Sequence record: MH383160.1
Length of the DNA: 64,000 nucleotides
Reading direction: 5' to 3' (one strand)
Shown: positions 1 to 64,000 of the stretch, piece by piece
Layout: every line of letters starts with the position of its first letter
Numbering within the stretch: the first letter of the stretch is position 1
Notes under the pieces: generated by a model
Told to the model about the DNA's origin: nothing
The model's input: the letters and a program-made list of their open reading frames with translations, nothing else
Databases searched by the model: none
Made by a program: the position numbers and the translations under genes

Positions 1-207
1 GGTCTAATCGGTGGTGGTAAAGCATCTTCAGTATACATTTATGTAAAACAAGATGCAACAGGTAATAGAAACTTTACTACTGATGGTACTTATGCGGTTG
101 TTGATGGAACTCTAAACAAAGCTGCTGGTAGTGTGACCATTTACCAAGTCATTTATGACGGTGTTAGTCCAGTAGCAGATATGTTTATTGCACAACGTAC
201 AGCTTAA
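1..207 (+). CDS. 3' end of a tail fibre/structural protein (truncated by window edge)
   Basis: Frame 1 open from base 1 to TAA at 205-207 (GLIGGGKASSVYIYVKQDATGNR...IAQRTA*); the QDATG-type module resembles the C-terminus of 42604..43140. Confidence 0.6.
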   Translation, partial: GLIGGGKASSVYIYVKQDATGNRNFTTDGTYAVVDGTLNKAAGSVTIYQVIYDGVSPVADMFIAQRTA

Positions 208-223
208 TAATTATAATAATAAA

Positions 224-248
224 GGTGTCACTCATTTTGGGTGACACC
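224..248 (+). terminator. stem-loop after partial fibre gene
   Basis: GGTGTCAC-N9-GTGACACC; no strong U tract. Confidence 0.4.
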
Positions 249-271
249 ATCATAACAAGTGAGGTAGTTAT

Positions 272-1051
272 ATGTTCACATATGTGAAAGGAAATTCAAA
301 AGAAAATTATGAATTGGGAAACATTATTTCCAATCCAATTGGTGTAAAAGGACTTAAAGAACGTCCTGGTGCAACACCAGAAGATCCACAAACCTATCGT
401 TATCTTTATAGTGATATTAGAACTCTTTATGGTATTTCAAGTAAAGATGGTTCCCCAGTAGAACCTAATGATGCTGTTAGAAAAGAAGAAGGTTTTTGGT
501 GGTTAGTGTATAAAAATGTTGGAAATGTTAATGCTATTGAACAACCGTTGGAGTTTATTAAATTAAAAGATGAAAATCAACCTATTGTTGAATTTTTTGA
601 AGACGCAACTGAAGAATATAAAGCACTCACTGTTCTCAAAACATATCATTATATTGATATGCCAATTGCAGACGTAAAGGCTGATTTAAAAGCAAGAACT
701 ATATCAGAACGTACAAATCGTATGAATTCTGGTTATATGTTCAACGGTCATCGTTACAGTACTGATATGTCTGGTCGTCAAATGCTTCTTAATTATTATA
801 CACAAGTCACTTCAGGCTCTGAAAGTGTTTCTATTTTTCTTGATGACGCAATTGTAAAATTATCTGCTGCTGAAATGACTCAACTATATACTGAATCATT
901 TGCAATGATTGAACAATTGTTTTCGGAATGTGACAAACAGTGTGCTGCAATTGATGCAGTTGATGATTTAGATCCTGATGCAATTTATAAAGCACAACAA
1001 GCTGCAATTTGGGTATATGAAGGTATTGATATTCCTGAACGTATACGTTAA
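272..1051 (+). CDS. tail fibre assembly-associated protein (DUF4376-like C-terminus)
   Basis: GAGG SD; C-terminal helical region (ERTNRMNSGYMFNGHRYSTD...) typical of fibre chaperone-type genes; located between fibre genes. Confidence 0.5.
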   Translation: MFTYVKGNSKENYELGNIISNPIGVKGLKERPGATPEDPQTYRYLYSDIRTLYGISSKDGSPVEPNDAVRKEEGFWWLVYKNVGNVNAIEQPLEFIKLKDENQPIVEFFEDATEEYKALTVLKTYHYIDMPIADVKADLKARTISERTNRMNSGYMFNGHRYSTDMSGRQMLLNYYTQVTSGSESVSIFLDDAIVKLSAAEMTQLYTESFAMIEQLFSECDKQCAAIDAVDDLDPDAIYKAQQAAIWVYEGIDIPERIR

Positions 1052-1057
1052 TTAATA

Positions 1058-1083
1058 AAGGTCAACTATTGTTGACCTTTTTT
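1058..1083 (+). terminator. intrinsic terminator
   Basis: AAGGTCAAC-TATT-GTTGACCTT followed by T run. Confidence 0.8.
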
Positions 1084-1105
1084 GTTTCATTATAAGGAAA
1101 AATAT

Positions 1106-2473
1106 ATGTATAATATAAGAACAGATATTATTGTAAATGGTGATATTAGTTATGACGGAGAACTAATAGGCAAGATACCAGTGCCTGATATTAGTACTAA
1201 AAATAAAAATATTTTAATTCATGAAAGTGATGGTTTATATGTTCCAGATAACACTATTATCTATCAAGGTGGAACTGGTATATCAATATCCTCTAATTTA
1301 ATATCCACAAAAATAAGTTCAACACAAGGAAATATTCTTAGTAATGATTCTAATGGTTTATATGTACCTGATAATACAGTAACATATACAGGTAGTGACA
1401 GTATTAAAATAGATAATAATATTATATCATCAAAAATAAGCACATCTTTAGGAAATATCCTTACAACTGATAGTACTGGTCTATTCGTACCGGATAATTC
1501 GATAACTTACAATGCTGGTACTGGCATTACTATTAGTGATGATGTAATAAGTGTGAAGGTTGACCCGACATCAGAAAACATACTATCTTCTACAAGTAAT
1601 GGTCTATTCGTACCTGATAATTCAGTATCTTATAGTGCTGGTTCCGGTGTTTCTATCAGTGGTGAAGTAATCAGTACTAAAATTAGTTCTACTTCTGGTA
1701 ATATACTATCTACTGACAGTACTGGATTATTTGTACCTAATACAAGAATAAATTACGTTGGTGGTACTGGTATATCTATTAGTTCAGAAACAATTTCAAC
1801 TAAAATAAGCACAACTCCAGGAAATACGTTAACAACTGACGTAAATGGGTTGTATGTTCCAACTGGACCATCCTCATATACTGCGGGAAATGGTATATCT
1901 ATTGACGCTAATGTAATTTCATCTAAAATCAGTAATACCTCTGGTAATATATTAACATCAGATAGTACTGGACTTTTTGTCAATGGAGCAAATACTACTA
2001 ACTTAGTACGCAGAAAAAGAGAACTATACTATTCAAATTTAAATGTTGAATTTAATGATGGCATTGAACAGAATCTAATACAAATTCTTAAAACACATAC
2101 ACCAACCAGCGGAACTCTTGATAGTTTCTTTAATACAACAAGTAATAAGTTAAATGTTTATAATTTTAATTCATCTCTAAACTTTAAATTAAATATATAT
2201 GGAACATGGACAACAAGTTCTTCTAATATGAGTTTTTCTATTAATTTCACAAATACACAATTTAACGTTATTAACCAAGTTAGAACTCCATCAGTCACTG
2301 TTGATACAATGTCTTTTAATACGTTTTTAAGCGTTGATGAAAACGGAAACTTAGTAACTAACGGTTCACCTATTACACTGGTTTCTCATGGTGGAAAATT
2401 CACAGTTACTAACTTGTTATTAATTGCTGAACAAATCGTTCCACCTTCATTGAGTAGTGTTTCTGTTGTTTAA
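1106..2473 (+). CDS. fibre protein with six 41-aa repeats and a C-terminal Sf6-type tail-needle knob domain
   Basis: Start moved to ATG 1106 (AAGGA SD); repeats GL(Y/F)VP...GNIL; C-terminus RRKRELYY...NGNLVTNGS...LLLIAEQ recognised as the Sf6/HS1 needle-knob pattern. Confidence 0.7.
   Translation: MYNIRTDIIVNGDISYDGELIGKIPVPDISTKNKNILIHESDGLYVPDNTIIYQGGTGISISSNLISTKISSTQGNILSNDSNGLYVPDNTVTYTGSDSIKIDNNIISSKISTSLGNILTTDSTGLFVPDNSITYNAGTGITISDDVISVKVDPTSENILSSTSNGLFVPDNSVSYSAGSGVSISGEVISTKISSTSGNILSTDSTGLFVPNTRINYVGGTGISISSETISTKISTTPGNTLTTDVNGLYVPTGPSSYTAGNGISIDANVISSKISNTSGNILTSDSTGLFVNGANTTNLVRRKRELYYSNLNVEFNDGIEQNLIQILKTHTPTSGTLDSFFNTTSNKLNVYNFNSSLNFKLNIYGTWTTSSSNMSFSINFTNTQFNVINQVRTPSVTVDTMSFNTFLSVDENGNLVTNGSPITLVSHGGKFTVTNLLLIAEQIVPPSLSSVSVV
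1232..1969 (+). repeat. six tandem 123-bp (41-aa) coding repeats
   Basis: GGT(T/C)TAT..GT.CC recurs at 1232, 1355, 1478 and onward with 123-bp period. Confidence 0.9.
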
Positions 2474-2482
2474 TAAAATATT

Positions 2483-2512
2483 AAGGCCAAACCTATGCTT
2501 GGCCTTTTCTTT
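2483..2512 (+). terminator. intrinsic terminator
   Basis: AAGGCCAA-N8-TTGGCCTT followed by T-rich tract. Confidence 0.75.
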
Positions 2513-2521
2513 TAACTAAAA

Positions 2522-2527
2522 TAAATA
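2522..2527 (+). promoter_or_regulatory. putative late promoter (TAAATA)
   Basis: TAAATA 35 nt upstream of the 2562 start; same motif precedes most structural genes. Confidence 0.5.
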
Positions 2528-2561
2528 CATCATATATAATCTATTCTGAGGAAATATTTAA

Positions 2562-4526
2562 ATGAGTATAAATCGAATTAGAGGTGATGGTGGTGTAATT
2601 ATTGATAGTAAATCTTTTTTAGAGTTACCGAAAGCACCATCAAAAGAAACCGCTGATGTAATAAGATCAGGGATGATTAGATACAATAAAGAATGGAAAT
2701 CATTTGAAGGTGTTCTGGATTTTGAAGATGGTAGTATGGCATATCGACGTTTTGCAAACCTAGATGCAAACGGTAAACTTCTTACTTCCCAATTACCAGA
2801 TTCAGTAACTAGTGGTTTACAATTTGTTGGTACATATAATCCCATCCCAGATGATATTGATCCACCTTTAGCACAAACTCCACTACCAGCACCAGCAGCA
2901 TCACTAAATGGTGATTATTATGTTGTTCGTGGTATTATGGATGCCGCACAAGCCCATTATGAAGCAAATAATCCACAAACAAGTCCTGTTACATTTACAC
3001 CTACAAATCCAACTGGACAAGGTAATTGGATTGAAATTTTATATTATGTTGACTCTAATCCAAATATATCTGGTGCTAAACTAGTAACATACGCTTTTGC
3101 TAGAATTATTACTGCATCTATTCCTAGTACTGGACATGATGGCCTTGAAAATTTAGCAACAGATACTGACTTGACCAAACCATTCGCATCTGGTGTTCCA
3201 ATGAACCAAACTGCACTTTCAGATGGCGATTGGATTATTATAACTGAAGATAAGAATATACGTCTTCGTCAGTCAAGAACAAGCATTTCCGCTGCTTCAG
3301 TATTATATGACAATACTGTAATGATTGCAAATCATCGTCAATTTAGGACAAACGCAGGGACCGTACAAACATCCATAGATAACGTTGTGATTGAGTGTTT
3401 ACGTAGAACTGGTGATTCTATGTATAATGATGGAACAGACGGCTCTGGACGTTTTGGGGTGGTGTATGGAAGTGCAGCAGCACCAGCATTGACATTTAAT
3501 AATAATCCGTTTGACCCAACGAATAACCCAGGTAATGACCCAGCTAAGTGGTCCGATGCTAATACTGGTATATTTCATCCAGCCGATGACGCAATTGGGT
3601 TCAGTACTGCTGGTACAGAACGTGTTCGAATTAATAATTCAACACTAACATTATATCAATCAACATCAACACCTGCATCAACACCAGTGCTAAGATTTGA
3701 TAATGCAACTAATACTAATGTGGGATTAAGTGCTAGTAGTAATATTATTTCATTTAGTTCAATGAATAAAGTTCAAGTTGAATTTAAAAATGGCGAAAGT
3801 GCGTTTCATGGTAATATTGTTGTTGATGGTACAAGTACATTAACTGGGGATACATCAGCTAGTAATATAACTGCTAGTGGTAATTTAAACATTCAAGGTA
3901 ATACCACATTAGGTGATGCTGCATCAGATACCATTACAGTTAATGGTGTTAGTACTTTTACAGCTAATACTAATTTTAATGGAACAACTAATAAATTTAA
4001 AAATATAAATCTATTAGCTAATGGTATAATTACATTAGAAAGTACTACTAATCAAAGTACAATCCAATTAGTTAGTTCTGATTTAAAACTATCAATGGGT
4101 AATTATGCTGATGTAAGTATCTATGATAATGGAACTATAAGAACACGTTTTAATAGATATGGTATCCAATTACCAGTACTAGCTACTATTGATAACTCTG
4201 TTGGCGTTGATGGTATGATTGCATACTCCAATACCGAGCGTACTTCAATGCAAAAAGTTCAAGGTCAATGGGTTCCAATTGGTTCAGGTTCAGTGAGAAC
4301 CGATGCTTTTACCATTTCATCTTGGGTATTAAGTGGTAACTACTACACCCTTACTGTAACAGCCTCAAACATCGTCACAGCAGAGATACAGGAACAGGTT
4401 AGTCCTGGTGTCTATACTCGTGTTGAGGTCGATAGCGTGACGTTTAACGGCACTAACGTAGTGTTCAGTATACCTTCAACACCTGATGTACGTTTCGACG
4501 GAAGAACATTGGTAACAATTAGATAA
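2562..4526 (+). CDS. virion structural protein (tail fibre/baseplate-associated)
   Basis: GAGGA SD; G/T/N/S-rich beta-repeat composition; GMIRYN motif; late-promoter motif. Confidence 0.55.
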   Translation: MSINRIRGDGGVIIDSKSFLELPKAPSKETADVIRSGMIRYNKEWKSFEGVLDFEDGSMAYRRFANLDANGKLLTSQLPDSVTSGLQFVGTYNPIPDDIDPPLAQTPLPAPAASLNGDYYVVRGIMDAAQAHYEANNPQTSPVTFTPTNPTGQGNWIEILYYVDSNPNISGAKLVTYAFARIITASIPSTGHDGLENLATDTDLTKPFASGVPMNQTALSDGDWIIITEDKNIRLRQSRTSISAASVLYDNTVMIANHRQFRTNAGTVQTSIDNVVIECLRRTGDSMYNDGTDGSGRFGVVYGSAAAPALTFNNNPFDPTNNPGNDPAKWSDANTGIFHPADDAIGFSTAGTERVRINNSTLTLYQSTSTPASTPVLRFDNATNTNVGLSASSNIISFSSMNKVQVEFKNGESAFHGNIVVDGTSTLTGDTSASNITASGNLNIQGNTTLGDAASDTITVNGVSTFTANTNFNGTTNKFKNINLLANGIITLESTTNQSTIQLVSSDLKLSMGNYADVSIYDNGTIRTRFNRYGIQLPVLATIDNSVGVDGMIAYSNTERTSMQKVQGQWVPIGSGSVRTDAFTISSWVLSGNYYTLTVTASNIVTAEIQEQVSPGVYTRVEVDSVTFNGTNVVFSIPSTPDVRFDGRTLVTIR

Positions 4527-4530
4527 TAAA

Positions 4531-4556
4531 AAAGGGAGAACATCAGTTCTCCCTTT
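4531..4556. terminator. bidirectional terminator between convergent genes
   Basis: AAAGGGAGAAC-ATCA-GTTCTCCCTTT with A run before and T run after. Confidence 0.85.
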
Positions 4557-4560
4557 TCTT

Positions 4561-5490
4561 TTATACAGCCATCGGTGCTTTAATTGTTGGCATTGGATTG
4601 TAATTCACTAATTTGAAAGAATCCATTGTGAAATCTTCAATATTAGTAATTTTAGGATCAAGCCATAATTCAGGTAATTCACGAGGTTTTCTCTGTAGTT
4701 GTTCTTTTACTTGTTCAACGTGGTTTTTATAAATGTGGCAATCACCACCATTCCAAATAAATTCACCAACATCTAAACCAGTAATTTGTGCAATCATATG
4801 AGTTAGTAGTGAATAACTACTGATATTAAATGGAACTCCCAAAAATAGATCAGCGGATCTTTGATGTAGAATGCAGCTTAGTTTCCCTTGTACTACACAA
4901 AATTGTACAAAGCTATGACAAGGTGGCAACGTCATATCATCAAGCTCACCAACGTTCCATGCACTTAGAATATGGCGACGACCATATGGATCGGAATTTA
5001 TACCATTGATTAGTTCCTGTAATTGGTCAGTTGTACGTTTCATAACAACACCATGTGAACCAGTATAATCGATAACTTTGTATCCTTTATCTTTTAATTC
5101 TTGAATTTCTTCAGTACTGGAACTAAATTTATAATCTTCCCATTCACGCCATTGCTTACCATACACTGGACCTAACTCACCATCAGTATAACCAAGAGCA
5201 ACGCCTTGATTTAGGTAATTATCTGTCCAAATAGTTTTCTTTTCTGTATCACGAGTTCCATGCAAAATTTCACAAAGGCGACGCTCATCATGGGAACCTT
5301 CAATAAACCATAGTAATTCTGAAGTCATTGCTTTCCAAGCTAGACGTTTTGTCGTTACTGCTGGGAAACCATCTTTAAGGTCAAAACGCATTTGTTGACC
5401 GATAAGTTTGATTGTTCCAACACCAGTACGGTCAACGCTTTCTACGCCTTCATCTAGAATTTTTTGATATAGTTCTTGTAGTTGTTTCAT
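4561..5490 (-). CDS. thyA: thymidylate synthase
   Basis: DRTGVGT, LPPCH catalytic Cys, QRSADLFLGVPFN, GDCHIYKNH motifs. Confidence 0.97.
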   Translation of the reverse strand: MKQLQELYQKILDEGVESVDRTGVGTIKLIGQQMRFDLKDGFPAVTTKRLAWKAMTSELLWFIEGSHDERRLCEILHGTRDTEKKTIWTDNYLNQGVALGYTDGELGPVYGKQWREWEDYKFSSSTEEIQELKDKGYKVIDYTGSHGVVMKRTTDQLQELINGINSDPYGRRHILSAWNVGELDDMTLPPCHSFVQFCVVQGKLSCILHQRSADLFLGVPFNISSYSLLTHMIAQITGLDVGEFIWNGGDCHIYKNHVEQVKEQLQRKPRELPELWLDPKITNIEDFTMDSFKLVNYNPMPTIKAPMAV

Positions 5491-6083
5491 TATTCTTCCT
5501 TGAAAAATGTAATAAAATGTTCCATATGTTTTTCTGTGGCATTGCGTGAACCAATACCAGTCCAGTTACCATGTGGTGCTGGAACGACGAATGTTTGTGC
5601 GAACTCTTTCAGTACTGTATCGAAATAAAATACTGAACGTGAATTCATATCATAACAATAAATTTCAGGATTTTCAACTGAATCCATATACATCTGTACT
5701 GCCCATGCAGTACCACCACTTACCTTAGTTGGTGATGTGATATTTGCAATACAATATATTCTTTCTGTATTAAGTATCTGATAACTATTCCTTGCAAGTA
5801 AGTTGTAAACATAAGAACCAGGCTTTGGCACTTTTCGCTGCAACGAGTAACATGCAATGTTTAGTTGATTTAATATAGAAATATCAGATAGAATATTGGA
5901 TGGTATTTCTAATATAGTACTTTCATCTACACTATGCTCATGACCTTTGAATGAAAAATTAATAACTTCAAATCCATTATTTTTTGCATAGATAGAAAAA
6001 AGGCGGTCAGCACCTGCTGCCCCGCCACTAAAACATACATTAGATAAACCTTTAATTGCTTCATCTAATTCATTCTTTTTCAT
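5490..6083 (-). CDS. SLOG-superfamily (YpsA/DprA-like) nucleotide-binding protein
   Basis: FSGGAAGAD glycine loop, SGGTAWAV and WTGIGSR motifs. Confidence 0.55.
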   Translation of the reverse strand: MKKNELDEAIKGLSNVCFSGGAAGADRLFSIYAKNNGFEVINFSFKGHEHSVDESTILEIPSNILSDISILNQLNIACYSLQRKVPKPGSYVYNLLARNSYQILNTERIYCIANITSPTKVSGGTAWAVQMYMDSVENPEIYCYDMNSRSVFYFDTVLKEFAQTFVVPAPHGNWTGIGSRNATEKHMEHFITFFKEE

Positions 6084-6086
6084 ATT

Positions 6087-6743
6087 TTATTTTGCTTTAC
6101 GTTCTGCAAATAGTTGTTTTACTTTCTCAATAGCTTTAGTCTGTGAAATACCTTCTGGAATTTCTAGATAAATTGTTTTACTATCTTTCGGTTGTTCAAC
6201 TACTTGTGTTTGCGGACGCAAGCTTGGCTCTAAATTGTATGCACGTTCATAATGTTCTTTAGCCAGTTGTTCAAATTTTTGTGCATCAGAGAGAAGTTTT
6301 TCTACAATAGTAGCTTCTTCTACTTTAGTGTCTGCTTCTTGTGGATTGAATGGGTTAAAGTCTTTTACTTTACCATCTTCTTGTACTTTCGCTTGATTCT
6401 CATCTAATGCTTTGTTTAGAACATCAAGAGAAATTTTATTATTACCACCAGTGTGCATATCAATGTCACAAGTACGAACGCGACGTAGATGCTGCATGTT
6501 GTGTAGAACATCTAGCATTTTGCGTCCATCGAGATAACCAATTTTATGCATTACTTCCCACAAATCAATATTAGATTGACCATGACCCATAACAATATCA
6601 GTTACTGCGTGTACATATGCTTCTGGTAGTGAATCACGATAAACGATAAGGCAGTGTTCAGGATCATCTGGTAGTGAACGCCAAACAACAAAAACACGAG
6701 AACCTGTATTACGCATTACACCAACATGACGAATAGCTGCCAT
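6087..6743 (-). CDS. hypothetical protein
   Basis: 218-aa ORF packed in operon, GGAG SD. Confidence 0.75.
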   Translation of the reverse strand: MAAIRHVGVMRNTGSRVFVVWRSLPDDPEHCLIVYRDSLPEAYVHAVTDIVMGHGQSNIDLWEVMHKIGYLDGRKMLDVLHNMQHLRRVRTCDIDMHTGGNNKISLDVLNKALDENQAKVQEDGKVKDFNPFNPQEADTKVEEATIVEKLLSDAQKFEQLAKEHYERAYNLEPSLRPQTQVVEQPKDSKTIYLEIPEGISQTKAIEKVKQLFAERKAK

Positions 6744-6745
6744 AA

Positions 6746-7006
6746 TTATTCTCCTTTATCTTCTTGAGTTTCACTATCTTGTGATTCAGCTTCTTCTTTA
6801 GCTGCATCTTCTTGTGCTTTAATATCTTCAAGAGCTACATTTGCAAAAGAAACAAATTTAGATACAACTGGAGCAACCTCAACAAGTTCTTCAACTTTAA
6901 AGGTGTTTCGTGCAACAGCAGCTTCCATGATTTTTGCAGCATTGATTAGGTCTAGAAGGGTTAGTTGAATTTGATTATTTTCTTGTTCCATTTTAATACT
7001 CTCCAT
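6746..7006 (-). CDS. hypothetical acidic protein
   Basis: 86-aa ORF directly below the GGGACA promoter. Confidence 0.7.
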   Translation of the reverse strand: MESIKMEQENNQIQLTLLDLINAAKIMEAAVARNTFKVEELVEVAPVVSKFVSFANVALEDIKAQEDAAKEEAESQDSETQEDKGE

Positions 7007-7025
7007 GTATATTGGTACATTAACT

Positions 7026-7053
7026 ATTATATCATATTTTTATAAGTTGTCCC
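7026..7053 (-). promoter_or_regulatory. GGGACA-N16-TATAAT promoter (TG-extended -10)
   Basis: Minus strand TGGGACAACTTATAAAAATATGATATAAT. Confidence 0.65.
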
Positions 7054-7066
7054 ACTTATAAAAGAA

Positions 7067-7088
7067 GAGAACGGAATTTTCCGTTCTC
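7067..7088 (-). terminator. intrinsic terminator
   Basis: GAGAACGGAA-TT-TTCCGTTCTC preceded by A-rich tract on + strand. Confidence 0.75.
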
Positions 7089-7100
7089 ATTATTTAGTAC

Positions 7101-8525
7101 TTAACTACGTTGACGCTTTTTATCAGCTTCATATTCGTAGTGTACAGTCTCACCAAATGGTGCAACTTTATTTGGGTTACTGTGAATCACGAACAGTGTT
7201 TTACAGTAGTTTGGATCACCCCATGACTGCCACGGTTCACCATCAGTAAACATTACAAGCTGTTTAGGCTTGTAGTTGTCGTTCTTCATATGAACCCATA
7301 CTGCTTCAAAGTCAGTACCACCACCACCTTTTACTGGATATTCCAGAATCTTACGTTCTTCGCCAGTTTTGTAATCCTTTACAGTATAAACTTCAGTATC
7401 AAAAGTCATGATACGAATCTTAAACTGTTTGAATTGTTTAGTGATGCCAAGAACTTCACTAATGAAATCACGAAGCATATCTTCAGAAATAGACCCAGAA
7501 GCATCTAGTGCAATCGCAATATCAATATCATCATCTGGTTTCATCCCTGGGTAAATTGGATTACCATAGAATGAACCATTAGAACCAAAACCTGCACCCC
7601 AAGAACGACGATTCGGATTTTGATATGTTGCATCAGACTTCAACCAACTACGAAGTGTACGTTGAAGTTTTGAACGCCAGTCAATCTTTGGTTCTTTAAA
7701 GTTGTTAATCATACGAGCGATTTCTGCTGGTGTACCACCTGCACGAGCAGCATTCATCATTGCTGTTTTGAAATCATCCATGTAATCACGTTTTTGCTGT
7801 TCACTTGAACCACCCTCTTGACCTTCTTGTGGGACGTCATGCTGGTCAATGGTAGTACCTTTTGGTTTACCCTTACCATCTTTAATATCGCCAAAAGTAC
7901 CGCGATTTTTACCTTCACCTTCACCGCCGCCACTTTGTGGTTGACCTTCACCTTCACCATCTTCTTTTTGTTCTTCTTCTTCAAGAAGAATGTAAATCTC
8001 TTCTGCGGTCATGCCTTCATATTTTTTATCATACAACCATGAACTTTGGATTTTCCCAATTTTCTCACGAACGATGATTTGGTTAATGGCATAATCCGCT
8101 GCACGGTTATAACGTTGTGGATCACGCATACCACGACGAAGGAAGTGATCGTAAGCACAGTGTAGAATTTCATGACAAATTACAGCAACAAGGTTTTCAT
8201 CAGTCAAACCTTCAGTCATTTCTTTTAATTGTTCGTCTGTAACTTCAGGGTGCTTTTCACGAATAGCTTCTTCATATTCTTTCTTTTTAGATGGGTCTTG
8301 AATGCCCATTACAAATTCTACGTTGTAGAATAGATGTTTACCATCCACTGCTAGAGTACGACACCATGTATTATTAGGAACTGGACGTAAACGTGAAGCG
8401 AGTACACCAAAGAATGGTGCAGTTAACATCAAAGATGTACGAGCCAGAACCAGACGTTCTTGACATTCTTTCTGGAGTGCCGGAGATACTTCATTGAATC
8501 TTGAAGTAGATTTGTTATCTGACAT
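7101..8525 (-). CDS. DUF2201-type putative metallopeptidase fused to a VWA domain
   Basis: CHEILH zinc motif; acidic/Gly linker; MIDAS DASGS, GGGT and FTDG. Confidence 0.85.
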   Translation of the reverse strand: MSDNKSTSRFNEVSPALQKECQERLVLARTSLMLTAPFFGVLASRLRPVPNNTWCRTLAVDGKHLFYNVEFVMGIQDPSKKKEYEEAIREKHPEVTDEQLKEMTEGLTDENLVAVICHEILHCAYDHFLRRGMRDPQRYNRAADYAINQIIVREKIGKIQSSWLYDKKYEGMTAEEIYILLEEEEQKEDGEGEGQPQSGGGEGEGKNRGTFGDIKDGKGKPKGTTIDQHDVPQEGQEGGSSEQQKRDYMDDFKTAMMNAARAGGTPAEIARMINNFKEPKIDWRSKLQRTLRSWLKSDATYQNPNRRSWGAGFGSNGSFYGNPIYPGMKPDDDIDIAIALDASGSISEDMLRDFISEVLGITKQFKQFKIRIMTFDTEVYTVKDYKTGEERKILEYPVKGGGGTDFEAVWVHMKNDNYKPKQLVMFTDGEPWQSWGDPNYCKTLFVIHSNPNKVAPFGETVHYEYEADKKRQRS

Positions 8526-8552
8526 GTATATTTCCTCGTTTAGTTAAGATAA

Positions 8553-8580
8553 AAGAAGGATACCATTAGGCATCCTTCTT
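8553..8580 (-). terminator. stem-loop between ATPase and VWA genes
   Basis: AAGAAGGAT-N10-ATCCTTCTT. Confidence 0.55.
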
Positions 8581-8599
8581 GTCAACAACTCTTTGTTAA

Positions 8600-9925
8600 T
8601 TAGCCAAGAGAGCGTGCTTTACGTACAAGATCAGAGTACTTAGCAATGAAATCTTTAAACGCTGGTACATCTTTAATGGAAATCGCAACCTTATGAAGCG
8701 TGATGGTACGAATTGCCAGTACTGCCAGTTCTGCTTGAGTTGCAGAGAAGTTATGGTCTAGGAAGGTGATGAAGTTGTTACACAGTTTACCCCATTCTTC
8801 CACTGGTAGACGTTGTTCTTGCTTCTCATTGAACAGGTCGATAATTTTATAAACCAAGTTCAGAGTGATAAAGTAGTTCGCAGAAATATCCAGCGTTGCG
8901 TCGATTTCTTTGATTTCACCAGACAGAATAGACATAGTATCTGGTAGTTTAGCAACGTTCTCAACGTACTCAATGTATTCAGTTGCAACACCTTCACCAA
9001 CACGACCAGCAATCATTGCACGGAACACTTCTTTATCAATTGTCTTAGTTTTCTTGAGATCTTCGTAGCGTGCTACTGCTTCCCATGAACGTGGAGAAGT
9101 ACCACCACTGTGAGAAGGATCTTGTGGACTAAGTGTGTTAAAGTACTTAGAACCAGTGTTGTTGATGAACGCAACAGTTGCTGGGTTCAAACGTTTTGCA
9201 ATCGCATAATCGTTAATCCAATCTTGATGATAAGGAATCATCTCAATGTGAGTCATACGGTCACGCAGTGGTGTAGCAAGAGAGAAAGTTACACCGCCAT
9301 CAGTTTCACGGTTACCTGCTGCAAGAATCAGTGCAGTCTTAGGTAGCTTCATCTCACCAACACAACGGTCGAGGATTAGCTGATAAGACGCTGCCTGAAC
9401 AATAGGCATTGCAGAGTTAATTTCGTCAAACAGAATAACACCTTTCCAATCTTCGGACAATTTCAGAACTTTAGGTGCAGCCCATACTACCGCAGTTTCA
9501 GCTACATAATCTTTTGCTTCGGCAAGCTCAGATTCTTTCAGAAGAGAACCGTCAGTTTTACGGAAAAGCTTCTCTGGTACTGGAATACCGCGAAGGTCAC
9601 TTGGTTCGATTTGAGACAAACGGAAATCGATAAAGTTAGTATCTTGGTCGATTAGTTTTGCTTCAAATGCAGCCAGTTCACGGCGTAGCTGATCAGCATT
9701 TTCAGGGTCAGCTTCGATTTGTTGTTTCATGAACTCGATTTTAGCTACGTTATCTTTACGCAGTGGGTAATTTTCATCAGCGTATTGACGAGCGATTGCA
9801 GACTTACCGATACCTGGGCTACCCCAAATCATCAGGCTATCTTGAATCATGTCAGCTAGTGCCATTGCTTCTTTAGCTTTCTTTGGAGTCAGTTTAACGT
9901 TCAGGATATCGTTTTGAGTAGTCAT
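8600..9925 (-). CDS. MoxR-like AAA+ ATPase
   Basis: Walker A GSPGIGKS, Walker B ILFDE, AAGNR sensor, PLRDR, SPRSWE; adjacent VWA gene. Confidence 0.88.
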   Translation of the reverse strand: MTTQNDILNVKLTPKKAKEAMALADMIQDSLMIWGSPGIGKSAIARQYADENYPLRKDNVAKIEFMKQQIEADPENADQLRRELAAFEAKLIDQDTNFIDFRLSQIEPSDLRGIPVPEKLFRKTDGSLLKESELAEAKDYVAETAVVWAAPKVLKLSEDWKGVILFDEINSAMPIVQAASYQLILDRCVGEMKLPKTALILAAGNRETDGGVTFSLATPLRDRMTHIEMIPYHQDWINDYAIAKRLNPATVAFINNTGSKYFNTLSPQDPSHSGGTSPRSWEAVARYEDLKKTKTIDKEVFRAMIAGRVGEGVATEYIEYVENVAKLPDTMSILSGEIKEIDATLDISANYFITLNLVYKIIDLFNEKQEQRLPVEEWGKLCNNFITFLDHNFSATQAELAVLAIRTITLHKVAISIKDVPAFKDFIAKYSDLVRKARSLG

Positions 9926-10094
9926 GTATATATTTCCTTTTGTTGGATAAAATCGTTTAAGTTTCTATTATAGCCAATCCGTGGGCAAAAGTAAAGGAAC
10001 TGTGTTAAAATAATTTAACTTATCAGTTCCTTTGTTACTTCATGAATCATCCGTGTGTTTAAAAGGTAAATCTCTTTGCTGTCTTGATGTGAAC

Positions 10095-10122
10095 ATTATA
10101 TCACATCGTTTCAACTTGTCAA
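10095..10122 (-). promoter_or_regulatory. sigma70-like early promoter (proximal)
   Basis: TTGACA-N16-TATAAT with TG extension. Confidence 0.8.
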
Positions 10123-10187
10123 TCACTTTTTTTCTTTTTTTTCAAACTCACATCTTGTGTCGCTTGAAAACTTTATGTCTGATGCTT

Positions 10188-10215
10188 ATTGTATCACATC
10201 ATTCTATCTTGTCAA
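10188..10215 (-). promoter_or_regulatory. sigma70-like early promoter (distal)
   Basis: TTGACA-N16-TACAAT with TG extension; shares GATGTGATA with the proximal copy. Confidence 0.75.
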
Positions 10216-10238
10216 CATTTATTTTTAATTCATTTTTC

Positions 10239-10619
10239 TTACATATGAATAGAAAATAACTGTTTAAAATCATCACAACACAATGTTAATTCAGTTATTA
10301 TCATTGCATCTGTCAGATATATGTACTGACCTTCAACATAATAAGGTGAAGTACATATTCTGTCAAGTGATGTAAACATTATAGAACTTTTAAATTCTCT
10401 TTGCAAGGGGATTTTTGTAAATTCATAAAGATTATTTTCTTTACAAATTCCATACCCAAACTTGCTAAGACGTAAACCACCGCCAGTTCTGAAATTTTCA
10501 AAAATTGACATCAGAAGCATACGGTCTGTTATTTCTGAATCTGATTCATGTACTTCCCTAACTTTGGAAAGTACATTATTTTGATATTCAGTACTGTTAT
10601 GTGATGGTTCTGGAAACAT
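10239..10619 (-). CDS. hypothetical protein
   Basis: 126-aa ORF packed in operon. Confidence 0.7.
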   Translation of the reverse strand: MFPEPSHNSTEYQNNVLSKVREVHESDSEITDRMLLMSIFENFRTGGGLRLSKFGYGICKENNLYEFTKIPLQREFKSSIMFTSLDRICTSPYYVEGQYIYLTDAMIITELTLCCDDFKQLFSIHM

Positions 10620-10622
10620 ATA

Positions 10623-11018
10623 TTAGTCTCCAACAAAACCTTGACGTGCAGCATAAGATGGTGCACCAGGCTCATTATAGTGTTGTACGCCTTCTTTGTC
10701 AATTGTTGGTCCCATACCTTCAGTTCCAAAACAACCTGCAATGGCTTCCAACACTTCTTCATCAGCAACTTCAGTACTTTCATCATTATATCGAATGTCA
10801 GACAAAATGTCACAGGCTTTTTGTAGTTTATCTACAATTTCTTTTTGGTCTTCACCAGATTTAATCTTATCAACAATATCAATAAGACATTTGGTAATAT
10901 CCTTAAGAACATCAACTGCTACAACATCGGATTCAACTTCAACTGAAAAACTTTCGTCTTCATCTCTTCCGGTAATTTCGTCTAACGCTTCAACTAGTTC
11001 ACGATAATTATATTGCAT
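10623..11018 (-). CDS. hypothetical acidic protein
   Basis: 131-aa ORF, GGAG SD. Confidence 0.7.
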   Translation of the reverse strand: MQYNYRELVEALDEITGRDEDESFSVEVESDVVAVDVLKDITKCLIDIVDKIKSGEDQKEIVDKLQKACDILSDIRYNDESTEVADEEVLEAIAGCFGTEGMGPTIDKEGVQHYNEPGAPSYAARQGFVGD

Positions 11019-11019
11019 A

Positions 11020-12000
11020 TTATTTGTCTCCTAAAAATTTCTTGTATTTTTCTTGGAGACTTTCAAAAATATCTTCTACTTCTTCATCAGAATCATCTTC
11101 CAAGTCAATGTTACCTTCAGGTGAATCATCTTCTTCACTTTCATTAACATTTAGTGGGTTATCTCCTAATGCAGTGCCTGGGAATTTTGGTTCAAATTTA
11201 TGAACACGATTTTCGTTCCCTTCATTATCATAATACTCAGGTTCTGGACGATTGTCAAGATCTTCATCTACAACACGTCTCCAATAAAATTGATTGCCTT
11301 TTGCAATTACAACAAAATGGTCACCTTCAACACCATTAGTCTTTAGTTGACCATCACGAACGGCATCAGCTTCAGTGTTATATGGACCATAATCAGTACT
11401 GTTAGATGGTTCTTCATCTTCAGAGATACTTAGATCTGGTAGAAATTGGGTATCTTTCATTTCTTTATCGGTAGCAGGATTACCCTCTACGGAAAAATCT
11501 TCGTCTTCTTCTTCGTTAATACCAGCAAGGGATAGCATACGACTAAAATCGAATTCTTCTTCAATAATTTCCTCTTCTTCCTCATCGTCTTCTTCAACTG
11601 ATTCTAGTTGAGGTTGACCACTAAGGTCAAGAGAAAAATCTTCTTCACCTTCTACACCTGGTTCTGAAAATTCAGCATCCATACTAACTTCATCTGTGTC
11701 AGCACCAAAATCACCAACATCAGCGGAAAGATCATCAACTGCCGCTGCTAGTGGGTCTTCAACTGAAGTTTCAATTCCACCAATTTCTTCTTCAGCACCA
11801 ATAGAATCGAGATCTAGTGGAGCAATAGGTGGAAGAGATGGAGTCATAGACCCCATTGATGGTACTGGAGCAGCAACTACTGGGTCTTGACGTTCAGCTT
11901 GACCAGCAAGAGCTAACATACGTGATAGTGTTTCCAAATCATCAGATTCTAAACCTGCGATATCGATTTTAACTTGTGCTTCATTAATTTTTTTAGCCAT
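11020..12000 (-). CDS. highly acidic protein, probable internal head/scaffold-like protein
   Basis: D/E-rich; several I/L/V-x-E motifs; TAAATA at 12034-12039. Confidence 0.5.
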   Translation of the reverse strand: MAKKINEAQVKIDIAGLESDDLETLSRMLALAGQAERQDPVVAAPVPSMGSMTPSLPPIAPLDLDSIGAEEEIGGIETSVEDPLAAAVDDLSADVGDFGADTDEVSMDAEFSEPGVEGEEDFSLDLSGQPQLESVEEDDEEEEEIIEEEFDFSRMLSLAGINEEEDEDFSVEGNPATDKEMKDTQFLPDLSISEDEEPSNSTDYGPYNTEADAVRDGQLKTNGVEGDHFVVIAKGNQFYWRRVVDEDLDNRPEPEYYDNEGNENRVHKFEPKFPGTALGDNPLNVNESEEDDSPEGNIDLEDDSDEEVEDIFESLQEKYKKFLGDK

Positions 12001-12022
12001 TTTAAATAAATCCTTTTAGTTA

Positions 12023-13540
12023 TCAATCATTATTATTTAATGATTTTAAAATTTGCACTGTTTCATCCTTTTTACCTGAAAGTAAAATGTCAGCAGCAAG
12101 TAGAGAAACCTCATCACCACGAGTTAGTAGTACTGTGATTTTTTTAGCATAAGGTGACTCTTTAATTTTAGAAGCTAATGATTGTACATCATCACCAGCA
12201 ATTGTTTCAGATTTAGTTTCTGGTTCAGAAACTTCGTCTGGTTTTTGTTCAGATTCTGGTTCTTTCTTAGGTTCTTCTTTTGATTGAATTTGCTCAGTAC
12301 CAGAGTCTACTTCAGGTGTTTCATCACTTTTAACTTCTTTATCTTGTTCATATTTGGCAAGTAATTTAGCAGCAGTTGCTTTTGGTATAAACTTACCATC
12401 AGCACTAATGAATCTGTCACCACCAACATACGAATATTCTTTGCCTTGTTTGGATTTAACTTTTGTACCGATTTTCATAGCACCGGAATTGTTATGACGG
12501 AAAATATCACGCTGTGCTGCTCGTTCAACACTTTTAGAAGCACTTGTGTTAAGTTGCTTTTTACTTTCGATATCATACCACAAGTTATTTTTCTTAGCGT
12601 ATGTTTTTCCTTTAGAAGAAGTCATTCTATAACCGTCAGGAACAGTAATGCTTTCAAATTCTTCAATTTCTTCATCTGCTTCATTAATTGATTCTTTAGT
12701 TGCAAATACTGGCTGTTTAGCTGGTTGTGAAGCTTGTTGTGGCTTTTCACCTGAACCAAAACGTTGCTCACTATGTTCTTGTTCACCCGTTAATGTTGGA
12801 AAATCACTTGGGTTATTCTTAACAAATTGCTGATATGCATTAATAATTGCATGTGCATTTTGTTCTGGAATTACTACATTACCATCATTATCACAAAATT
12901 CTTTACCATTCCACTCACAACGTGTATTGCCTTGTACTAAGGTTGATTTGATTGGAATTAGTTTATTTTTAGAAGCTAACTGACGAGCAATACGCATACC
13001 TTCATCTGATAGTTTACGGGTCATTGCTGGATCAACTGCTCGGCCTGATTTCATATCAACAAAACGGTGATTCTTTGGAACAAATTTAAAACCACTTACT
13101 TCCATACCTGCTGGAATTGATATATCATCAGCATATGGTGGAAGAATGTAAAATTTTAATGCATTCCATTCTTTTTGTAGTGTTTCTTTAGAAACATTAT
13201 ATACTCGATGATCATCTGCCATTAATTCAGTGATGAATTCACTTTCAGTTAATAGAATTCCATCTTTTGAATTGAAACGGTTTTCACCAATAAATGTACA
13301 CTCTTTACCTTCAACAATATATTTGTTACCAATCTTATATTCATTTGAAGCTAGATTGTGCTCGACAATCTGTTGTCGAGCACTTGCGTACATGGATGGG
13401 TATTTTCTAGGGTCTACCATTAACATATTATTGTCATTGAACCAGAATCCTTCAAGAAATACATATTTTGCACCAGTATGTGACGTATATACATATCCAT
13501 TAGGAACTGTGGTAGTTTCAGTACTGAAAAAATTATCCAT
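12023..13540 (-). CDS. protein with three internal repeats, probable internal virion protein
   Basis: Repeated VPxGY/IPAGM-type modules; LTESE and INEA motifs. Confidence 0.55.
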   Translation of the reverse strand: MDNFFSTETTTVPNGYVYTSHTGAKYVFLEGFWFNDNNMLMVDPRKYPSMYASARQQIVEHNLASNEYKIGNKYIVEGKECTFIGENRFNSKDGILLTESEFITELMADDHRVYNVSKETLQKEWNALKFYILPPYADDISIPAGMEVSGFKFVPKNHRFVDMKSGRAVDPAMTRKLSDEGMRIARQLASKNKLIPIKSTLVQGNTRCEWNGKEFCDNDGNVVIPEQNAHAIINAYQQFVKNNPSDFPTLTGEQEHSEQRFGSGEKPQQASQPAKQPVFATKESINEADEEIEEFESITVPDGYRMTSSKGKTYAKKNNLWYDIESKKQLNTSASKSVERAAQRDIFRHNNSGAMKIGTKVKSKQGKEYSYVGGDRFISADGKFIPKATAAKLLAKYEQDKEVKSDETPEVDSGTEQIQSKEEPKKEPESEQKPDEVSEPETKSETIAGDDVQSLASKIKESPYAKKITVLLTRGDEVSLLAADILLSGKKDETVQILKSLNNND

Positions 13541-13553
13541 GTGTTGATTCTCC

Positions 13554-14096
13554 TTAAGAAAGCATACGTAACAGTTGGTCGCGTTGCTCTGGACTTAATT
13601 TTTGTAGAGCATCAGGGATACTGGAACCTTGTGCTTTTGGTTGTTCTTGTTGTGCTGGTTGCTCAGTTGAGGTCGATTGTGATGGTTGTGATTCTGAACT
13701 TTCTTCGCCACCTTGTTGGTCACGGTAGTCATTCATTATATCACGAGCAGCATTTAATAGAGCAGTACCTACATCTTTTGGTGTAAAAGAACGACGAGGA
13801 TTGTTCCCTAAATGTTTAATATCAAGATTGTTACCTTTAAAAAACTGTGCCACATCAGCGTAAGGTACTGATGGTTGAGCTTTACCATATTTACGTCCAA
13901 CATAACGTTTAAACTCTGCCCATAAGCGGTTGGCTTCAGCACCAACTTCTTGTGCACCTTGTTCAATCTGTCCACTACCAAAAAAGCCTTTTACTTTTCC
14001 TTTTGCACTATCAACTGCACTTTGTGAACGACTATAAGGACGAGCTTCATTTAACTCATTGTCTTCATAATCTAACATTTCATTAAGTATACTCAT
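13554..14096 (-). CDS. hypothetical protein, probable internal head protein
   Basis: N-terminal ILNE/LNEA motifs; Q-rich tail. Confidence 0.55.
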   Translation of the reverse strand: MSILNEMLDYEDNELNEARPYSRSQSAVDSAKGKVKGFFGSGQIEQGAQEVGAEANRLWAEFKRYVGRKYGKAQPSVPYADVAQFFKGNNLDIKHLGNNPRRSFTPKDVGTALLNAARDIMNDYRDQQGGEESSESQPSQSTSTEQPAQQEQPKAQGSSIPDALQKLSPEQRDQLLRMLS

Positions 14097-14099
14097 GTG

Positions 14100-14636
14100 T
14101 TAATCCTTTTTACCAAAACCAGCACTCATATATTGAGAGTATTTATTGTCTTTTTTCGATGCTTCAATTGCATCATCAACGGCAGTGTCTGCACGTTGTT
14201 GTCCAGCTAAGTCATAACTGTCTTCTGGTTTGCCAAAATCCACTCCAATAACTGGTTCATCAACATCATCAAAATCGATATCATCTTCCAAATCAGTCAT
14301 TTCAATTTGACGAGGTTCATCTTTACTACGAACACGAATCAATGCTTCTGTCATGCTTAGTAAATTGCCAATTTCATACATTAGTACATTTGATTGAACG
14401 CCACGATGACATTTAAAGTCAAACATCCAAATTTCACCACAATCTAATTCATAGAAATCTAATGGTTTTTCCATAAAAATTGTTTTCTTTAGTGCTCCAA
14501 TTTCAAACGCATCATAGCGATCCATTAGTCGCTGTGTTACTTTACTAAGTTGTTCAGGTGTTGGTTCAACTGCAAACTTAACTCGGTATTCATAAACTGG
14601 TTTCTTTTCAGTTAGGATTTGTTGTAATCTATTCAT
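14100..14636 (-). CDS. hypothetical protein (late gene)
   Basis: ILTE N-terminus; TAAATA at 14665-14670. Confidence 0.65.
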   Translation of the reverse strand: MNRLQQILTEKKPVYEYRVKFAVEPTPEQLSKVTQRLMDRYDAFEIGALKKTIFMEKPLDFYELDCGEIWMFDFKCHRGVQSNVLMYEIGNLLSMTEALIRVRSKDEPRQIEMTDLEDDIDFDDVDEPVIGVDFGKPEDSYDLAGQQRADTAVDDAIEASKKDNKYSQYMSAGFGKKD

Positions 14637-14663
14637 TTTAATAACTCCATAAGGTCGTTTAAG

Positions 14664-16771
<2,108 letters not shown>

Positions 16772-16782
16772 TCATTATCTCC

Positions 16783-17559
16783 TTAAAATCCTACACTACC
16801 AAAAACACGATCAATGATATCTAAACCTTGATTGACATTTTCAGGTAAAAGTGAATTAATTCTGGTACTATACATTTCTTCAATATTATCAAATTGTATA
16901 CAATTATCTGGTTTGATAGTCACTACCATTTCAACTGGAGAACTTGAGCTATAATCTAATGAATCGTATGATATGTTTTGAATAACACATCCGGTTAAAA
17001 CAAAGTATTCCATAACACCAGCACTGTTATATGAAGAACCACCAATAAATTGATCTACTGCATTTACTAAGCCAGAATTATTTGTTGCAGCAGTTGCAGC
17101 ATCTACTAGAGTATCTCTTCCTAGATTTCCTAGTGTATCATCTGAGTTACGTCCACTCAACATCTGTATAACCAAACCAAATTTATAAGATCCATAATCT
17201 TGGTCATTTCTGGAAGTTATTCTACGTTGAAAGTCAAGTTGTTTTTGTAATTGTCGTGATAATGCTTTTGCTGATGCATTACCAACTGAATCACGAATAG
17301 ATATTGTAATTGGTTCCCAATCATGACTACCTATATAGGAAGTATTAGTAGTAAATTGATATAGTTTATGAGTACTAAATGTTACAGTAGGTCTATCAAT
17401 TTTATCAACATCTAATGCGATGTGATCACGTTCATCTATATCAGTACCGAAATTATACACAATAACACGAAACTTGTATTTTGCTTTCGGTTGTAGCATT
17501 GAACGATTACGCCCCGATGGTAAAGGAACGCCATATTTATTAATCATGTTATTTGCCAT
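16783..17559 (-). CDS. tail tube protein paralog (gp19-like)
   Basis: Start moved to ATG 17559 (GAGG SD); KAKYKFRV...WEPITISIRDSVGN; paralogous to 17656..18342. Confidence 0.75.
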   Translation of the reverse strand: MANNMINKYGVPLPSGRNRSMLQPKAKYKFRVIVYNFGTDIDERDHIALDVDKIDRPTVTFSTHKLYQFTTNTSYIGSHDWEPITISIRDSVGNASAKALSRQLQKQLDFQRRITSRNDQDYGSYKFGLVIQMLSGRNSDDTLGNLGRDTLVDAATAATNNSGLVNAVDQFIGGSSYNSAGVMEYFVLTGCVIQNISYDSLDYSSSSPVEMVVTIKPDNCIQFDNIEEMYSTRINSLLPENVNQGLDIIDRVFGSVGF

Positions 17560-17596
17560 AGCAACCTCTTTTTTTATTTTATAAGGCATTATACTT

Positions 17597-17602
17597 TATT
17601 TA
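17597..17602 (-). promoter_or_regulatory. putative late promoter (TAAATA)
   Basis: 38 nt upstream of tube paralog start. Confidence 0.55.
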
Positions 17603-17655
17603 GCATAAAAAAAGCCCCGAATAGATTCGAGGCTATATATTAAGTTTAAATAAAA

Positions 17656-18342
17656 TTAATTTTCGTAGAAGTTACTATCTGGTAGAGTAGTACTACTAAT
17701 ATTAGTTTGTGCACCAGAAATAGAGGTAGCAGTTGATGGATTACCGAAGCCACTAACTTCATCACCGAACGCTTCGCCATTTGGACCCAATTTAGCACAA
17801 CCATCTGGTTGAACAGTCATTGAAATAACTTGTGCTTCACTTGAGGAATAATCCCAATCACCAAAGTTGCTGGATTCAATAAAGCAACCTTGACATACCC
17901 AAGTACTCAATGTTCCTTCAAACAAGTTTGTTGTATTTTCACTATTAGAACCATCAAGTTCTTGAATCCACATTTCGAATTTAAATTGTGAATCAGTCAT
18001 GCGAGATTCTTGACTGTAGTAGTTGAATTCTTTACGCATTTGGTTGTATAGTGCTTTAGCAGAAGCATTACCTACTGAGTCACGGAAAGCAACATCAATT
18101 GTATCCCAAGTGTACTTACCTTTATAGTGTGCAGAACTGTTGTAACTATGAACAGTGACATTTTCATGTGATACAGATACTGCCCCAACTGTATTGGTGT
18201 CTAGTGTAATCATATTACCATCATCATTAGTACCAAAACCAAAGAAAATAACACGAAATTTGTATTTTGCTTTTGGTTGTTTCATAGAGATACGACCACC
18301 GCCAGCGAGCGGTACGCCATATCGATCAAGCATTGTAGCCAT
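17656..18342 (-). CDS. tail tube protein (gp19-like)
   Basis: KAKYKFRV...WDTIDVAFRDSVGN, W.CQGCFI, WDYSSSE; downstream of sheath gene. Confidence 0.8.
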   Translation of the reverse strand: MATMLDRYGVPLAGGGRISMKQPKAKYKFRVIFFGFGTNDDGNMITLDTNTVGAVSVSHENVTVHSYNSSAHYKGKYTWDTIDVAFRDSVGNASAKALYNQMRKEFNYYSQESRMTDSQFKFEMWIQELDGSNSENTTNLFEGTLSTWVCQGCFIESSNFGDWDYSSSEAQVISMTVQPDGCAKLGPNGEAFGDEVSGFGNPSTATSISGAQTNISSTTLPDSNFYEN

Positions 18343-18377
18343 TTATATTCTCCTATTATGGAATGACATCTTTATAT

Positions 18378-18383
18378 TATTTA
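18378..18383 (-). promoter_or_regulatory. putative late promoter (TAAATA)
   Basis: 36 nt upstream of tube gene. Confidence 0.55.
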
Positions 18384-18402
18384 TCTATCTGGAAGTATAT
18401 TT

Positions 18403-18658
18403 TTAATTAACTAAAGTGTCATCAACAGGGAACCAATTAATATTAACACAATATAAGTATCTTTTTCGTTTAGTGTGGTCAATATAGTTTACTGATATAG
18501 ACCATTTTCCATTTGTGTATACTTCGTATTTTTCAATTATACCGACAATCTTCCAAATTTTTTAAAAATATATTTAGTATGTGTACTGATTCCAACTGAG
18601 TTAAAACTATTTTACTGACATCTTGTATTGTTTTTTTTAGTATTTCTTCCATATCCAT
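18403..18658 (-). pseudogene. possible small gene broken by a +1 frameshift
   Basis: ATG 18658 with AAGGA SD gives MDMEEILKK...FLKNLEDCRYN*; the +1 frame continues IWKIVGII...VDDTLVN* across a T5A6 run. Confidence 0.35.
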
Positions 18659-18710
18659 AATGTTCCTTTATAACATCAATATAAAGGTATTTAATTTTAA
18701 TCAATAAAAA

Positions 18711-18730
18711 AGGGAACCAAAAGGTTCCCT
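18711..18730 (-). terminator. intrinsic terminator after sheath gene
   Basis: AGGGAACC-AAAA-GGTTCCCT with A run on + strand. Confidence 0.85.
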
Positions 18731-18737
18731 TAGTGTT

Positions 18738-21401
18738 TTATTGAGTTTTCTCGATACGGATTGGTACGTAAATGAAGTTAATACTCTTAGTTGGTTGAAT
18801 TGCAATATCCATCCAAAGTTCATTACGGTCAATACGCTCTGCGGTGTTGTTACTTTCATCACAAACCACTGCGAAGTTATAAAGACCCTGTTGTTGAACA
18901 ATTTCAGCCAAGAAGCTATTAACTACACCACTAAATTCCTGACGAGTACTTGGAGTATTCAAACGGAATAGGAATGGTTCGGAAATAATTTCTAGTTGAC
19001 GACGAATATAAACAACTAAACGAGCAACGTTAACACGACTTAGTGCAGAAGTTTGATTAGCAGATAGAGTTTTATCTCCATAAACAAGCAAACCACGGTT
19101 AGGACGCATTGCAATTGGGTTAATGTTGTTAGTATACATAACGTCACGTTGACCTTGGTTGTATACTACTGGTTGATATTCACCTTCGCTGTTGATAAAA
19201 CCAGTACTTGCAGCGTTTGTTACAACACCACGAGTTGTACCAGCAGGTGGATACCATACATAACTAACACTATCACTGTATGCATATGTACGCATTGCAA
19301 TAGTACTACCAGGAACTGCAACTTCTTCACCATCAACGTTAGTACTTAGACACCAACCCATATACTGAGCAGCATAATCATAAGCAGTTGTACGACCAAC
19401 TGAACCGTTGCTTGGTGCATTGTTAGCATTAGTAGCCCATTGTTGTACAGCACTACCGTTTCCGGTTGGATTCAAACGTGCTGGAACGTCAGTAACAATA
19501 AATGCAGTTTCTTTACGATCAGTGTTTAAAGTTACACATTCATCAAGTGTTTCAACGTAACCAGGTACACAAATTAGGTTAAAATCAATAAATTCAGAAC
19601 GAATGTCATCATTACCAATAATAACAGCAGCTAGTGCTTCAACTACTAGTTGACGTTGTGCAGCACGACCAAATAGGCCAGCACCATCAAGACTTACACC
19701 ACTAACAACTTCCCATTGACCATTAACCATTTTCTTAACAACACCTTCAGTGTTACCTAGGTCAACTGCAAGCATACCATTTTGATACAATGCCGCAGCA
19801 GGAACTTGGCTTGGGAAATTAAAGTCTTGGAAAATCATACCATTTAGTGTACTTTGATCAGTACTGTCAAGTTTAACCCATTCACCATCAACGTTACGAT
19901 AGAAATCATAACCATCAATGCCTTGAGACAAAGGACAAACCCAAATTAAACGGTCAGCCGCTGGTTCATCAACTTGTACATATTTGTTTTCTTCTTGTAC
20001 TAGATCCCATTCATCATTAGCAACATCAGCAACATACATAGTTACAGTTAGATTATCGGAGTTCCCGAAATCATACCAGAGAGTTCCTTCTTTTGCTACA
20101 CTACGTGGTACTGAATAACTAACACGGAAGTTATTCACGTTAATTAGAGAGTAGTTGTTACTATCTACTGTTAGTTTTTGTAGTTCAGATTCAGCAAAAA
20201 TATCATCACCACTTTGTGTGATTTTGAAACTGTAACCTTTTGTATTGGAAACAACTAAACCACCATTAGTTTCACGTTTAAATTTAAAACCATCGTTAAT
20301 AATTTCAGCATTTGCATTTAGATTATTGATGATAGTTTGGGTATTAATAACACCGCCTTGTGGAACTGCTAGTACTTTAACTGATTTATTCAAATAAACA
20401 AAAGTCATATAACTATCAGCACCTGCTTGTTCAATAATAGTTTCACCAAGTGGCAAAGCAGGAGCACTAATTGTTGTTAGTTTTGCACTTTGAATATAGA
20501 AAGAGAAACTCTTACTATCTTCATCAAAACGAGATGCGATATAACTATTGTTTAGTACACCACTTTTCGCTTCAATTTCTTGGAATGAATTACCAGTATA
20601 TGCTGGTACAATATTCCAAACTTGAGTTAGGGATGCATAACGTTTAATAACAAAACGAGTACCAAAATAGTTTGAACCATTTTGGGTGTAACCATCACGA
20701 ATCCAAATGTTACCTTTTTCTACAGTTGAGCCAACTGGAACTTTGTTAATTGGTGATAGATAAGTTTCCATTTGCACTAGCCCAGAAGCAGAACGTTTAT
20801 ACATTAGCATCTGACCATTGCTTGGTTTGTAACGTAGAACTAAATCATCAACATTTAAACCTACTAGACTTACATCTTCAACTTCTTCAGCACTTACAAT
20901 AGTTACTGGCTTAAGTTGCCAATCATAAAAACTGCTTGGACTATCTTTCTTCGCTACATACGCTTCTACTTGTGATTGTGCGGTATCAAACCACAAAGTA
21001 CCATTGGATACTGGGCCAGTTGGTGCTTCAGCACTTGGTGCTAGTTGTGCTAGATCGATATCAGCACGAATTACATATGCACGGTTAGTAATGCCTAGAT
21101 AAGAATATACTGCATGTAGGCCATATTCGTTTAGTTCATCACCTTGAACAACAGAACCGTTATTCATTTGAAAAATTGGTGTACCATAGGTATCAAGTGA
21201 GCTTTTTTGTGATGTTAGAAGCTGTAGTTTTCCAGCGTTTGCTTTAGTAGTTCCCGCAGCTATTGCACTGCTTCCTGGGACAAGTTTGTCTTCAGCAGTA
21301 GCGATTACAAATAGTGGTACAGTGCCAGGAGCAGCAGCGGTACTCATACTTTCATCAGTTACTGAAATGGAAACGCCAGGTGAGAGTAGATCTCCTGCCA
21401 T
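18738..21401 (-). CDS. contractile tail sheath protein (gp18-like)
   Basis: LSPGVSISVTDES N-terminus; PPAG.TRG, NINPI, YGDKTL, RVNVARL, ERIDRNELWMDIAIQP. Confidence 0.95.
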   Translation of the reverse strand: MAGDLLSPGVSISVTDESMSTAAAPGTVPLFVIATAEDKLVPGSSAIAAGTTKANAGKLQLLTSQKSSLDTYGTPIFQMNNGSVVQGDELNEYGLHAVYSYLGITNRAYVIRADIDLAQLAPSAEAPTGPVSNGTLWFDTAQSQVEAYVAKKDSPSSFYDWQLKPVTIVSAEEVEDVSLVGLNVDDLVLRYKPSNGQMLMYKRSASGLVQMETYLSPINKVPVGSTVEKGNIWIRDGYTQNGSNYFGTRFVIKRYASLTQVWNIVPAYTGNSFQEIEAKSGVLNNSYIASRFDEDSKSFSFYIQSAKLTTISAPALPLGETIIEQAGADSYMTFVYLNKSVKVLAVPQGGVINTQTIINNLNANAEIINDGFKFKRETNGGLVVSNTKGYSFKITQSGDDIFAESELQKLTVDSNNYSLINVNNFRVSYSVPRSVAKEGTLWYDFGNSDNLTVTMYVADVANDEWDLVQEENKYVQVDEPAADRLIWVCPLSQGIDGYDFYRNVDGEWVKLDSTDQSTLNGMIFQDFNFPSQVPAAALYQNGMLAVDLGNTEGVVKKMVNGQWEVVSGVSLDGAGLFGRAAQRQLVVEALAAVIIGNDDIRSEFIDFNLICVPGYVETLDECVTLNTDRKETAFIVTDVPARLNPTGNGSAVQQWATNANNAPSNGSVGRTTAYDYAAQYMGWCLSTNVDGEEVAVPGSTIAMRTYAYSDSVSYVWYPPAGTTRGVVTNAASTGFINSEGEYQPVVYNQGQRDVMYTNNINPIAMRPNRGLLVYGDKTLSANQTSALSRVNVARLVVYIRRQLEIISEPFLFRLNTPSTRQEFSGVVNSFLAEIVQQQGLYNFAVVCDESNNTAERIDRNELWMDIAIQPTKSINFIYVPIRIEKTQ

Positions 21402-21451
21402 ATTAAATCCTCCAAAAATAATTGGTTATTCGAAATATATTCGTATAGTCT

Positions 21452-21457
21452 TATTTA
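21452..21457 (-). promoter_or_regulatory. putative late promoter (TAAATA)
   Basis: 51 nt upstream of sheath start. Confidence 0.5.
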
Positions 21458-21495
21458 TTGAAGGATTTAATTGTCCAGTCCTTATTGTTTATAAT

Positions 21496-22122
21496 TTATG
21501 TATTAGAATAAATAATGTCCATTGCTTTTTTATGTAAATCATCAATAGTACTGTTATTCTGTACAATTATATCAGGATTGTTTATGCCAATCCAAGCCCA
21601 CTCAGATTCGTGTACTGATTCTAGTTCAACTGGTTTAATATTAATATCCCCTTTATTATAAGAGGCCGCCAAACCATACCAATGTGGTAGAACACGTTGA
21701 ACTTCAATAATAGTCCCATTTTGCGATCTAATCATTTTTAATTCATTTGGAAAACGGCAATCAGTGATGATGATATTTCCATCTATTTCTTGCATTGATT
21801 TTTCTAAACTGAATACCCAAATATCATTATGAAAATACTTACGCAAAATATTAGTACCATAATTCTGCAATACCCATCGAGGGGATACATCACTACGACC
21901 TAACTTATCACACCAGTACTGGTCCGGTTCTTCACGAATCTTACGACTTTCCTTAGTTGAACCTTCAAGCATTTCACGATCCCATCCAAAAATAGCAGCA
22001 ACGGAATCTTTAAGATTAGTTGCAAATGACATTCTGGTGTAACCATTATTAATAAAAGTTTCTCCAAAAGTATCTTTACCACTTCCAATAGTACCGTTAA
22101 TTGCAATTATTTGTCTTTCCAT
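21496..22122 (-). CDS. deoxynucleoside monophosphate kinase (T4 gp1-like)
   Basis: INGTIGSGKDT P-loop; SPRWVLQNYGT; ITDCRFPNE; HESE. Confidence 0.9.
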   Translation of the reverse strand: MERQIIAINGTIGSGKDTFGETFINNGYTRMSFATNLKDSVAAIFGWDREMLEGSTKESRKIREEPDQYWCDKLGRSDVSPRWVLQNYGTNILRKYFHNDIWVFSLEKSMQEIDGNIIITDCRFPNELKMIRSQNGTIIEVQRVLPHWYGLAASYNKGDINIKPVELESVHESEWAWIGINNPDIIVQNNSTIDDLHKKAMDIIYSNT

Positions 22123-22140
22123 AATACTTCTCCATGTATA

Positions 22141-22410
22141 TTATATAAGTACTACTAAATCCTTTCCTACTAAACATTCAAGTAATTGAACTATAAACTC
22201 GCTCCCATAATATATAGTAACATAAGTGATGTAGAATGTTTCTCCATTATCATCACGACATATACTCGCCCACGCGTTTATTCGATCTCTACCAAAAACA
22301 TCAACGATTGATTCTTTTAAAAATTTCCAGAATTTTTCAGTTGACTCATAATCTAATGTAGGTGCACCACAACTATATTTGTTATACATTGCATCTATGT
22401 TGTTATTCAT
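22141..22410 (-). CDS. hypothetical protein
   Basis: 89-aa ORF below a TGATATAAT -10. Confidence 0.65.
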   Translation of the reverse strand: MNNNIDAMYNKYSCGAPTLDYESTEKFWKFLKESIVDVFGRDRINAWASICRDDNGETFYITYVTIYYGSEFIVQLLECLVGKDLVVLI

Positions 22411-22455
22411 GTTAGGTTCCTTAAGATTAATATTATCATTATATCACATAATGTG

Positions 22456-22483
22456 AAAAAGACTCCATATAGGAGTCTTTTTT
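22456..22483. terminator. bidirectional-type terminator
   Basis: AAAAAGACTCC-loop-GGAGTCTTTTT. Confidence 0.75.
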
Positions 22484-22486
22484 AAT

Positions 22487-23278
22487 TTAACCAATAATCA
22501 TACCTAGTGGTTCAGCACCATCTTGATAACGTTTCAAACGCTCTTTAAGCTGTTCCTGAAGTTGTAATCCTTCATTACGTAATGTATCACCATCCATAGA
22601 AAACGTTCCCTGTGGACCTGGAAGAGAAGCAAATTTGGCACGGTTACGACCCAACATAATCATGGCTTCAGACAATGCCCAATCACGTAGCCAAGGATAA
22701 CTTTGCTGTCTTTGAAACAACAATGGTTCAGGAATATTATGATATACGTGTAATAGTACTTCTTCAGTACCGCGAATATCACGATCTATAATTAATTTTT
22801 TGGTCATTGGGTTAAATTGAAATATAATATCACGACCAAACATACGACCTACCAGTTCTTGGAACTGAAAACTAAAATCATATGTAGTTAGATCATATCC
22901 ACCTGCATTTCGTGCTGAAGTCAATAAGTAAGTGTTGGTGAATGCTAGAGAAAACGGATCTACTGAGTTCCCACTACCAGAACTTAAGTAACCATTACCA
23001 TAACGATAAATCTTTTTAACAATTTCAACTTCTGTTGGTAGCATATATACAGATTGTGAATCATAAAATTTCATATTTAAAAATGCTTCTTCTTTAGAAG
23101 CAGAACTCCACGCTCTGTAATTCGATACCGCATTATCAATTGCAATTTCTAATTGACCATCAGTAATTTCTACCTCAACGGCCCCAGCACCCAACATTTG
23201 AGTGATAACATCTTTCAGTTTTTCACGATGGTCAAAGTTAGGAGCATCAGGGTTTCCACCCATATAATCGTAAGACAT
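22487..23278 (-). CDS. neck/head-tail connector (gp13-like)
   Basis: Start moved to ATG 23278; LGAGAVEVEITDGQL; WLRDWALSEAMIMLG..R.KF...PGP.G; TAAATA at 23310-23315. Confidence 0.85.
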   Translation of the reverse strand: MSYDYMGGNPDAPNFDHREKLKDVITQMLGAGAVEVEITDGQLEIAIDNAVSNYRAWSSASKEEAFLNMKFYDSQSVYMLPTEVEIVKKIYRYGNGYLSSGSGNSVDPFSLAFTNTYLLTSARNAGGYDLTTYDFSFQFQELVGRMFGRDIIFQFNPMTKKLIIDRDIRGTEEVLLHVYHNIPEPLLFQRQQSYPWLRDWALSEAMIMLGRNRAKFASLPGPQGTFSMDGDTLRNEGLQLQEQLKERLKRYQDGAEPLGMIIG

Positions 23279-23328
23279 AAAAAAGCACCTCATTAATGTT
23301 TATATACATTATTTAGAGGTGCTAATAG

Positions 23329-23547
23329 TTATTTTGAATTATACAAGCAGTACAGGTATACCAATGGAGTAAAATGCTCGGAATCTATTATATATATTAA
23401 CTGAGTAACATATATTCCATATAGATCTCGTGATTTATCTCTGTACATTAACAATGATTTATTTAAGTAAGGATCAACCCAGTACTTAATATCATTGTAC
23501 TTCAACGTGTTGTTACGGTAACCTGACAGTTTCGAATTTTTATTCAA
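23329..23547 (-). CDS. hypothetical protein
   Basis: 72-aa ORF overlapping upstream stop. Confidence 0.5.
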   Translation of the reverse strand: MNKNSKLSGYRNNTLKYNDIKYWVDPYLNKSLLMYRDKSRDLYGIYVTQLIYIIDSEHFTPLVYLYCLYNSK

Positions 23548-23917
23548 TTTTCTTACAATTACTCAGTAAGTGAATGATATCATCAGCAGTGAATGGTCCC
23601 AATACCAGAACTTCTTCACCATTACCGAAAATGCTCAATGGTACTGATTGCTGACCAGCTAGATATTCAATTTGTTCCAGTTCGAAAATGTCATCAGCAG
23701 CATAAACTACCTGCTCCATTTCATTATCTTTAATCCATGACTGCCAATGTTCTTTAAACTTCTTAGCTTCGTATTCTTGAACATAGTTAGGTGATTCAGG
23801 GTTGTATTGATGTAACATAGTCATCCCAGCCATTACTAATTCTTTAGGGGATGGTGTAGAATCTTTCAGTACTACGATAGCTTGGATAGTTTTTACTTTA
23901 ACGTCATTAGCAGCCAT
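23540..23917 (-). CDS. degenerate peptidyl-tRNA hydrolase 2 (Pth2)-fold protein
   Basis: IQAIVVLKD, W...EQVVY, LVLGP...I..L pattern of Pth2; GK..AQ..H and DAG.T motifs absent. Confidence 0.5.
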   Translation of the reverse strand: MAANDVKVKTIQAIVVLKDSTPSPKELVMAGMTMLHQYNPESPNYVQEYEAKKFKEHWQSWIKDNEMEQVVYAADDIFELEQIEYLAGQQSVPLSIFGNGEEVLVLGPFTADDIIHLLSNCKKIE

Positions 23918-23929
23918 TATATACCTCTA

Positions 23930-24247
23930 TTATAGAATGATTTTATTCTCAGGAACGAAAACTTTTGGAGTGTTTTCGATTGCTTTAATAGCATCAACAT
24001 AAGCATCAACTAATGCAGGGTTTGCATCACTAACACTAATAATGTTGGATTTATAAAAAATAACATTTTTCTCCATACTAACAAACTCTAGATAATCACG
24101 AAGAATGATTTCACCATTTTCGTCAGTCCCTAGTTGTGCTGGGTAGTTAACTACAACAGCTTCAGCAGAATCGGTTTGAAGAACTGCTAGTACTGGGCCA
24201 ATGTTATTGATGTTTAGTAGTTTAACGGTCATAGTCATTTTTGTCAA
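23930..24247 (-). CDS. hypothetical protein (possibly Sm-like fold)
   Basis: 105-aa ORF packed in operon. Confidence 0.6.
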   Translation of the reverse strand: MTKMTMTVKLLNINNIGPVLAVLQTDSAEAVVVNYPAQLGTDENGEIILRDYLEFVSMEKNVIFYKSNIISVSDANPALVDAYVDAIKAIENTPKVFVPENKIIL

Positions 24248-24257
24248 GTCCTTTTGT

Positions 24258-24734
24258 TTATTTTAGAATGTATAAGTGTTTTTCTGCATTGACCAGTCGG
24301 TGATCAATGATTTCTTTGATAACGTTCCAGTTACCGCCGCCCAAATCGGCTCCAATTTTCGGGAAGTGTACATGAACATCTCGATCAACTTTACAAAAAT
24401 AATTTAGATGTTTGAACACATCGTCGATTGCATCATAACTGACATATTTAGCACCGTCATTACCGTACATTTTTTGGGTAATACAGTTTGCAATAATCAA
24501 ATTATCGTTAATTGCTGAATATGCAATTTGTCCAATTCTAAGAAATCCCATTTCCTTTTCATATGCTTTATAATCATCATATGCCATTGGGTAACGATTT
24601 CTTAGCTCTTTTGCAAAACCTGAACCCATTTTACCCTGTGCGTTACAACCATGAGCAATTATATGTATTGCTGTTTTATCATCTGTAACAGTACTGAATA
24701 ATTCAAACAGATTACCTCGGTGTTCATGAATCAT
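24258..24734 (-). CDS. macrodomain (Poa1p/T4 Tk.4-like ADP-ribose processing)
   Basis: HRGNLF, IAHGCNAQGKMGSGFAK, FPKIGADLGGGNW. Confidence 0.9.
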   Translation of the reverse strand: MIHEHRGNLFELFSTVTDDKTAIHIIAHGCNAQGKMGSGFAKELRNRYPMAYDDYKAYEKEMGFLRIGQIAYSAINDNLIIANCITQKMYGNDGAKYVSYDAIDDVFKHLNYFCKVDRDVHVHFPKIGADLGGGNWNVIKEIIDHRLVNAEKHLYILK

Positions 24735-24783
24735 TATATTCTCCGAAAAGAAAGGACTCTGTGGTCAGAGTCCTTATTTTAAA

Positions 24784-25041
24784 TTATTCTTCTTCACCGA
24801 AACGGATTTTCTTTAATTCTTTTCGATGCTTTCTAGCTATTGTACTTTTGTGAAGTCTATTACTGCGTTTTGTGTCTTTTGTAATGTACCATGAATCTTC
24901 TGGTGCATCATAATCACAAAATCCATCTTCCGTAATTGTTCCTAAAAATGCAGATTTTTTAGGAATATTAGTTTGAGCTTTAGCCTGAAATTGACCTTTT
25001 GCTAATTGTTCACGAAAACTGAGCATAATAGTATCTCCCAA
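24784..25041 (-). CDS. hypothetical basic protein
   Basis: 85-aa ORF; start uncertain. Confidence 0.6.
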   Translation of the reverse strand: MGDTIMLSFREQLAKGQFQAKAQTNIPKKSAFLGTITEDGFCDYDAPEDSWYITKDTKRSNRLHKSTIARKHRKELKKIRFGEEE

Positions 25042-25072
25042 ATTGTTAAGAAGAACTTTTTGTTCTTCACAT

Positions 25073-25324
25073 TTATTTAGGGTTGCCAGAAACCTTCACA
25101 TATTTGATAAATGCCAAAATATCATCTTTACTAAAAGATTTTACAATAAATTCGACAGCGGAATCATACTGTTCTTGTTTAGATAGATATTCTTTCATCT
25201 TGTTAATTTTAATCTGGGCTTTTTCTTTAGCTATTGAAATATCAGGAATTTTGAACTCTACTCCCAACGTATCAGCTAGTTGTTTTGCACGAGATGATAC
25301 TTTTTCAATATCCATTAGTTCCAA
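25073..25324 (-). CDS. hypothetical protein
   Basis: 83-aa ORF overlapping glutaredoxin stop. Confidence 0.65.
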   Translation of the reverse strand: MELMDIEKVSSRAKQLADTLGVEFKIPDISIAKEKAQIKINKMKEYLSKQEQYDSAVEFIVKSFSKDDILAFIKYVKVSGNPK

Positions 25325-25563
25325 CGACCTTCTTTAAGACCTTCAATAAACCCAGTACAACCACCTGGTACATAAATGTCATTTACGAAAATTTGAGGAA
25401 CTTGACGAACTGGTTCACCACAAATTTCAGACAGTTTTGAACCATCGATACCTTCAGCAACAATATCTACAAACTCCATTTCAAATTTATTTTGTTCACA
25501 TACAGCTTTTGCAGTGTCGCAAAATTTACAACCAGTCTTGCGACCATAAATTTTAACTTTCAT
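25315..25563 (-). CDS. glutaredoxin
   Basis: IYGR..CKFC, VPQIFVN, GGCT. Confidence 0.92.
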   Translation of the reverse strand: MKVKIYGRKTGCKFCDTAKAVCEQNKFEMEFVDIVAEGIDGSKLSEICGEPVRQVPQIFVNDIYVPGGCTGFIEGLKEGRWN

Positions 25564-25564
25564 G

Positions 25565-25997
25565 TTATTTCCTTCTATTTCTTTGAAAAGCTTTAACAGC
25601 TTTAATAATACTGTTACACATTCGTTCAGTCAAATACTTTTGACATTCTCGTACATCAATGTACATGAACTTATCCAATTCTGGATGACTCTTACCATAT
25701 CTATTAGTGTAAGTACTTTTACAAACTAATTCATCTGGTATTGGTTTGTCTTTGGCAGTATAAAAGAAAAGTACTAACCTTTTTCCCTTTCTATAGGATA
25801 CATCACCAAGAAACAGAAGATCATCTTCATCGATTTCGTATCCTGTCTCTTCGAAACATTCACGTACAGCAGCTTCTTTGAAAGTTTCATTACCCTCAGC
25901 TTTCCCTTTAGGTAAATCCCAATGATTCTGTCCGTGTTGTATGTCCGATAAGTATCTGACCATCACGATAAAATATTATACCACAACTATAACGCAT
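25565..25997 (-). pseudogene. Nudix hydrolase with a +1 frameshift after codon 21
   Basis: Nudix box GKAEGNETFKEAAVRECFEETG; natural N-terminus MRYSCGIIFYRDGQILIGHTT from ATG 25997 joins GQNHWDLPKG if one base near 25934 is removed. Confidence 0.75.
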
Positions 25998-26038
25998 ATC
26001 TTATCTCTTTGTCATCAATCGATGTTCAGATACTAATA

Positions 26039-26066
26039 ATTATATCAGTTATTGGTTTTTTGTCCC
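26039..26066 (-). promoter_or_regulatory. GGGACA-N16-TATAAT promoter
   Basis: Minus strand TGGGACAAAAAACCAATAACTGATATAAT. Confidence 0.65.
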
Positions 26067-26073
26067 ACTATTT

Positions 26074-27186
26074 TTAGAACATTTGTTTGATTGCTTCGTA
26101 ACGAAGTTCACAAACAAAATCACGAATTTCTGACGTTTCAAGTTCACCATCTTTGACCATTTGCTGAATATCAGGCAATTCAACATCAGTATAACGATCA
26201 TAAACTTTAATAATTAGATCTTCAAGTTCTAAATCAATTTCTTTTCGCAAAATGAAGTATTCCAAAACTTTATAAAGGAATTCTTCACCTCCGTTATTTT
26301 TAATATTCATATCCAATAAAATATTACCCATTTCAATAGGGGTCTTTTTACGGAATGTTTTGATATCATCACGGAAACGTTTGATATAATTACTAAATTT
26401 AACATACTTAACTGGAACTTTAATAGCACCGTTAAGTACTGAATCATTATTTACTTCTTCATTTTCAAGAAGAATAGACCACAGAAAATATGGTTTATAT
26501 ACATCCGTACAGTTCTCTGCAATATAATCAATAAGGTCTAAATTCTTTTTGGTCAAAGATGTATTAAACACCTTTTCGTAATAACCAAATTTACTTAGCG
26601 TCTTAAGGAACTTTGCAGGCTTTTCTTCGGAAAATGCTTTTTCGAATTCCACAAAAACACGGTCAGGAACAAGATGATTTAACTCACCACTATTGACCAT
26701 TCCAATAGCGAGTTCCTCAGTGCTTTCATGGATAGTAAAGTCAGAATAACGAGTAGCAAATCGAGCAAGACGTAACACACGTAATGGATCTTCTTTAAAA
26801 TGGTCAGAAACATGACGTAGTACCTTGTTCTTGATATCAGCTTTACCACCGTATGGATCGATATGAATTTGTAGTACTGGATCATACGAAATTGCATTTA
26901 TTGTTAGGTCACGGCGATACAAATCTTGTTCGAGTGTTACGCCTTTTGTATCCACTTCAAAGCCACCATATCCAGTACCAGTTTTACGCTCAGTACGGGC
27001 TAATGCGTGTTCATTACCTTCTGGACTTAGATATACAGGGAAATCCTTACCTACTTGCTTATAGCCAATACTTTGCAAGTACTTAATATCAGATTCAGTT
27101 GCTCCGACAATGACATAATCTTTGTCTTTTGCACGAAGACCCATTAAACGGTCACGGACGTAGCCACCAACCAAATACTTTTTCAT
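26074..27186 (-). CDS. cca: tRNA nucleotidyltransferase (class II CCA-adding enzyme, no HD domain recognised)
   Basis: LVGGYVRD, DKDY, VGKDFPV, DLYRRDLTINA, EDPLRVLRLARF. Confidence 0.93.
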   Translation of the reverse strand: MKKYLVGGYVRDRLMGLRAKDKDYVIVGATESDIKYLQSIGYKQVGKDFPVYLSPEGNEHALARTERKTGTGYGGFEVDTKGVTLEQDLYRRDLTINAISYDPVLQIHIDPYGGKADIKNKVLRHVSDHFKEDPLRVLRLARFATRYSDFTIHESTEELAIGMVNSGELNHLVPDRVFVEFEKAFSEEKPAKFLKTLSKFGYYEKVFNTSLTKKNLDLIDYIAENCTDVYKPYFLWSILLENEEVNNDSVLNGAIKVPVKYVKFSNYIKRFRDDIKTFRKKTPIEMGNILLDMNIKNNGGEEFLYKVLEYFILRKEIDLELEDLIIKVYDRYTDVELPDIQQMVKDGELETSEIRDFVCELRYEAIKQMF

Positions 27187-27187
27187 A

Positions 27188-27310
27188 TTATTCCCCCATC
27201 AACCAATCACGCAAACGTTCCCAGAAGCCTTTAGGCTTATATTCTGGGTATTCATATTCATCAGTGCCTTGCTCGGAAACACCCCAATCTTCTTCTAACA
27301 TAGCAATCAT
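27188..27310 (-). CDS. small hypothetical protein (40 aa, below track cutoff)
   Basis: GGAGG SD; MIAMLEEDWG...RDWLMGE* fills the gap exactly. Confidence 0.65.
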   Translation of the reverse strand: MIAMLEEDWGVSEQGTDEYEYPEYKPKGFWERLRDWLMGE

Positions 27311-27321
27311 AATGCCTCCAA

Positions 27322-27744
27322 TTAAATTAATCTATCACGTAGACGGTCGTAATATTTTGCATGTATATCTAGTATACACTGAAATGATGGATAGTCAATA
27401 CTAAATGTATCATCAATGAACATGTACTGATCAAGTGTTTCAGGACCATTATCAACAACTGGCAATGAACCTTCTTTTTTTGACAGTGTGTTCCACATCA
27501 ACTCATATGTAGTATCGAAAATTGCGTATGTTAATTCTATCTTACTTTTTCTAAGTGTAATTAATAATTCATCATTCTCTACTAACGAGTTTCGTATTTT
27601 TATACGTACAGTACCCTGAAATTTATTAGTGGTTAGTTCTCTATATTGATTATACGAAATTATGCCTCGTATTTCAGTACTGATTTCTTGTTCAGAAAAG
27701 AACCTTAATGTATTGTGGAAATTTGGTATTTTACGAATGTCCAT
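27322..27744 (-). CDS. hypothetical protein, paralog family A
   Basis: C-terminal ETLDQYMFIDDTFSIDY. Confidence 0.7.
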   Translation of the reverse strand: MDIRKIPNFHNTLRFFSEQEISTEIRGIISYNQYRELTTNKFQGTVRIKIRNSLVENDELLITLRKSKIELTYAIFDTTYELMWNTLSKKEGSLPVVDNGPETLDQYMFIDDTFSIDYPSFQCILDIHAKYYDRLRDRLI

Positions 27745-28141
27745 TCAAACTCCTTTCGTATATATGGTATACGTTCATTATACTATTATATAGATCAAAG
27801 TCAAATCCAAATGTGTCATCAATGAACTGATATTGCAGATATTCTTCATATGAAGCATCAATTGGTAATGATCCAGAACGAATATCATCTGATTTAAAAT
27901 CGTCAATGTATCTTAATGTTATGTCTTCATCAACCGTGATATCTATCATCAACGTATCGTCACTGTACCATAGGTTGTGTATACGGATGTAAAGTCTCTT
28001 AGTACGATTAAAACTAGATACATTGGTGCGATGAAGTTTGTCTAAATCGAAGAAAAAACCTGACTCGTTCTTACTTATGTTTTTAATATGTTCTGCAATC
28101 GGTTCAATTATATGAACAATGTTGAATGTTTTCATAAACAA
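27731..28141 (-). CDS. hypothetical protein, paralog family A
   Basis: C-terminal EEYLQYQFIDDTFGFDF. Confidence 0.7.
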   Translation of the reverse strand: MFMKTFNIVHIIEPIAEHIKNISKNESGFFFDLDKLHRTNVSSFNRTKRLYIRIHNLWYSDDTLMIDITVDEDITLRYIDDFKSDDIRSGSLPIDASYEEYLQYQFIDDTFGFDFDLYNSIMNVYHIYERSLNGHS

Positions 28142-28317
28142 ATCTCATAACGGTTTGTGTTTGGATCATAGCAATAATTATCATTAACTTTAACACCAGG
28201 TTTAAGTGTTATTGTTGTTCCTACTTCAGTACTGGGTTCTGCATCACAATAAATCATCACACCAACCCCGACTAGTAAGGATATGATACATATAACTATA
28301 CATATTGTATATTCCAT
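28132..28317 (-). CDS. small membrane protein
   Basis: N-terminal hydrophobic helix; GGA SD. Confidence 0.6.
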   Translation of the reverse strand: MEYTICIVICIISLLVGVGVMIYCDAEPSTEVGTTITLKPGVKVNDNYCYDPNTNRYEICL

Positions 28318-28330
28318 AAATTTATCTCCA

Positions 28331-28726
28331 TTACAAAAAGTAATTATAGAGTTTATTGTACAATATAAAAAGGTCTTTCACATTATCATAAGTAATATCA
28401 GATACATCATGAATTAATGATAACTGAAAAAATGAAGCTTCGTCTATTTCTGCTGGAATTATAACATCACCATCGTCTTCGTCCATTTTATTGGTGTAGT
28501 ATTTTATGTGATCTACATTCAACTCAATAGAGAACGCAATGTTGGTTTTTGTATAATCTTCAATTAATCCAATATATTGAGATTTTTCATTAATAAAAAA
28601 TCCAATCCCAACACAACGGTTATCTGGATATGGATAGTACCATCTATTAATAACTAGGTGTTCAGGTAAGTCCATATCATGTGTTGATATTAGAGATTTT
28701 ACAATTTCCATCCAGGAATAATTCAT
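28331..28726 (-). CDS. hypothetical protein, distant member of paralog family A
   Basis: C-terminal DEASFFQLSLIHDVSDITY. Confidence 0.65.
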   Translation of the reverse strand: MNYSWMEIVKSLISTHDMDLPEHLVINRWYYPYPDNRCVGIGFFINEKSQYIGLIEDYTKTNIAFSIELNVDHIKYYTNKMDEDDGDVIIPAEIDEASFFQLSLIHDVSDITYDNVKDLFILYNKLYNYFL

Positions 28727-28745
28727 AATTAAAACTCCATAAGAA

Positions 28746-28770
28746 AAGGGACAGAATTAATCTGTCCCTT
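28746..28770 (-). terminator. intrinsic terminator
   Basis: AAGGGACAGA-ATTAA-TCTGTCCCTT. Confidence 0.8.
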
Positions 28771-28781
28771 TAGTATATATA

Positions 28782-29114
28782 TTACTCTTCGTTTTCTGTC
28801 AAATCATCAAGAACTGGGTGTTCTGGATGGTTTCGGCGGTGTAATTTAATGCTTTTGTCTTTACTGAATACAGTTTCCATCTTATCAAAAGATTCAACAA
28901 TTGCTTTATACAAATCAGCATCATCAGCAGTTACTGATTTACTACCAGCAGTTAAAGTTACAGCATATTGAGTTTTATGCTCTTTCTTAACATGAACACC
29001 AATGTCTAGTACTGAAGAAGTACGGTACTTATCCAGACTTTTTGCTTCATTGTAAATAGCATCTTGGATTGCTGGAGTGATATCAACGTTGCCTTGAATA
29101 TTTAGATTTAGCAT
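28782..29114 (-). CDS. hpf: ribosome hibernation promoting factor (HPF/RaiA family)
   Basis: MLNLNIQGNVDITPAI..., DLYKAI...DKME pattern of short HPF. Confidence 0.8.
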   Translation of the reverse strand: MLNLNIQGNVDITPAIQDAIYNEAKSLDKYRTSSVLDIGVHVKKEHKTQYAVTLTAGSKSVTADDADLYKAIVESFDKMETVFSKDKSIKLHRRNHPEHPVLDDLTENEE

Positions 29115-29130
29115 ACTTCACCTTCCTTTT

Positions 29131-30057
29131 TTAGAGTGAACTTAACAACAAATCTGCTCGGTTTGTAACTTGACGATACCATAAGGAATTCATAATTTCT
29201 TTTTTAAATTTCTTAGGGTTATCATTTTTCACACTTTTCCAAAGTTTATTAAACGTTGCTAATTTATCAACACCCATTGTATAGGACATTTCATAAAGAA
29301 TACGTTGTTGTTCTTTGGTCAGATTTACTGCTTCTTTTTTCTGCATCAATAATAAAAAGTCATTATATGTTCTTTTCATATCTTGCATTAAAAGTTTATT
29401 GGCTTGAGCTTTGGTAATACCGTTTCTGTACTTAATCGCATCAGATTCTTTTCTACCCAAATAATGCCCATAACCTATTGTATAATTACCTTTCATGTCC
29501 TTGTAGGGATGAAATTTAGAATTGTGGAAAGGAACTCCGACTTTCCCACCAAGTAAACGGCGTTTGTTCTTGGACTGAAATTCAATTGAACCTTCAGCTT
29601 CTTTGATGTGATTGACAATTTCTGGATCATTATAATCAAACAGTACAGTCACATCTGGTAACAATACGTTCTTCAAATCCTCTTTTGTTGGGATAAAGAT
29701 ACCCTGAGAAGTATGAAGAGTAGCATTTAAATTGATATTTTTCAACAAAATAACATACTCTTCAAGTTGTACATTTTTAGGTTTAAACTTTTTAGCAATA
29801 GAATAATAACTATCACCAGGTTGAACCGTATAATGCTTCTCGCCGCGTGGAACATCCTTTGATATTTCTACCTTTGGTAATTCCTGCTTTTGAATTTGCG
29901 TAACTTGTGGTTTTAAATTGTGTACCTGACTTTCGTCCGATGATGATACACGATCATTTTGAGAAAAACCATAAAATCCAATCGCAGCGACAAGTACTGT
30001 GCAAACTAGAACACCATAAGTAGTCTTAGTTTTCAGTGCTTTTTTCGCTTGTTTCAA
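29131..30057 (-). CDS. LysM-domain lysozyme with N-terminal membrane anchor
   Basis: TTG start with GGAGG SD; hydrophobic helix; LysM HYTVQPGDSYYSIAKK; lysozyme EAEG...D..GNYTIGYGH. Confidence 0.82.
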   Translation of the reverse strand: MKQAKKALKTKTTYGVLVCTVLVAAIGFYGFSQNDRVSSSDESQVHNLKPQVTQIQKQELPKVEISKDVPRGEKHYTVQPGDSYYSIAKKFKPKNVQLEEYVILLKNINLNATLHTSQGIFIPTKEDLKNVLLPDVTVLFDYNDPEIVNHIKEAEGSIEFQSKNKRRLLGGKVGVPFHNSKFHPYKDMKGNYTIGYGHYLGRKESDAIKYRNGITKAQANKLLMQDMKRTYNDFLLLMQKKEAVNLTKEQQRILYEMSYTMGVDKLATFNKLWKSVKNDNPKKFKKEIMNSLWYRQVTNRADLLLSSL

Positions 30058-30173
30058 AACGCCTCCTTTGTTGATTGTTAAGATGGGCAATCACAAAGAT
30101 GGCAAAGAGGCCATTTGCAAAAGCCTCATCGGACTTTCTACAGTACAAAAACGTTCTTTTCAAATGTTTAAGT

Positions 30174-30201
30174 AGTATAGCATATTTTTATTTTATTACA
30201 A
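30174..30201 (-). promoter_or_regulatory. sigma70-like promoter
   Basis: TTGTAA-N16-TATACT with TG extension upstream of the lysozyme. Confidence 0.5.
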
Positions 30202-30225
30202 GATATATTTACCATAAAAACCACA

Positions 30226-30636
30226 TTAATCGTAGTAGGTTCTACCTACAGTGATGTGATATTTAAAGTACTTGGTTGGTAGTCCTAGTTCATTTCTAAT
30301 ATGTGTGATGAAATCATCTTCAAATTCAATGATAAAGAATGAACCTGGATTCTTTTTATCTTTTACTATCTCAATACAAGGATTGAACTTTATCTTTACT
30401 TTCATTCCATCGTACTTTTTCCAGTACTCTGGATTTGGTGGCACTTCACCACGAACGATACTGACATGTGCTCCCCATTGTGGGTCTTTAATATCAATAT
30501 GTAAGTCAGTTCTGATGAAGTACTGGTAGTATCGAACCAACTGTAATGGAAGTTGTAGTACTAACCAGAAGTCCTTCTTCTTTTTCATAGTGCCACGGTC
30601 TGGATCATACACCAGAGTTCCTTCCATTTCAATCAT
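30226..30636 (-). CDS. 2H phosphoesterase-family protein
   Basis: Two HxS/T motifs, AHVSIV and YHITVG, about 68 aa apart. Confidence 0.7.
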   Translation of the reverse strand: MIEMEGTLVYDPDRGTMKKKKDFWLVLQLPLQLVRYYQYFIRTDLHIDIKDPQWGAHVSIVRGEVPPNPEYWKKYDGMKVKIKFNPCIEIVKDKKNPGSFFIIEFEDDFITHIRNELGLPTKYFKYHITVGRTYYD

Positions 30637-30643
30637 ATTTTAC

Positions 30644-30847
30644 CTATAAATTTACATATATGTTTTTATTTTCAATACGAACATATGTTTCCAAAACGTC
30701 TTTAGGAATTTTATTACTTGTTTTGTACCATGTAGTATTATCTACTAAAACAAAAGTTTCACCGTCAGTTTCACCAAATGTACTCAAAGCATAAATGAAG
30801 TAATTTGGTGCTGCACTACAATAGATATCAGCATTGATTTCAATCAT
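30644..30847 (-). CDS. hypothetical protein
   Basis: Start probably MIEINAD at 30847. Confidence 0.55.
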   Translation of the reverse strand: MIEINADIYCSAAPNYFIYALSTFGETDGETFVLVDNTTWYKTSNKIPKDVLETYVRIENKNIYVNL

Positions 30848-30851
30848 ACTT

Positions 30852-30983
30852 TTACACCACAATAAAACTTAATACAACAAGTGTAATAAACACACCCACA
30901 ATAGCAGTCATTTCTGGGTTTGCATCATATGTATAGCGTATACATTTTAGAAAATCTTTACCAAATTTCTTTAGTCCATTCAT
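30852..30983 (-). CDS. small membrane protein (43 aa, below track cutoff)
   Basis: AAGGA SD; MNGLKKFGK...IVGVFITLVVLSFIVV*. Confidence 0.6.
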   Translation of the reverse strand: MNGLKKFGKDFLKCIRYTYDANPEMTAIVGVFITLVVLSFIVV

Positions 30984-30994
30984 ATATTTTCCTT

Positions 30995-31351
30995 TTATTT
31001 CTTGTGTAAAGGTTCATCACTTTCATAATAAATTGTATCATTATTTCGCTCTATAGTAAAGCTCTTTTGACACAACTCTTCAGCTAAACCCTTTGCATAG
31101 TTTAATACATCTCGGTTGAGATATACTTCTTCTTTTGGAAAGCGTGGGTACTGAATAATACGAGCACACATCCCACTTTCAAGACCACCAGTGTAGATAT
31201 ATTCACAGGGAATTAATTGTACACAAAAGCCATGCTTAAACGCAAATTTTCTTGTGTATTCTCTTGCTGTTTGAATATCACCAGCAATATGGATATTCCA
31301 GTACTGTGTCTCCACTGTACCTTTATCGATGTATTTCATACTCATCTCCAA
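30995..31351 (-). CDS. hypothetical phage protein
   Basis: 118-aa ORF; start uncertain. Confidence 0.7.
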   Translation of the reverse strand: MEMSMKYIDKGTVETQYWNIHIAGDIQTAREYTRKFAFKHGFCVQLIPCEYIYTGGLESGMCARIIQYPRFPKEEVYLNRDVLNYAKGLAEELCQKSFTIERNNDTIYYESDEPLHKK

Positions 31352-31368
31352 TTATAGCACTAAAAATC

Positions 31369-31758
31369 TCACTTTCCCAACTCTTCTATGATTCTTTTTA
31401 TTGAATCATGGTTTTCCAGACATAAAGTACTGTAATTTCTGCCAGTTTTTTCATTGAGGTCGTCGATTTCAATCATAAGATATCCATATGTAATATCTTG
31501 AACCCTACTTCGTTTTACCCTTGAGTACAGTCTGATGGGTACAGATACACGAGTATTCAAAAAGAATTCTGATAAATCATAACGATATACCAGGTATTCA
31601 TTCTTGTAACGTTTACGACTGTACGATTCTAAACACTGTGGAAAACGTCTATCAAACATACTACTTCTTAGTTGAAGTATGATTGGATCTAACTTATGTG
31701 AGTAATATTTTTTGATTATTTTATCAAATCTTTTTACGTGTCGTTTACGCCATCTCAT
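31369..31758 (-). CDS. hypothetical basic protein
   Basis: ATGA overlap with upstream gene. Confidence 0.65.
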   Translation of the reverse strand: MRWRKRHVKRFDKIIKKYYSHKLDPIILQLRSSMFDRRFPQCLESYSRKRYKNEYLVYRYDLSEFFLNTRVSVPIRLYSRVKRSRVQDITYGYLMIEIDDLNEKTGRNYSTLCLENHDSIKRIIEELGK

Positions 31759-32234
31759 GTTCTAACTCCTTTCAATAATACAATAGGAAAATACTGTGTA
31801 TCTGTATCAGAAATACTATTACAGTACTCAATAATTTCTTGATGGAGTGTGTTTATATAAATGCTAGGATATGGAATTGGTGTTTGTATTAGTCCAGAAC
31901 TATAAACACAATCAGTTCTTTGACAATCAATATAGTGTGTTGTTGGTATACCTTTACCACGTTCCTCAACTACAATTGAGTACGAGTCAGCAATAAAAAT
32001 GAACGCATTGTTAATTGATACATATTGTAGGGAATACACATCATCCTGAACTTCAATCAAAGGACCATCAAAATTCATCAATACCGAACGGCGATATCCT
32101 AACACATCACTCATTGCATCGAACTGTTCTTGTGATGAAAGATAACAAAAACACGTATCACGACATACGTCAATAAAACGCTTAAATGTTTCTGTTTCTA
32201 TAAGCATATAATTTTCCTTAAAAAAAGACCCCAC
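31755..32234 (-). CDS. hypothetical protein
   Basis: 159-aa ORF; start uncertain. Confidence 0.65.
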   Translation of the reverse strand: MGSFFKENYMLIETETFKRFIDVCRDTCFCYLSSQEQFDAMSDVLGYRRSVLMNFDGPLIEVQDDVYSLQYVSINNAFIFIADSYSIVVEERGKGIPTTHYIDCQRTDCVYSSGLIQTPIPYPSIYINTLHQEIIEYCNSISDTDTQYFPIVLLKGVRT

Positions 32235-32253
32235 ATAGTGAGGTCAAATACAT

Positions 32254-32478
32254 TTAATCGTTATCATCATCCAATGCGTCACGGTAAACATAATAAACAT
32301 GTGCACCTAGCAGAGCAATAAGTACAATAAAGATTAACCAGAATGGTACAAAATGCAGTACTAGAGAAAACGCCAGTACTGTAATAACCATTACAACTGA
32401 ACTGAAAATAAGACTTACTGCTTTTTCAAATCCAGATAGTAATTTTTTAAAGATTTTTTTCATAAATGAATCAACCAT
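32254..32478 (-). CDS. membrane protein (two helices)
   Basis: Two hydrophobic segments. Confidence 0.65.
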   Translation of the reverse strand: MVDSFMKKIFKKLLSGFEKAVSLIFSSVVMVITVLAFSLVLHFVPFWLIFIVLIALLGAHVYYVYRDALDDDND

Positions 32479-32821
32479 TTTTAATCCTCAAGAAAGTATG
32501 CTTACATTTTAGTTTATTACCATAGAATGAAATAGGAACATTAAACATTTCAATCTTATCTTCTTTCAACAAACGTAGAATATCAGGATCGTTTTTTGTT
32601 TGAATGCAATGAAGACCATTAACCTGAATTTCTAAACCTTTCTTTAGATATTCATAAATTTTTTGACGACGCATCCCACCATAACTATCATTATGTACCA
32701 CATCACGTAATTCTTTATATTCTTGCTTCAATGCTCGGTCTACAAGTGTTCCATCTTTCTTCCTGATCTCTGCAATACATTTATATTGATTTGAACCTCT
32801 AAGAGCCATGTTGTACCTCAT
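32471..32821 (-). CDS. hypothetical protein
   Basis: 116-aa ORF packed in operon. Confidence 0.65.
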   Translation of the reverse strand: MRYNMALRGSNQYKCIAEIRKKDGTLVDRALKQEYKELRDVVHNDSYGGMRRQKIYEYLKKGLEIQVNGLHCIQTKNDPDILRLLKEDKIEMFNVPISFYGNKLKCKHTFLRIKNG

Positions 32822-33278
32822 TAGGGTATTTTTTCATCAATTCGTGTAAACGCTGAATCTCTTGTTCTTTTTTTCTATCACTCTCGTATTTTCGAGAAAG
32901 TTTCTTTTTTGTATTTGCTTCTTCTAATCTAATATCAGTACAGAATTTGTCATTTTTAAAAAAATTGATACGCAATGCATCGAAAACAGACTTGAAATCG
33001 TTTCCTAATTCTTTAGACGTGTCAGTGTAATTATGAAAATACATGTTATTTGTCATATTTACATGTTCAATAACTGCACCATTATGAGTTACTATAAACA
33101 TTATATCTCCATACTGTTCACGTGGTTCAGTACGATATAGATATATATGTTGACGTAAATAATCTTTTAATTCATGTTCAATGCCACTTTGTTCATAACT
33201 TTGATATACTAAAACCTCACCATCAGTTGAACTGTTGTCAGATTCATATGGTTCGCGGATAATTATAAGATTATACAT
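32799..33278 (-). CDS. hypothetical protein
   Basis: GGAG SD; 159 aa. Confidence 0.7.
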   Translation of the reverse strand: MYNLIIIREPYESDNSSTDGEVLVYQSYEQSGIEHELKDYLRQHIYLYRTEPREQYGDIMFIVTHNGAVIEHVNMTNNMYFHNYTDTSKELGNDFKSVFDALRINFFKNDKFCTDIRLEEANTKKKLSRKYESDRKKEQEIQRLHELMKKYPNEVQHGS

Positions 33279-33286
33279 ATTACTCC

Positions 33287-33568
33287 TTATACCGGAGATA
33301 CGGTACTCAACATTAGTAAAGCTGTATTTTCATCAATTTCATGATAGTTGTCGCATACAAGTGTTTCCAACAAATCAGGATGATAATAATAATGTTCATA
33401 ATCAGTATCATTAGGAATATGATGATATACAAATACAATATCAAAAACATCATCATCATTTTCACACTTGAAACGCTTTAATTCATCGACACTTTCAACA
33501 AAGCCATATTCTTCAAAAGCAGTTGTACCATCTGGTAGTTTCATCCATGCACTTGCAACAATTTTCAT
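33287..33568 (-). CDS. hypothetical protein
   Basis: AAGGA SD; 93 aa. Confidence 0.7.
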   Translation of the reverse strand: MKIVASAWMKLPDGTTAFEEYGFVESVDELKRFKCENDDDVFDIVFVYHHIPNDTDYEHYYYHPDLLETLVCDNYHEIDENTALLMLSTVSPV

Positions 33569-33585
33569 AAATTTGTGAATCCTTA

Positions 33586-34170
33586 TTATTTTGTAATGTT
33601 TAGTTTAGAAACGAAGTATTCTTTGGCTTCTTCATATGTCATTGAAGTATACATAGGATTCCAATTATCGTCAAGATCAGTAAGTACTTTAACTTCCATT
33701 ACATCTTCTGGTGTATAGAATTGCCATGTATTGTGATCTGGCTCATAGTTAGGGTCCAGTACAAAAACCGTACCATCCTGACCATAAACTTCTCCATCCT
33801 CTAATAGCTCACGGAAGAAATCTTCTCCAGTAGTTGGGTCTTCGTATGCATTATAAAAACGAAAAACAACATTCTCAACATCAGTTCGGGTAGTACCATC
33901 GTCTTCATCATATTCCACCAAACGGTCCTGATGAAATACTAGGTCAATAGCACCAATGCGAGGTTTATTATGTGGAGTTTTGATTTCTTGCTGAGAATTA
34001 TAATCAATACGTTCAGTACTGATGAATACTCCACTAGGGGTAATTTCAATACCAGACACATTTTCTGGTGAATAATAAGCGTCACACATGTCATCAATGT
34101 GCATGTGCTCATGATACACTTCCATTTCAGGATTCTGCAACAACAGTGCTGCTAAGTCTTTTGCTTTCAA
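33586..34170 (-). CDS. hypothetical protein, paralog pair B
   Basis: MKAKDLAALLL...ITPSGVF...FYTPEDV...MTYEEA. Confidence 0.75.
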   Translation of the reverse strand: MKAKDLAALLLQNPEMEVYHEHMHIDDMCDAYYSPENVSGIEITPSGVFISTERIDYNSQQEIKTPHNKPRIGAIDLVFHQDRLVEYDEDDGTTRTDVENVVFRFYNAYEDPTTGEDFFRELLEDGEVYGQDGTVFVLDPNYEPDHNTWQFYTPEDVMEVKVLTDLDDNWNPMYTSMTYEEAKEYFVSKLNITK

Positions 34171-34559
34171 TCTTCAATCTCCATAGAATTATCATCATCA
34201 TAATCATCACTGGTGTACTTAGTTTTTACCTCAATACCATTCTCATGTAGGTATGTGATAAAACCATTACCATAAACGAATTGATTATAATATGTATTTT
34301 CTTCTACATGTGCATCATAATCATCTTCATAATATGTGGGTATTGTAACATCATGACCTACACTTTGCAAGTACTGGAACAATTCTTTCAGTACTACTTC
34401 GATATCACCTTCTTCTGTACCATAACAATAAGCAGGTTCACCGTGAGTGAATTTGAAACCTTTACAGGAAACTGTATAAATGTCACTCATTTGTATACCA
34501 CAATCATCACATTCATGTATAGAACAATGCTGGTGGAATTTAATCTTTTTGATTTGCAT
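34167..34559 (-). CDS. hypothetical acidic protein
   Basis: 130 aa; HxC...CxxC near N-terminus. Confidence 0.7.
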   Translation of the reverse strand: MQIKKIKFHQHCSIHECDDCGIQMSDIYTVSCKGFKFTHGEPAYCYGTEEGDIEVVLKELFQYLQSVGHDVTIPTYYEDDYDAHVEENTYYNQFVYGNGFITYLHENGIEVKTKYTSDDYDDDNSMEIED

Positions 34560-34899
34560 TTAGAAAATCCTGTAAAGATGTAGTAGACATTGGACTATCA
34601 GCACCATCATACCACAGTGATGTATATGGCTGAACTGAGCTAATATCAATACAGAATCCTTCACGCTCACATTTTCGAGCGAATTCTTCAGTAGTTAGTT
34701 TGTTACCAAAAGAAATCTCAAATTCATAACTAGACATATCAATATCAGTACTGTAAATCAATGCACCATCATATGTAATATGGAGTTTAGAATCTGCGTC
34801 AAAAAGACGATCTGAAATAGCTTCATAATCATCTTCAGGAACTGCTTCAATAAGACGTGCCATTAGTCCAGATGTTACGCGGTAATCACTCATGTTCAA
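34540..34899 (-). CDS. hypothetical protein
   Basis: GAGG SD; 119 aa. Confidence 0.7.
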   Translation of the reverse strand: MNMSDYRVTSGLMARLIEAVPEDDYEAISDRLFDADSKLHITYDGALIYSTDIDMSSYEFEISFGNKLTTEEFARKCEREGFCIDISSVQPYTSLWYDGADSPMSTTSLQDFLNANQKD

Positions 34900-34905
34900 C
34901 CTCTT

Positions 34906-35523
34906 TTATTTTTCAATTTTATCAATCATAGAAGGTGATACTTTAACATTGAATTCAGAATCAGGAAAATCTTTAGAAAATGATTCATTTTGTTCTTGTG
35001 AAAGTTCTTTTTTCGGTGGAAATAACATTTTGGCTAAATTTTTACCACATTCAATTGCTTCATCATATGACATAGTTTCCCATGTTTCATGCCAAGTATT
35101 AGGATCATATTCTGTCAGTACAGAAATGAAATCAATATCATCGGGTGTATACCAAACAGCATTTTGATTCCCTGATGGTGCTGATTGATTTTTACCTAAT
35201 AAAACAATTGGCTTTTCATAAGGAATGTTAAATATCAACCCAGATTCTAAGTTAAGAACAGTTTGAATAGATGAACCCTCCAATTTTGGAGTAATAGTAC
35301 CATCCTTAAAGAAAATTTGTACATGACCCAAGAGCGGGGTTTCGTATGGTGTAAGTACATTTTCAGAAACTGATGTGGGTTTTACCGTTGTGAAAATGCC
35401 AGATGGGGTGACCATTAATTTATTATCAAAATTCTGATAATGCAAGTCACTCTCTGCATCATAATGATAAATTTCTAGATTTGGTTGAGATAGTAGTAAT
35501 TTTGCTAAATCATGAGATTTCAT
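34906..35523 (-). CDS. hypothetical protein, paralog pair B
   Basis: Start moved to ATG 35523; MKSHDLAKLLL...VTPSGIF...WYTPDDI...MSYDEA. Confidence 0.75.
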   Translation of the reverse strand: MKSHDLAKLLLSQPNLEIYHYDAESDLHYQNFDNKLMVTPSGIFTTVKPTSVSENVLTPYETPLLGHVQIFFKDGTITPKLEGSSIQTVLNLESGLIFNIPYEKPIVLLGKNQSAPSGNQNAVWYTPDDIDFISVLTEYDPNTWHETWETMSYDEAIECGKNLAKMLFPPKKELSQEQNESFSKDFPDSEFNVKVSPSMIDKIEK

Positions 35524-35571
35524 TTTATTTCTCCAAAAGAAAAGGAGAGTCACAATGACTCTCCATATATT

Positions 35572-36012
35572 TTATTGTAAAACTTTAAGTTTGTAAAGTG
35601 TTCCTTCAACAAAACTCATAATATCTTCTAATGTGTTTACACTGCCGTAATCACCTGATTCTTCAAGCATATCATGAATTGCTCTACATTGCTCTACATA
35701 TTCTTCAAGAATTGGTACACAATCTTCAATTGGTGTAAAACGATAACTATTACCAGTTCCAACTTGTAAAGCACCACGATTATTCATGATACCTTCAACA
35801 AATGCGTCTACATATTCTGGTAATTCTTTATATAGTTCATCTAATTGTAAATGCTTTGTATAAAAATGACATTGTAAGTGCCAGTTATGTGCAGCAGAAC
35901 TTAAAAACAAACTATTTTCAATAAAAGTTAATAGTACTTCATCATACGAATTATCTTCTTCAGTACTTCCGATAAAGTCCATTACGTGTCGTAAATCATT
36001 AATATCTTCCAT
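35572..36012 (-). CDS. ferritin-like (Dps-type) four-helix protein
   Basis: AHNWHL...H..LDELY..L.E.VD.FVE pattern; TAAATA at 36042-36047. Confidence 0.7.
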   Translation of the reverse strand: MEDINDLRHVMDFIGSTEEDNSYDEVLLTFIENSLFLSSAAHNWHLQCHFYTKHLQLDELYKELPEYVDAFVEGIMNNRGALQVGTGNSYRFTPIEDCVPILEEYVEQCRAIHDMLEESGDYGSVNTLEDIMSFVEGTLYKLKVLQ

Positions 36013-36044
36013 AATATCTCTCCTTAGAGTTATTCTCTTATTAT

Positions 36045-36473
36045 TTAGTTAATAATAAAGGTAATTTCAGGATTCATTTCAGAAACTGCATTGCGTTTAC
36101 TTCTATCCCATAGTATTCTGTTATTATACAAAGAAGAATCACATACTACAAGTAAGCAATTTCTTAATCTACTTACAGTACTTTGATTATTTAAATCAGT
36201 TTCTGAAATAAAAAATACATTTTCAGGAACTACTAAAGGAATAGATTTATCAAAAAACAAAACTACAATAGGTCTTGTTGTATGAACTGATTTAACGAAA
36301 TCCAAAATACTATTATAAAAATTAGTTTCTTTAGTAATTACTGACGGATCTTTAATTCTTTTCAAATATTGCTGTGGTAATTGTTGTTCGTCTTTTATCT
36401 GAAACTCAAAATATTCTTTGAATAACATTTGTGTTAATTCGGATTTATCGGATATTTTCGTTGTGTTACTCAT
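36045..36473 (-). CDS. hypothetical protein
   Basis: 142-aa ORF. Confidence 0.65.
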   Translation of the reverse strand: MSNTTKISDKSELTQMLFKEYFEFQIKDEQQLPQQYLKRIKDPSVITKETNFYNSILDFVKSVHTTRPIVVLFFDKSIPLVVPENVFFISETDLNNQSTVSRLRNCLLVVCDSSLYNNRILWDRSKRNAVSEMNPEITFIIN

Positions 36474-36612
36474 TCACTTCGTTCTCTCGTAACTCAAGAA
36501 GTCACTGCGTTTACTTCGTAAACTAGTTCCTTCTGAAAATGATAATGTACTTTAAAAACTTGACGGGATTTGTTGAGGACTATTACATCCCCCCGCAGGG
36601 GAATGAAGGTAA

Positions 36613-36640
36613 TAAAAAAGAGACAATTAAGTCTCTCTTG
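36613..36640 (-). terminator. intrinsic terminator closing the non-coding island transcript
   Basis: Minus strand AAGAGAGAC-TTAATT-GTCTCTTTTTT. Confidence 0.7.
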
Positions 36641-37128
36641 ACGATGATGGCATCGGATATTATCGAATTGCGAATTTCTCAAATTTTGGACGGATCTTTC
36701 TTGTACCAAAATTTAGAGAGCGAAAGCGGGTTGCTCGGTTTCTCTCTATCGCAGTCATATGCAACGGTCGCTGGTCTTTTCATCAACAGCACTCAGTACT
36801 AACTCTATTCGATCAAAGTAGTACTTGTTCTCAAATTTTGGACGCAACTTTCTTGTGAAAATTGCGTCCGCTATTCTTGAACTCCCTTAGCAAATCTGGT
36901 AAGGTGCGAACCTTATACATCTATCTAGGAACTCTCTGTATGCTTATCGGAGTTCTTTATACAGCCGTGTCGCCGTGATTCGTGGTCTTACATCGTGTTT
37001 GTTTGAATGCCAGTACTCTAACAGGTTTCTTCTGCTGTTCGCTACAACGGTAAAGCTCATCTATCCTTTACATTTTCAAGAGAAGTAGGTTCTCAGTGTC
37101 CATTTTTCAATGTCCGTTGTCATTTTCT
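36615..37128 (-). ncRNA. candidate ~510-nt structured non-coding RNA (alternatively an origin-like element)
   Basis: Bounded by a promoter and terminator; no convincing ORF; multiple hairpins; internal 29-nt direct repeat. Confidence 0.4.
36676..36856. repeat. 29-nt direct repeat pair (36676-36704 and 36828-36856)
   Basis: TTCTCAAATTTTGGACG(G/C)A(T/A)CTTTCTTGT, 27 of 29 identical. Confidence 0.9.
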
Positions 37129-37134
37129 ATATAC

Positions 37135-37162
37135 ATTATATCATTGGAACATATAATGTCCC
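37135..37162 (-). promoter_or_regulatory. GGGACA-N16-TATAAT promoter
   Basis: Minus strand TGGGACATTATATGTTCCAATGATATAAT. Confidence 0.65.
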
Positions 37163-37163
37163 A

Positions 37164-37562
37164 TTACATGTATACTTTTTTTAAATCCTTAGAACAACGA
37201 TCAAAAATTGTGTTTATGAATTCAACATCTTCGATAATATTCGAATCGTTAGCAACATTTTCATTTCTTGTCGTGTTCCTATATGTGTGTTCAGGATGAT
37301 TGTATACCACCTTGACTACATTATTTAGGTCTATAAAATTTGACGTTTTTTGCGTGTAGGAAGCCTGAAGCTTGATGAGTTTACCATCATTCTCAAGATT
37401 GGTTTTATGAATTAGTTCTTCAATACCAGTTAAATGGCTATAGCTATCTTTTTCTTTTACAAAAGTAATAGTAACAAGAACTGCTTTCTCATCTCGCATA
37501 TCGGAAATGTTTTTTACAGCACTGATAATTTCTAAGTTTGAAAAATCTAATTCTTTAAGCAT
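37164..37562 (-). CDS. hypothetical protein
   Basis: Start moved to ATG 37562, directly after the upstream stop. Confidence 0.65.
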   Translation of the reverse strand: MLKELDFSNLEIISAVKNISDMRDEKAVLVTITFVKEKDSYSHLTGIEELIHKTNLENDGKLIKLQASYTQKTSNFIDLNNVVKVVYNHPEHTYRNTTRNENVANDSNIIEDVEFINTIFDRCSKDLKKVYM

Positions 37563-37563
37563 T

Positions 37564-37920
37564 TTACAAATATTTCCACAAAGTTCGATAAGTGATAATT
37601 TCTTCTCTGGTAACAGAAACTTCATTGCACTTAATACCATCAGTTTCAGTACTGAATGGTTGTACTGGTCTATCTTCTGTTAAACCTCGTTCATAATTAC
37701 AATGATAAAACTTATTTGTGCTCATGTCAAGAAATACGAGATCAAATTCTTCAGTCCACCTTTTGTGTCCTTTGCTTTCATTGCAGATGATTTTATATTT
37801 TACATCTGGTTTAAAAGTTTCAGTACTGTCATCCCATGCACCATAGTCAGTATATTCATCATTTTCATCTAACTCTGCTAGATGCCACATTAATTGTGGT
37901 AAAAAGATTTTAGATTTCAT
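37564..37920 (-). CDS. hypothetical protein
   Basis: GGAG SD; 118 aa. Confidence 0.7.
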   Translation of the reverse strand: MKSKIFLPQLMWHLAELDENDEYTDYGAWDDSTETFKPDVKYKIICNESKGHKRWTEEFDLVFLDMSTNKFYHCNYERGLTEDRPVQPFSTETDGIKCNEVSVTREEIITYRTLWKYL

Positions 37921-37972
37921 TTATTTTCTCCAAAAAAAAGGACTTGAGTATTCAAGTCCCTATAATATCATA

Positions 37973-38584
37973 TCAATCATGTTTATTCAATTTCTTCTGT
38001 TCTTTTTTCAAAGCTTTCATATGACGACCAAACTCTCGAACATGCCATAGATGATCAGTTTCCCATAATTCTTGACGTAACCTACGTTCTTCTAGTAGTT
38101 TCGACTTGTCAATGTTATTTTTCTTTTTTTGTACATTAAAGAAATTATTCATATGTTCTTGGAGAAGATTACGACCTTTAACTTTCTCAAGAAACTCATC
38201 AACTGTTTCAGTTTTATTCGAACGTAGTTGATTACATCTGGAGCACATAGTATTAAAGTTTGACTCTAAATCAGGTCCACCCTTAGATGCCAGATGATTA
38301 TGGTCAACTGTCATTAAAACTTCATAAAGACCACATACAGCATATACATTTAAATGTGGTTTACCATATACTGGATCAGAACATAATGAACGTTCAATGC
38401 GTACTTCAGTAGCTTCAATCCCACATGCCACGCATTTTGGATTCTTAACAAAAGTAAGAACTTTTTGTGGGAAATATCGAAAAGTAATACCATTTAAAGT
38501 GTAGCGTTTCATCTTAGTACTTCGTTGATTTAATTCTTCAAGAAGTGATAATTTTGTCGTATAGTAAACATGATATTTGTTCAT
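37973..38584 (-). CDS. HNH endonuclease
   Basis: CVAC; MTVDH.H.ASKGG.D..SN.NTMCSRCN; start moved to 38584. Confidence 0.8.
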   Translation of the reverse strand: MNKYHVYYTTKLSLLEELNQRSTKMKRYTLNGITFRYFPQKVLTFVKNPKCVACGIEATEVRIERSLCSDPVYGKPHLNVYAVCGLYEVLMTVDHNHLASKGGPDLESNFNTMCSRCNQLRSNKTETVDEFLEKVKGRNLLQEHMNNFFNVQKKKNNIDKSKLLEERRLRQELWETDHLWHVREFGRHMKALKKEQKKLNKHD

Positions 38585-38585
38585 T

Positions 38586-38894
38586 TTATTCCTTGATATT
38601 GATTTTAATATCTTTACCTTGTAAATCACGAATAGTTTTAATCAATGCGTCGTGTTTTAAAGCACATTCATTGTAGACTGCATCCCAACGAGTAAGTACT
38701 TTAAGAATTTCTGCACCATCATAACCTTTAAAACCATTTTTGTCAATCATAATTTTTTGTGGTAGAGGTGTATCATCATCACATCTTTCTAACAGAATTT
38801 CTTGTTTAATTGGTGCGGGGGATTGTAGTTTTACTTGCTCGGCACACCCACTTATAATTAAAAAAGAAATCATTGGAACTAATAATTTTTTCAT
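38586..38894 (-). CDS. o-spanin (Rz1-like lipoprotein)
   Basis: Lipobox IISGC; extra Cys residues; overlaps i-spanin stop. Confidence 0.8.
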   Translation of the reverse strand: MKKLLVPMISFLIISGCAEQVKLQSPAPIKQEILLERCDDDTPLPQKIMIDKNGFKGYDGAEILKVLTRWDAVYNECALKHDALIKTIRDLQGKDIKINIKE

Positions 38895-39265
38895 TTGAAT
38901 TTATTCCTCGCTGCTTGAGAATTTTGTTTTAGTTCATTCAGTACTTTTACACCATCTTCATCTAAACATACATTCTTATAAACTTCACGTTCTACAATAA
39001 AAGGAACCTTTGTTTCAATAACTTTAGCATTATCTTCCATGATTTTTTTAGTTTCAAGGTAATTTTTTGCATTTTCTTGTTGCATTTTATCCAAGGCGGT
39101 ATCAACTTTTTTAGCTATTTGTTGCTCTATGCTTTGTTGATATCCACTGTAATAAGTATTAGCTTCCCAACCAGCATAAGCTGAACCGCCAATTAATAAT
39201 ACAAAAGAAATTGGTTTCCAAAATGGAATAAGAATTTTTGAAACAATTATTTCTAACATACTCAT
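38891..39265 (-). CDS. i-spanin (Rz-like)
   Basis: N-terminal TM, coiled coil, VYKNVCLDEDGVKVLN; TAAATA at 39293-39298. Confidence 0.8.
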   Translation of the reverse strand: MSMLEIIVSKILIPFWKPISFVLLIGGSAYAGWEANTYYSGYQQSIEQQIAKKVDTALDKMQQENAKNYLETKKIMEDNAKVIETKVPFIVEREVYKNVCLDEDGVKVLNELKQNSQAARNKFK

Positions 39266-39318
39266 AATAATATCTCCTATAGTTGATGATATTATTTAGA
39301 GTATACAATTGTATAGTT

Positions 39319-39738
39319 TTACAACATTTTTTGAATATGTTCTACTAGTTCATACAGCTTCGTTTCATTATTCTCGAACTTTTCATCAACTTCAACATTG
39401 AATTTTTCTTCTAGTTCCATGACCATTTCAAGCCAATCAAGCCAATCAAAATTGAATTTTTCTTCGACTTCCAATTTAGTAAGATTGAAGTTCGCTGATA
39501 CCTCATTCTCTGATGTATCACAGTAACGAGTAGTGATGAATTTGACAATTTCTTTTTCAACATCGTTTAATTCACGAGTTTGATATTCGGGCTGAAGATA
39601 CCACCATTCTCCCTTATTAATAGATTCCAATTCTTGTTTGATTTCATGCATTACTTTATAACGGTCAGTACTTTTATCAATAGAATTTACTTCTTGGTTC
39701 AATACATGTAGTGCATTTTTAATACGTTCATTTAACAT
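39319..39738 (-). CDS. acyl carrier protein-like protein lacking the phosphopantetheine serine, with N-terminal extension
   Basis: FDWLDWLEMVMELEEKFNVEV aligns with ACP [21 protein letters not shown]; W at the Ser36 position. Confidence 0.75.
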   Translation of the reverse strand: MLNERIKNALHVLNQEVNSIDKSTDRYKVMHEIKQELESINKGEWWYLQPEYQTRELNDVEKEIVKFITTRYCDTSENEVSANFNLTKLEVEEKFNFDWLDWLEMVMELEEKFNVEVDEKFENNETKLYELVEHIQKML

Positions 39739-39812
39739 TTTATCACCTTATAAAAAAAGAGAACTCCATATGAAGTTCTCTGATTATACATAATTACTTT
39801 TTCTATGTCAAG

Positions 39813-42602
39813 TTATAAATCACGGAAACGATTTGGTGTGTTTAAGCGGTACATTGAGTATAATCCCAATCCACGCATAATCTCACCTGCCCAGAAACCA
39901 AAAAACATACCATTATCAGTACCTTCTCTAACTGCTGGACTCCATGAACCATTCATTGGTGAACCTGGATTTACAATAACATAATTCTTTTGAAGTTCGA
40001 GAACTAAGTTATCAGCGAGTGTTGTTAGACCTTCTATTTTACATCCAGCCAATCCAGCAGCACAAGCCCCAGCTAACCACAACCCACACATATGACCTGT
40101 AAAGTCCCAATCTGGACCTTCAACTGTGCCATCTTTATTGAAGATTGTTGGTGAACGACCATCATTATCTTTTTGAAATTGAATTAAAAAGTGAATCCAA
40201 TTCTCACAAAATTCAACAAGATCTGCTGGTGGTTCAATTCCTCTCTCTGCGAGTTCTTGCCATGCTCTGGCAGCCCCAAAGAACGCACGTGGTTCATACC
40301 CACTCCATGCTTGATCACCCCAATGTAGCATAGTAAATGTATCTGGTTCACCATATTTTAAGTTATCCCAGCGGTTCCAAACATATGCTTGTGCACACGG
40401 ACCAACAGTACCGAATTGTTGAGTAAACCATGTTTGGGAATCTTTCATAAAGCTTAACATGTTTCCTAAGCGTGTGTTATCTACTGGCTGGTCTTTAAAA
40501 CAATATATCACAGGATATTGATAACCTGGATACGGTAAACCACGCCATCCTGAATACTGGTTCGCATACGGGTCAGTGATGTTAGAAAATGGTATTGTTC
40601 CTGGTGTGTAATGCAATGAGTTTAACAAATAATCTTTGATTACACAATCCCCTAACTGTGCAGTATATGGTGATTCACCTGCAATTGTTATTGAAAATGT
40701 CATAGTATAGTCATCACCGTCAGCATCCGTGTATAATTCTGGAATGTCATTAATACAATACCAATCAATTATTGCAGCAACACCATCTACTGGGGTTGTA
40801 TCAGGTAAAATAGTAATATCTTCTAGTTCACTATAAACTGGTGCATCTGGTCTTGGGTCAGAACTTGGATGATTTGGCTGATACCCAGATAAACGTAATG
40901 TATCGGGACTTAGTGTGATTGTAGTCCATTCCCCGTGTGTTGCAGGAATCATCCACCACCATCTCCAACCATTATCATCTACAATTCTTATATTGTAATC
41001 ATCTTCATATGAACGATAGGTAAAAGATTTAACTTCAGACTTATTTGTTGCTAATAACCAAAATCCAATAACAGCACCATCATCTTCACCACAAACTAAC
41101 TGATTAATGGTATCGCGGCGTGTAACTAATATATCAGTACTATATATCATTTCGGACGTAGCTGCACCATAAGGAACAACAATTCTACTATCAGCAATTA
41201 TATAAGGGGAACCATCTGCTTTCTTTTCTCTAACAAATGCACTTAAAGGTGTTAATGAATGTGTGATATTTTGGTCTTTACTTTCCGGTAAGCCACAACG
41301 ATAACGAACAACATCATGGTCATTTTTTGTTTTTGACAATTCCAGTACTGGTTTAAATGATAACGGCTTACCATCATCACATACACCACCATAGTCTACA
41401 AGTAATTTAGAATCAGCATTGACCCTGAACCAAATAGCTTGTTGTTCCATTGTACTTTGTGCACTTTGGTCTTGCCTGATAGTAATATATCCTAGAGAAT
41501 TTCTACCAAACTTAGCAATAGCATCACTTGGATAAAAATATTCATAGGAAATACCATCAGTGAATGGTGTGGTTACAATTGTACTTTGTCTGAAAAATTT
41601 ATCTCTGGAGTCAATATCACCATAAGCATAACACGTTAGTAGTGAACATTTCCAACCCAAATAATGTTTTCTTTCTTTTGTTATTTTATATAACAAATAA
41701 GAAGCATCACTAAACCACAATTCTGCATCTGATGCGTTATCCGCAAATTCCAAATCAATTGGAACATGAAGTGGGCGGTTGTGTTGCATTTCATTTCGTT
41801 GAATTATCACACCACCATATTCTACTGGTTGACGATTTGCAAAATTTAATTTATATACACCATTAATTGTTGTATTCTTTAATTGAACAGTTCCTTTTTC
41901 AGATTCGTCAAAACCTTCTGCTAAAATATTACCATCCCAGTCTATTTTTCTACCCATGAAATCGATAATCCAGTCAACATCATATTGTTCACCTGGTGTA
42001 TCCCAATCAACACTACCATCTGGTAATAATGCTTTTACTGACGCATTTATTTGGTTCCATGCTAAAGCACCTTTGAATGCAAATGTTACTTTATCCAAGA
42101 ACTGACCATAATAAGGTGCACCATGTGGTATTTTACATTGTCCATTTGTAAATGTAAATTCTACACCCTTGAAACCACCATGTGTAGGCCATCCATCATC
42201 AGCTAAAGGCCAGTTAGCCAATATAGGTTCTTTGGCATTAACTATCCAGTTACATTGTAGTGGTGTAGGTGGATCTGGTAATTCACGTCCAGCATAAAAG
42301 TACTGATGATATGCATCCCAGTACCATTTGGCTTTATCTAAAAACATTGGATCATTTGTTGCCAGATACGCATAAATGTATCCTAAAATTAATAGACTTT
42401 GACCTTCTGTTGTCCCGTCACCGTTTGGTTGACCTTCCATTGCAGAATAGTTAATAAAATGACGGTTGTTCGCCAAAACACCCTGATTATTCACCACATA
42501 ATGTTGTACTGTTGGGTCTATTGTATCACCAGTATTTCTTTCAATAAATTTGTGATGCCCATAAAGAAGTTGTACAATATTATCAATATTATTGTTTAAC
42601 AT
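39813..42602 (-). CDS. GH8-like glycoside hydrolase with large insertion, probably virion-associated
   Basis: TTEGQSLLILG and NASDAELW match the GH8 SEGQ and ASDxD motifs; downstream of a late promoter and a fibre-type gene. Confidence 0.6.
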   Translation of the reverse strand: MLNNNIDNIVQLLYGHHKFIERNTGDTIDPTVQHYVVNNQGVLANNRHFINYSAMEGQPNGDGTTEGQSLLILGYIYAYLATNDPMFLDKAKWYWDAYHQYFYAGRELPDPPTPLQCNWIVNAKEPILANWPLADDGWPTHGGFKGVEFTFTNGQCKIPHGAPYYGQFLDKVTFAFKGALAWNQINASVKALLPDGSVDWDTPGEQYDVDWIIDFMGRKIDWDGNILAEGFDESEKGTVQLKNTTINGVYKLNFANRQPVEYGGVIIQRNEMQHNRPLHVPIDLEFADNASDAELWFSDASYLLYKITKERKHYLGWKCSLLTCYAYGDIDSRDKFFRQSTIVTTPFTDGISYEYFYPSDAIAKFGRNSLGYITIRQDQSAQSTMEQQAIWFRVNADSKLLVDYGGVCDDGKPLSFKPVLELSKTKNDHDVVRYRCGLPESKDQNITHSLTPLSAFVREKKADGSPYIIADSRIVVPYGAATSEMIYSTDILVTRRDTINQLVCGEDDGAVIGFWLLATNKSEVKSFTYRSYEDDYNIRIVDDNGWRWWWMIPATHGEWTTITLSPDTLRLSGYQPNHPSSDPRPDAPVYSELEDITILPDTTPVDGVAAIIDWYCINDIPELYTDADGDDYTMTFSITIAGESPYTAQLGDCVIKDYLLNSLHYTPGTIPFSNITDPYANQYSGWRGLPYPGYQYPVIYCFKDQPVDNTRLGNMLSFMKDSQTWFTQQFGTVGPCAQAYVWNRWDNLKYGEPDTFTMLHWGDQAWSGYEPRAFFGAARAWQELAERGIEPPADLVEFCENWIHFLIQFQKDNDGRSPTIFNKDGTVEGPDWDFTGHMCGLWLAGACAAGLAGCKIEGLTTLADNLVLELQKNYVIVNPGSPMNGSWSPAVREGTDNGMFFGFWAGEIMRGLGLYSMYRLNTPNRFRDL

Positions 42603-42603
42603 A

Positions 42604-43231
42604 TCATACTCCTGCTCTAATTAATGCACCGTACCATGTAACTCCTTTATCATATGTTTCTAATGAAATAATATCTTTTTCACCAATTTCATAAGAAAGA
42701 ACAACTGGTCTGTTATATGACCATTTAACATTAGAACCCCAATTAACTAGGTTTGAACCTGTTTGTTGTGTTAATAGGATGGTAATTGAATAAACTTCAG
42801 TAGGAGCCGCACCAATCGAAATAGTAGTATTTCTATCAGATAAATTAATATTAAAAACAGCATTGCCCGACAGTGGATTAATTAAAATATTATTAGAACT
42901 TAATACATTATATAACTTATTACTTGCACTATCATATAATGTTACCCATTCTGTTTCATGATTCTCGTTAGTAGCTTTAGCTTTTATCTTAACATTATTT
43001 TCAGAATCAGTCATTCCAGTCCATCCAGATATAATAAAAGAACTGTTTTTATTAGTTCCGAATGATGCAATCACAGAATCACTAAGAGAACTATCTTCAC
43101 CATCAATAGATCCGAGTACTGACAATGTTAAAACCATCATTTTTAATGTCTACACCAGTTGCACCTGAAAAATTATTTTGAAATTTAATAACTCCGGTAG
43201 TGTGGATATCTGTGAAAATTTGTTGTGCCAT
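42604..43231 (-). pseudogene. tail-associated gene split by an apparent +1 frameshift (43231..43103 and 43140..42604)
   Basis: ATG 43231 has AAGGA SD and TAAATA at 43261-43266; ATG 43140 has no SD; frames overlap at 43106-43149. Confidence 0.5.
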
Positions 43232-43308
43232 ACTTAATCCTTGTGTTAATTTATATTGAGTATTTATTGAGTGTAATGGCATTTTTAGTACCATTACACT
43301 TGTATATG

Positions 43309-44541
43309 TTACTTATACCATTGCATTTCTCTAATATCAATGATAATTTTTGATGCTAACTTGATGTTTGGTTTTTTAGGAAGTACTGATTTCTTATATA
43401 GAACATCACGAATGTATTGTACTTTATCATCGAAATATTCTAATACTTCTTCATACTTCCATTTACCATTACGAATATCCATCAACATTTGTGCATCTGG
43501 TCGTTTAACTTGAATAATTCCACTTTGTAATGCTTCTTCTGCACTATTCAAAAGTCGGATTGTGTGCATAGCATGTTTACAATCGTATCCGTGTTGTGAT
43601 TCTAAAATAGCACGTTTGGCATTACGATTTTCTTTCCATTTATGATAACTTTTCCTATTCTCACTATTTTCCTGATATTCTTTTTCGTTAAATTTGACAA
43701 TTAGTTCTGGTTTGGTTTTCAACTCTTCAGTACTACGCTCTTTAGAAAAATAACGCAATGATCCATCACCGTTGATAGTGCTTTCATTCGGATTTTTAAT
43801 AATCGCAAAAATGTTTTCTCCGTAATGAATTAGTTCATAACCATTATTAAAATTCAATAAATTGAAATCACGATCAAGAATTTTTTCAGTAGTGTAGTTA
43901 TGCACTAATCTTACAAAATGATATTGCTTTAATGGATTTTTCGAAACTAACTGCAATGACGTATCACGCATATATTTTTCAAAATCAATCTTTTTAGCAT
44001 TAAATGGATGTAAGTTGGATGTATCTAAACGTTCAACAAGATACTGTGGGAATGAATCATACATCCACGCAAGAACCTCATCGACAGGGTGTTCTTCTAA
44101 AATCTCATTTAATCGTTTTTCAGCAATACGCTCTTTATCCATCCAACCGTGATGATTTGTCATACGCTTAATCTGATTATATGCATATCCAGTGTATGAA
44201 AATGCAATCTTGGAACTAAGAAGTTTTTGGTTAAATGAACGAAGATAGTCATAAATCTCAGTACTTTCTACAATGTGTTCTGGATCGACCCATAGTGATT
44301 CCAATATATTAGGGTTGGCTTCAGTGTATAATTTTAAATACTGATTTAACTCATAGAATTTAGTATCTTCTTCATTTTTATCAGCTACTTCTTTGACCTT
44401 ATAGAATGGCGTAAGAATAAATTCTTTATTAGCAAGAAAAATACCACGATAATCAGTATCACTTTCAGGTGTACTGGTTCCGTAGGCTTGTGACCCAGCC
44501 AAGTGTTTCACTATTGTTTGTTCAACATATTGGTTATTCAT
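43309..44541 (-). CDS. DNA polymerase beta-superfamily nucleotidyltransferase (RlaP/Nuc-transf-like)
   Basis: GSQAYGTSTPESDTDYRGIF; ANPNILESLW; YDCKHAMHTIRLL; DIRNGK. Confidence 0.85.
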   Translation of the reverse strand: MNNQYVEQTIVKHLAGSQAYGTSTPESDTDYRGIFLANKEFILTPFYKVKEVADKNEEDTKFYELNQYLKLYTEANPNILESLWVDPEHIVESTEIYDYLRSFNQKLLSSKIAFSYTGYAYNQIKRMTNHHGWMDKERIAEKRLNEILEEHPVDEVLAWMYDSFPQYLVERLDTSNLHPFNAKKIDFEKYMRDTSLQLVSKNPLKQYHFVRLVHNYTTEKILDRDFNLLNFNNGYELIHYGENIFAIIKNPNESTINGDGSLRYFSKERSTEELKTKPELIVKFNEKEYQENSENRKSYHKWKENRNAKRAILESQHGYDCKHAMHTIRLLNSAEEALQSGIIQVKRPDAQMLMDIRNGKWKYEEVLEYFDDKVQYIRDVLYKKSVLPKKPNIKLASKIIIDIREMQWYK

Positions 44542-44939
44542 AGATAAATTGTTAACTCCTTTAAGAAACCGTTATAATAACGATTAAAGTCATGTTCTAA
44601 TGTTTTATAATCATCAAAACTAAAACCTAAATTGATAATTGTATCTTCTTGAAAGAAAGTTTCTTCATTCATACATTCAATTGGTTCGTAATTAATTCCA
44701 CCTTTAAAAACTTTTGTAAAAAATATTCCATCATTATTAATTTCAACATACATAAAATTATTTTCTGGGTCACGAGGGCAGACGATATTCAGTGAACTAT
44801 TTCCACTCGTGTTGTACTCATAAGAAATTATATCAAAAGAATCAATACCATAACACTTAGATTTTTCTTTATCACCAAATACTTTTCTATCTGTACTCAT
44901 ATTGCGTATAGTGCTGTAGATATCATCAACTGTAGTCAT
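44538..44939 (-). CDS. hypothetical protein, paralog family A
   Basis: C-terminal NEETFFQEDTIINLGFSFDDY. Confidence 0.7.
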   Translation of the reverse strand: MTTVDDIYSTIRNMSTDRKVFGDKEKSKCYGIDSFDIISYEYNTSGNSSLNIVCPRDPENNFMYVEINNDGIFFTKVFKGGINYEPIECMNEETFFQEDTIINLGFSFDDYKTLEHDFNRYYNGFLKELTIYL

Positions 44940-44941
44940 CG

Positions 44942-45451
44942 TTAACCACCATACTTTGACTTGTATGTTTCAAGTGATAAAGAAATACGATTTTGCTTTT
45001 TAATTCTTTCATCAATATCCTTTGAATTCTTCACACTTCGGTATACGTCAGCTAGTAAATTATAATCTTCTTTATTTGAGCTATGCTGTGCCCAACCTAT
45101 CTCTGTTTTAATACGAACATTTGCTTTATTTGACGAGTAAAAGAAACTGAATCCATTGGACCCATCAAAAATATCAAAAGTATCTACCCAATCACCATAA
45201 GGAAAGCTCATTGGAACTGACTCATGGTCTATTGTGATATCCGATAAATTTTTTGAACAGTACTTCGCAAAGTGATAAACGATTGGATCACATTTTGATA
45301 ATTCGTATTTGTATTCAATGATAGTTTTTCTATTAGCATCATTGATAGCATATTCTTTTATCAATGGACTTTTTTTGATGATAAGAGTCCATAGAAACGA
45401 TTCTAATCCTGTTTCATCAACTTTTTGTTTCTTTTTGAAAAATGAAATCAT
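44942..45451 (-). CDS. hypothetical protein, tandem triplet C
   Basis: IIKKSPLIKE...DANRKTIIEYKYELSK. Confidence 0.75.
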   Translation of the reverse strand: MISFFKKKQKVDETGLESFLWTLIIKKSPLIKEYAINDANRKTIIEYKYELSKCDPIVYHFAKYCSKNLSDITIDHESVPMSFPYGDWVDTFDIFDGSNGFSFFYSSNKANVRIKTEIGWAQHSSNKEDYNLLADVYRSVKNSKDIDERIKKQNRISLSLETYKSKYGG

Positions 45452-45969
45452 TTATATAAACCCTTAATTTTCTGTCTATTATGTATATCATTTTGCTGGA
45501 TTTTCAATTTAGTAAGGTTGTTTCTTACACCTTCAACACCACGCATTATTTGTAACATAATTAGTGATTCGTCATATGTTAGGACATTGCTATTATTATC
45601 GATATATACTTTCACTCCACTTTCAAGATAATCATTTTCTTTGGAGTTAAAGTTTCTAATAACAAACTTAACGCCATTTGATGCATCACTGAAAACATAT
45701 CGTTCCGCACCGTAGAATGTTTTTCCACGAAATAAACCGCCGTCTTCCCACTTCCAACGACTAGATTCATAATCATTAACGTAATCAATGATTAAAGAAA
45801 GTAAAGGGTGTTTGCTCAATTTATATTTTGCATCTAACAGGATACGTCTATCATTATCTGTGGTGATAATATCCTTTAGTGAGTAGCTTTTAGATATAAT
45901 TTTAAAGATAATTTCATGCCAAATTAAAGTACTGTTTTGTTTTCCAACTGATCCAAAAAACATATCCAT
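45448..45969 (-). CDS. hypothetical protein, tandem triplet C
   Basis: IISKSYSLKD...DNDRRILLDAKYKLSK. Confidence 0.75.
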   Translation of the reverse strand: MDMFFGSVGKQNSTLIWHEIIFKIISKSYSLKDIITTDNDRRILLDAKYKLSKHPLLSLIIDYVNDYESSRWKWEDGGLFRGKTFYGAERYVFSDASNGVKFVIRNFNSKENDYLESGVKVYIDNNSNVLTYDESLIMLQIMRGVEGVRNNLTKLKIQQNDIHNRQKIKGLYK

Positions 45970-45975
45970 TCCTCA

Positions 45976-46542
45976 TTAGTATAAATCAGTAATGTCTTTG
46001 TATGCATTAATCTGTTTTTGTTGTAATGAAAGTTCATTGAGTTTAGTTACCATCTTATCTACACCAACACGTGTATAGAAAATAATTAATGAATCTAAAT
46101 TGCCTAGAGTAATTCTTGAACTGTAAGTTGAAAGTTTTCTTGCATAAACATAAATTTCTTCTTCACTTGGTAAACGTTTCTCAATCTGCAAGATTTCCTC
46201 ACCATTCGGCTCATAATCGATTTCAAATTCAACTCCCATCACTGTGTCTTGAATGCGATCTGTATATGAACCACCGTAAAAATACTCTCTTGGTTTGGCT
46301 CTCCAACGAGGACTAAATGGGTCAGATGCGTATTCTTTTACAAATTTGTAAAAGGACATTTTACTGAGCATATATTTCATCTCAATTAGTGCTTTACGGT
46401 CATCATCAGTTTTAAACTCTGCTTTGAGCGATGGACTTTTACACAGTAACTTAACTAAATTGTTGTACATCTTTAATGTACGTTGTTCTTTCATTTCTTT
46501 GATTTTGTGACGTTTTGGTGGTGGTAATAAAGTTTTGACCAT
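45976..46542 (-). CDS. hypothetical protein, tandem triplet C
   Basis: LLCKSPSLKA...DDDRKALIEMKYMLSK. Confidence 0.75.
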   Translation of the reverse strand: MVKTLLPPPKRHKIKEMKEQRTLKMYNNLVKLLCKSPSLKAEFKTDDDRKALIEMKYMLSKMSFYKFVKEYASDPFSPRWRAKPREYFYGGSYTDRIQDTVMGVEFEIDYEPNGEEILQIEKRLPSEEEIYVYARKLSTYSSRITLGNLDSLIIFYTRVGVDKMVTKLNELSLQQKQINAYKDITDLY

Positions 46543-46564
46543 AATTTCCTCCTATTTTTATTCA

Positions 46565-46593
46565 ATTATACACATAAAAGAAAAGCCCGTCAA
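46565..46593 (-). promoter_or_regulatory. sigma70-like promoter whose -35 lies in the upstream terminator stem
   Basis: TTGACG-N17-TATAAT with TG extension; hairpin AAAGCCCGTC-AATA-GACGAGCTTT overlaps it. Confidence 0.6.
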
Positions 46594-46609
46594 TAGACGA
46601 GCTTTAAAT

Positions 46610-49339
46610 TTATTTCCAACGTGTACCTGGACCTGATGGTACACCAGTACTGGCAGGTATCGCTGAACCACGTTTCGTTGTACTTGGACGATATGTCAAA
46701 AAACGAGTTACTTTTTCTGTATCAATTGAAGTTATTCCTGAAGTTCCAGTAACTATCTTACCAATGTAAGTGCTAGTTAAAGATTCATCAATTGTTTCAG
46801 TACTAATAACATATGACGCTTTCTTAGTATTCCTGTTCATTTGTATATACAAATAGAACGTAGTATTAGCTGGGTTACTTTTTACAGTACTTAAATCAAC
46901 ACTTTGTATAGGTAGTCTGTCGAAAATTCCACCTAAAAACACCGGAACTTCACGTGTAAAGTACACTGAGAATCCTTGTGCAACGTCTTGTGATACTACC
47001 ACAATCTTTTCTTTAACGCTACCATTTCCGCTAATTAAACCATCCATTTCAGCAGATGTTGTACCAAAAACGCTGAATACAGATTTGGTTTGATAGTCAG
47101 AATCTTGAAAATTGTAATATCCAAAACCAACACCAGGAATAACACCATGTTGATATGCTGCACCAAGTTGGATGTAACTAGATGATAAAAAACGATTTGA
47201 TGTTATGACACCATCTACTGTTTTAGCTATCATCATCTTAAATTGTGCATTACCTGGTTGTGAAAATTGATGAACAGCATCAACACCAATGTAACCAAAT
47301 CCTGAATATTTTGCAACTGTTAGACCAGTACAACGTTTCATATATGCTTCAGTAATAATTCCTGTAACAGAACTAAGTGTCTCATATCTAGTACTCACCA
47401 ATGTAGCTGAAGTTATGTTAGTTCCAGATAATACAACATCAACTTCGGCATAGATTGCATAACCTTGGTTATTGTTAAGATTATATGCTGAAACTACTGC
47501 GATGGATTTAGAAAAAGTATTATCAGGTACATAATATAATACAATTTGTCCAGATAGTGTACCAACAATGCCAGAGTTTCCTATATTAGCAAAAATATCT
47601 TGTTTTAATGATTCTAATACCGTTGGTTCTATTGTATATGTTTCATCAAATTCTAAAGTATCTGGATTTAATAATCCACCACTTGTTTTATATACACCTT
47701 CAATGAATGATGTTCCATAGCATCTAACACTACCATCGGTATCAACAAGAGAAATCATAGCAGTGTATGTAAAATCATCGCCTATTTGTTTACGATTAGA
47801 TTGTGGTGCAAAACCATTTAATGTAGTATTATTTTGAACTGAGTTATATTGATATGTTGGTTGTGAACCTATTTCAGAAAAAACAGTATTATTATAATTA
47901 TATGTTACATCATCATACGTACCAGAACATGCTAATAATATTTTTCTATTATCGATGAAACGTACACCTAAAAGGTTTGCACCAACAGCACTACCAAAAA
48001 CTGGTAAAACGTTTGCATTTATAACGTTACTTGCGGTTCTAGTACTGGCAACCCATGAATCAAACGGTGTACCACTAACCTTATATCGTTGTAGACCATA
48101 AAATTCAGTTGAACTCCATCTAAATTTAGATGCAAATACCAAACCATCTTTAGTTTGACATAAACCACCTGCGTTTCCTAATACACCAGCAGCAGTTGTC
48201 CCTGTGAAGTTGACCATATTAATTTCAAATGGGTTAGAAACTTGAAATCCATTATTATATGAAACAGTTGCAGGTGCACGAGCACTACCATCTAGTGACA
48301 TAGATTTTGAGTTTATATTATAAACAAAACTTATTCCAGTACCATAAACTGTTGAAATATACAAAGGTGTAACCATTCGATGTGTTGGATATAAAGTTAC
48401 ACGTATTTTTGATAAATCAGGACTAACGTTGGCTTGAATGTTAAAGTCTGTATAGTCTGAAAATTCTACACGTGATACTGGTGATGTAACTTCGAATAAT
48501 GAATCCGAGCTAGTACCAACACTATATAATTTATCGAACACTCTTATGTTATTAGATGCAGAATAACTTGTGTTTCGAACAGTTTGACCTGATAACCCAG
48601 TAACTTTTGTTAATGATGCCATTGAGCTTGCTTTCACATCACTTAGCTCTACTGTATAAATTGAAAGTGCTAATCCTAAATTAGAAACACTTTTATCTTT
48701 ACACCAAATATAAACCTTTGTCCCAACAATATGTGTATATATTGGCATATCATTACCAAAAGAAGTACTTGGCACTTTAGCATGAATATGTGATATTTCG
48801 TTAAATGTGCCATTGGTTATAGTAAAAATATAATTATCTTCAGTACTTAAACATCCAAGCATCTCATAACCATTAGAGCCAATAAAATACTTAATATTTT
48901 CAGTACTACTCATAATTGAAGGTTTATACATTGAATTGGTTGAAATAACACTTTCTTGTGAAATCATAGTTATATTTCGGAGTTCTCGTATAAATGAATA
49001 ATAAAAACCTTTAGTACTACCATTGGTTCCGCTACGCAGAACAACGGCGGTTCCATCATCTTCAATAATTGTTGGCTGAACTACTTGGTCACTTGACATA
49101 GGTGTAGCACCTTCATACGACCCACTTACGTTTAATGGTAAGTAATCCATTTCTCCTACACGTGATATAGGCAACATATCTAAAATACTTTGAACTTCTG
49201 AACGCTTATATATTGGATATTGAACAATTCCAGTATTGGCATTCGGTGAGGTTCCATTAAAAGTACGCATAGCGTACCTTTGTCCAATTGCCAAGTTCCC
49301 AAGGATCTCGGCACTTCCTATAATTCGTTTTGATGACAT
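46610..49339 (-). CDS. large tail/baseplate-associated structural protein, paralog D
   Basis: Start moved to ATG 49339; shares LRSGTNGS and SQDVAQGF...NPANTTFY with 49955..52651. Confidence 0.7.
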   Translation of the reverse strand: MSSKRIIGSAEILGNLAIGQRYAMRTFNGTSPNANTGIVQYPIYKRSEVQSILDMLPISRVGEMDYLPLNVSGSYEGATPMSSDQVVQPTIIEDDGTAVVLRSGTNGSTKGFYYSFIRELRNITMISQESVISTNSMYKPSIMSSTENIKYFIGSNGYEMLGCLSTEDNYIFTITNGTFNEISHIHAKVPSTSFGNDMPIYTHIVGTKVYIWCKDKSVSNLGLALSIYTVELSDVKASSMASLTKVTGLSGQTVRNTSYSASNNIRVFDKLYSVGTSSDSLFEVTSPVSRVEFSDYTDFNIQANVSPDLSKIRVTLYPTHRMVTPLYISTVYGTGISFVYNINSKSMSLDGSARAPATVSYNNGFQVSNPFEINMVNFTGTTAAGVLGNAGGLCQTKDGLVFASKFRWSSTEFYGLQRYKVSGTPFDSWVASTRTASNVINANVLPVFGSAVGANLLGVRFIDNRKILLACSGTYDDVTYNYNNTVFSEIGSQPTYQYNSVQNNTTLNGFAPQSNRKQIGDDFTYTAMISLVDTDGSVRCYGTSFIEGVYKTSGGLLNPDTLEFDETYTIEPTVLESLKQDIFANIGNSGIVGTLSGQIVLYYVPDNTFSKSIAVVSAYNLNNNQGYAIYAEVDVVLSGTNITSATLVSTRYETLSSVTGIITEAYMKRCTGLTVAKYSGFGYIGVDAVHQFSQPGNAQFKMMIAKTVDGVITSNRFLSSSYIQLGAAYQHGVIPGVGFGYYNFQDSDYQTKSVFSVFGTTSAEMDGLISGNGSVKEKIVVVSQDVAQGFSVYFTREVPVFLGGIFDRLPIQSVDLSTVKSNPANTTFYLYIQMNRNTKKASYVISTETIDESLTSTYIGKIVTGTSGITSIDTEKVTRFLTYRPSTTKRGSAIPASTGVPSGPGTRWK

Positions 49340-49355
49340 CTTTCTTTTCCTTAAT

Positions 49356-49943
49356 TTACCAACCAATTGTACCAGTTTCTGATGGTTTTCCAGTACTGAC
49401 TGGGAATGAAGAACCTTTTTGTGTAACACTAGGTCTATATGTACTAAATCTGGATACTTTATTAATGTTTATATTTGTAATACCACTTGTACCAACGGTC
49501 AGAGTACCAATAAACATTATAATTTCAGATTCTTGTATTTGTGTTGGTGATATTTTATAAATTGGTTCACCGAGAACTAACGTTGCATATACGTATTGTG
49601 TTTGTGTTCCAGATGAAACAGTTGAAGCAAAAATAGAAACTGCTGGAAATTTATAAAGATAACCACCAATAAATGATGGTATCTGTCTATTAAATGTAAG
49701 ACTATAGCCTGATGAAGTAATATTTAGACTAGCGTCATCATACAATTCTCCGTATTGTGTAAGTGGTAATCCATTGACAATAAAGTTAACTTCATCTTTG
49801 GTAATAGAGGGGAATGTACATTCCCCATTTGAATTTGTTGGGTAATAAGTCATATTATTACCTAATACACCAAGACCAGTACTTTTACCCTGAACTGTAA
49901 CTTGTTGCATTGCCTTAAGGTCTGCTCTTATTTTATATGCCAT
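49356..49943 (-). CDS. short structural protein, truncated-type paralog D
   Basis: LPLTQYG motif joined directly to the C-terminal module (YRPSVTQKGSSFPVSTG). Confidence 0.65.
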   Translation of the reverse strand: MAYKIRADLKAMQQVTVQGKSTGLGVLGNNMTYYPTNSNGECTFPSITKDEVNFIVNGLPLTQYGELYDDASLNITSSGYSLTFNRQIPSFIGGYLYKFPAVSIFASTVSSGTQTQYVYATLVLGEPIYKISPTQIQESEIIMFIGTLTVGTSGITNININKVSRFSTYRPSVTQKGSSFPVSTGKPSETGTIGW

Positions 49944-49954
49944 TATGTAATCCT

Positions 49955-52651
49955 TTACCAGTTTATGGTTCCTGTTTGTGATGGTAGACCGTAGCTAACT
50001 GGGAACGATGAACCTGCTGATTCAAGTGAAGCACCAAATATATCTAAACGGGAACGTTTTTGTATATTAATTGTTTCGATTTGAATTGCATTAGTTTGAA
50101 TTGTACCTATCCAAAAAATATTATATGCAGTTGTTCCTGTTTCAGAAATAACATCAGTAGTTATGTAATAGTTTGCCAATCCTTGTTCCAATTTAACATA
50201 TACATAAAATGTTGTATTTGCTGGATTAGACTTAATAGTTCTCAAATCAATATTTGAAACTGGTAGTGAAAATGACTTACCTGAAAGAATAACTGGTGTT
50301 TCCTCTGTAAAATATACAATAAACCCTTGAGCAACGTCCTGGGATACTACGTTAATTGGGCTACCTTGTGCAGTCCAGTTATTATAGTCTGCAATCGTTG
50401 TTCCATATTTTTTGAATGTCATTTTATTTGAGTAATCAATTGGTTCAAAAATTCCAAAACCAATACCAGGTAATGCTGCTGGTTGACTTCCTTGTTCATA
50501 ACTGGCATGAGATCCAGTAATTATAAAACTTGTAAATTGTGCAGTTGATTTAGTTACATATGCTCTAAATTGATGAGTTGCAGTATTACCTATTGTTGGA
50601 TGTGATAATGGGTCAGAACCACCAATGAAGTAGAATGAACCACCATCATATATTGTCAAACCAACAGAAGAAGATGCAATCGAACCATTCCCAGTTGGTG
50701 TAAAGTTATCACCATACGTATTCTCAAGTACTAAACGCTTAAATGTAATAGATGTAATATTACCAACTCTAGTATTGACATTAACTTCAGCAATTCTAAT
50801 ATAGTTTCTATAATCATTAGTAATTGTACTCAACATAACAAAAGCTGGAATGTCTGTTTGTTGTGGAACAAATAGTGTCATATCACGGTATGCTTGTGCT
50901 GATAAATTCCAATCACTTAGAACTTTGGCATATTCAGTATTTCTAAAATTGTCCAGTACTGATTGTGTAACGCTTATAATTCCTGTGCCATTTAAGTTTT
51001 TATCATAGGATAATGATTGTGAATAACGTTGCCCAACCATAAAAATACCACCATTGGTTGTGACAGTTGACCCAGAAATACTACTAATAAAAATTCTATT
51101 ATTTGCATTATCATCAACATTAGCACGTTCAACTGTAGGTTCATAACCTTGTATTGTTCCTAAAGATAATGATTTAAATGTAAAATTAGGAGTACTTTTA
51201 TGAACTGCATATGATGGTCTAAATCCACCACTACCTGATGCACGTGAATATTGTTTAGTACTGTTATCTGGTAGTAATTCTACACCATTAATAAATGAAC
51301 CAACCGCTGAACCAAAAGACGGGCGAACTATACCACCTTTGAAGTCAGTAGAAAGTACAGCACGGACATTCAGCATACTATAAACTATTTGAATAGGAAA
51401 CTTAGCTTTTTGCATAAGTAATGGTTCTGCTAAGTTTGGACATGCAGTACAAAAAGCTTCACCAGAATTCAAATAAAAATATGAACTATAAATGTTTCTT
51501 GCATTTGCATGGTTATACAATGGATCGTTATTTAAAACGTTACCAGTAGGAACTAATGCCGAACCAGTATTAGTTATAACTAATGGTGCTTGATATGAAC
51601 CAATATCGTTACCTGCATCTAATGTACATTGTTTAGTACTCATATTGAACACAAAACTGTAACTATGCTGTGGACGTGTATTATATGTTGCCATTGTAAA
51701 CCAAGCGTCCCCGTTCATTCTAAAGCGGAAATTCTGCGTTCCTGGCTGCTGTGCAACATATAAATCAATTGATGTCATGTAAATCCCAATACCACGTAGA
51801 TTTTGTGGAACATACACATAAGGTTTATCAGCAATATTTGTTGATGTTACCTGATTAGTAATAACCATATTATTTTGTGCAGAATAAGTTGTGTTATAAA
51901 ATGTTTTAGTAGTCCATCCAGTAATTCGAGTTGCAGTATAAGTACCATTGCTTATATTATAAACAACTTTAACAACAACTAATTGTAGTTGGTTATTTTC
52001 ATTAAGTACGTTAAAAACATATATAGAACCATCTTCTGCCATCATAGCATATTCAATACCACCTTCAGGTGATATATCTGCTTGGTTAACGAAAAAACCA
52101 GTATGCAATTTATCATCTAATGTACCATTGGTAATTGATATGAACAAACCATTAGTACTGTTAGAAGTATCAATATATCTACCGAGTAAAATATTTGGAT
52201 CAGTATTGTATAAACCAATCGCAACTCTATTTGAACCAAAAAACCCAGGCTTGTATTGACGACTGGTGTTAATTGTACGGCTCATGTCATCAACTGATAA
52301 TGCGTTAGCCAAATATGAATAAAATAATCCCTCAACACTACCGTTTGTCCCACTACGTAAAAGTACTAGTGTACCATCGTTTTCTAATAAAATTTTATTT
52401 CTACGTTGTGACTGGTTTTCTGATGCACCATTGAAATCCCCAGAAACACCCGCAGGTAGATAGTTTTGTGAACCATAATGGGAGATTGGCATCATACTTA
52501 CTATATCTAGTACTTCATCTCTGGAATAAGTATCTAATTCCAAGTTACCGTTGGAATCAAAAACTTGTTCATTTATTCCTTGAATTGTTCTTTTACCATT
52601 AACTGTCACATTATGTGTGACATCTAAGCCACCATATATTTTCTTTGACAT
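49955..52651 (-). CDS. large tail/baseplate-associated structural protein, paralog D
   Basis: MPISHYG...LRSGTNGS; shared C-terminal module; TAAATA at 52686-52691. Confidence 0.7.
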   Translation of the reverse strand: MSKKIYGGLDVTHNVTVNGKRTIQGINEQVFDSNGNLELDTYSRDEVLDIVSMMPISHYGSQNYLPAGVSGDFNGASENQSQRRNKILLENDGTLVLLRSGTNGSVEGLFYSYLANALSVDDMSRTINTSRQYKPGFFGSNRVAIGLYNTDPNILLGRYIDTSNSTNGLFISITNGTLDDKLHTGFFVNQADISPEGGIEYAMMAEDGSIYVFNVLNENNQLQLVVVKVVYNISNGTYTATRITGWTTKTFYNTTYSAQNNMVITNQVTSTNIADKPYVYVPQNLRGIGIYMTSIDLYVAQQPGTQNFRFRMNGDAWFTMATYNTRPQHSYSFVFNMSTKQCTLDAGNDIGSYQAPLVITNTGSALVPTGNVLNNDPLYNHANARNIYSSYFYLNSGEAFCTACPNLAEPLLMQKAKFPIQIVYSMLNVRAVLSTDFKGGIVRPSFGSAVGSFINGVELLPDNSTKQYSRASGSGGFRPSYAVHKSTPNFTFKSLSLGTIQGYEPTVERANVDDNANNRIFISSISGSTVTTNGGIFMVGQRYSQSLSYDKNLNGTGIISVTQSVLDNFRNTEYAKVLSDWNLSAQAYRDMTLFVPQQTDIPAFVMLSTITNDYRNYIRIAEVNVNTRVGNITSITFKRLVLENTYGDNFTPTGNGSIASSSVGLTIYDGGSFYFIGGSDPLSHPTIGNTATHQFRAYVTKSTAQFTSFIITGSHASYEQGSQPAALPGIGFGIFEPIDYSNKMTFKKYGTTIADYNNWTAQGSPINVVSQDVAQGFIVYFTEETPVILSGKSFSLPVSNIDLRTIKSNPANTTFYVYVKLEQGLANYYITTDVISETGTTAYNIFWIGTIQTNAIQIETINIQKRSRLDIFGASLESAGSSFPVSYGLPSQTGTINW

Positions 52652-52701
52652 TATATATCCCTTATAAATTAGATATTAGTTAATGTATTTATATACATAA
52701 T

Positions 52702-52724
52702 AAAAAAGCACCCAACGGGTGCTT
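52702..52724 (-). terminator. intrinsic terminator
   Basis: AAGCACCC-AAC-GGGTGCTT with A run on + strand. Confidence 0.8.
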
Positions 52725-52727
52725 ATG

Positions 52728-53198
52728 CTAAAAATCTTTATTTTTATATAGTATTCTTTGATTATTTGAACCACGGAAAGGTAATTTTAAATTCTTTTCG
52801 GACTCAATAAACTTACCATCAACTAATACATCTAAGTACTGAAGTATATCTTTAGCATGATTTTTCATAATCTCATCTAAAGTATACCCACTCCAGCACC
52901 AAATAGTTTTACTAGGATAAGTTTCTTTAACTACTTTGCATAGATTTAAAACTTCATCTATATTCTTTTTCATTAATGGATCGCCGCCTAGAAGTGACAA
53001 ACCACTAACATATGGTTTTTTTAGTTCCTGTAGTATAATCTCAACTGTTTCAGTACTGAACAATTGACCACTTCTGTAATCCCATGCTTCTTCATTGAAG
53101 CAACCATCACATCCGTGCGAACACCCACTAACAAATAAAGAGCAGCGAACGCCCTCTCCATTTACTAAATCATCCTTGATTATCGTCTGGTAATTCAT
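52728..53198 (-). CDS. nrdG: anaerobic ribonucleotide reductase activase
   Basis: NGEGVRCSLFVSGCSHGCDGCFN radical-SAM motif; FRGSNNQ. Confidence 0.95.
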   Translation of the reverse strand: MNYQTIIKDDLVNGEGVRCSLFVSGCSHGCDGCFNEEAWDYRSGQLFSTETVEIILQELKKPYVSGLSLLGGDPLMKKNIDEVLNLCKVVKETYPSKTIWCWSGYTLDEIMKNHAKDILQYLDVLVDGKFIESEKNLKLPFRGSNNQRILYKNKDF

Positions 53199-53502
53199 CT
53201 AATATTGCACTCACTATTTCGACAAGAACATCGCCGTGACATGATTTTGGTTTACAGAAACAACCAAGGCGTTTCCCTGCGAGTTCAAGTAATTCATCAA
53301 TCTTAACTTCTCCACAAGAAATACGTTCAATAATGTATTCTCTGAATTTTTCAATTGATTCTTCTCTTGTACTAACAATGAACTCGGCTTTGGTTTGTTT
53401 ATCTTTAATATGGGTAAATGGGTTTCCCCATTTAGACCCACGTCCAATATACACATCATACGGTTCTTTGTATTTGTTAACCACAATTGGCTTTAAATCC
53501 AT
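53170..53502 (-). CDS. DUF4326-family protein
   Basis: YIGRGSKWGNPF; LGCFCKPKSCHGDVL. Confidence 0.85.
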   Translation of the reverse strand: MDLKPIVVNKYKEPYDVYIGRGSKWGNPFTHIKDKQTKAEFIVSTREESIEKFREYIIERISCGEVKIDELLELAGKRLGCFCKPKSCHGDVLVEIVSAILDELPDDNQG

Positions 53503-53510
53503 AATTTACC

Positions 53511-55316
53511 TTATTTGTGCTGAATACGCTCGCAACACTCTTGTTGCTTGCCTTTATTGAAGCCACGCGAAGAAGGATTACCCAAGTACCCAGAAACACG
53601 ACGAATCACTGAGATTGTCTTCTCATTACGATTATCACATACAGGACAGTGGAAACCATGTTTATCTACACTGAACTCACCCTGGAAGCCACATTCATAA
53701 CAATGGTCAACTGGTTGGTTAATACCAAAATATGGTATCTTAGTGTACGCATAGTTAACTAATGTTTCAAGTGCTTGAATGTTGTTTGCTAAGTTTGGAG
53801 ATTCAACATAACTGATGTTTCCACCGTTACTTAGGTAAGCAAACCCTTCTTCATAACTCCATTTATCAAATGGAGAACTTTCTACCCATACTGGTTGATG
53901 GAAGGAATTTGTGATGTAATCACGTTTTAGTACTGAAGGATATTTTGCTTCAATGCAACGTGCAAATTTATAACAAAGCGACTCTGCTGGAGTTCCATAT
54001 AGACTAAAAGCAATATTACTTTCTTTTTTGAACTCATCACATTTTACTTTCATATAATTCAGTACTGACATACAAAACTCCTTACTGATAGAACCAGTGA
54101 GGATTTCTGAACATTCAACAAGACCAACATAACCAATACTAATACTAGCATAACCATTGTAAAATAGCTTGTCAATTGTTTCTTCTGCACCTAAACGTGC
54201 TAATGCACCTTCCATGAACAAAATTGGATTCTGCTTCGCTTTAGTGCCTTTTAAACGATCCACACGGTTCATCTGAGCACGATATGCAATATTCATGTGC
54301 TCGTCTATCTTATCAAAAAACTCTCCATCAGAAGCACTCTCAAGAGCAATTAGAGGTAAATTGATAGAAACTACGCCTAAATTGAAACGACCGTTGTATT
54401 GTTCATTTCCATTTGAATCTTCCCATTTTCCTAAGAATGAACGACAGCCCATCGGTGTTACAGCAGTACTACTACTTCCAGTCACTTTGTGATTTAATGG
54501 TACTGAAACAAAATCTGGATAGATTCTTTTTGATGCACAACGCATAGCTAACTGTTTGAGGTCATAATTGCTATCATTTGCATTCATGTTTATACCATCT
54601 TGTAGAAAGAAAATAACTTTAGGAAACACTGGAGTAATCTTATCTTTACCTAAACCATTCTCATGAACTTTTAAGTACTGTTCAGTAATTAATTTACCAA
54701 ATTTAGAAGTATTAAGACCTAAACTAAGAGAAATAAATGCAGCTTGACCATTAGTACTAATCATTGAATTAGTTTGGTAAAGTAATGTTTGACAGCCATC
54801 GTATACTTCTTTTCGTAGTTCTTCTTCAATGAATTCATCACTTAGATTATATTTCTTTTGTTTTTCTAACAGCTTATCCCATGACTTTTGAACGTAAGGT
54901 TCAAGACCAACGTCAATATGAGCCAACGATTGTCCACCATACTGGGAACTAGCAACAGCCTGAACAATTTGTGTCAGTACTGTACATGCTACACTAAAAC
55001 TCTTTGGTTCTTCAATTTTGGCACAACCAATGGTAAATCCATTTTTTAGCATATCTGGGTAGTTAACTAAGCAACAGTTGGTTAATGGGCTGATATAGTA
55101 GTCTAAATCATGAATATGACCATAACCATCATTATGCCACTGCATTAGCTCATTTGGAATAACATCTTGTGAATAATGCTTAGATAGGATACCTGCAAGT
55201 AAATCCCTGTGTGTATTGACGCATTTCGCATCTTTGTTCGCATTTTCGTTGGTAAGATCAGTATTGCTCTGATTGAGGAAATTCGTTACGTCAGTATATA
55301 ATTTATCTAATTGCAT
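53511..55316 (-). CDS. nrdD: anaerobic (class III) ribonucleoside-triphosphate reductase
   Basis: Start moved to ATG 55316 (AAGGA SD); HIHDLDY, TNCC, PMGCRSFL, TPAESLC, CYEC/CPVC, RRVSGYL. Confidence 0.95.
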   Translation of the reverse strand: MQLDKLYTDVTNFLNQSNTDLTNENANKDAKCVNTHRDLLAGILSKHYSQDVIPNELMQWHNDGYGHIHDLDYYISPLTNCCLVNYPDMLKNGFTIGCAKIEEPKSFSVACTVLTQIVQAVASSQYGGQSLAHIDVGLEPYVQKSWDKLLEKQKKYNLSDEFIEEELRKEVYDGCQTLLYQTNSMISTNGQAAFISLSLGLNTSKFGKLITEQYLKVHENGLGKDKITPVFPKVIFFLQDGINMNANDSNYDLKQLAMRCASKRIYPDFVSVPLNHKVTGSSSTAVTPMGCRSFLGKWEDSNGNEQYNGRFNLGVVSINLPLIALESASDGEFFDKIDEHMNIAYRAQMNRVDRLKGTKAKQNPILFMEGALARLGAEETIDKLFYNGYASISIGYVGLVECSEILTGSISKEFCMSVLNYMKVKCDEFKKESNIAFSLYGTPAESLCYKFARCIEAKYPSVLKRDYITNSFHQPVWVESSPFDKWSYEEGFAYLSNGGNISYVESPNLANNIQALETLVNYAYTKIPYFGINQPVDHCYECGFQGEFSVDKHGFHCPVCDNRNEKTISVIRRVSGYLGNPSSRGFNKGKQQECCERIQHK

Positions 55317-55454
55317 TGTACATTCCTTGTATTTTGAAATCATCTGGGGGTGAAGATATTTAATATCACCAGACAACATTATAGCGTCAGAACAGGTTAT
55401 TTCTCTTGACCTATATCAAGGAAAAGTCACATTGGTTTTTATTTGCACAAATAG

Positions 55455-55477
55455 AAAAAGCACCACTAGGGTGCTTT
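55455..55477 (-). terminator. intrinsic terminator
   Basis: AAAGCACC-ACTAG-GGTGCTTT. Confidence 0.75.
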
Positions 55478-55592
55478 AAAGTACTGCTAATATAACAACT
55501 GCCCAAATTAACAGTAATACATTGGTTGGTGCGGAAAAAAGCATATATGCAGCAAGTGCACTACAACCTATGACAAGTTTAGCTAGTCTCAT
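55476..55592 (-). CDS. small membrane protein (38 aa, below track cutoff)
   Basis: MRLAKLVIGCSALAAYMLFSAPTNVLLLIWAVVILAVL*. Confidence 0.55.
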   Translation of the reverse strand: MRLAKLVIGCSALAAYMLFSAPTNVLLLIWAVVILAVL

Positions 55593-55764
55593 CTGGACTC
55601 CATGTAATAGTCACTGTGAAAGTGCCTTCCTGAAAACCAAACTCATCTTGTGGGATTTGTTCAGCTAATGGGTTAAATCTTGAATCGAATGCTTCATGTA
55701 CGTCTCTTTGAATATCATAGAGACTTTCACCATCGTATTCTTTTTTGAAGATTTCATTCTGCAT
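55579..55764 (-). CDS. hypothetical protein
   Basis: 61-aa ORF overlapping its neighbours. Confidence 0.65.
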   Translation of the reverse strand: MQNEIFKKEYDGESLYDIQRDVHEAFDSRFNPLAEQIPQDEFGFQEGTFTVTITWSPDETS

Positions 55765-56164
55765 TTAAACGTAACGACCCTCGGATTGTATATGGATAAT
55801 TATCTAATAGATCGATTAGTCTATTAAATGTATGAGTACTGATGAATGGATGTTTCTTAGCTAGTTCAATGCGTTTTTCAAAATCCATTATTGTAATCTC
55901 GGTTCTATTGAAACTACCTTTACGTCTGTACGTTAGTAAACGCTCTTTATGTCCATCAAGCTGGAAATCAAAATATGTTGTTGCATTATAATCACTATCA
56001 TCACTGATAGGCCTTGAAAGATCCAGATTATACGTAGTTCCAATCGCAAAAAAGTATCCACCATCTTCCAATGGAATATCTTTGTCGCTTAGATTGAAAT
56101 CTGTTTCATCACCTAGTATATCAAATATCTTGATACTTAGTGACATAAATTCATCAGCTAACAT
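55754..56164 (-). CDS. hypothetical protein
   Basis: 136-aa ORF. Confidence 0.65.
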   Translation of the reverse strand: MLADEFMSLSIKIFDILGDETDFNLSDKDIPLEDGGYFFAIGTTYNLDLSRPISDDSDYNATTYFDFQLDGHKERLLTYRRKGSFNRTEITIMDFEKRIELAKKHPFISTHTFNRLIDLLDNYPYTIRGSLRLNAE

Positions 56165-56175
56165 TTCTTTTTACC

Positions 56176-56394
56176 TTATTTGATAACTCTACAGTAGTAC
56201 TGAATAATGTAAGGAAATAAAGGATTATTTACGTATGTTGCAAAATTAGCTATTGTAACTTTTTTATAGTACGAATTATGAATTGTTATAAGAGTGTGGG
56301 GATCTATTGATTCTCTATTAGAGAGTTCAACATAACGCCCACACTTCATATAAGCCTTACCATAATAATCGTAAATTATATCGTATTTTTCCAT
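56176..56394 (-). CDS. hypothetical protein
   Basis: 72-aa ORF. Confidence 0.55.
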   Translation of the reverse strand: MEKYDIIYDYYGKAYMKCGRYVELSNRESIDPHTLITIHNSYYKKVTIANFATYVNNPLFPYIIQYYCRVIK

Positions 56395-56753
56395 TTATTC
56401 AGGATCTTTATTTTTATCAACTGTGTTGTTTTTATTCAAATCAATTTGCAAAGCCATTGCAGCTTCAGCATTTTCTTCATGTGTGCCATTGAATTTATAC
56501 CCATTCTTGATGAGATTCACGGTGTAGTACTTATTATAAAGAAATGCCCATACAACCATTGCAATTGTACCCACAATCCAAAATGACACTGCGTTGAGGA
56601 TGAAGTAAATTACAAATGCACCGATGAACGTAATAAAGTCACCACGAAACAATGCAGGGAACGGTCCAAAGAATAATGTTGTCCAAGAAAAACCAAAGAA
56701 ACCATCTTTGCGTTGTCCTACATTTTCATTTTTTAAAGAAATTGTTTTAGCCA
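56395..56753 (-). CDS. HrgC/DUF2628-like membrane protein
   Basis: Start moved to ATG 56753 (AGGAG SD); GFSWTTLFFGPFPALFRGD; YNKYY...L...GY. Confidence 0.7.
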
Positions 56754-56764
56754 TTTTTAATCTC

Positions 56765-56986
56765 CTACTTTTTATTTGGGTTTGGTATACAGTACACAAA
56801 TACTAAATGATTAAAATGTTCTGTATTCGCATACTTTGCTAAGTCGGTTATGAGGAAGTTTGTATCTTTAAATCTGCCATCATTGTATGTTGTGATTTGA
56901 AAACGTAGTTCAGGTGCAAAAATATAATAATAGAATATATCATTTACACACCCAACAGTATGCTTAGCATATCTTTCAATTTTCAT
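56765..56986 (-). CDS. hypothetical protein
   Basis: ATGA overlap with deaminase stop. Confidence 0.55.
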   Translation of the reverse strand: MKIERYAKHTVGCVNDIFYYYIFAPELRFQITTYNDGRFKDTNFLITDLAKYANTEHFNHLVFVYCIPNPNKK

Positions 56987-57351
56987 GTGTGGATAATCTC
57001 TTTCACCCCATATTCTTTTATTGCTAATGAGCAAATTTCACATGGTTTAGCCGGAACAGGAATTCCATCTTTACTTATCCGTGCAATCAGTAAAGTATGA
57101 ACATCGGCACGAGCAGCCAGTAAACATGAAATTTCAGCATGAAGAAACTCACCTTGCGGTCGCCCAGCACGAATGGCGAAACCCTTCTGTACTGGGTGAG
57201 TCTGTGTATAAGAATTTGTGCGAGTTGCCAGTACTCTACCTTTTTTATCAAGTGCACGAGCAATAACACGATACCGTTTGTAATTTCCTACTTGTTCAAT
57301 AGGTGGCATCTGGCGTAATTCTTCGATTAGTTTCTCCAATTTACTATTCAT
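56983..57351 (-). CDS. zinc-dependent cytidine/dCMP deaminase-fold protein
   Basis: HAEISC and KPCEIC motifs. Confidence 0.85.
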   Translation of the reverse strand: MNSKLEKLIEELRQMPPIEQVGNYKRYRVIARALDKKGRVLATRTNSYTQTHPVQKGFAIRAGRPQGEFLHAEISCLLAARADVHTLLIARISKDGIPVPAKPCEICSLAIKEYGVKEIIHT

Positions 57352-57974
57352 AAGTCTAAGTCTATACCCTTTTCAATAGATTTCTCTAGAACCCAAAGTT
57401 TACATTCTTCACTCTCCAAATGTATCTTTGCCTCTTTCTGTTGTTCTATTGTACAAGACATTATGAATTCACGCAAGGCTTCTATCGTATTTTTTAAATT
57501 TTTTATATCATCGATGATTTTTTCTTTGGTTTCTTCATCGATTACACATGAACTCCAACTGTGTCGTTCCTCCCAAACAGTTTTAGTAGGATTAAAAATT
57601 GATGGAGTAGATTTGAATGCATGGATCTTATTAAATGTGTTATCTGCTTCTTGTTGGGTGTAATCACCATATGTGTTTAGCACATTTTTGTATAATTTAT
57701 CAATCGCCTCTTCATACGTATCACCACCACAATCCAATTGATAATCATGTGCTTGTACCCATTCGTCGTCTTGCTCAATATACATTGGTGAAAGAAATTC
57801 TACCCAAAATTGAGTCTTTGTATTCAATGCTTTGAAATCTTCAATTCGATTTGTCATTGGACACACATCATGAGGTTCTATATCAATCCTAGCTGGAACC
57901 ATATCTTTGTTTATGAATTTAGGATGAGCCAAAATCCACCAGTACTTTTCCGATGTAGTCATAGTAATCTCCAA
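57348..57974 (-). CDS. hypothetical protein
   Basis: 208-aa ORF. Confidence 0.7.
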   Translation of the reverse strand: MEITMTTSEKYWWILAHPKFINKDMVPARIDIEPHDVCPMTNRIEDFKALNTKTQFWVEFLSPMYIEQDDEWVQAHDYQLDCGGDTYEEAIDKLYKNVLNTYGDYTQQEADNTFNKIHAFKSTPSIFNPTKTVWEERHSWSSCVIDEETKEKIIDDIKNLKNTIEALREFIMSCTIEQQKEAKIHLESEECKLWVLEKSIEKGIDLDL

Positions 57975-58007
57975 TTAAAAAGTACTGCCATTATGACAGT
58001 ACTGATA

Positions 58008-58367
58008 TTAAATGTAACGTTTCTTTTTATAATCATACCCTACTGCTTTGTAAAAGTCAAACAAAGAAGCATGTTCAAATGTAGGTAATAGGTCATATGG
58101 ATGCTGATAGTTCGCAATACCAACAATAGCCAGCATTGATTCAGCAGTTCTTACGTTCTCACTATCCCATTCATCCAAACGCCACAGTGAGCAAAGTACC
58201 TCTCGTTCATGTTTCTTACCCAGAAAGAATCCAGCTTCACGGTCACGAAATGCACCTACACTGATAGTACTTTTGTACCAGTCTTTTTCACCATATAATG
58301 GCATACGGATAATATGTTTTTCTTTAGCTTCTCCAAAGCGATGAAGAAATGCTACATAATCACTCAT
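58008..58367 (-). CDS. hypothetical protein
   Basis: 119-aa ORF. Confidence 0.7.
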   Translation of the reverse strand: MSDYVAFLHRFGEAKEKHIIRMPLYGEKDWYKSTISVGAFRDREAGFFLGKKHEREVLCSLWRLDEWDSENVRTAESMLAIVGIANYQHPYDLLPTFEHASLFDFYKAVGYDYKKKRYI

Positions 58368-58534
58368 AATTTATAACCCATTACAGGTTTGGTATGATCC
58401 GGTTCGTAAGACTTTTCAGTACTGAACCCTCTGAAATTACCACGTCCTGGATTTGGACAAGCCATCCCTTGTACTGAATGCTTACCCTTATCTTTGCCAC
58501 AATTTTTACATTTGTAGTCAATTACTTCTTTCAT
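58364..58534 (-). CDS. small putative zinc-binding protein (56 aa, below track cutoff)
   Basis: MKEVIDYKCKNCGKDKGKH...ACP; ATGA overlaps at both ends. Confidence 0.65.
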   Translation of the reverse strand: MKEVIDYKCKNCGKDKGKHSVQGMACPNPGRGNFRGFSTEKSYEPDHTKPVMGYKL

Positions 58535-58764
58535 TGTGCATCCTTCGGAACAGTATTAAGACGTTTGCGATTCACAATCTTCCTGCACATGAGATTAAGA
58601 TCTTGCCCATGACGCATAGTATGACATGCGTATAGTGTTCCTTGGTGATTTAGTTTTGTTAAACCTTGACGGATGATTTCAGCATCCATCTCATCAACTT
58701 TAGGAGCACAACCACAGAGAATAATGGATACAAATATTGTTAATGTAATGAATATATTTTTCAT
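58531..58764 (-). CDS. small lipoprotein
   Basis: Signal peptide with ILCGC lipobox. Confidence 0.65.
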   Translation of the reverse strand: MKNIFITLTIFVSIILCGCAPKVDEMDAEIIRQGLTKLNHQGTLYACHTMRHGQDLNLMCRKIVNRKRLNTVPKDAQ

Positions 58765-58776
58765 GATATTTTTTTC

Positions 58777-59157
58777 TCATTTAGTAAAACACGAATTATT
58801 ACTGATAAGTTCATCAAGTACGTTTTGTACTTCGATAGAATTAATATCAACTTTGTAATAATTATAGTTTTTAATTCTAAAATGTTCTTTTGATATATCA
58901 ACTTTAAATTCAATAATATCAAGATTACCAATAAAATCAGACTTATCAGTTCTTAAATCCAAAATACCTAATTCCGGTTTTTGTGGTTTACATAAAATCA
59001 AACCAAATTTATTTTCTTCAAATGCCTGATTAAACATATCATAATAATCACTAATAACAAATCTAATATTATCAGTGCTTAACTTTCCTGATTTTCCTTT
59101 TTTATAAACAGAAACAATGTTTAGTTCAAAGGTTTTACCAAAGCGTGTGATTTTCAT
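58777..59157 (-). CDS. hypothetical protein
   Basis: 126-aa ORF. Confidence 0.65.
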   Translation of the reverse strand: MKITRFGKTFELNIVSVYKKGKSGKLSTDNIRFVISDYYDMFNQAFEENKFGLILCKPQKPELGILDLRTDKSDFIGNLDIIEFKVDISKEHFRIKNYNYYKVDINSIEVQNVLDELISNNSCFTK

Positions 59158-60125
59158 TTTGGGCTATAACCACTTTTAATTTTGGAAATTACTTTCTTCT
59201 CGAAGAACTTACGTGCTTCTTCAATAGTTTCGAATTCTTCACCATCAGTAGTACTGGTTTTACCAATAGCACCGTACTCAATAATTACTTCACACACTGG
59301 AGCATTCAATTCAATATTATAGAATTTGTTTGAAGAACCGTGAACATATTCCAAATGTACATTATCAGGAATGTTCTGTACATAATCATAGTTCTTGAAG
59401 ATAATATCAATCATATTTTCTTCGCCGCGATCAGGAAATAGTTCAGTATTATTCAGTACTAAACGCTGTGCAGCACGGAACATATCAAAATATTGTTCGC
59501 CTTTTTTCAGTTCTTTTGTATCAGAACAGAAATGACCATAGTATTCTACATAATCATTCCAAGGATAAATTCCTTCATCAGCAGTTTCAGACACGTAAGT
59601 TTCATCTTGTGGAACTTTAAAACCACGAGTTTTTGGATGAGAAATTAAGCACAGTGAAATATTATGACCGATATCTGAATCATCAGTAATACTACCACCA
59701 ACCATATGAACAACATTTTTAATACTTTCAAAATCTACATCTTCAATTTCATGATACATTAAATGTTCTTCAATATTACTTACTAGTAATGAATTACCAT
59801 TTCCGGCATCGAATTCAAAAATGAAAAGTTCTACACAATCTTCTTCTTTCATTTCAATAGTATCACTGAGTTTAATATACTCATTTTTTAATTGTTCAAT
59901 ATTTTCATGAGAACCAAAACTATAACGTGAACTGATATAACTACTACCGTCCAACCATCCCATATCCCAAGGTTCTTCTGACATGTATTCTGAGCTATAG
60001 AAATCAGTCAAATCATCTCTCTGAGTACAAACCGTAAGAGAACGAACATTACTAAGACCTTGAACTTCAAGATTCAGTACTGTAGTATTACCAATTTTTT
60101 GTTCAGAAATAATTTTAGTTTTCAT
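59154..60125 (-). CDS. protein with a C-terminal WGR domain
   Basis: SSNKFYNIEL...EYGAIG...EARKFFEKKVISKIKSGY. Confidence 0.7.
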   Translation of the reverse strand: MKTKIISEQKIGNTTVLNLEVQGLSNVRSLTVCTQRDDLTDFYSSEYMSEEPWDMGWLDGSSYISSRYSFGSHENIEQLKNEYIKLSDTIEMKEEDCVELFIFEFDAGNGNSLLVSNIEEHLMYHEIEDVDFESIKNVVHMVGGSITDDSDIGHNISLCLISHPKTRGFKVPQDETYVSETADEGIYPWNDYVEYYGHFCSDTKELKKGEQYFDMFRAAQRLVLNNTELFPDRGEENMIDIIFKNYDYVQNIPDNVHLEYVHGSSNKFYNIELNAPVCEVIIEYGAIGKTSTTDGEEFETIEEARKFFEKKVISKIKSGYSPK

Positions 60126-60134
60126 TTAAAATAC

Positions 60135-60329
60135 CTATTGAATTGATTTACGCCATTTGGCTAGTTTAACATTCATGTAAGTAAGGAACTCACGTTCCAT
60201 CTCTTCTGAACTCATATTATCGCATTACAAAGCGAACATGTCAAGTGCACAAATGCAAAGATCTACAGCTTCACCTTTGACACCATCTTTACCTGCTTCT
60301 TTATATGATAACCCATCACGGATGTTCAT
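60135..60329 (-). pseudogene. MazG-like (NTP pyrophosphohydrolase-fold) remnant with in-frame TAA
   Basis: MNIRDGLSYKEAGKDGVKGEAVDLCICALDMFAL*CDNMSSEEMEREFL...; TAA at 60225-60227. Confidence 0.55.
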
Positions 60330-60337
60330 ATTTCATA

Positions 60338-60994
60338 TCATCCTACTTTTTTCGATTGGAACAATGCAATCTGTACGCGTGTAATGAACTCACGCTCTAC
60401 TTCTTCAGCACTGTGTCCTTCATATTGTGTCTTGAAAAGTTCCATTGCTTTTAGTGCCATCTGTACAGAAATGTCTGTAATACTTTCAGTACTGGTACTT
60501 TCAAATACATTTTTGAGGCTTAGTTCATCATCACTAACATCATCAACTTCAACTGGGTTGTTGTTTTGTTCATCAATGTAACGTAAAGCTTTGTACTCTG
60601 CTTTTGTTAGATTTTCATACCAACGTGGGTGGTGGAACAAATCATGCATTGTAACTTTTGCTGCTTCCATGAGAAGTAATAGCTCTTCATTTCTGCGAAT
60701 ATGTTTTTCTTCACCTTTATGATTTTTGTAAGTATATGCACAACGCATAATGGCTAATCGAACTTCACCTGCTTTGGTGATAGTGTATGAATGTATTGCA
60801 TTATCATAATCACTTTCCCATTTCTGACCAGCATATTCGTACCAAAGTTCATTAGTTTCCCATTTAATGAAATCAAATTCTAACAAACTGTCAATCAACT
60901 TAGCCAAATTACCACTGTACTCACGGCTAATGATATTGAAACCACCATTGTACTTTGCAAGGTACAGAATCTTTTCTTGAGTTACATTTTTCAT
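60338..60994 (-). CDS. hypothetical protein
   Basis: 218 aa; C-terminus resembles the downstream pseudogene. Confidence 0.7.
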   Translation of the reverse strand: MKNVTQEKILYLAKYNGGFNIISREYSGNLAKLIDSLLEFDFIKWETNELWYEYAGQKWESDYDNAIHSYTITKAGEVRLAIMRCAYTYKNHKGEEKHIRRNEELLLLMEAAKVTMHDLFHHPRWYENLTKAEYKALRYIDEQNNNPVEVDDVSDDELSLKNVFESTSTESITDISVQMALKAMELFKTQYEGHSAEEVEREFITRVQIALFQSKKVG

Positions 60995-61332
60995 TACATG
61001 TAATCCTTGATGTATTTTAGCAGTTTAGATTTCTCTTCGGTACTTAATGATTTCTTGTTCATTAAGTGTTTCATTTCTTGACGTTCAATTTCTTCACATC
61101 TTTTAGATTCAGCTTCAATTCGTGTATTATATTCTTCGTCAGTTTCTTCTCTGGTCCAAATTACATTGTATCCATGAAAACCGCCGTAACCACTGTCTGG
61201 TGAAAGACTAATGTGACCGTTATATTCAGCACGATACTTATTAAGAGTGTCAATAAAGGTATCAATGCCACACGGTTCAATTTCAATATAACCAATCACT
61301 ACAGTAACGTCAATTTTGTTCATAAAGTTCAC
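60994..61332 (-). CDS. hypothetical protein
   Basis: 112 aa; REETDEEYNTR. Confidence 0.7.
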   Translation of the reverse strand: MNFMNKIDVTVVIGYIEIEPCGIDTFIDTLNKYRAEYNGHISLSPDSGYGGFHGYNVIWTREETDEEYNTRIEAESKRCEEIERQEMKHLMNKKSLSTEEKSKLLKYIKDYM

Positions 61333-61342
61333 CTATAAAATT

Positions 61343-61360
61343 AGGGAGCATTAGCTCCCT
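61343..61360 (-). terminator. stem-loop overlapping the stop codon
   Basis: AGGGAGC-ATTA-GCTCCCT. Confidence 0.6.
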
Positions 61361-61908
61361 TTGTATTGATGTTTACGTTTAGTACTGTATTTCCAACCAG
61401 TACTATGTCTTGTTCTGATATCGTCCCAATACGATGGTAATGAACGCATCTTACGTCTTCCACGTATATCAGGTTCCCCCTCATCCTTCAGTACTGCACA
61501 AGCCATACGACGCTCTTGTTGTGTCTTAGGACGCTTGTATCGGGAGTGGTTATGTTTGTACATATACGAACGCTTATGTCGCCATTCCGTATCACGAGCT
61601 TTACGTTTATGTTCCCAGTACTCATTATAGAGTATCATGTATTCACCCATAAGTAAATCAGGAGATACAAGTAATCCTTTTTCAGTACAAAGATAATAAC
61701 CCACAAACTTTTCTGGAAACATTTCGTAATAGAAACGGTTCTTCCAAAATGTTTCACGATTCTTTTTGTTGAATTCAGCTAAATCGAATTTCATCTTACT
61801 GTGGAAACGGTCTATACCGTCATGTTCCGCAATGTACTCTAACAGATTATCAATAATCTCAACTTTACCAGAATCGTGATACAACGTAAATGTTTGGTCA
61901 AAAAACAT
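61351..61908 (-). CDS. hypothetical protein with basic C-terminus
   Basis: AAGGAG SD; R..RSLPSYWDD...WK. Confidence 0.75.
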   Translation of the reverse strand: MFFDQTFTLYHDSGKVEIIDNLLEYIAEHDGIDRFHSKMKFDLAEFNKKNRETFWKNRFYYEMFPEKFVGYYLCTEKGLLVSPDLLMGEYMILYNEYWEHKRKARDTEWRHKRSYMYKHNHSRYKRPKTQQERRMACAVLKDEGEPDIRGRRKMRSLPSYWDDIRTRHSTGWKYSTKRKHQYKGS

Positions 61909-62134
61909 ATGAAATCTCCTTTAAGTTAAAATAACCTAATGGAAAGTCATTCTTCCTTTAATACATGTTCTCATGATTTGTTCCTTTTGTCAAGATATAG
62001 ATATAAAAAATCCCTGCCAAAAGACAGGGACGAAAAACTGAAATAACACATGGAGTTCTTTTTAATTTAATAAAAAGTATTATTATTCTTATAAAAGTAT
62101 TTATTAAGAACTCCACAATATGTCTTCAAATGAA

Positions 62135-62323
62135 TCAAAAACCTTTCTGAGCTACTAGTTCACGGTACTGTGCACGAGTTAGTACACCTTGTTTGCGTAG
62201 AGCTTGTAGACCGGATAGGGTTTCACTCTTACGTTGTTCGTACATACGTTGTTCTTTAGATTGAATAACTTTCTCTTTCTTTACTTTTGCTACTGGTTCT
62301 TTTTTCTTAGGTTGTTTAGCCAT
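62135..62323 (-). CDS. small basic protein
   Basis: AAGGAG SD; K-rich. Confidence 0.7.
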   Translation of the reverse strand: MAKQPKKKEPVAKVKKEKVIQSKEQRMYEQRKSETLSGLQALRKQGVLTRAQYRELVAQKGF

Positions 62324-62354
62324 TTTATATCTCCTTCTGTATTATGATAACAAC

Positions 62355-62388
62355 ATTATATCATGTATGGGACATTATGTCCCATACA
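62355..62388 (-). promoter_or_regulatory. GGGACA-N17-TATAAT promoter embedded in a perfect inverted repeat
   Basis: TGTATGGGACAT-T-ATGTCCCATACA at 62364-62388; TGATATAAT -10. Confidence 0.65.
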
Positions 62389-62391
62389 ATA

Positions 62392-63831
62392 TTACATATT
62401 TTCTTCAGCAAATTCAGCTAGTGGTGAGCGAACAACACCTTCAAGTTCGATGACACGACAACCTGCCCAATCTTTAAACTTTTCAGTTACATATGTCAAA
62501 CCACTGTTAACAGGACTAATAAACTTACTGTCAATCTGACTCAAGTTACCCATAATTACTACTTTACAGTTTAATCCTGCTCGTGTCAAGATTGTTTTGG
62601 CTTGTGCAGGTGTAATGTTTTGGAATTCATCAACTACTAGAATAGTGTTGGTGAATGAACGTCCACGTACAAAGTTTAGTGCTTTAAATTGAATAACATT
62701 ACGTTTCATAATCTCTTCAATACTACCTTGTGGGTTAGCATCATCTTTATGAAGAAACTCTAACGCGTCAATTGCGGCTCCACAGAATGGAATAACTTTT
62801 TCTGCTTCTGAACCTGGCAAGAAACCAATATCTTCAAACTGTGAGTCTTGAGTTTTAGAGAAGATGATTCGGTCGTATTTACGTTTTTCCAGTACTAATT
62901 CTAATGCAGTAGCAATCGTAATTAGTGTTTTACCAGTACCAGCAGAACCTAGCAGTACTGTTAGATGTACATCAGGATCGAGAATACTGTTGATGGCGAG
63001 TGCTTGTTGGATATTCTTTGCTTTAATATCCCATACTTTAGCACGTAAAGCTACTGATTGTCCAATATCTTGGAATACCAAAATATCTTCTGGTGTTAGT
63101 GTTCCATCATCTTCCTCAATTGCTGATTGACCTTCGTACACAAATAATACGTCTGCATCATCATATAGATAATCACCGATGCATAGATTTTGTGGAAGCA
63201 AATGTTCAATCAAGCTTTTAGAAATGTAATGATACAAACGACGACCAACTTGTTCGGATTGAATATTAGTATTGGTTAAGTTGCTATATACTTCCCAAAA
63301 ATTGATTTCCAAATGGTGTTGACCAATGTGAATCAAATCACTATCACCAATAACAATATCATGGCGATAATCTTGTACCTCGACACCATAACTTAGTGCT
63401 TTGATACGCATGTTGATATCACGAGTTACCAGTACTGATTCTGTTGCTAAAGCTACCAGAATGATTTTATCATCAGGTACTGTGCTTTTGAGAAGGGTTT
63501 GAACTTTCTCTTCTGAACCTTTAGTACGAATTAGTGCTTCAGCTTCTTCGTTTGTAATAACAAACAATTTGCTATCAGGATTCATATTGGTATGAACATC
63601 AGCAATATTAACACCAGTACTACTAATCTCATCATGTGATGCATCTGCAATAATTGCTTCAATGTTACGAATAGCAACACGAGCATCGCGTGAAACATCT
63701 ACATTACGACTCTTAATTGAATCCAATTCTTCCAGTACTGTAAATGGTAGAATGATTGCAGCACCATCAAAAGCAATAGATGCATTAGGGTCAGATAGTA
63801 GTACGTTTGTGTCAATTGTATATTTTTTCAT
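62392..63831 (-). CDS. phoH: PIN-PhoH family ATPase
   Basis: PIN IDTNVLL...ELD; Walker A GSAGTGKT; RGRSF; VDEFQN; GNLSQID; RSPLA. Confidence 0.93.
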   Translation of the reverse strand: MKKYTIDTNVLLSDPNASIAFDGAAIILPFTVLEELDSIKSRNVDVSRDARVAIRNIEAIIADASHDEISSTGVNIADVHTNMNPDSKLFVITNEEAEALIRTKGSEEKVQTLLKSTVPDDKIILVALATESVLVTRDINMRIKALSYGVEVQDYRHDIVIGDSDLIHIGQHHLEINFWEVYSNLTNTNIQSEQVGRRLYHYISKSLIEHLLPQNLCIGDYLYDDADVLFVYEGQSAIEEDDGTLTPEDILVFQDIGQSVALRAKVWDIKAKNIQQALAINSILDPDVHLTVLLGSAGTGKTLITIATALELVLEKRKYDRIIFSKTQDSQFEDIGFLPGSEAEKVIPFCGAAIDALEFLHKDDANPQGSIEEIMKRNVIQFKALNFVRGRSFTNTILVVDEFQNITPAQAKTILTRAGLNCKVVIMGNLSQIDSKFISPVNSGLTYVTEKFKDWAGCRVIELEGVVRSPLAEFAEENM

Positions 63832-63891
63832 AAAACATCCTTGAGTTATGAGTACATCCTTGTACTCGACTAATGTTATTGACTCGGATTA

Positions 63892-63999
63892 TTACATATT
63901 TGGTTCGTATTCAACATAGCAACGTGAACCTCGAACCTTTTCTTCCCAGCACTCCTGGTAAACAAGTTGACCAATTGAAACTGGTTCTCTTGATAGTCC
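63892..63999 (-). CDS. 3' end of a hypothetical protein (truncated by window edge)
   Basis: GLSREPVSIGQ...EYEPNM* open to the window end. Confidence 0.5.
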   Translation of the reverse strand, partial: GLSREPVSIGQLVYQECWEEKVRGSRCYVEYEPNM

Positions 64000-64000
64000 A

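What the first reader, a model, noticed from the sequence alone, without database searches (positions are those of the whole stretch)
1..64000. Window-wide over-representation of the palindrome AGTACT (extended CAGTACTG): a HIP1-like genomic signature in a phage
A hand count gives about 135-140 AGTACT sites (e.g. 758, 1193, 1472, 5113, 15382, 15440, 36795, 43115, 61381, 63734), roughly one per 460 bp. A zero-order expectation at about one-third GC is about 20-25. About 35 sites are the full octamer CAGTACTG, where about 1 is expected. Sites occur in all three codon phases (S-T at 758, Q-Y at 15440, V-L at 15382) and in structural, metabolic, accessory and intergenic DNA, so the selection or mutational bias acts on DNA, not protein. 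Phages usually avoid palindromes because of restriction; this is the opposite. The pattern recalls cyanobacterial HIP1 (GCGATCGC), which has been linked to a methyltransferase. Inference: a phage-encoded modification/repair system creates or maintains these sites, or a protein binds them genome-wide for compaction, packaging or protection. The motif is non-polar, unlike Chi or KOPS.
Basis: partly seen in the sequence, partly recalled or inferred. Interest (0 to 1): 0.88.

Follow-up and report, generated by a model that had tools for sequence, protein, structure and literature searches.

The report
Hyper-abundant AGTACT palindrome in jumbo phage
A family of giant phages of gut bacteria carries the six-letter palindrome AGTACT about ten times more often than chance and about forty times more densely than a sample of its host's DNA. 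The word is kept there by selection on the DNA itself, so it looks like a built-in 'this is phage DNA' tag whose reader is still unknown.

Summary
The window (Escherichia phage UB, a 353-kb 121Q/PBECO4-type jumbo phage) has 138 AGTACT where 17-28 are expected, and 37 CAGTACTG where 0.6-4 are expected. AGTACT is the top outlier among all hexamers.

The excess survives shuffles that keep amino acids and codon usage (126 vs 34.5±5.2). It holds in all three codon phases and in non-coding DNA. The same genome purges other palindromes: GCGC occurs 0 times in 353 kb.

The signature is genome-wide (905 sites) and present in four enterobacterial RaK2-like genera. It is absent from the Pseudomonas relative PA5oct, and phi92 avoids the word completely. 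Sites are conserved beyond neutral expectation yet also turn over.

Three further results:
- About 77% of the host-polymerase early promoters in the terminal repeats of two genera hold AGTACT at fixed positions beside the -35 or -10 box.
- Next to the Asteriusvirus terminal repeat lie two islands with no AGTACT, only one-orientation half-words of opposite polarity.
- An adenine methyltransferase tracks the signature; a cytosine methyltransferase does not.

Best reading: a selected recognition tag, probably methylated, with an unknown reader. It resembles cyanobacterial HIP1. I found no published description.

The parts
1..64000 (.). Window-wide field of 138 AGTACT sites, about one per 460 bp. 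125 lie inside annotated CDSs and 13 are intergenic or at gene boundaries.
   Evidence: Coordinates are listed. Expected 17-28. Synonymous-codon shuffle gives 34.5±5.2 against 126 observed in CDSs. Spacing CV is 0.82, P=0.009.
757..63740 (.). 37 full octamers CAGTACTG. They start at 757, 1717, 3602, 5112, 5610, 8717, 10589, 11394, 13519, 15439, 16738, 19859, 21914, 24689, 27675, 28227, 31299, 32374, 34014, 34746, 37647, 37821, 41343, 46645, 49391, 50954, 53051, 54060, 54975, 57997, 58417, 60075, 60487, 61489, 62953, 63430 and 63733.
   Evidence: Expected 0.6-4.0. Codon-preserving shuffle gives 2.3 against 35 observed in CDSs.
758..763 (+). Example of a phase-0 site (AGT ACT = Ser-Thr) in CDS 272-1051.
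15382..15445 (-). Two sites in the head-completion gene (15249-15677). The site at 15382 is phase 2 (GTA CTx, Val-Leu). The site at 15440 is phase 1 (CAG TAC, Gln-Tyr).
36795..37017 (.). Three sites (36795, 36820, 37012) in a stretch that the UB record leaves unannotated (36013-37163).
   Evidence: annotation.
57981..58003 (.). Pair of intergenic sites 17 bp apart (57981, 57998). The second is a full CAGTACTG.
13526..15381 (.). Longest site-free stretch in the window (sites at 13520 and 15382, 1,862 bp start to start). No 2-kb bin of the genome outside the terminal region is empty.

Best explanation
AGTACT (best form CAGTACTG) is a recognition word kept by selection in the DNA of RaK2-like jumbo phages of Enterobacterales. 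My committed reading has three parts.

1. The sites are the target of a phage-encoded, sequence-specific system. One component is a modification enzyme. The best candidate is the clade-wide PF05869 Dam-type adenine methyltransferase. Modification would make about 900 ScaI-type sites safe in a genome that otherwise survives by purging restriction palindromes. A second component is an unidentified reader.

2. At fixed positions beside the -35 and -10 boxes of the host-RNA-polymerase early promoters in the terminal repeat, the word (or its methylation state) helps control early transcription.

3. Spread about every 400 bp, at about 40x the density in a host DNA sample, the word tags the chromosome as phage DNA for a DNA-handling process such as replication, recombination, repair or nuclease discrimination. 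That process reads each half-word, (C)AGTAC or GTACT(G), with a direction. The palindrome is the two orientations superposed.

Shown here: the enrichment; its DNA-level nature; the clade distribution; conservation with turnover; the promoter positions; the polar islands; the presence and distribution of the methyltransferases.

Inferred: that the sites are methylated; which enzyme does it; that a reader exists; and what process uses the tag.
For: Enrichment at the DNA level: 138 vs 17-28 in the window and 905 vs 100-182 in the genome, with every 10-kb bin enriched. It survives amino-acid- and codon-preserving shuffles in all phases. Coding and non-coding densities are alike. Sites are uniform along genes.

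Clade specificity:
- Positive: UB 9x, CBB 12x, Muenster 11x, BF 11x, XbC2 11x.
- Negative: PA5oct 3 vs 14; phi92 0 vs 13-15.

Selection:
- 68% of sites are intact at 85% genome identity, against 43% for same-composition hexamers.
- One-mismatch neighbours become AGTACT at 3x the median rate, rank 2 of 1,422 hexamers. Gains balance losses: 34 sites are UB-only and 39 are fEgEco12-only.
- 20 of 65 sites coincide between UB and Muenster orthologues at 58% protein identity, against 0.24 expected.
- Spacing is more even than random.

Promoters:
- 27 of 35 UB and 21 of 27 CBB sigma70-type promoters in the terminal repeats contain AGTACT.
- The positions are AGTACTg-TATAAT, AGTAC-TTGCA/TTGACA and TTGAC-AGTACT. 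The site centres are about 10-11 bp apart.
- The position 7 bases before TATAAT is found in 13/43 UB and 16/30 CBB repeat TATAATs, against 0/336 in a 160-kb control stretch of the UB genome.

Directional half-words:
- Island UB 177.3-185.0 kb has 0 AGTACT, 0 AGTAC on the + strand and 40 TGTACT (3.7 expected), in all codon phases.
- A second island has the opposite polarity.
- Both are reproduced in fEgEco12 at about 80% identity, although only 50% of individual sites are shared.

Need for protection: GCGC is at 0 against 150-290 expected, and about 20 GC-rich hexamer palindromes are at 0. phi92 avoids AGTACT completely. The host sample has 3 against 11.6 expected.

Methyltransferase: PF05869 and C5 enzymes are present. 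The PF05869 enzyme, with the same neighbouring nucleotidyltransferase gene, is found in Asteriusvirus, Alcyoneusvirus and Mimasvirus. Homologues of the enzyme are also found in Eneladusvirus, Munch and EJP2.
Against: Methylation:
- No methyltransferase specificity could be determined. PF05869 enzymes that have been characterised are, to my knowledge, GATC-specific or non-specific.
- The PF05869 correlation is confounded by phylogeny.
- Methylation protects sites but does not by itself explain why more of them would be favoured.

Reader: no candidate protein was identified.

Promoters: the fixed positions could partly reflect common descent of duplicated promoters.

Polar islands: they exist only in Asteriusvirus, not in the CBB terminal repeat or the DNA next to it, so they may be a lineage-specific add-on. 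A symmetric dimer that binds double-stranded DNA does not explain strictly one-orientation half-words. Conversely, a purely directional reader does not explain the promoter positions.

Host density rests on a single 50-kb sample.
Confidence: 0.35

Rival explanations
1. Pure DNA-binding-protein site without methylation. A phage-encoded or virion-delivered dimeric protein binds CAGTACTG. It regulates the early promoters as a shut-off repressor or co-activator and also occupies the dispersed sites, for example to organise or shield phage DNA or to concentrate RNA polymerase on it.
For: Palindrome with additive half-site preferences (C at -1, G avoided) and a weak phased A/T pattern in the flanks. 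Fixed promoter positions on one helical face in two genera. Highest density in the first-expressed terminal repeat. About 40x the density of the host sample.
Against: About 900 specific sites per genome would titrate a regulator. A shielding coat conflicts with the extreme avoidance of other restriction sites. One-orientation half-word islands are hard to explain with a symmetric dimer. Unprotected ScaI-type sites would be a liability at injection. No candidate protein was found.
Confidence: 0.22
2. Non-adaptive drive, as in Elhai's model for HIP1. A motif-directed mismatch or heteroduplex repair bias converts near-matches to AGTACT during the frequent recombination of these T4-like phages. 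The word then spreads without having a function of its own.
For: Raised gain rate from one-mismatch neighbours. The recurrent AGAACT<->AGTACT difference changes the protein in every reading frame. Sites turn over while density stays constant. Enrichment is found wherever the sequence is tolerated. Orphan methyltransferases are present. The HIP1 precedent (PMC4390886).
Against: Neighbours are not depleted. Differences hit all six positions rather than one mismatch type. No Vsr/Hef homologue in UB. A drive does not predict over-even spacing, conserved promoter positions in two genera, or islands where one orientation is strictly forbidden.
Confidence: 0.15
3. A word read purely by direction by a strand-tracking enzyme: a Chi-like attenuator or recombination hotspot for a phage nuclease-helicase, a site-specific nickase site, or an extended primase site. 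AGTACT would simply be the bidirectional form needed where travel direction is unpredictable.
For: Two islands with strict and opposite polarity that do not follow transcription direction. Both are conserved at about 80% identity despite site turnover. Polarity builds up over about 25 kb toward the terminal-repeat boundary. The contributions of the two half-words are nearly independent: 54% x 51% predicts 28%, and 35% is observed.
Against: The islands are absent in CBB. In the islands the base before GTAC is specifically T (62/69), not just 'not A'. This reading does not explain the promoter positions. Trinucleotide primase sites need no enrichment (background knowledge).
Confidence: 0.15
4. 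Hijack of the host nucleoid-occlusion protein SlmA, whose binding site GTGAGTACTCAC has an AGTACT core.
For: Shared central hexamer.
Against: SlmA needs G1, T2, A4, G5 and a purine at position 3 (PMC3020112). Only 1 of 905 sites fits GT.AGTACT.AC. The GT and AC flanks are at or below background. Position 3 is C in 45% and G in 9% of sites. GAGTACTC occurs 0 times in the window.
Confidence: 0.02
5. Artefact of base composition, codon usage, amino-acid content or a dispersed repeat family.
For: Dipeptides compatible with the word are about 1.5x enriched: the amino-acid-preserving shuffle gives 34.5 and the codon-order shuffle 22.7.
Against: All the shuffles and Markov models of orders 0-3 fall far short of the observed count, and even the order-4 model expects 108 against 138. 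All phases and non-coding DNA are enriched. Flanks are unique. Control palindromes are not enriched.
Confidence: 0.01

Closest known systems
HIP1 (GCGATCGC), the highly iterated palindrome of cyanobacteria (Elhai 2015, PMC4390886; Xu et al. 2018, PMC5861425)
   Same: A short palindrome enriched by one to two orders of magnitude, in all reading frames and in intergenic DNA. It is conserved beyond neutral expectation and quasi-regularly spaced. Enrichment is nested, with an inner core less enriched than the full word. The genomes encode orphan methyltransferases. The function is unresolved.
   Different: A different word, AT-rich rather than GC-rich. It is in a virus rather than a cellular genome, and in a genome that otherwise purges palindromes. 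No methyltransferase has been tied to the word. It sits at fixed positions in early promoters. It is accompanied by strand-polar half-word islands, which as far as I know are not described for HIP1.
Chi (GCTGGTGG) and KOPS: over-represented, oriented words read by DNA translocases
   Same: A genome-identity word at much higher density than in foreign DNA. In the two Asteriusvirus islands the half-word is strictly oriented, and the polarity switches at a defined locus.
   Different: Over most of the genome the word is a palindrome and therefore orientation-free. No translocase has been linked to it. E. coli Chi itself is separately enriched in this phage.
Uptake sequences (DUS and USS) of Neisseria and Haemophilus
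   Same: About one copy per kb in all frames. They act as a self-tag maintained by a molecular drive or by selection.
   Different: Those are 9-12-mers recognised by the DNA-uptake machinery. Nothing equivalent is known for a lytic phage.
Dam/GATC epigenetic systems (SeqA, MutH, methylation-sensitive promoters such as IS10 pIN, P1 cre, Mu mom)
   Same: A palindromic methylation site used both genome-wide, for strand or self discrimination, and inside promoters as a timing switch. The phage encodes a Dam-family enzyme.
   Different: GATC itself is depleted here (0.6x; TGATCA 0.38x). Methylation of AGTACT is unproven. GATC is not ten-fold enriched in enterobacteria (my recollection; not measured here).
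SlmA-binding sequence GTGAGTACTCAC of E. coli
   Same: The central hexamer is identical.
   Different: The flanking bases required for binding are absent.

Membership tests
HIP-type highly iterated palindrome | A short palindrome at least ten-fold over-represented against composition and Markov models | tested here: met
   Hexamer 8-9x against order 1, 5x against order 2. Octamer 43-60x against orders 0-1. Top-ranked word.
HIP-type highly iterated palindrome | Present in all codon phases and in non-coding DNA, so a DNA-level cause | tested here: met
   Phases 67/19/40 observed against 21/4/9 after synonymous shuffle. Non-coding 1.8-2.6 per kb.
HIP-type highly iterated palindrome | Sites conserved more than neutral controls | tested here: met
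   0.68 vs 0.43 at 85% identity. 20 of 65 sites coincide across genera against 0.24 expected.
HIP-type highly iterated palindrome | A cognate orphan methyltransferase recognises the word or its core, and its presence tracks the word | tested here: inconclusive
   PF05869 and C5 methyltransferases are present. PF05869 tracks all positive genera but its specificity is unknown. The C5 orthologue is absent from signature-positive BF and is DNMT3-like.
HIP-type highly iterated palindrome | Quasi-periodic or regular spacing | tested here: inconclusive
   CV 0.82-0.88 against about 1.0 (P=0.003-0.009) in two regions and 0.92 (P=0.10) in a third. No explicit period was tested.
Chi/KOPS-type oriented genome word | A non-palindromic word with strand polarity tied to replication or translocation direction | tested here: not met
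   In the window and most of the genome the word is a palindrome and the half-words are balanced. Polarity exists only at UB 160-193.6 kb.
Chi/KOPS-type oriented genome word | Recognised by a known translocase or nuclease | not testable with these tools
   Needs biochemistry.
SlmA-binding site | G1, T2, R3, A4, G5 in each half-site | tested here: not met
   1 of 905 sites fits. Flanks are at or below background.
Dispersed repeat (REP, MITE or similar) | Shared flanking sequence beyond the core | tested here: not met
   No information beyond positions +/-1 in coding-region sites.
Sigma70 early-promoter element | Fixed position relative to the -35 and -10 hexamers | tested here: met
   True only in the terminal repeats of UB and CBB. 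Only 2 of 20 promoter-like matches in the window hold the word, at no fixed position.
Restriction target protected by cognate methylation | The word is modified in virion DNA | not testable with these tools
   Needs ScaI/RsaI digestion or SMRT/Nanopore calling.

The most novel reading that the evidence does not exclude
RaK2-like jumbo phages do not hypermodify their bases (none of T4's hydroxymethylcytosine or glucosylation genes in CBB, per its genome paper). Instead they may write their identity into the sequence. In this reading a short oriented word, (C)AGTAC, is laid down on both strands as the palindrome AGTACT about every 400 bp. Phage DNA machinery reads it with a direction. The word doubles as an epigenetic or regulatory element in the early promoters. 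One-orientation islands beside the terminal repeat would steer a directional process there, such as origin firing, end processing or packaging. This would be a viral self-recognition system analogous to Chi or USS, and a new solution to the problem that T4 solves with hydroxymethylcytosine.
Probability: 0.25. Interest if true: 0.92.

Novelty: new variant of a known kind. Interest (0 to 1): 0.8.

Why it matters
How phages with ordinary bases tell their own DNA from the host's is an open question. This covers transcription take-over, host-DNA destruction, repair and recombination.

Here a whole clade of 350-kb phages pays a measurable coding cost to keep about 900 copies of one palindrome, while deleting almost every other restriction-type palindrome. 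That gives a concrete handle that can be tested at the bench:
- one word;
- two candidate methyltransferases;
- a defined set of promoters;
- two natural 'negative' islands.

It also offers a tractable viral model for the unresolved HIP1 problem. The word could serve as a sequence marker for recognising this clade in metagenomes. ScaI/RsaI sensitivity and recoding constraints matter to anyone engineering these phages for therapy.

Tried and rejected
1. Composition, codon or amino-acid artefact: rejected by Markov models, dinucleotide shuffles and two codon shuffles.

2. Dispersed repeat: rejected because the flanks are unique.

3. Very-short-patch type conversion: one-mismatch neighbours, including AGTATT and AATACT, are not depleted. 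Turnover affects all six positions. No Vsr/Hef homologue is found in UB by tblastn with the Muenster Hef-like protein.

4. C5-methyltransferase as the cause:
- phi92 has a 51%-identical enzyme but zero AGTACT;
- BF has the signature but no orthologue in the syntenic 45 kb, and no Serratia or Yersinia record appears among hits at E<=1e-60;
- the enzyme is DNMT3-like;
- the Eneladusvirus paper speaks loosely of 'adenine or cytosine' methylases, so a non-orthologous cytosine enzyme is not excluded.

5. SlmA hijack: rejected.

6. Site-free islands as recently acquired DNA: rejected. They are conserved in all Asteriusviruses at 92-98% identity and are rich in GTAC.

7. My first placement of the terminal repeat at UB 176.9-197.6 kb, taken from the start of the Sharanji record, was wrong. 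Records holding both repeat copies place it at about 193.9-213.4 kb.

8. Gene-boundary signal: sites are uniform along genes and only dip at start and stop codons.

9. Iterons or an origin-like repeat structure between the two islands: only paralogous small-ORF repeats were found.

10. Literature searches for the word, for AGTACT methylation motifs and for clade papers found no description. No match of an AGTACT-bearing early promoter was found in E. coli genomes.

11. No PDB relative of the PF05869 enzyme.


Full report
IDENTITY OF THE WINDOW. The window is 100% identical to Escherichia phage UB (MH383160.1), positions 62001-126000. UB is a 353,081-bp Asteriusvirus of the 121Q/PBECO4 type, a member of the RaK2-like jumbo myoviruses. 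From 4.5 kb onward nearly all genes lie on the minus strand. They encode tail, neck, nucleotide-metabolism and many unknown proteins.

AGTACT occurs 138 times. Expectations are:
- 21.6 at zero order;
- 17.2±4.1 (maximum 30) in dinucleotide-preserving shuffles;
- 27.6 and 52.3 under Markov-2 and Markov-3 models.

CAGTACTG occurs 37 times against 0.6-4.0 expected. AGTACT is the most deviant of all 4,096 hexamers at every Markov order tried. The next two are its overlapping extensions CAGTAC and GTACTG. Enrichment is nested: GTAC 2x, AGTACT 8x, CAGTACTG about 50x.

About 26 GC-containing hexamer palindromes have no copy at all in the window.

THE CAUSE ACTS ON DNA, NOT PROTEIN. I used the 86 annotated CDSs and permuted synonymous codons within each gene, which keeps protein sequence and codon usage. 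This gives 34.5±5.2 sites (maximum 50 in 500 trials) against 126 observed. Each phase is 3-4.6x enriched. Permuting codon order gives 22.7.

Sites in annotated non-coding DNA are almost as dense as in coding DNA: 1.8 vs 2.2 per kb in the window, and 2.6 vs 2.3 per kb genome-wide outside the terminal region. Sites are uniformly distributed along genes and only dip at start and stop codons.

Flanks are unique from site to site. Only the adjacent base matters (C 45-51%, G 4-9%, and the mirror image on the other side). There is also a weak T-rich (-2 to -4) and A-rich (-7 to -9) pattern. Spacing is a little more even than random: CV 0.82, P=0.009 in the window; 0.88, P=0.003 over UB 0-176 kb.

GENOME AND CLADE. 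The whole UB genome has 905 AGTACT (100-182 expected) and 190 CAGTACTG (4-11 expected). Every 10-kb bin is enriched.

Samples of 28-50 kb from relatives show the same single outlier:

| Phage | Genus | Observed | Expected |
|---|---|---|---|
| Pectobacterium phage CBB | Mimasvirus | 161 | 13 |
| Xanthomonas-isolated XbC2 | Mimasvirus | 84 | 7.8 |
| Klebsiella phage Muenster | Alcyoneusvirus | 113 | 10.5 |
| Serratia phage BF | Eneladusvirus | 116 | 10.4 |

The more distant Pseudomonas relative PA5oct has 3 vs 14. The unrelated coliphage phi92 has 0 vs 13-15. A 50-kb sample of E. coli K-12 has 3 vs 11.6 expected. The phage therefore carries the word at about 40x the density of that host sample (small sample).

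The same phage genome is otherwise extremely poor in palindromes. GCGC occurs 0 times in 353 kb (150-290 expected), about 20 GC-rich hexamer palindromes are at 0, and GATC is at 0.6x.

SELECTION AND TURNOVER. Against fEgEco12 (85% identity over 45 kb), 71 of 105 UB sites are intact (0.68). The figure for hexamers of the same composition is 0.43, and AGTACT ranks 9th of 484 hexamers.

Sites private to each genome are balanced (34 vs 39). One-mismatch neighbours become AGTACT at 6.3%, against a median of 2.0% for other hexamers (rank 2 of 1,422; rank 1 is GTACTG). On the short UB and 121Q branches, polarised with fEgEco12, there are 10 gains and 7 losses.

Differences involve all six positions. 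They include the recurrent AGAACT<->AGTACT change, which alters the protein in every reading frame.

Across genera, 20 of 65 UB sites fall on the same aligned codon positions as Muenster sites in 56 orthologues averaging 58% protein identity. Chance gives 0.24. Density is thus maintained by both retention and replacement, over the whole history of the clade.

EARLY PROMOTERS. UB has a hot zone at about 193.6-214 kb, with 43-65 sites per 10 kb over bins 190-220 kb. Asteriusvirus records that contain both terminal-repeat copies place the roughly 20-kb direct terminal repeat at UB ~193.9-213.4 kb, which is this hot zone:
- G17 starts at UB ~193.9 kb and ends at ~213.4 kb, and shows double the number of matches;
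- vB_Ec-M-J annotates 'Direct Terminal Repeats' there;
- a 20.7-kb repeat was determined for Sharanji with PhageTerm.

CBB's annotated 22.5-kb repeat is equally dense, at 5-8 sites per kb.

Read on the coding strand, the intergenic sites lie inside sigma70-type promoters. 27 of 35 such promoters in the UB repeat and 21 of 27 in the CBB repeat contain the word. The positions are:
- AGTACTg-TATAAT (12 in UB, 13 in CBB);
- AGTAC-TTGCA/TTGACA (11 in UB, 15 in CBB);
- in UB also TTGAC-AGTACT.

The three site centres (about -37.5, -27.5 and -16.5) are 10-11 bp apart, so they fall on one face of the helix. The position 7 bases before TATAAT is found in 13/43 and 16/30 repeat TATAATs, and in 0/336 TATAATs in a 160-kb control stretch of the UB genome. 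BF shows the same AGTACTTGACA arrangement among its top octamers. The CBB genome paper described these RpoD-like early promoters but not the word.

POLAR ISLANDS (OUTSIDE THE WINDOW). Just inside the repeat boundary UB has two stretches with no AGTACT: 177,297-185,013 and 188,896-193,641. They are not foreign DNA. Every Asteriusvirus has them at 92-98% identity.

Island 1 is very rich in GTAC (69 copies). In 62 of these the preceding base on the + strand is T.
- TGTACT occurs 40 times (3.7 expected) and TGTACTG 20 times (0.76 expected), in all three codon phases.
- AGTAC on the + strand occurs 0 times.

Island 2 has the mirror arrangement, with 6-8 AGTACA and 0 GTACT on the + strand. The 3.9 kb between the islands has 18 ordinary palindromes. 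The TGTACT bias builds up from about 160 kb: 17, 22 and 43 per 10 kb against 3, 8 and 2 for the complement.

All genes in both islands are on the same strand, so the polarity is not transcriptional.

fEgEco12, only about 80% identical here, has the same two islands: 0 AGTACT, 0 AGTAC(+) and 38 TGTACT(+), then 0 GTACT(+) and 6 AGTACA(+). Only 18 of 36 individual TGTACT sites are shared. The polarity itself is therefore maintained.

CBB has no such islands.

I take this as evidence that the unit under selection is an oriented half-word and that the palindrome is its two-way form. What reads it is unknown.

CANDIDATE ENZYMES. UB encodes two DNA methyltransferases:
- a 173-aa PF05869 Dam-type adenine methyltransferase;
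- a 286-aa C5-cytosine methyltransferase.

The C5 enzyme aligns end to end with DNMT3 catalytic domains, so it has a minimal recognition domain. Its orthologue is found in Asteriusvirus, Mimasvirus and Alcyoneusvirus. It is missing from the syntenic region of BF and from all Serratia, Yersinia and Eneladus-type Erwinia records at E<=1e-60. phi92 carries a 51% homologue and yet avoids the word.

The PF05869 enzyme has homologues in every signature-positive genus examined, and in Asteriusvirus, Alcyoneusvirus and Mimasvirus the same nucleotidyltransferase gene lies next to it. Its specificity cannot be read from sequence, and it has no solved relative. The PA5oct paper mentions no methyltransferase at all, which is only weak support.

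No Vsr/Hef-like nuclease is present in UB.

HOW IT MOST LIKELY WORKS. A genome that has removed nearly every GC-containing restriction palindrome cannot carry 905 ScaI-type sites unprotected. This holds all the more if AGTACT-cutting enzymes matter in its hosts, as phi92's complete avoidance and the host's own depletion suggest. I therefore think the sites are modified, most plausibly by the clade-wide adenine methyltransferase.

Protection alone does not explain a ten-fold excess. The excess, its even spacing, its retention across genera and the promoter positions point to a positive role as a recognition tag that is almost exclusive to phage DNA.

In the early promoters the tag, or its methylation state, would modulate transcription by the host polymerase. 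It could, for example, distinguish the injected, fully modified genome from newly replicated copies. Along the chromosome it would serve a DNA-handling process that reads half-words with a direction.

Shown: the statistics, the conservation, the promoter placement, the polarity and the gene distribution. I give this composite 0.35. The rivals are a pure binding-protein site, a non-adaptive repair drive, a purely directional word, SlmA hijack and artefact. They are weighed in their own section of this report.

COMPARISON WITH WHAT IS KNOWN. HIP1 of cyanobacteria is the nearest analogue in behaviour (PMC4390886, PMC5861425). This word is not a member of that family: the word, the host kingdom and the genomic context differ, and the defining link to a methyltransferase is unproven here.

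It shares the 'genome identity word' logic of Chi, KOPS and uptake sequences, but it is palindromic over most of the genome. It shares only a core hexamer with the SlmA site.

I found no description of this signature in full-text searches or in the clade's genome papers.

VERDICT. The feature is real and very strong. It acts at the DNA level, is specific to one phage clade and is maintained by selection. Its mechanism is unresolved but now experimentally approachable.

Noticed in passing
whole window (0 copies); whole UB genome: GCGC is completely absent from the 353-kb genome (150-290 expected). About 20 GC-rich hexamer palindromes are also at 0, including CCATGG, TGGCCA, GCATGC, GGTACC, GGATCC, GTCGAC, GAGCTC and CTCGAG. 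In contrast EcoRI, EcoRV and AT-rich palindromes are not avoided.
   Followed up: partly
window-wide; e.g. TATTTATA only at 52686, TATAAATA none: The core of the T4-type late promoter is strongly depleted. In the window TAAATA is 9 vs 43-72 and TATTTA is 34 vs 48-91. Genome-wide they are 97 vs 324 and 133 vs 294. This suggests selection against spurious late promoters.
   Followed up: no
window 34529 and 40225 (GCTGGTGG, + strand); UB 194.8-212.6 kb: Genuine E. coli Chi is more than 10x enriched in the phage: 9 GCTGGTGG and 16 CCACCAGC against roughly 0.7 and 1.1 expected from base composition. Nine co-oriented copies cluster inside the terminal repeat, at least one of them in a promoter spacer.
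   Followed up: partly
UB 177,297-185,013 and 188,896-193,641 (outside the window; L006:1297-9013 and 12896-17641): Two AGTACT-free islands beside the terminal repeat carry strictly one-orientation half-words (TGTACT on one strand, then the reverse). They are conserved in fEgEco12 at about 80% identity and absent in CBB.
   Followed up: yes
UB 193.6-213.5 kb (L006/L007); CBB 1-22456 (L018): The terminal repeats are packed with sigma70-type early promoters followed by a short leader and a GGGGAG-type ribosome-binding site. About 77% of them hold AGTACT at fixed positions.
   Followed up: yes
window 7101-8525 (-): The CDS annotated 'putative HNH endonuclease' matches DUF2201_N (putative metallopeptidase) plus a VWA-like domain, not HNH. 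It is also the longest gene in the window with no AGTACT.
   Followed up: partly
window-wide: GATC is depleted (102 vs about 200 in the window; 0.6x genome-wide; TGATCA 0.38x) even though the phage encodes a Dam-family methyltransferase. This hints that the enzyme may not be GATC-specific.
   Followed up: no
L020 (E. coli K-12 1,000,001-1,050,000): The host sample is itself poor in AGTACT (3 vs 11.6 expected). Two of the three copies are full CAGTACTG.
   Followed up: no
window 27499-28131, 36013-37163 and other gaps: Several stretches left unannotated in the UB record carry ORFs that are annotated in 121Q and fEgEco12, so the UB annotation is incomplete. Examples are 121Q genes 535-537 and 516-517.
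   Followed up: no
window 35572-36012, 28782-29114 and 59154-60125 (-): Relatives annotate a Dps-like starvation-inducible DNA-binding protein and an HPF/RaiA-type ribosome-associated protein (labelled 'putative sigma' in UB); UB itself annotates a WGR-domain protein. I did not examine any of them as a possible reader of the word.
   Followed up: no
L011:8239-8823 and 15772-17481 (Klebsiella phage Muenster): Muenster is annotated with a Mom-like DNA-modification enzyme. It also has a Hef-like homing endonuclease with a Vsr-like fold, inserted between the topoisomerase II subunit genes. The Hef-like gene has no counterpart in UB.
   Followed up: partly

Follow-up and report, generated by a model that had tools for sequence, protein, structure and literature searches.

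A multi-copy non-coding RNA family with a predicted intricate fold, absent from Rfam, in RaK2-like jumbo phages

The 64,000-nucleotide stretch of record MH383160.1 which was analysed here as a whole (the window) belongs to Escherichia phage UB (Asteriusvirus), a RaK2-like jumbo phage. Between two minus-strand ORFs, one encoding a 142-aa protein of unknown function and one a 158-aa DUF7325 protein, lie 690 bases (36474-37163) without any ORF of 90 aa or more. By that crude measure this is the second-largest such stretch in the window, the largest being 24735-25564 (830 bp), so that an earlier sequence-only reading which had called it the largest gap was nearly right. The GC content is 0.39-0.43 at 36450-37050 compared with 0.25-0.32 in the flanks. 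On the minus strand the region contains a promoter, an RNA gene of about 515 nt, a hairpin-plus-U terminator and a conserved trailer of about 130 nt, the features of which are presented in Table 1. The downstream neighbour matched phrog_35272 (E = 1e-97) and is not annotated in the GenBank record.

Table 1. Features of the RNA module of phage UB and its neighbours, in window coordinates
Feature	Coordinates	Strand	Description
Upstream neighbour gene	37164..37640	-	158 aa, DUF7325; not part of the element
Promoter	37135..37163	-	TGGGACA-N16-TGATATAAT (extended -10); predicted start near 37128
Structured ncRNA gene	36614..37128	-	About 515 nt
5' domain	37044..37120	-	Contains PK1, P2, P3 and P4
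Pseudoknot PK1	37114-37120/37044-37050	-	ACAACGG with CCGUUGU, the latter being the loop of P4
Hairpin P2	37100-37113	-
Hairpin P3	37061-37088	-	Conserved loop GAAAAUGUA
Hairpin P4	37041-37056	-	Flanked by GAUGAG...CGAA, read by eye as a tandem G-A motif
Central domain	36900..37038	-	Contains P5 to P8 and a tertiary contact
P5	37034-37038/36961-36965	-
P6	37021-37024/36973-36976	-	Variable long or short insert between its two strands
P7	36951-36955/36929-36933	-
P8	36900-36915	-
Tertiary contact	36968-36970/36917-36919	-	3 bp, ACA with UGU
P9	36827..36882	-	GUUC/GAAC; encloses site A
Site A hairpin (optional)	36840-36869	-	GGACGCAA/TTGCGTCC, 13 bp
Hairpin P10	36795..36825	-	Its loop forms one strand of PK2
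Pseudoknot PK2	36807-36813/36662-36668	-	AUCGAAU with AUUCGAU
Core pseudoknot	36662..36769	-	Most conserved block; 36721-36769 (49 nt) nearly invariant
P13	36761-36765/36730-36734	-	GUUGC/GCAAC; crosses P12 and P15
P12	36749-36753/36669-36673	-	UGCGA/UCGCA
P15	36742-36746/36722-36726	-	GAGAG/CUUUC
P14	36716-36719/36677-36680	-	Continues into site B
Site B hairpin (optional)	36681-36714	-	AAATTTTGG/CCAAAATTT
Hairpin P16	36637..36654	-	Ends in motif M1 (CGUCAAG, 36637-36643)
Intrinsic terminator	36614..36635	-	Hairpin 36620-36635, U-run 36614-36619
Conserved trailer	36498..36605	-	Follows the terminator; contains H2, the block with M2, and H3
Hairpin H2	36586-36605	-	CCCC-UGCG-GGGG
Trailer block	36560-36572	-	CAAAUCCCGUCAA; ends in M2 (36559-36565)
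Hairpin H3	36498-36517	-	Loop of the GAACGNAGUGA type
Downstream neighbour gene	36045..36473	-	142 aa, unknown function; not part of the element

A promoter scan returned GGGACA-16-TATAAT with TG before the -10 box at 37162-37135 on the minus strand, with 10 of 12 positions matched. In an alignment of 34 copies of the element the -10 box was invariant and the TG invariant or nearly so. The promoter is one of 20 of its class in phage UB, the "divergent RpoD-like" class (PMC5259590) which also precedes the DNA-metabolism genes. The transcription start is inferred rather than mapped and promoter function was not assayed, but the position immediately upstream of the RNA is that expected of a stand-alone ncRNA gene. 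The terminator folds at -10.8 kcal/mol (z = -4.5). Although the simple scan did not list it, five of the six pairs of its helix (one lies in a column gapped in this copy) show compensatory changes across relatives, and a conserved T-run follows. It is absent from two paralog groups, and the 3' end is to that extent uncertain.

To determine how widely the element is distributed we searched 50,697 phage records by BLAST. All 72 RaK2-like records carried 1-5 matches (one only in a 22-23 kb partial record), and no other phage record did. Phage Sharanji, an Asteriusvirus isolate, is recorded on the laboratory E. coli K-12 strain MG1655. Phage UB has four copies, at about 18, 99, 155 and 260 kb of its map; a candidate fifth, the gap at L010:12260-13182 (L010 being our handle for that stretch), did not align, and no hit was found in 50-62 kb. 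There is no second copy inside the window, only a 29-nt, 93% identical direct repeat which represents the insertion module at sites A and B. Pattern scans of viral, metagenome and genome collections returned jumbo-phage contigs of about 350 kb and shorter fragments of 2-179 kb (a few which were checked, such as the fragment labelled L049, are phage-like), plus one MAG, while plasmids gave no match. The window copy is closer to copies from GAP32 and Yersinia phage (74%-75%) than to its own sister copies, indicating ancient paralogy.

We collected 34 distinct copies with pairwise identity as low as 49%, and these support a 104-pair model with at least three pseudoknots. In this alignment 92.6% of cells were paired, against 38%-43% when the partners were slid, and there were 575 compensated cells against 50-121 when slid, which 0 of 500 shuffles reached; 73 pairs carried compensatory changes. 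The structure was derived from the same alignment on which it was first counted, a weakness mitigated by two further results. Fourteen copies not used to build the model kept 79%-97% of its pairs; at 70%-79% identity, 11-18 double changes kept pairing against 2-3 which broke it. APC-corrected mutual information, which uses no pairing rules, also placed the helix pairs at the top. G-U pairs fix the folding strand as the promoter strand, and the whole 515-nt RNA of the window copy folds at -132.8 kcal/mol (z = -4.66).

Support differed between the domains. In the 5' domain 7 of 8 pairs of helix 1 and 13 of 15 pairs of helices 2-4 were compensated, although in the window row PK1 had to be placed by direct complementarity because the alignment shifts there. 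In the central domain (helices 5-10) the alignment pairs 165/252, 167/250, 245/299 and 261/286 ranked among the top of 163,878 by mutual information. All 4 pairs of P9 (helix 11) were compensated. For P10 and PK2, helix 13 was 98.7% paired with 6 of 7 pairs compensated and a sequence of its own in each paralog, and pairs 453/611, 455/609 and 457/607 ranked among the top. The core pattern occurs once in the window with 0 expected; there, helices 14-16 were 100% paired with 3, 4 and 1 compensated pairs, and helix 17 was 95.6% paired with 4. P16 (helix 18) is weak, being 84.6% paired without compensation and ambiguous in register.

The block in the trailer occurs exactly once per element and nowhere else in the phage, which rules it out as a general phage promoter motif, and the H2-M2 trailer was never found without the core. 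A sigma-70 promoter on the opposite strand was considered by eye but the scan lists none. H2 (helix 20) keeps G-U pairs on the minus strand. H3 stems differ between copies while the loop is kept, and the H3 hairpin in the window copy is weak. A search inside the module for a common complementary partner of M1 and M2 found none.

The observation made in the sequence-only reading is confirmed: the region is truly non-coding, and transcript length, strand, promoter and terminator are as it had given them. Of the five stems it named, GAACTC/GAGTTC (36929-36955) and TAAGGT/ACCTTA (36900-36915) are real and conserved with covariation, corresponding to P7 and P8. Two others are the site A hairpin (z = -8.3) and the site B hairpin (z = -3.9), both of which are insertion modules present in only some copies. 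The fifth, AGAGAG/CTCTCT (36715-36747), is complementary in this copy, but relatives favour two other mutually exclusive pairings, P14 and P15 (77.6% paired against 100% and 95.6%), so that it is not the pairing which comparison supports.

That reading had specified in advance what would count against a large structured RNA, and where these conditions could be examined the outcome favoured an RNA in each case. Covarying pairs among relatives are abundant, as described above, and in no relative does the region align with an intact gene. The small ORFs (87 aa on the plus strand; 71 and 38 aa on the minus strand) are not conserved in extent or frame, some copies hold only one or two ORFs of 35 aa or more, the 87-aa ORF has no Pfam match, and the frame of a possible tiny peptide starting in H2 differs by eye between copies. 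The presence of a discrete transcript was not measured here, as we found no RNA-seq of any RaK2-like phage in the literature and no expression data exist for any member. The interpretation offered there, a large ncRNA with its own promoter and terminator, is supported, while its alternative of an origin is neither shown nor excluded. That the element is one of four paralogs, that the predicted fold is pseudoknotted, that a conserved trailer follows the terminator and that the module also occurs in bacterial chromosomes could not be seen from the one sequence.

No known RNA family was recognised. Rfam 15, which includes ROOL, GOLLD, OLE, raiA, HEARO, RNase P, group I/II introns, tmRNA, 6S, riboswitches and small ribozymes, gave 0 matches at gathering score in the whole window; at permissive E-values only chance-level hits to snoRNA/miRNA models (E about 1-9, bits far below threshold) appeared in 36300-37400, and nothing fell on the element in five divergent copies or in the chromosomal copies. 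ARAGORN found 0 tRNA or tmRNA genes in the window. Resemblances to a hammerhead, RNase P, HDV-type or tmRNA core were considered by eye and dropped, and none was used as evidence.

The neighbours of the copies belong to unrelated families in Pfam and PHROG searches, and no conserved neighbouring protein could be identified as a partner. Copy A, in UB and in Serratia phage BF, and the MAG copy face convergent genes. An intact copy of the module alone lies in a defence island of two E. coli chromosomes, beside ffs and next to the candidate defence system PDC-M45. This island copy forms 94 of the 104 model pairs and is followed by about 650 nt of non-coding DNA, and the flanking island genes have no jumbo-phage relatives. 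The copy in the MAG, which is of Enterobacteriaceae, lies beside a CI-like repressor. Occurrence of the family in bacterial chromosomal islands is rare.

Several known RNAs may be compared with the element. Like ROOL and GOLLD, the comparison drawn in the sequence-only reading, it is a phage-borne, elaborately structured RNA of more than 500 nt with its own promoter and terminator and without known function; it differs in giving no match to either covariance model even at E-value 10, in having several paralogs per genome, in being confined to RaK2-like phages of Enterobacterales and relatives, and in the trailer which follows its terminator. ColE1 RNA II and the R-loop transcripts of T4 ori(uvsY)/ori(34) share with it a structured transcript of about 0.5 kb from its own promoter (predicted for the present RNA), several sites per genome (as in T4), expression with replication functions (inferred for the present RNA) and conserved DNA just downstream, but the present RNA ends in an intrinsic terminator and its fold is far more complex; there is no sequence likeness that we could test. 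The pRNA of phi29 is also a phage-encoded structured RNA, with loop-loop pairs which covary and can be intermolecular; the present RNA is three times larger and in several copies, its phage has a T4-type terminase, a type not known to need an RNA, and no homology was tested or found in Rfam. In Pseudomonas jumbo phage PA5oct, which is distantly related, ncRNA001 and ncRNA002 are unannotated transcripts of 236 and 451 nt, abundant in RNA-seq and of unknown function (PMC7318152). They lie in the terminal repeat, their structure was not analysed, and nhmmer with --max detected no sequence relation (E > 10). The HK022 put RNAs are likewise folded nascent RNAs just downstream of a phage promoter and upstream of a terminator, but put is about 70 nt and always faces the genes it switches on.

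What the analysis establishes is that 36474-37163 is a self-contained RNA gene module on the minus strand, one of four ancient paralogs in this phage and a member of a family which every RaK2-like jumbo phage carries and Rfam 15 does not contain. What follows is inference, to which we assign a probability of roughly 0.55. The product would work as a folded RNA, not as an antisense RNA or an mRNA, and would present its nearly invariant pseudoknotted core to a partner, which could be a protein, a ligand or other copies of itself. Most likely it acts in trans during the middle, DNA-replication, phase of infection, the several copies then serving dosage or slightly different specificities. Because the module alone, without any phage protein gene, has been taken up by a bacterial defence island and by another integrated element, the partner is more likely a host component, or something that only matters when such a phage infects, which would point to conflict between mobile elements, and less likely a protein encoded next to the module. 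We have to concede that no partner or activity can be named, that this reading does not explain the M1/M2 repeat, which changes by identity, and that several dispersed, syntenic, same-strand copies plus a conserved stretch after the terminator are at least as natural for a cis-acting DNA/RNA element as for a trans-acting RNA.

The strongest alternative, which we consider possible but unlikely, is a cis-acting replication-origin module in which the transcript stays on, or returns to, its template as a primer or R-loop, in the manner of ColE1 RNA II or the T4 transcripts, with the trailer hairpins forming on the displaced sense strand and helping to load the lagging-strand machinery. Chromosomal islands which captured the module would then be copied when such a phage infects. 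The two to five dispersed copies per genome, all on one strand in each genome examined, the promoter class tied to DNA-synthesis genes, the hairpins and G-run of a trailer never separated from the core, the T4-type replication genes and RNase H gene of the phage, and the movement of the module as a unit into other mobile elements speak for an origin, although the promoter and trailer are compatible with one without being specific to it. However, the RNA ends in a good terminator in most copies, and a multi-pseudoknot fold with many invariant unpaired bases is far more elaborate than any known primer RNA. Cumulative GC skew simply follows gene direction, with no turning point at three of the four copies, an outcome which in T4-like phages speaks neither for nor against an origin, there is no direct evidence of initiation, and neither the start of DNA synthesis nor RNA-DNA hybrids were measured.

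A homo-oligomeric assembly of the ROOL/GOLLD kind, for which a cryo-EM study gives the precedent (10.1101/2024.12.08.627333) and in which PK1 and PK2 would form between molecules and their paralog-specific sequences would keep the four RNAs from mixing, is doubtful. The RNA is large, ornate and phage-borne, both pseudoknots are fully paired loops differing in sequence in each paralog, and covariation does not tell intra- from intermolecular pairs; yet both are sterically plausible within one molecule, there is no homology to ROOL or GOLLD, and oligomerisation was not assayed. Less likely still is a cis-regulatory leader controlling read-through of its own terminator, either riboswitch-like or as a processive antiterminator like put. 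The order of promoter, structured RNA, terminator and same-strand gene in the window copy and in copy C, the two paralog groups without a terminator, and the G-U pairs of H2, which imply some read-through, would fit, but the convergent genes at copy A and the MAG copy, the non-coding DNA after the island copy and the unrelated downstream genes do not, and the RNA is far larger than known leaders. A protein-coding region or decayed gene is very unlikely, for although some GenBank records list a "hypothetical protein" or tiny CDS under the match, substitutions follow base-pairing and not codons. A further view, possible but unlikely, which nothing here rules out, is that of a portable RNA-centred device used in conflicts between mobile elements, either as an RNA-primed origin borrowed by chromosomal islands so that an infecting jumbo phage copies them, or as an RNA-only factor which both phages and defence islands deploy against competitors; the M1/M2 repeat flanking the terminator and H2 would then be the recognition or processing sites of a machinery not yet described.

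Few large, intricately folded bacterial and phage RNAs are known, and each new class, such as RNase P, group I/II introns, OLE, ROOL and GOLLD, has opened new biology. The present family, which is absent from Rfam and from the literature we could search, has several marks of function: it is strongly conserved from Klebsiella to Xanthomonas phages, it has at least three predicted pseudoknots and a nearly invariant core, and it is kept in two to five copies in every member of a whole clade of about 350-kb phages, some of which are being characterised for therapy. The spurious small proteins annotated over it in GenBank records could be corrected, and its capture as a bare module by a defence island gives a concrete handle on function. 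If it proves to be an origin or a conflict device, it would also bear on how jumbo phages start replication or fight competitors, neither of which is known for this clade.

The sequence examined is from Escherichia phage UB (MH383160.1, Asteriusvirus PBECO4), a 353-kb RaK2-like jumbo myovirus, to which the 1.1 kb around the element is 100% identical, and base 1 of the window corresponds to base 62001 of the record. What had been observed in the sequence-only reading, a GC-rich, structured gap with its own promoter and terminator, held on re-examination, although the claim that this was the largest gap was not quite exact. The two flanking minus-strand ORFs are separated by 690 bases which contain no ORF of 90 aa or more, and by this measure it is the second-largest such stretch in the window, the largest being a stretch which does hold ORFs of 60–89 aa and was not examined. 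The GC content was 0.39–0.43 compared to 0.25–0.32 in the flanks. The promoter GGGACA-16-TATAAT, with TG before the -10 box, was confirmed, and the terminator hairpin followed by U6 folds at -10.8 kcal/mol (z = -4.5). The 515 nt from the predicted start to the U-run fold at -132.8 kcal/mol (z = -4.66). Coordinates are listed in the table below.

Positions of the RNA module, its copies and neighbouring features (window coordinates unless another sequence is named)
Feature	Position	Strand	Remark
Largest stretch without an ORF of 90 aa or more	24735-25564		830 bp
Gene two genes downstream of the RNA	35572-36012	-	146-aa protein
ORF flanking the gap	36045-36473	-	142 aa
M2, 7-mer after hairpin H2	36559-36565		alignment columns 720-726
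Terminator hairpin	36620-36635		followed by U6
M1, 7-mer at the end of the core	36637-36643		alignment columns 631-637
RNA, from predicted start to U-run	about 37128 to 36614		515 nt
29-nt direct repeat	36676-36704 and 36828-36856		93% identical
Nearly invariant block	36721-36769		49 nt
Promoter of the RNA	37162-37135	-
ORF flanking the gap	37164-37640	-
HNH endonuclease gene	37973-38629	-	annotated in the record
Promoters of the class in the window	7026-7054, 26039-26067, 37135-37163, 62355-62384	-	16 more elsewhere in phage UB
Copy A	18.0-18.6 kb of the UB record	-
Copy C	154.3-154.9 kb of the UB record	-
Copy D	259.3-259.8 kb of the UB record	-
E. coli island, locus L056	about 10900-21500 of the locus		NZ_AP027515.1
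E. coli island, locus L057			NZ_CM130020.1
Region with the copy in an Enterobacteriaceae MAG, locus L032	5385-7830 of the locus		CAUSEC010000004.1
Two copies on one metagenome contig, locus L047	115-303 and 960-1549 of the locus		OGVK01004308.1
CDS annotated inside the RNA gene, locus L003	2703-2855 of the locus		fHe-Yen9-04 g347, g348
CDS annotated inside the RNA gene, 121Q			gene 516
CDS annotated inside the RNA gene, locus L062	736-980 of the locus

The downstream flanking ORF matches phrog_35272 (E = 1e-97) but is not annotated in the GenBank record of phage UB, which makes the unannotated gap look larger (1.15 kb) than it is. The gene two positions downstream of the RNA encodes a protein with DUF5856 and a weak ferritin-like/Dps-like match (PHROG 'starvation-inducible transcriptional regulator'). 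An HNH endonuclease gene lies about 0.8 kb upstream of the RNA gene and another HNH gene lies near the divergent copy on contig L049, but no consistent association was seen.

To determine whether the element is unique we searched for it in other genomes. BLASTN found the region in 72 phage records, all of them RaK2-like jumbo phages (Asteriusvirus, Mimasvirus, Eneladusvirus, Alcyoneusvirus and unclassified Salmonella, Klebsiella, Erwinia and Xanthomonas phages), with identity falling to 66–70%; full-length records held 2–5 matches and one partial record of 22–23 kb held one. When a divergent chromosomal copy was used as the query the same 72 records and no others were returned among 50,697. 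Phage UB has four copies, of which the element described here is copy B, and the stretch 50–62 kb of the record holds none. Copy A lies between a small gene next to the baseplate-hub gene and the endonuclease VII gene and is antisense to both neighbours, while copy D lies just downstream of a sigma-factor gene. The context of copy A recurs in Serratia phage BF and that of copy D in RaK2. The window copy is 74–75% identical to copies in GAP32 and Yersinia phage fHe-Yen9-04 and is less similar to its own sister copies, so the paralogs predate the genera. Exact-pattern scans of IMG/VR, JGI metagenomes and GTDB genomes returned contigs of about 350 kb and shorter fragments (2–179 kb), a few of which were checked and were phage-like, plus one MAG. 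On one short metagenome contig of the RaK2 type two copies of the RNA, one of them only a partial match, lie within 1.5 kb, and tandem arrangement therefore occurs.

An Rfam search and a comparison with coding regions of relatives had both been put forward in the sequence-only reading as ways to check the proposal of an RNA. Rfam 15 gave no match at gathering score in the window, and only chance-level hits in the region, in five divergent copies and in the chromosomal copies, and ARAGORN found nothing. The ORFs of 35 aa or more in the 34 distinct copies share neither bounds nor frame, some copies having only one or two, and the 87-aa ORF has no Pfam match. Several GenBank records annotate tiny or hypothetical CDS inside the RNA gene; none is conserved and they are probably spurious. 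Literature searches on these phages, on jumbo-phage ncRNAs and on ROOL/GOLLD found no description of the element.

Covariation among relatives, likewise proposed in advance as a test, was examined in an alignment of 34 distinct copies (20 clusters at 90% identity, minimum identity 49%) from which helices were derived by pair statistics. APC-corrected mutual information, which uses no pairing rules, placed the proposed pairs among the top about 70 of 163,878 column pairs, outside one region that exists in two alternative forms. The resulting model of 104 pairs in 20 helices had 92.6% of cells paired, compared to 38–43% for partners slid by 1–3 columns, and 73 pairs and 575 cells with changes on both sides, compared to 24–33 pairs and 50–121 cells when slid; none of 500 shuffles reached these values. 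Since the model was chosen on that same alignment, it was also tested on 14 copies not used to build it, from Salmonella phage Munch, phage EJP2, Erwinia phage Kaldavass, Xanthomonas phage XaC1, the E. coli island and nine further paralogs. These form 79–97% of the pairs, against 29–49 pairs when slid, and at 70–79% identity to the nearest training copy 11–18 double changes keep pairing against 2–3 that break it.

In the model, pseudoknot PK1 pairs a 5' strand with the whole loop of a hairpin flanked by GAUGAG...CGAA, which we read by eye as a tandem G-A motif. Pseudoknot PK2 pairs the 7-nt loop of hairpin P10 with a strand 140 nt downstream; six of its seven pairs are compensated and each paralog has a different sequence. 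Helix P13 crosses P12 and P15 inside the nearly invariant block, and a covarying 3-bp tertiary contact is present. Two optional hairpin modules share the 29-nt repeat, the same hairpin-forming module being inserted at two different places in the fold, and other copies have it at one site, the other, both or neither. G-U pairs are frequent, so the promoter strand is the one that folds. Of the five stems proposed from the sequence alone, two (P7 and P8) are conserved helices and two are the optional modules, while AGAGAG/CTCTCT is outcompeted by P14 and P15.

After the terminator come a very stable hairpin H2 (CCCC-UGCG-GGGG), the conserved block CAAAUCCCGUCAA and, in most copies, a hairpin H3 with variable stems and a conserved 11-nt loop. 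The block occurs once per element and nowhere else in the phage, and a scan for H2 plus the block found 27 viral loci, every one with the core upstream. Two paralog groups lack the terminator and run straight into H2, and H2 also keeps G-U pairs on the sense strand, which together suggest some read-through. We have no explanation for the behaviour of M1 and M2, a direct repeat which flanks the terminator and H2 and whose two copies change together by identity (CGUCAAG, CGUCAG-, CGUCAAA/U, CUUCAAG) in all 43 copies checked (34 training and 9 held-out). The agreement is per copy and not per genome, and no common complementary partner was found inside the module.

The promoter belongs to a sharply defined class, TG(G/A)(G/A)ACA-N16-18-TATAAT, usually with TG before the -10 box, which occurs 20 times in phage UB, mostly before DNA-metabolism genes. 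It matches the "divergent RpoD-like" promoters which the phage CBB paper links to DNA-synthesis genes (PMC5259590). The last of the four in the window overlaps a palindrome, TGGGACATAATGTCCCA.

Outside phages, two of 5,426 complete E. coli genomes carry an intact copy in the chromosome, with the promoter, the core, both optional modules, the terminator and the trailer, which forms 94 of the 104 model pairs. This copy lies in an island of about 10.5 kb beside the 4.5S RNA gene ffs, which also holds the candidate defence system PDC-M45 (DuOB, DUF488, mSLOG-DUF4326), a DNA invertase and a tyrosine integrase gene broken once by an insertion sequence. About 650 nt of non-coding DNA with tandem 13-nt repeats and a 23-nt inverted repeat follow the RNA module. 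The island copy is nearest (82–83%) to the endonuclease VII-context copies of Eneladusvirus phages, whereas the island genes next to it have no jumbo-phage relatives, so the module moved alone. A more divergent copy (64–65% identity) was found in an Enterobacteriaceae MAG, in AT-rich foreign DNA inserted just upstream of the thiM TPP riboswitch, where it lies between that riboswitch and a convergent CI-like (HTH + S24 peptidase) repressor gene; only part of that element was examined. No copy was found in PLSDB plasmids.

The interpretation of the gap as a large structured ncRNA is supported, while the origin that had been offered as its alternative is kept here as a tentative rival, in the form of a cis-acting primer-RNA origin. 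Several same-strand copies, the promoter class, the inseparable trailer and the portability of the module all speak for an origin. The terminator and the elaborate fold speak against it or are neutral, as does the GC skew, an analysis suggested beforehand for this purpose, which was silent and leaves the matter undecided. A homo-oligomeric assembly like ROOL/GOLLD is considered unlikely, a regulatory leader is less likely still and is contradicted by the convergent contexts, and a coding role is very improbable. PA5oct, a distant relative for which RNA-seq exists, has abundant ncRNAs of similar size, but these are not detectably related to the element.

What the analysis demonstrates is a stand-alone gene module for a large pseudoknotted RNA of a new family. 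Beyond this we infer, with a probability of about 0.55, that the product acts as a folded RNA in trans during the replication phase and that its partner is not encoded next to it.

Follow-up and report, generated by a model that had tools for sequence, protein, structure and literature searches.

Escherichia phage UB (GenBank accession number MH383160) was found to encode a 139 aa protein which has the fold of an acyl carrier protein (ACP) and lacks the serine that accepts phosphopantetheine (Ppant). The account favoured here is that a carrier derived from AcpP lost its serine by drift and has been kept as a putative binding protein independent of the cofactor, and as a whole this is considered likely, though far from certain. 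Few bacterial proteins have as many partners as ACP, and there are very few known natural cases of its fold being retained for a cofactor-independent task; in the present case such a protein is the product of a core gene throughout a clade of very large enterobacterial phages. The stretch of DNA analysed (the window) comprises 64,000 nt of sequence record MH383160.1. Bases 38500-40500 are 100% identical to phage UB and 99% identical to 121Q, PBECO4, phAPEC6 and further Asteriusvirus phages, which are 'Rak2-like' jumbo phages of about 350 kb that infect enterobacteria. The open reading frame starts with ATG, and its product is 100% identical to the protein of Escherichia phage UB. The features of the gene and its surroundings are collected in Table 1.

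Table 1 Features of the ACP-like gene and its surroundings. Positions are counted from the first base of the window.
Feature	Position	Strand	Basis
ORF, 139 aa plus stop, serine-less N-extended ACP-fold protein	39319..39738	minus	ORF list, PHROG 18343
Shine-Dalgarno-like AAGGTGA, 4 nt before the ATG	39743..39749	minus	read from the sequence
N-terminal helical hairpin, residues 1-44 (helices 4-18 and 23-41), conserved	39607..39738	minus	secondary structure of the model
Arg26 codon, hairpin motif [S/T]xxR[Y/F], Arg26 nearly invariant	39661-39663	minus	family alignment
Linker, residues 45-58, variable, low confidence	39565..39606	minus	pLDDT <50 at residues 45-51; indels in relatives
AcpP-type four-helix ACP domain, residues 59-139	39322..39564	minus	Foldseek, family profile against PDB, TIGR00517
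Helix II (recognition helix), residues 98-113, DWLDWLEMVMELEEKF	39400..39447	minus	family alignment
Trp99 codon TGG at the Ppant serine position (E. coli S36)	39442..39444	minus	codon table, AcpP alignment
Trp102 codon, position of E. coli T39, subfamily hallmark (17/17 rows)	39433..39435	minus	alignment with AcpP added
GATTGGCTT twice (DWL DWL), repeat made by substitution	39430..39447	minus	sequence; gap-free in three alignments
i-spanin, immediately downstream, conserved neighbour across the family	38891..39265	minus	PHROG 1152 Rz-like spanin, E = 7e-29; synteny
o-spanin with lipobox LIISGC, start overlaps the i-spanin end by 4 nt	38586..38894	minus	sequence, PHROG 2425
Sigma-70-type consensus match TTGACA-17-TATAAT, 12/12, just past the tail-fibre stop	39783..39811	minus	pattern match only
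Terminator-like hairpin, 10-bp stem and T run, in the gap between the tail-fibre and ACP-like genes	39758..39781	minus	pattern match, folding z-score -2.7

The homology to ACPs is weak for the single sequence and solid once profile and model are considered. The 139 aa protein matched Pfam PP-binding_2 (PF14573) with E = 0.0096 and 16.6 bits, below the cut-off of 32, and a match to PF00550 was not reported in the Pfam search of this protein. The best NCBIfam match was TIGR00517 (acyl_carrier; E = 1.5e-5, 24.8 bits, cut-off 70.45), and PHROG families annotated as acyl carrier protein were matched at E = 5e-7 and 1.5e-5. PHROG 18343, the family to which it belongs, was matched at E = 4e-61 (residues 2-139) and has 'unknown function' as its annotation. 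When a profile of the 35-member family was compared with PDB sequences, the best match was E. coli AcpP (E = 3e-15). The AlphaFold model (pLDDT 80.8) contains two N-terminal helices, a disordered linker at residues 45-51 and a helical bundle at residues 59-138, and Foldseek placed nothing but ACPs and carrier domains among its best 50 PDB matches (probability 0.80-1.00), with target-normalised TM-scores of 0.5-0.78 for free-standing ACPs. Model, Foldseek matches and profile comparison thus agree on the ACP fold that had been claimed from the sequence alone; the PP-binding HMM search suggested together with that claim yielded only the weak match below cut-off, while the family profile gave a strong one.

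The likeness to E. coli AcpP comprises the four-helix fold, an alignment of helix II without gaps (DWLDWLEMVMELEEKF) and acidity, the pI of the domain being 4.26 against 4.05 for AcpP. The equivalents of D35, D38, E41, M44, E47 and E48 are all present, in agreement with the earlier observation that the acidic helix II is retained. The phage protein differs from AcpP in having no Ppant serine, in scoring far under the curated cut-offs, in a 58-residue N-terminal addition and in the location of its gene beside lysis genes. The N-terminal extension, which had also been noticed earlier, is real and conserved, and includes a 44-residue helical hairpin shared across the family. Its orientation relative to the ACP domain is uncertain (AlphaFold pTM 0.58), and comparison of a hairpin profile with PDB sequences disclosed no significant relative (best E = 1). 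No signal peptide or membrane segment was found in the 139 aa protein.

In the alignment, D98-W99-L100 correspond without gaps to D35-S36-L37 of E. coli AcpP. The D-S-L motif that holds the Ppant-accepting serine reads DWL, with the codon TGG, and on this point alignment and codon table confirm the sequence-only reading. TGG occupies the site in UB, 121Q, phAPEC6, SHEFM2K, WPEC5 and TH47, at least six independently sequenced genomes, and these fall into two lineages, the second of which (WPEC5, TH47 and the metagenomic P0005 and P0013) is approximately 70-72% identical to the UB type. The protein is at least 95% identical in 22 phage records, and the cluster that holds it has 24 member sequences. 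The chance that a sequencing error or a mutation private to one isolate has produced the Trp codon is therefore negligible, and the loss of the serine stands as real, with TGG in two lineages at dS of about 0.8 and dN/dS of about 0.2. Other Asteriusvirus alleles have Ser at the site, encoded by TCA (A4, ph0011 and P0006-P0009), or Asn or Arg (Turkey5, P0012), the last two being close kin of the Ser and the Trp alleles.

The Trp codon is part of a 9-nt repeat, the codons GAT TGG CTT occurring twice in tandem (GATTGGCTT x2). This repeat is exact in UB only: the region in 121Q, phAPEC6 and SHEFM2K reads ...TGG ATT, and in WPEC5 the second repeat unit has GAC. The repeat had been described as a tandem duplication, and while its presence is not in doubt its origin is a different one, since homologues are equally long there (DSLDWL versus DWLDWL) and it is not an insertion but the product of substitution.

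An exhaustive profile search over 1.8 billion representative proteins returned 172 matches. About 35 of these are full-length (122-154 aa) and carry the N-terminal extension, and the others are ordinary short ACPs aligned at their C-terminal part only. A search of IMG/VR matched only 121Q, RaK2 and CBB themselves. A 432 aa 'fusion' homologue (BFVD A0A2Z5HFQ2) was discarded as a probable frameshift artefact, as its source is the UNVERIFIED CMSTMSU record.

A maximum-likelihood tree computed without the serine column separated the family into clade A (17 rows, including the UB phage, RaK2 and several metagenomic phages) and clade B (18 rows, including CBB), with support of 97/92 for the split. 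At the serine site clade A has S in five rows, W in four, D in three, and otherwise T, K, E, R and N; clade B has S in 17 rows and D in one. The tree requires at least five changes between Ser and non-Ser, at least three of which are forced by strongly supported branches. Judged from these sequences, the serine was lost several times among the relatives, and the survey of homologues that had been proposed therefore found a family in which not all members retain it. As Ser is present in 17 of the 18 clade B rows, the ancestral protein was probably modified, and the functions of the two clades may differ. A tblastn search with E. coli AcpS gave no match to an AcpS-type transferase in any Rak2-like phage, so that forms with the serine would depend on the host for any modification.

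Near and far relatives of the UB protein have S, T, N, R, E, D or K at the site of its Trp. A position open to acidic and basic as well as polar and aromatic side chains behaves as one released from constraint, which speaks against Trp as a hydrophobic mimic favoured by selection; that Trp persists within its lineage is no more than chance predicts at 72% overall identity. Probably Trp99 is one of several replacements (from a TCA-type Ser codon to TGG), incidental and common to one group of E. coli phages. The sequence-only reading had instead supposed that the bulky Trp mimics or plugs the acyl-pantetheine site and makes the protein a dominant decoy of AcpS, Fab/Lpx/Pls enzymes, SpoT and MukB. 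The variability of the site speaks against the first part of this proposal, and the whole is regarded as improbable. It finds a parallel in the mitochondrial ACP (mACP) of Plasmodium falciparum, an essential protein in which Ser is changed to Phe and which binds Isd11; the residue in question, F113, is part of the interface with Isd11, and binding is weaker in the F113A mutant (PMC8547962). Among the supposed targets, glycerol-3-phosphate acyltransferase (PlsB) is inhibited by apo-ACP (PMC3896788) and MukB is stimulated equally by apo- and holo-AcpP (PMC8602292), but SpoT is reportedly unable to bind apo-ACP (PMC3896788). Although the acidic helix II was kept, identity between the ACP domain and E. 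coli AcpP is only about 27%, and the surface of helix III has been rebuilt, so that it should be a poorer mimic than the clade B proteins. A decoy would also be compatible with early expression, which the sigma-70 consensus match upstream would permit, and with the virion proteome of phAPEC6, where the neighbouring tail-fibre protein gp314c (929 aa) is present and the ACP-like gp313c is not listed (PMC7247149). The earlier reading was thus right about a functional serine-less ACP fold and wrong in the weight it gave to Trp.

The preferred reading, that of a former carrier, draws on changes which extend beyond the serine. E. coli AcpP was added to the family alignment, and comparison position by position (E. 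coli numbering) disclosed four substitutions characteristic of clade A: T39W in 17 of 17 rows, E58F/Y in 16, A59E in 15 and I62D/E in 13. Clade B resembles AcpP, with Ala or another aliphatic residue at 59 and a hydrophobic one at 62. In the UB protein the equivalents of T39, A59 and I62 are W102, E122 and E125, and it differs from AcpP by T39W, A59E and I62E at three positions that in acyl-ACP crystal structures border the pocket for the acyl chain, which lies between helices II and III. This suggests a remodelling of the pocket in the ancestor of clade A, and perhaps its closure. The clade A domain probably stopped carrying before the serine drifted; with the pocket rebuilt and the carrier role ended, the serine would have become dispensable.

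Conservation is unevenly distributed along the protein. Mean pairwise identity is 0.55 in helix II, 0.28 in the N-terminal hairpin, 0.26 in helices III-IV, 0.19 in helix I and the following loop, and 0.16 in the linker. D98 is invariant, and R26, D101, E104, M107 and E110 occur in at least 90% of the 35 family sequences; between the UB and ph0011-type alleles the hairpin is 86% identical, against 65% for the whole protein. As far as alignments can tell, the strongest constraint is on the classical partner-recognition helix and on the phage-specific hairpin.

Comparison of UB with WPEC5, both with Trp, gave dN 0.165, dS 0.81 and dN/dS 0.20, and purifying selection therefore persisted after the serine was lost. 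Between UB and ph0011 the ACP-like gene has dN 0.215, dS 0.54 and dN/dS 0.40, while the neighbouring genes have dN 0.014-0.083, dS 0.23-0.71 and dN/dS 0.04-0.12; protein identity is 65% for the ACP-like product and 85-97% for the neighbours. The gene is thus the fastest-evolving in its neighbourhood. A purely recombinational swap of alleles was rejected as the source of the divergence from ph0011, since dS is similar to that of the neighbours and dN is 3-15 times higher; faster protein evolution therefore explains most of the divergence, to which recombination may contribute. This speed is compatible with an arms race, or with a partly relaxed constraint on the ACP body, and not with a pseudogene. 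It could also be read as decay, the protein being a carrier without a pathway that drifts towards loss, with serine loss and speed both reflecting absent function. Such a relic would have the highest dN/dS of the neighbourhood (0.20-0.40 versus 0.04-0.13) and a freely varying serine site, as observed, and the genes gone from upstream in Asteriusvirus would accord with it; however, dN/dS stays far under 1 across dS of about 0.8-1.3, helix II and the hairpin are strongly conserved, the ribosome-binding site is kept, and all 47 matching phage records, as well as metagenomic relatives, have an uninterrupted ORF whose length is conserved (low-quality records excepted). Decay is accordingly very improbable.

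The former-carrier account can be put as a sequence of steps. The gene is the Asteriusvirus copy of a Rak2-like core gene, and its product has an AcpP-derived four-helix domain placed behind a conserved 44-residue hairpin. Remodelling of the pocket wall in clade A (T39W, E58F/Y, A59E, I62D/E) would have ended the carrier function, and the phosphopantetheine serine, presumably needless from then on, was replaced repeatedly (S, W, T, N, R, E, D, K). Purifying selection has maintained the protein, most likely as a small acidic binder without cofactor. Binding would occur through the acidic face of helix II (D98, D101, E104, M107, E110) together with the hairpin (R26). The putative partner is a basic surface, which may belong to a phage protein or to one of the host's ACP clients able to use apo-ACP (PlsB or MukB), and a phage-internal partner and PlsB/MukB seem about equally likely. 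PlsB and MukB are plausible because both accept apo-ACP, and SpoT is an unlikely target because of its reported inability to bind it. As E. coli apo-ACP inhibits PlsB and stimulates the MukB ATPase, an ACP need not be modified to affect host proteins, the ACP there being the host's own AcpP. MukBEF is known to be inhibited by the phage T7 protein gp5.9 (PMC7617805). A more specific version, in which the protein is a putative AcpP-derived factor of host takeover or counter-defence, a cofactor-free mimic that docks by helix II on MukB or PlsB, with an inhibitory hairpin and evolution driven by an arms race, is advanced only tentatively and is thought unlikely.

Like Plasmodium mACP, the phage protein is an ACP fold without the Ppant serine, has an aromatic residue at the serine position and is maintained by selection (dN/dS 0.20 in the phages). 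The Plasmodium protein acts via protein binding by its acidic helices, whereas for the phage protein binding is only proposed. Moreover, mACP has a conserved interface Phe and an LYR partner (Isd11-Nfs1), and in the phages the site is variable among relatives and no protein of the LYR type was identified. A cofactor-free ACP fold is thus already known; in phages it is apparently undescribed as far as the literature was searched, no study of serine-less phage ACPs having been found there. The GenBank labels of the Asteriusvirus proteins ('acyl carrier protein', 'acpP', 'D-alanyl carrier protein 1') overstate what the protein is capable of. With eight residues tolerated, the serine site amounts to a natural mutagenesis, and the protein is a clean system for the role of a cofactor-free ACP fold. 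Binding to a host ACP client would make it a phage host-control protein of a new kind, whereas with a partner from the phage itself it would represent, in a bacterial virus, the adaptor principle known from mitochondrial ACP-LYR complexes.

The surroundings of the gene bear on the choice of partner. Gene order was judged wherever the flanking DNA suffices, a few contigs being too short. All full-length relatives with genomic context are from Rak2-like jumbo phages and lie 5' of the spanin pair, in the order RlaP-type nucleotidyltransferase, a few small genes, ACP-like gene, i-spanin, o-spanin, often an HNH gene, and then DUF7325 and Dps-like genes. This order is constant across the phage group, and the ACP-like gene is therefore core and syntenic. 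In the window, the PHROG 1152 match of the i-spanin and the lipobox of the o-spanin (Table 1) bear out the earlier statement that the gene is directly upstream of the spanin pair. In WPEC5, ph0011 and Ecwhy_1, which are without the tail-fibre cassette, it comes directly after the nucleotidyltransferase gene. A Pfam search of the neighbouring genes identified HNH and RlaP only, and gave no functional clue.

The 'acyl carrier proteins' of CBB (CBB_163), GAP32, Serratia phage BF and Erwinia Eneladusvirus are orthologous to the UB protein, with the same hairpin, and occupy the same slot after the RlaP nucleotidyltransferase and before the spanin pair. These clade B copies combine DSL with an AcpP-like helix III, have Pfam PP-binding matches and are accompanied by a 2OG-oxygenase-like neighbour, and the UB copy is without all three. 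In RaK2, CBB and Eneladusvirus, as in many metagenomic relatives, this neighbour (PHROG 21561) and the start of the ACP-like gene overlap. Its product has an invariant HxD...H...R, and the Foldseek matches of its model (pLDDT 68) are nearly all 2OG-Fe(II) oxygenases, with a best E of 6e-4. Some members of the 2OG-Fe(II) oxygenase superfamily act on carrier-tethered substrates. The possibility that the serine was lost following the loss of the oxygenase-like gene was rejected, as the intact gene lies beside copies with T (RaK2), D (P0018, P0029 and P0023) and S, and Asteriusvirus, without this gene, has both S and W alleles.

A protein so placed might, much as ACP does in mitochondrial LYR-protein complexes, serve as a structural subunit or adaptor of a phage protein encoded nearby (the spanins, the RlaP nucleotidyltransferase or the 2OG-oxygenase-like protein), with no host target. 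Synteny is strictly kept across very divergent phages, and translational coupling is suggested by RaK2, CBB and several metagenomic contigs, in which the start overlaps the gene upstream. LC-MS/MS of phage preparations revealed the Erwinia Eneladusvirus homologue, whose gene, as remarked in the same paper, adjoins a spanin-like gene (PMC7760394). Each candidate partner nevertheless meets a difficulty: the ACP-like gene persists in Asteriusvirus, where all genomes are without the oxygenase-like gene and two PHROG 10375 genes; spanins act in the envelope, and the protein has neither signal peptide nor membrane segment; and RlaP evolves far more slowly (dN/dS 0.05-0.06), hence without a sign of co-evolution. 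An adaptor of this type, confined to these neighbours and excluding the host, is on balance unlikely. In phage T4 the slot upstream of the spanins pseT.3/pseT.2 is filled by alc, which is a positional analogy only.

A gap of 74 nt separates the ACP-like gene from the tail-fibre gene and holds a perfect match to the sigma-70 consensus (TTGACA-17-TATAAT), with a terminator-like hairpin (10-bp stem, T run) directly after it. The predicted start of a transcript from the sigma-70 match falls within the 5' arm of the hairpin; therefore, the hairpin might halt only read-through from upstream.

Features surrounding the ACP-like gene and elsewhere in the window, with those of comparison loci (L-numbers) from other phages
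Feature	Location	Strand	Basis or remark
Sigma-70 consensus match and terminator-like hairpin	window 39758-39811	minus	pattern match
Two-gene tail-fibre cassette	window 39813-43140	minus	PHROG 2871 and PHROG 32568
HNH endonuclease ORF	window 37973-38629	minus	directly 3' of o-spanin gene
432-aa CDS	L017 2131-3429		Escherichia phage CMSTMSU, MH494197; BFVD A0A2Z5HFQ2
Three adjacent genes (169, 173, 188 aa)	window 44942-46542	minus	common motifs
Pair of long tail-fibre-like ORFs (939, 898 aa) with one ORF of 195 aa	window 46610-52651	minus	
Gene of ~188 aa, PHROG 21561	L004 4015-4578; L005 4412-4981; also L015, L016, L022-L026		

The tail-fibre cassette, present in UB, 121Q, A4 and Turkey5, lies between the nucleotidyltransferase gene and the ACP-like gene and is composed of a 929-aa tail-fibre gene (PHROG 2871), the product of which is a virion protein in phAPEC6, and a 178-aa tail-fibre gene (PHROG 32568). 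WPEC5, ph0011 and Ecwhy_1 lack the cassette, and there the ACP-like gene directly follows the nucleotidyltransferase gene; loci L009, L010 and L018 served for comparison. In the copies covered, the S allele and the W allele (Ser or Trp at the phosphopantetheine-serine site) each occur both with and without the cassette. In CMSTMSU, part of the nucleotidyltransferase gene is joined to the ACP-like gene in a single CDS. The joined frame is probably a frameshift artefact rather than a natural fusion, as the record carries the UNVERIFIED_ORG flag and the genes around the CDS are fragmented.

The PHROG 21561 gene, labelled hypothetical or 'oxidoreductase', was absent from all Escherichia Asteriusvirus genomes; in the non-Asteriusvirus relatives, it and the ACP-like gene overlap at the latter's start. 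HxD...H...R residues are invariant in its product, and Foldseek matches of the modelled protein were almost all 2OG-Fe(II) oxygenases, pointing to a putative 2OG-oxygenase-like protein. Conservation is far higher in this gene than in the ACP-like gene, with 55-64% identity between RaK2 and CBB or GAP32, whereas the ACP-like protein reaches only 20-30%.

On the other side of the spanin pair, the HNH ORF, if taken from its longest GTG start, overlaps the o-spanin gene by 44 nt. An HNH gene follows the o-spanin gene in most relatives but not in all, being absent from CBB and comparison locus L014. Phage T4 (L019, 134908-137464) has alc and rnlA ahead of its spanin pair pseT.3/pseT.2; in Rak2-like phages the corresponding place is taken by the ACP-like gene and an RlaP nucleotidyltransferase gene (Pfam PF10127, 'RNA repair pathway DNA polymerase beta family'). 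The likeness is an analogy of position only.

Two further gene groups in the window have common motifs. The 169-, 173- and 188-aa genes, which include DDRKALIEMKYMLSK, NDRRILLDAKYKLSK and NRKTIIEYKYELSK among theirs, look like tandem paralogues. The 939-, 898- and 195-aa ORFs have in common the C-terminal motifs VSQDVAQGF.VYFT, TVKSNPANTTFY.Y and ...TYRPS...G...P.STG.PS.[TP]GT..W, which suggests a paralogous fibre gene family.
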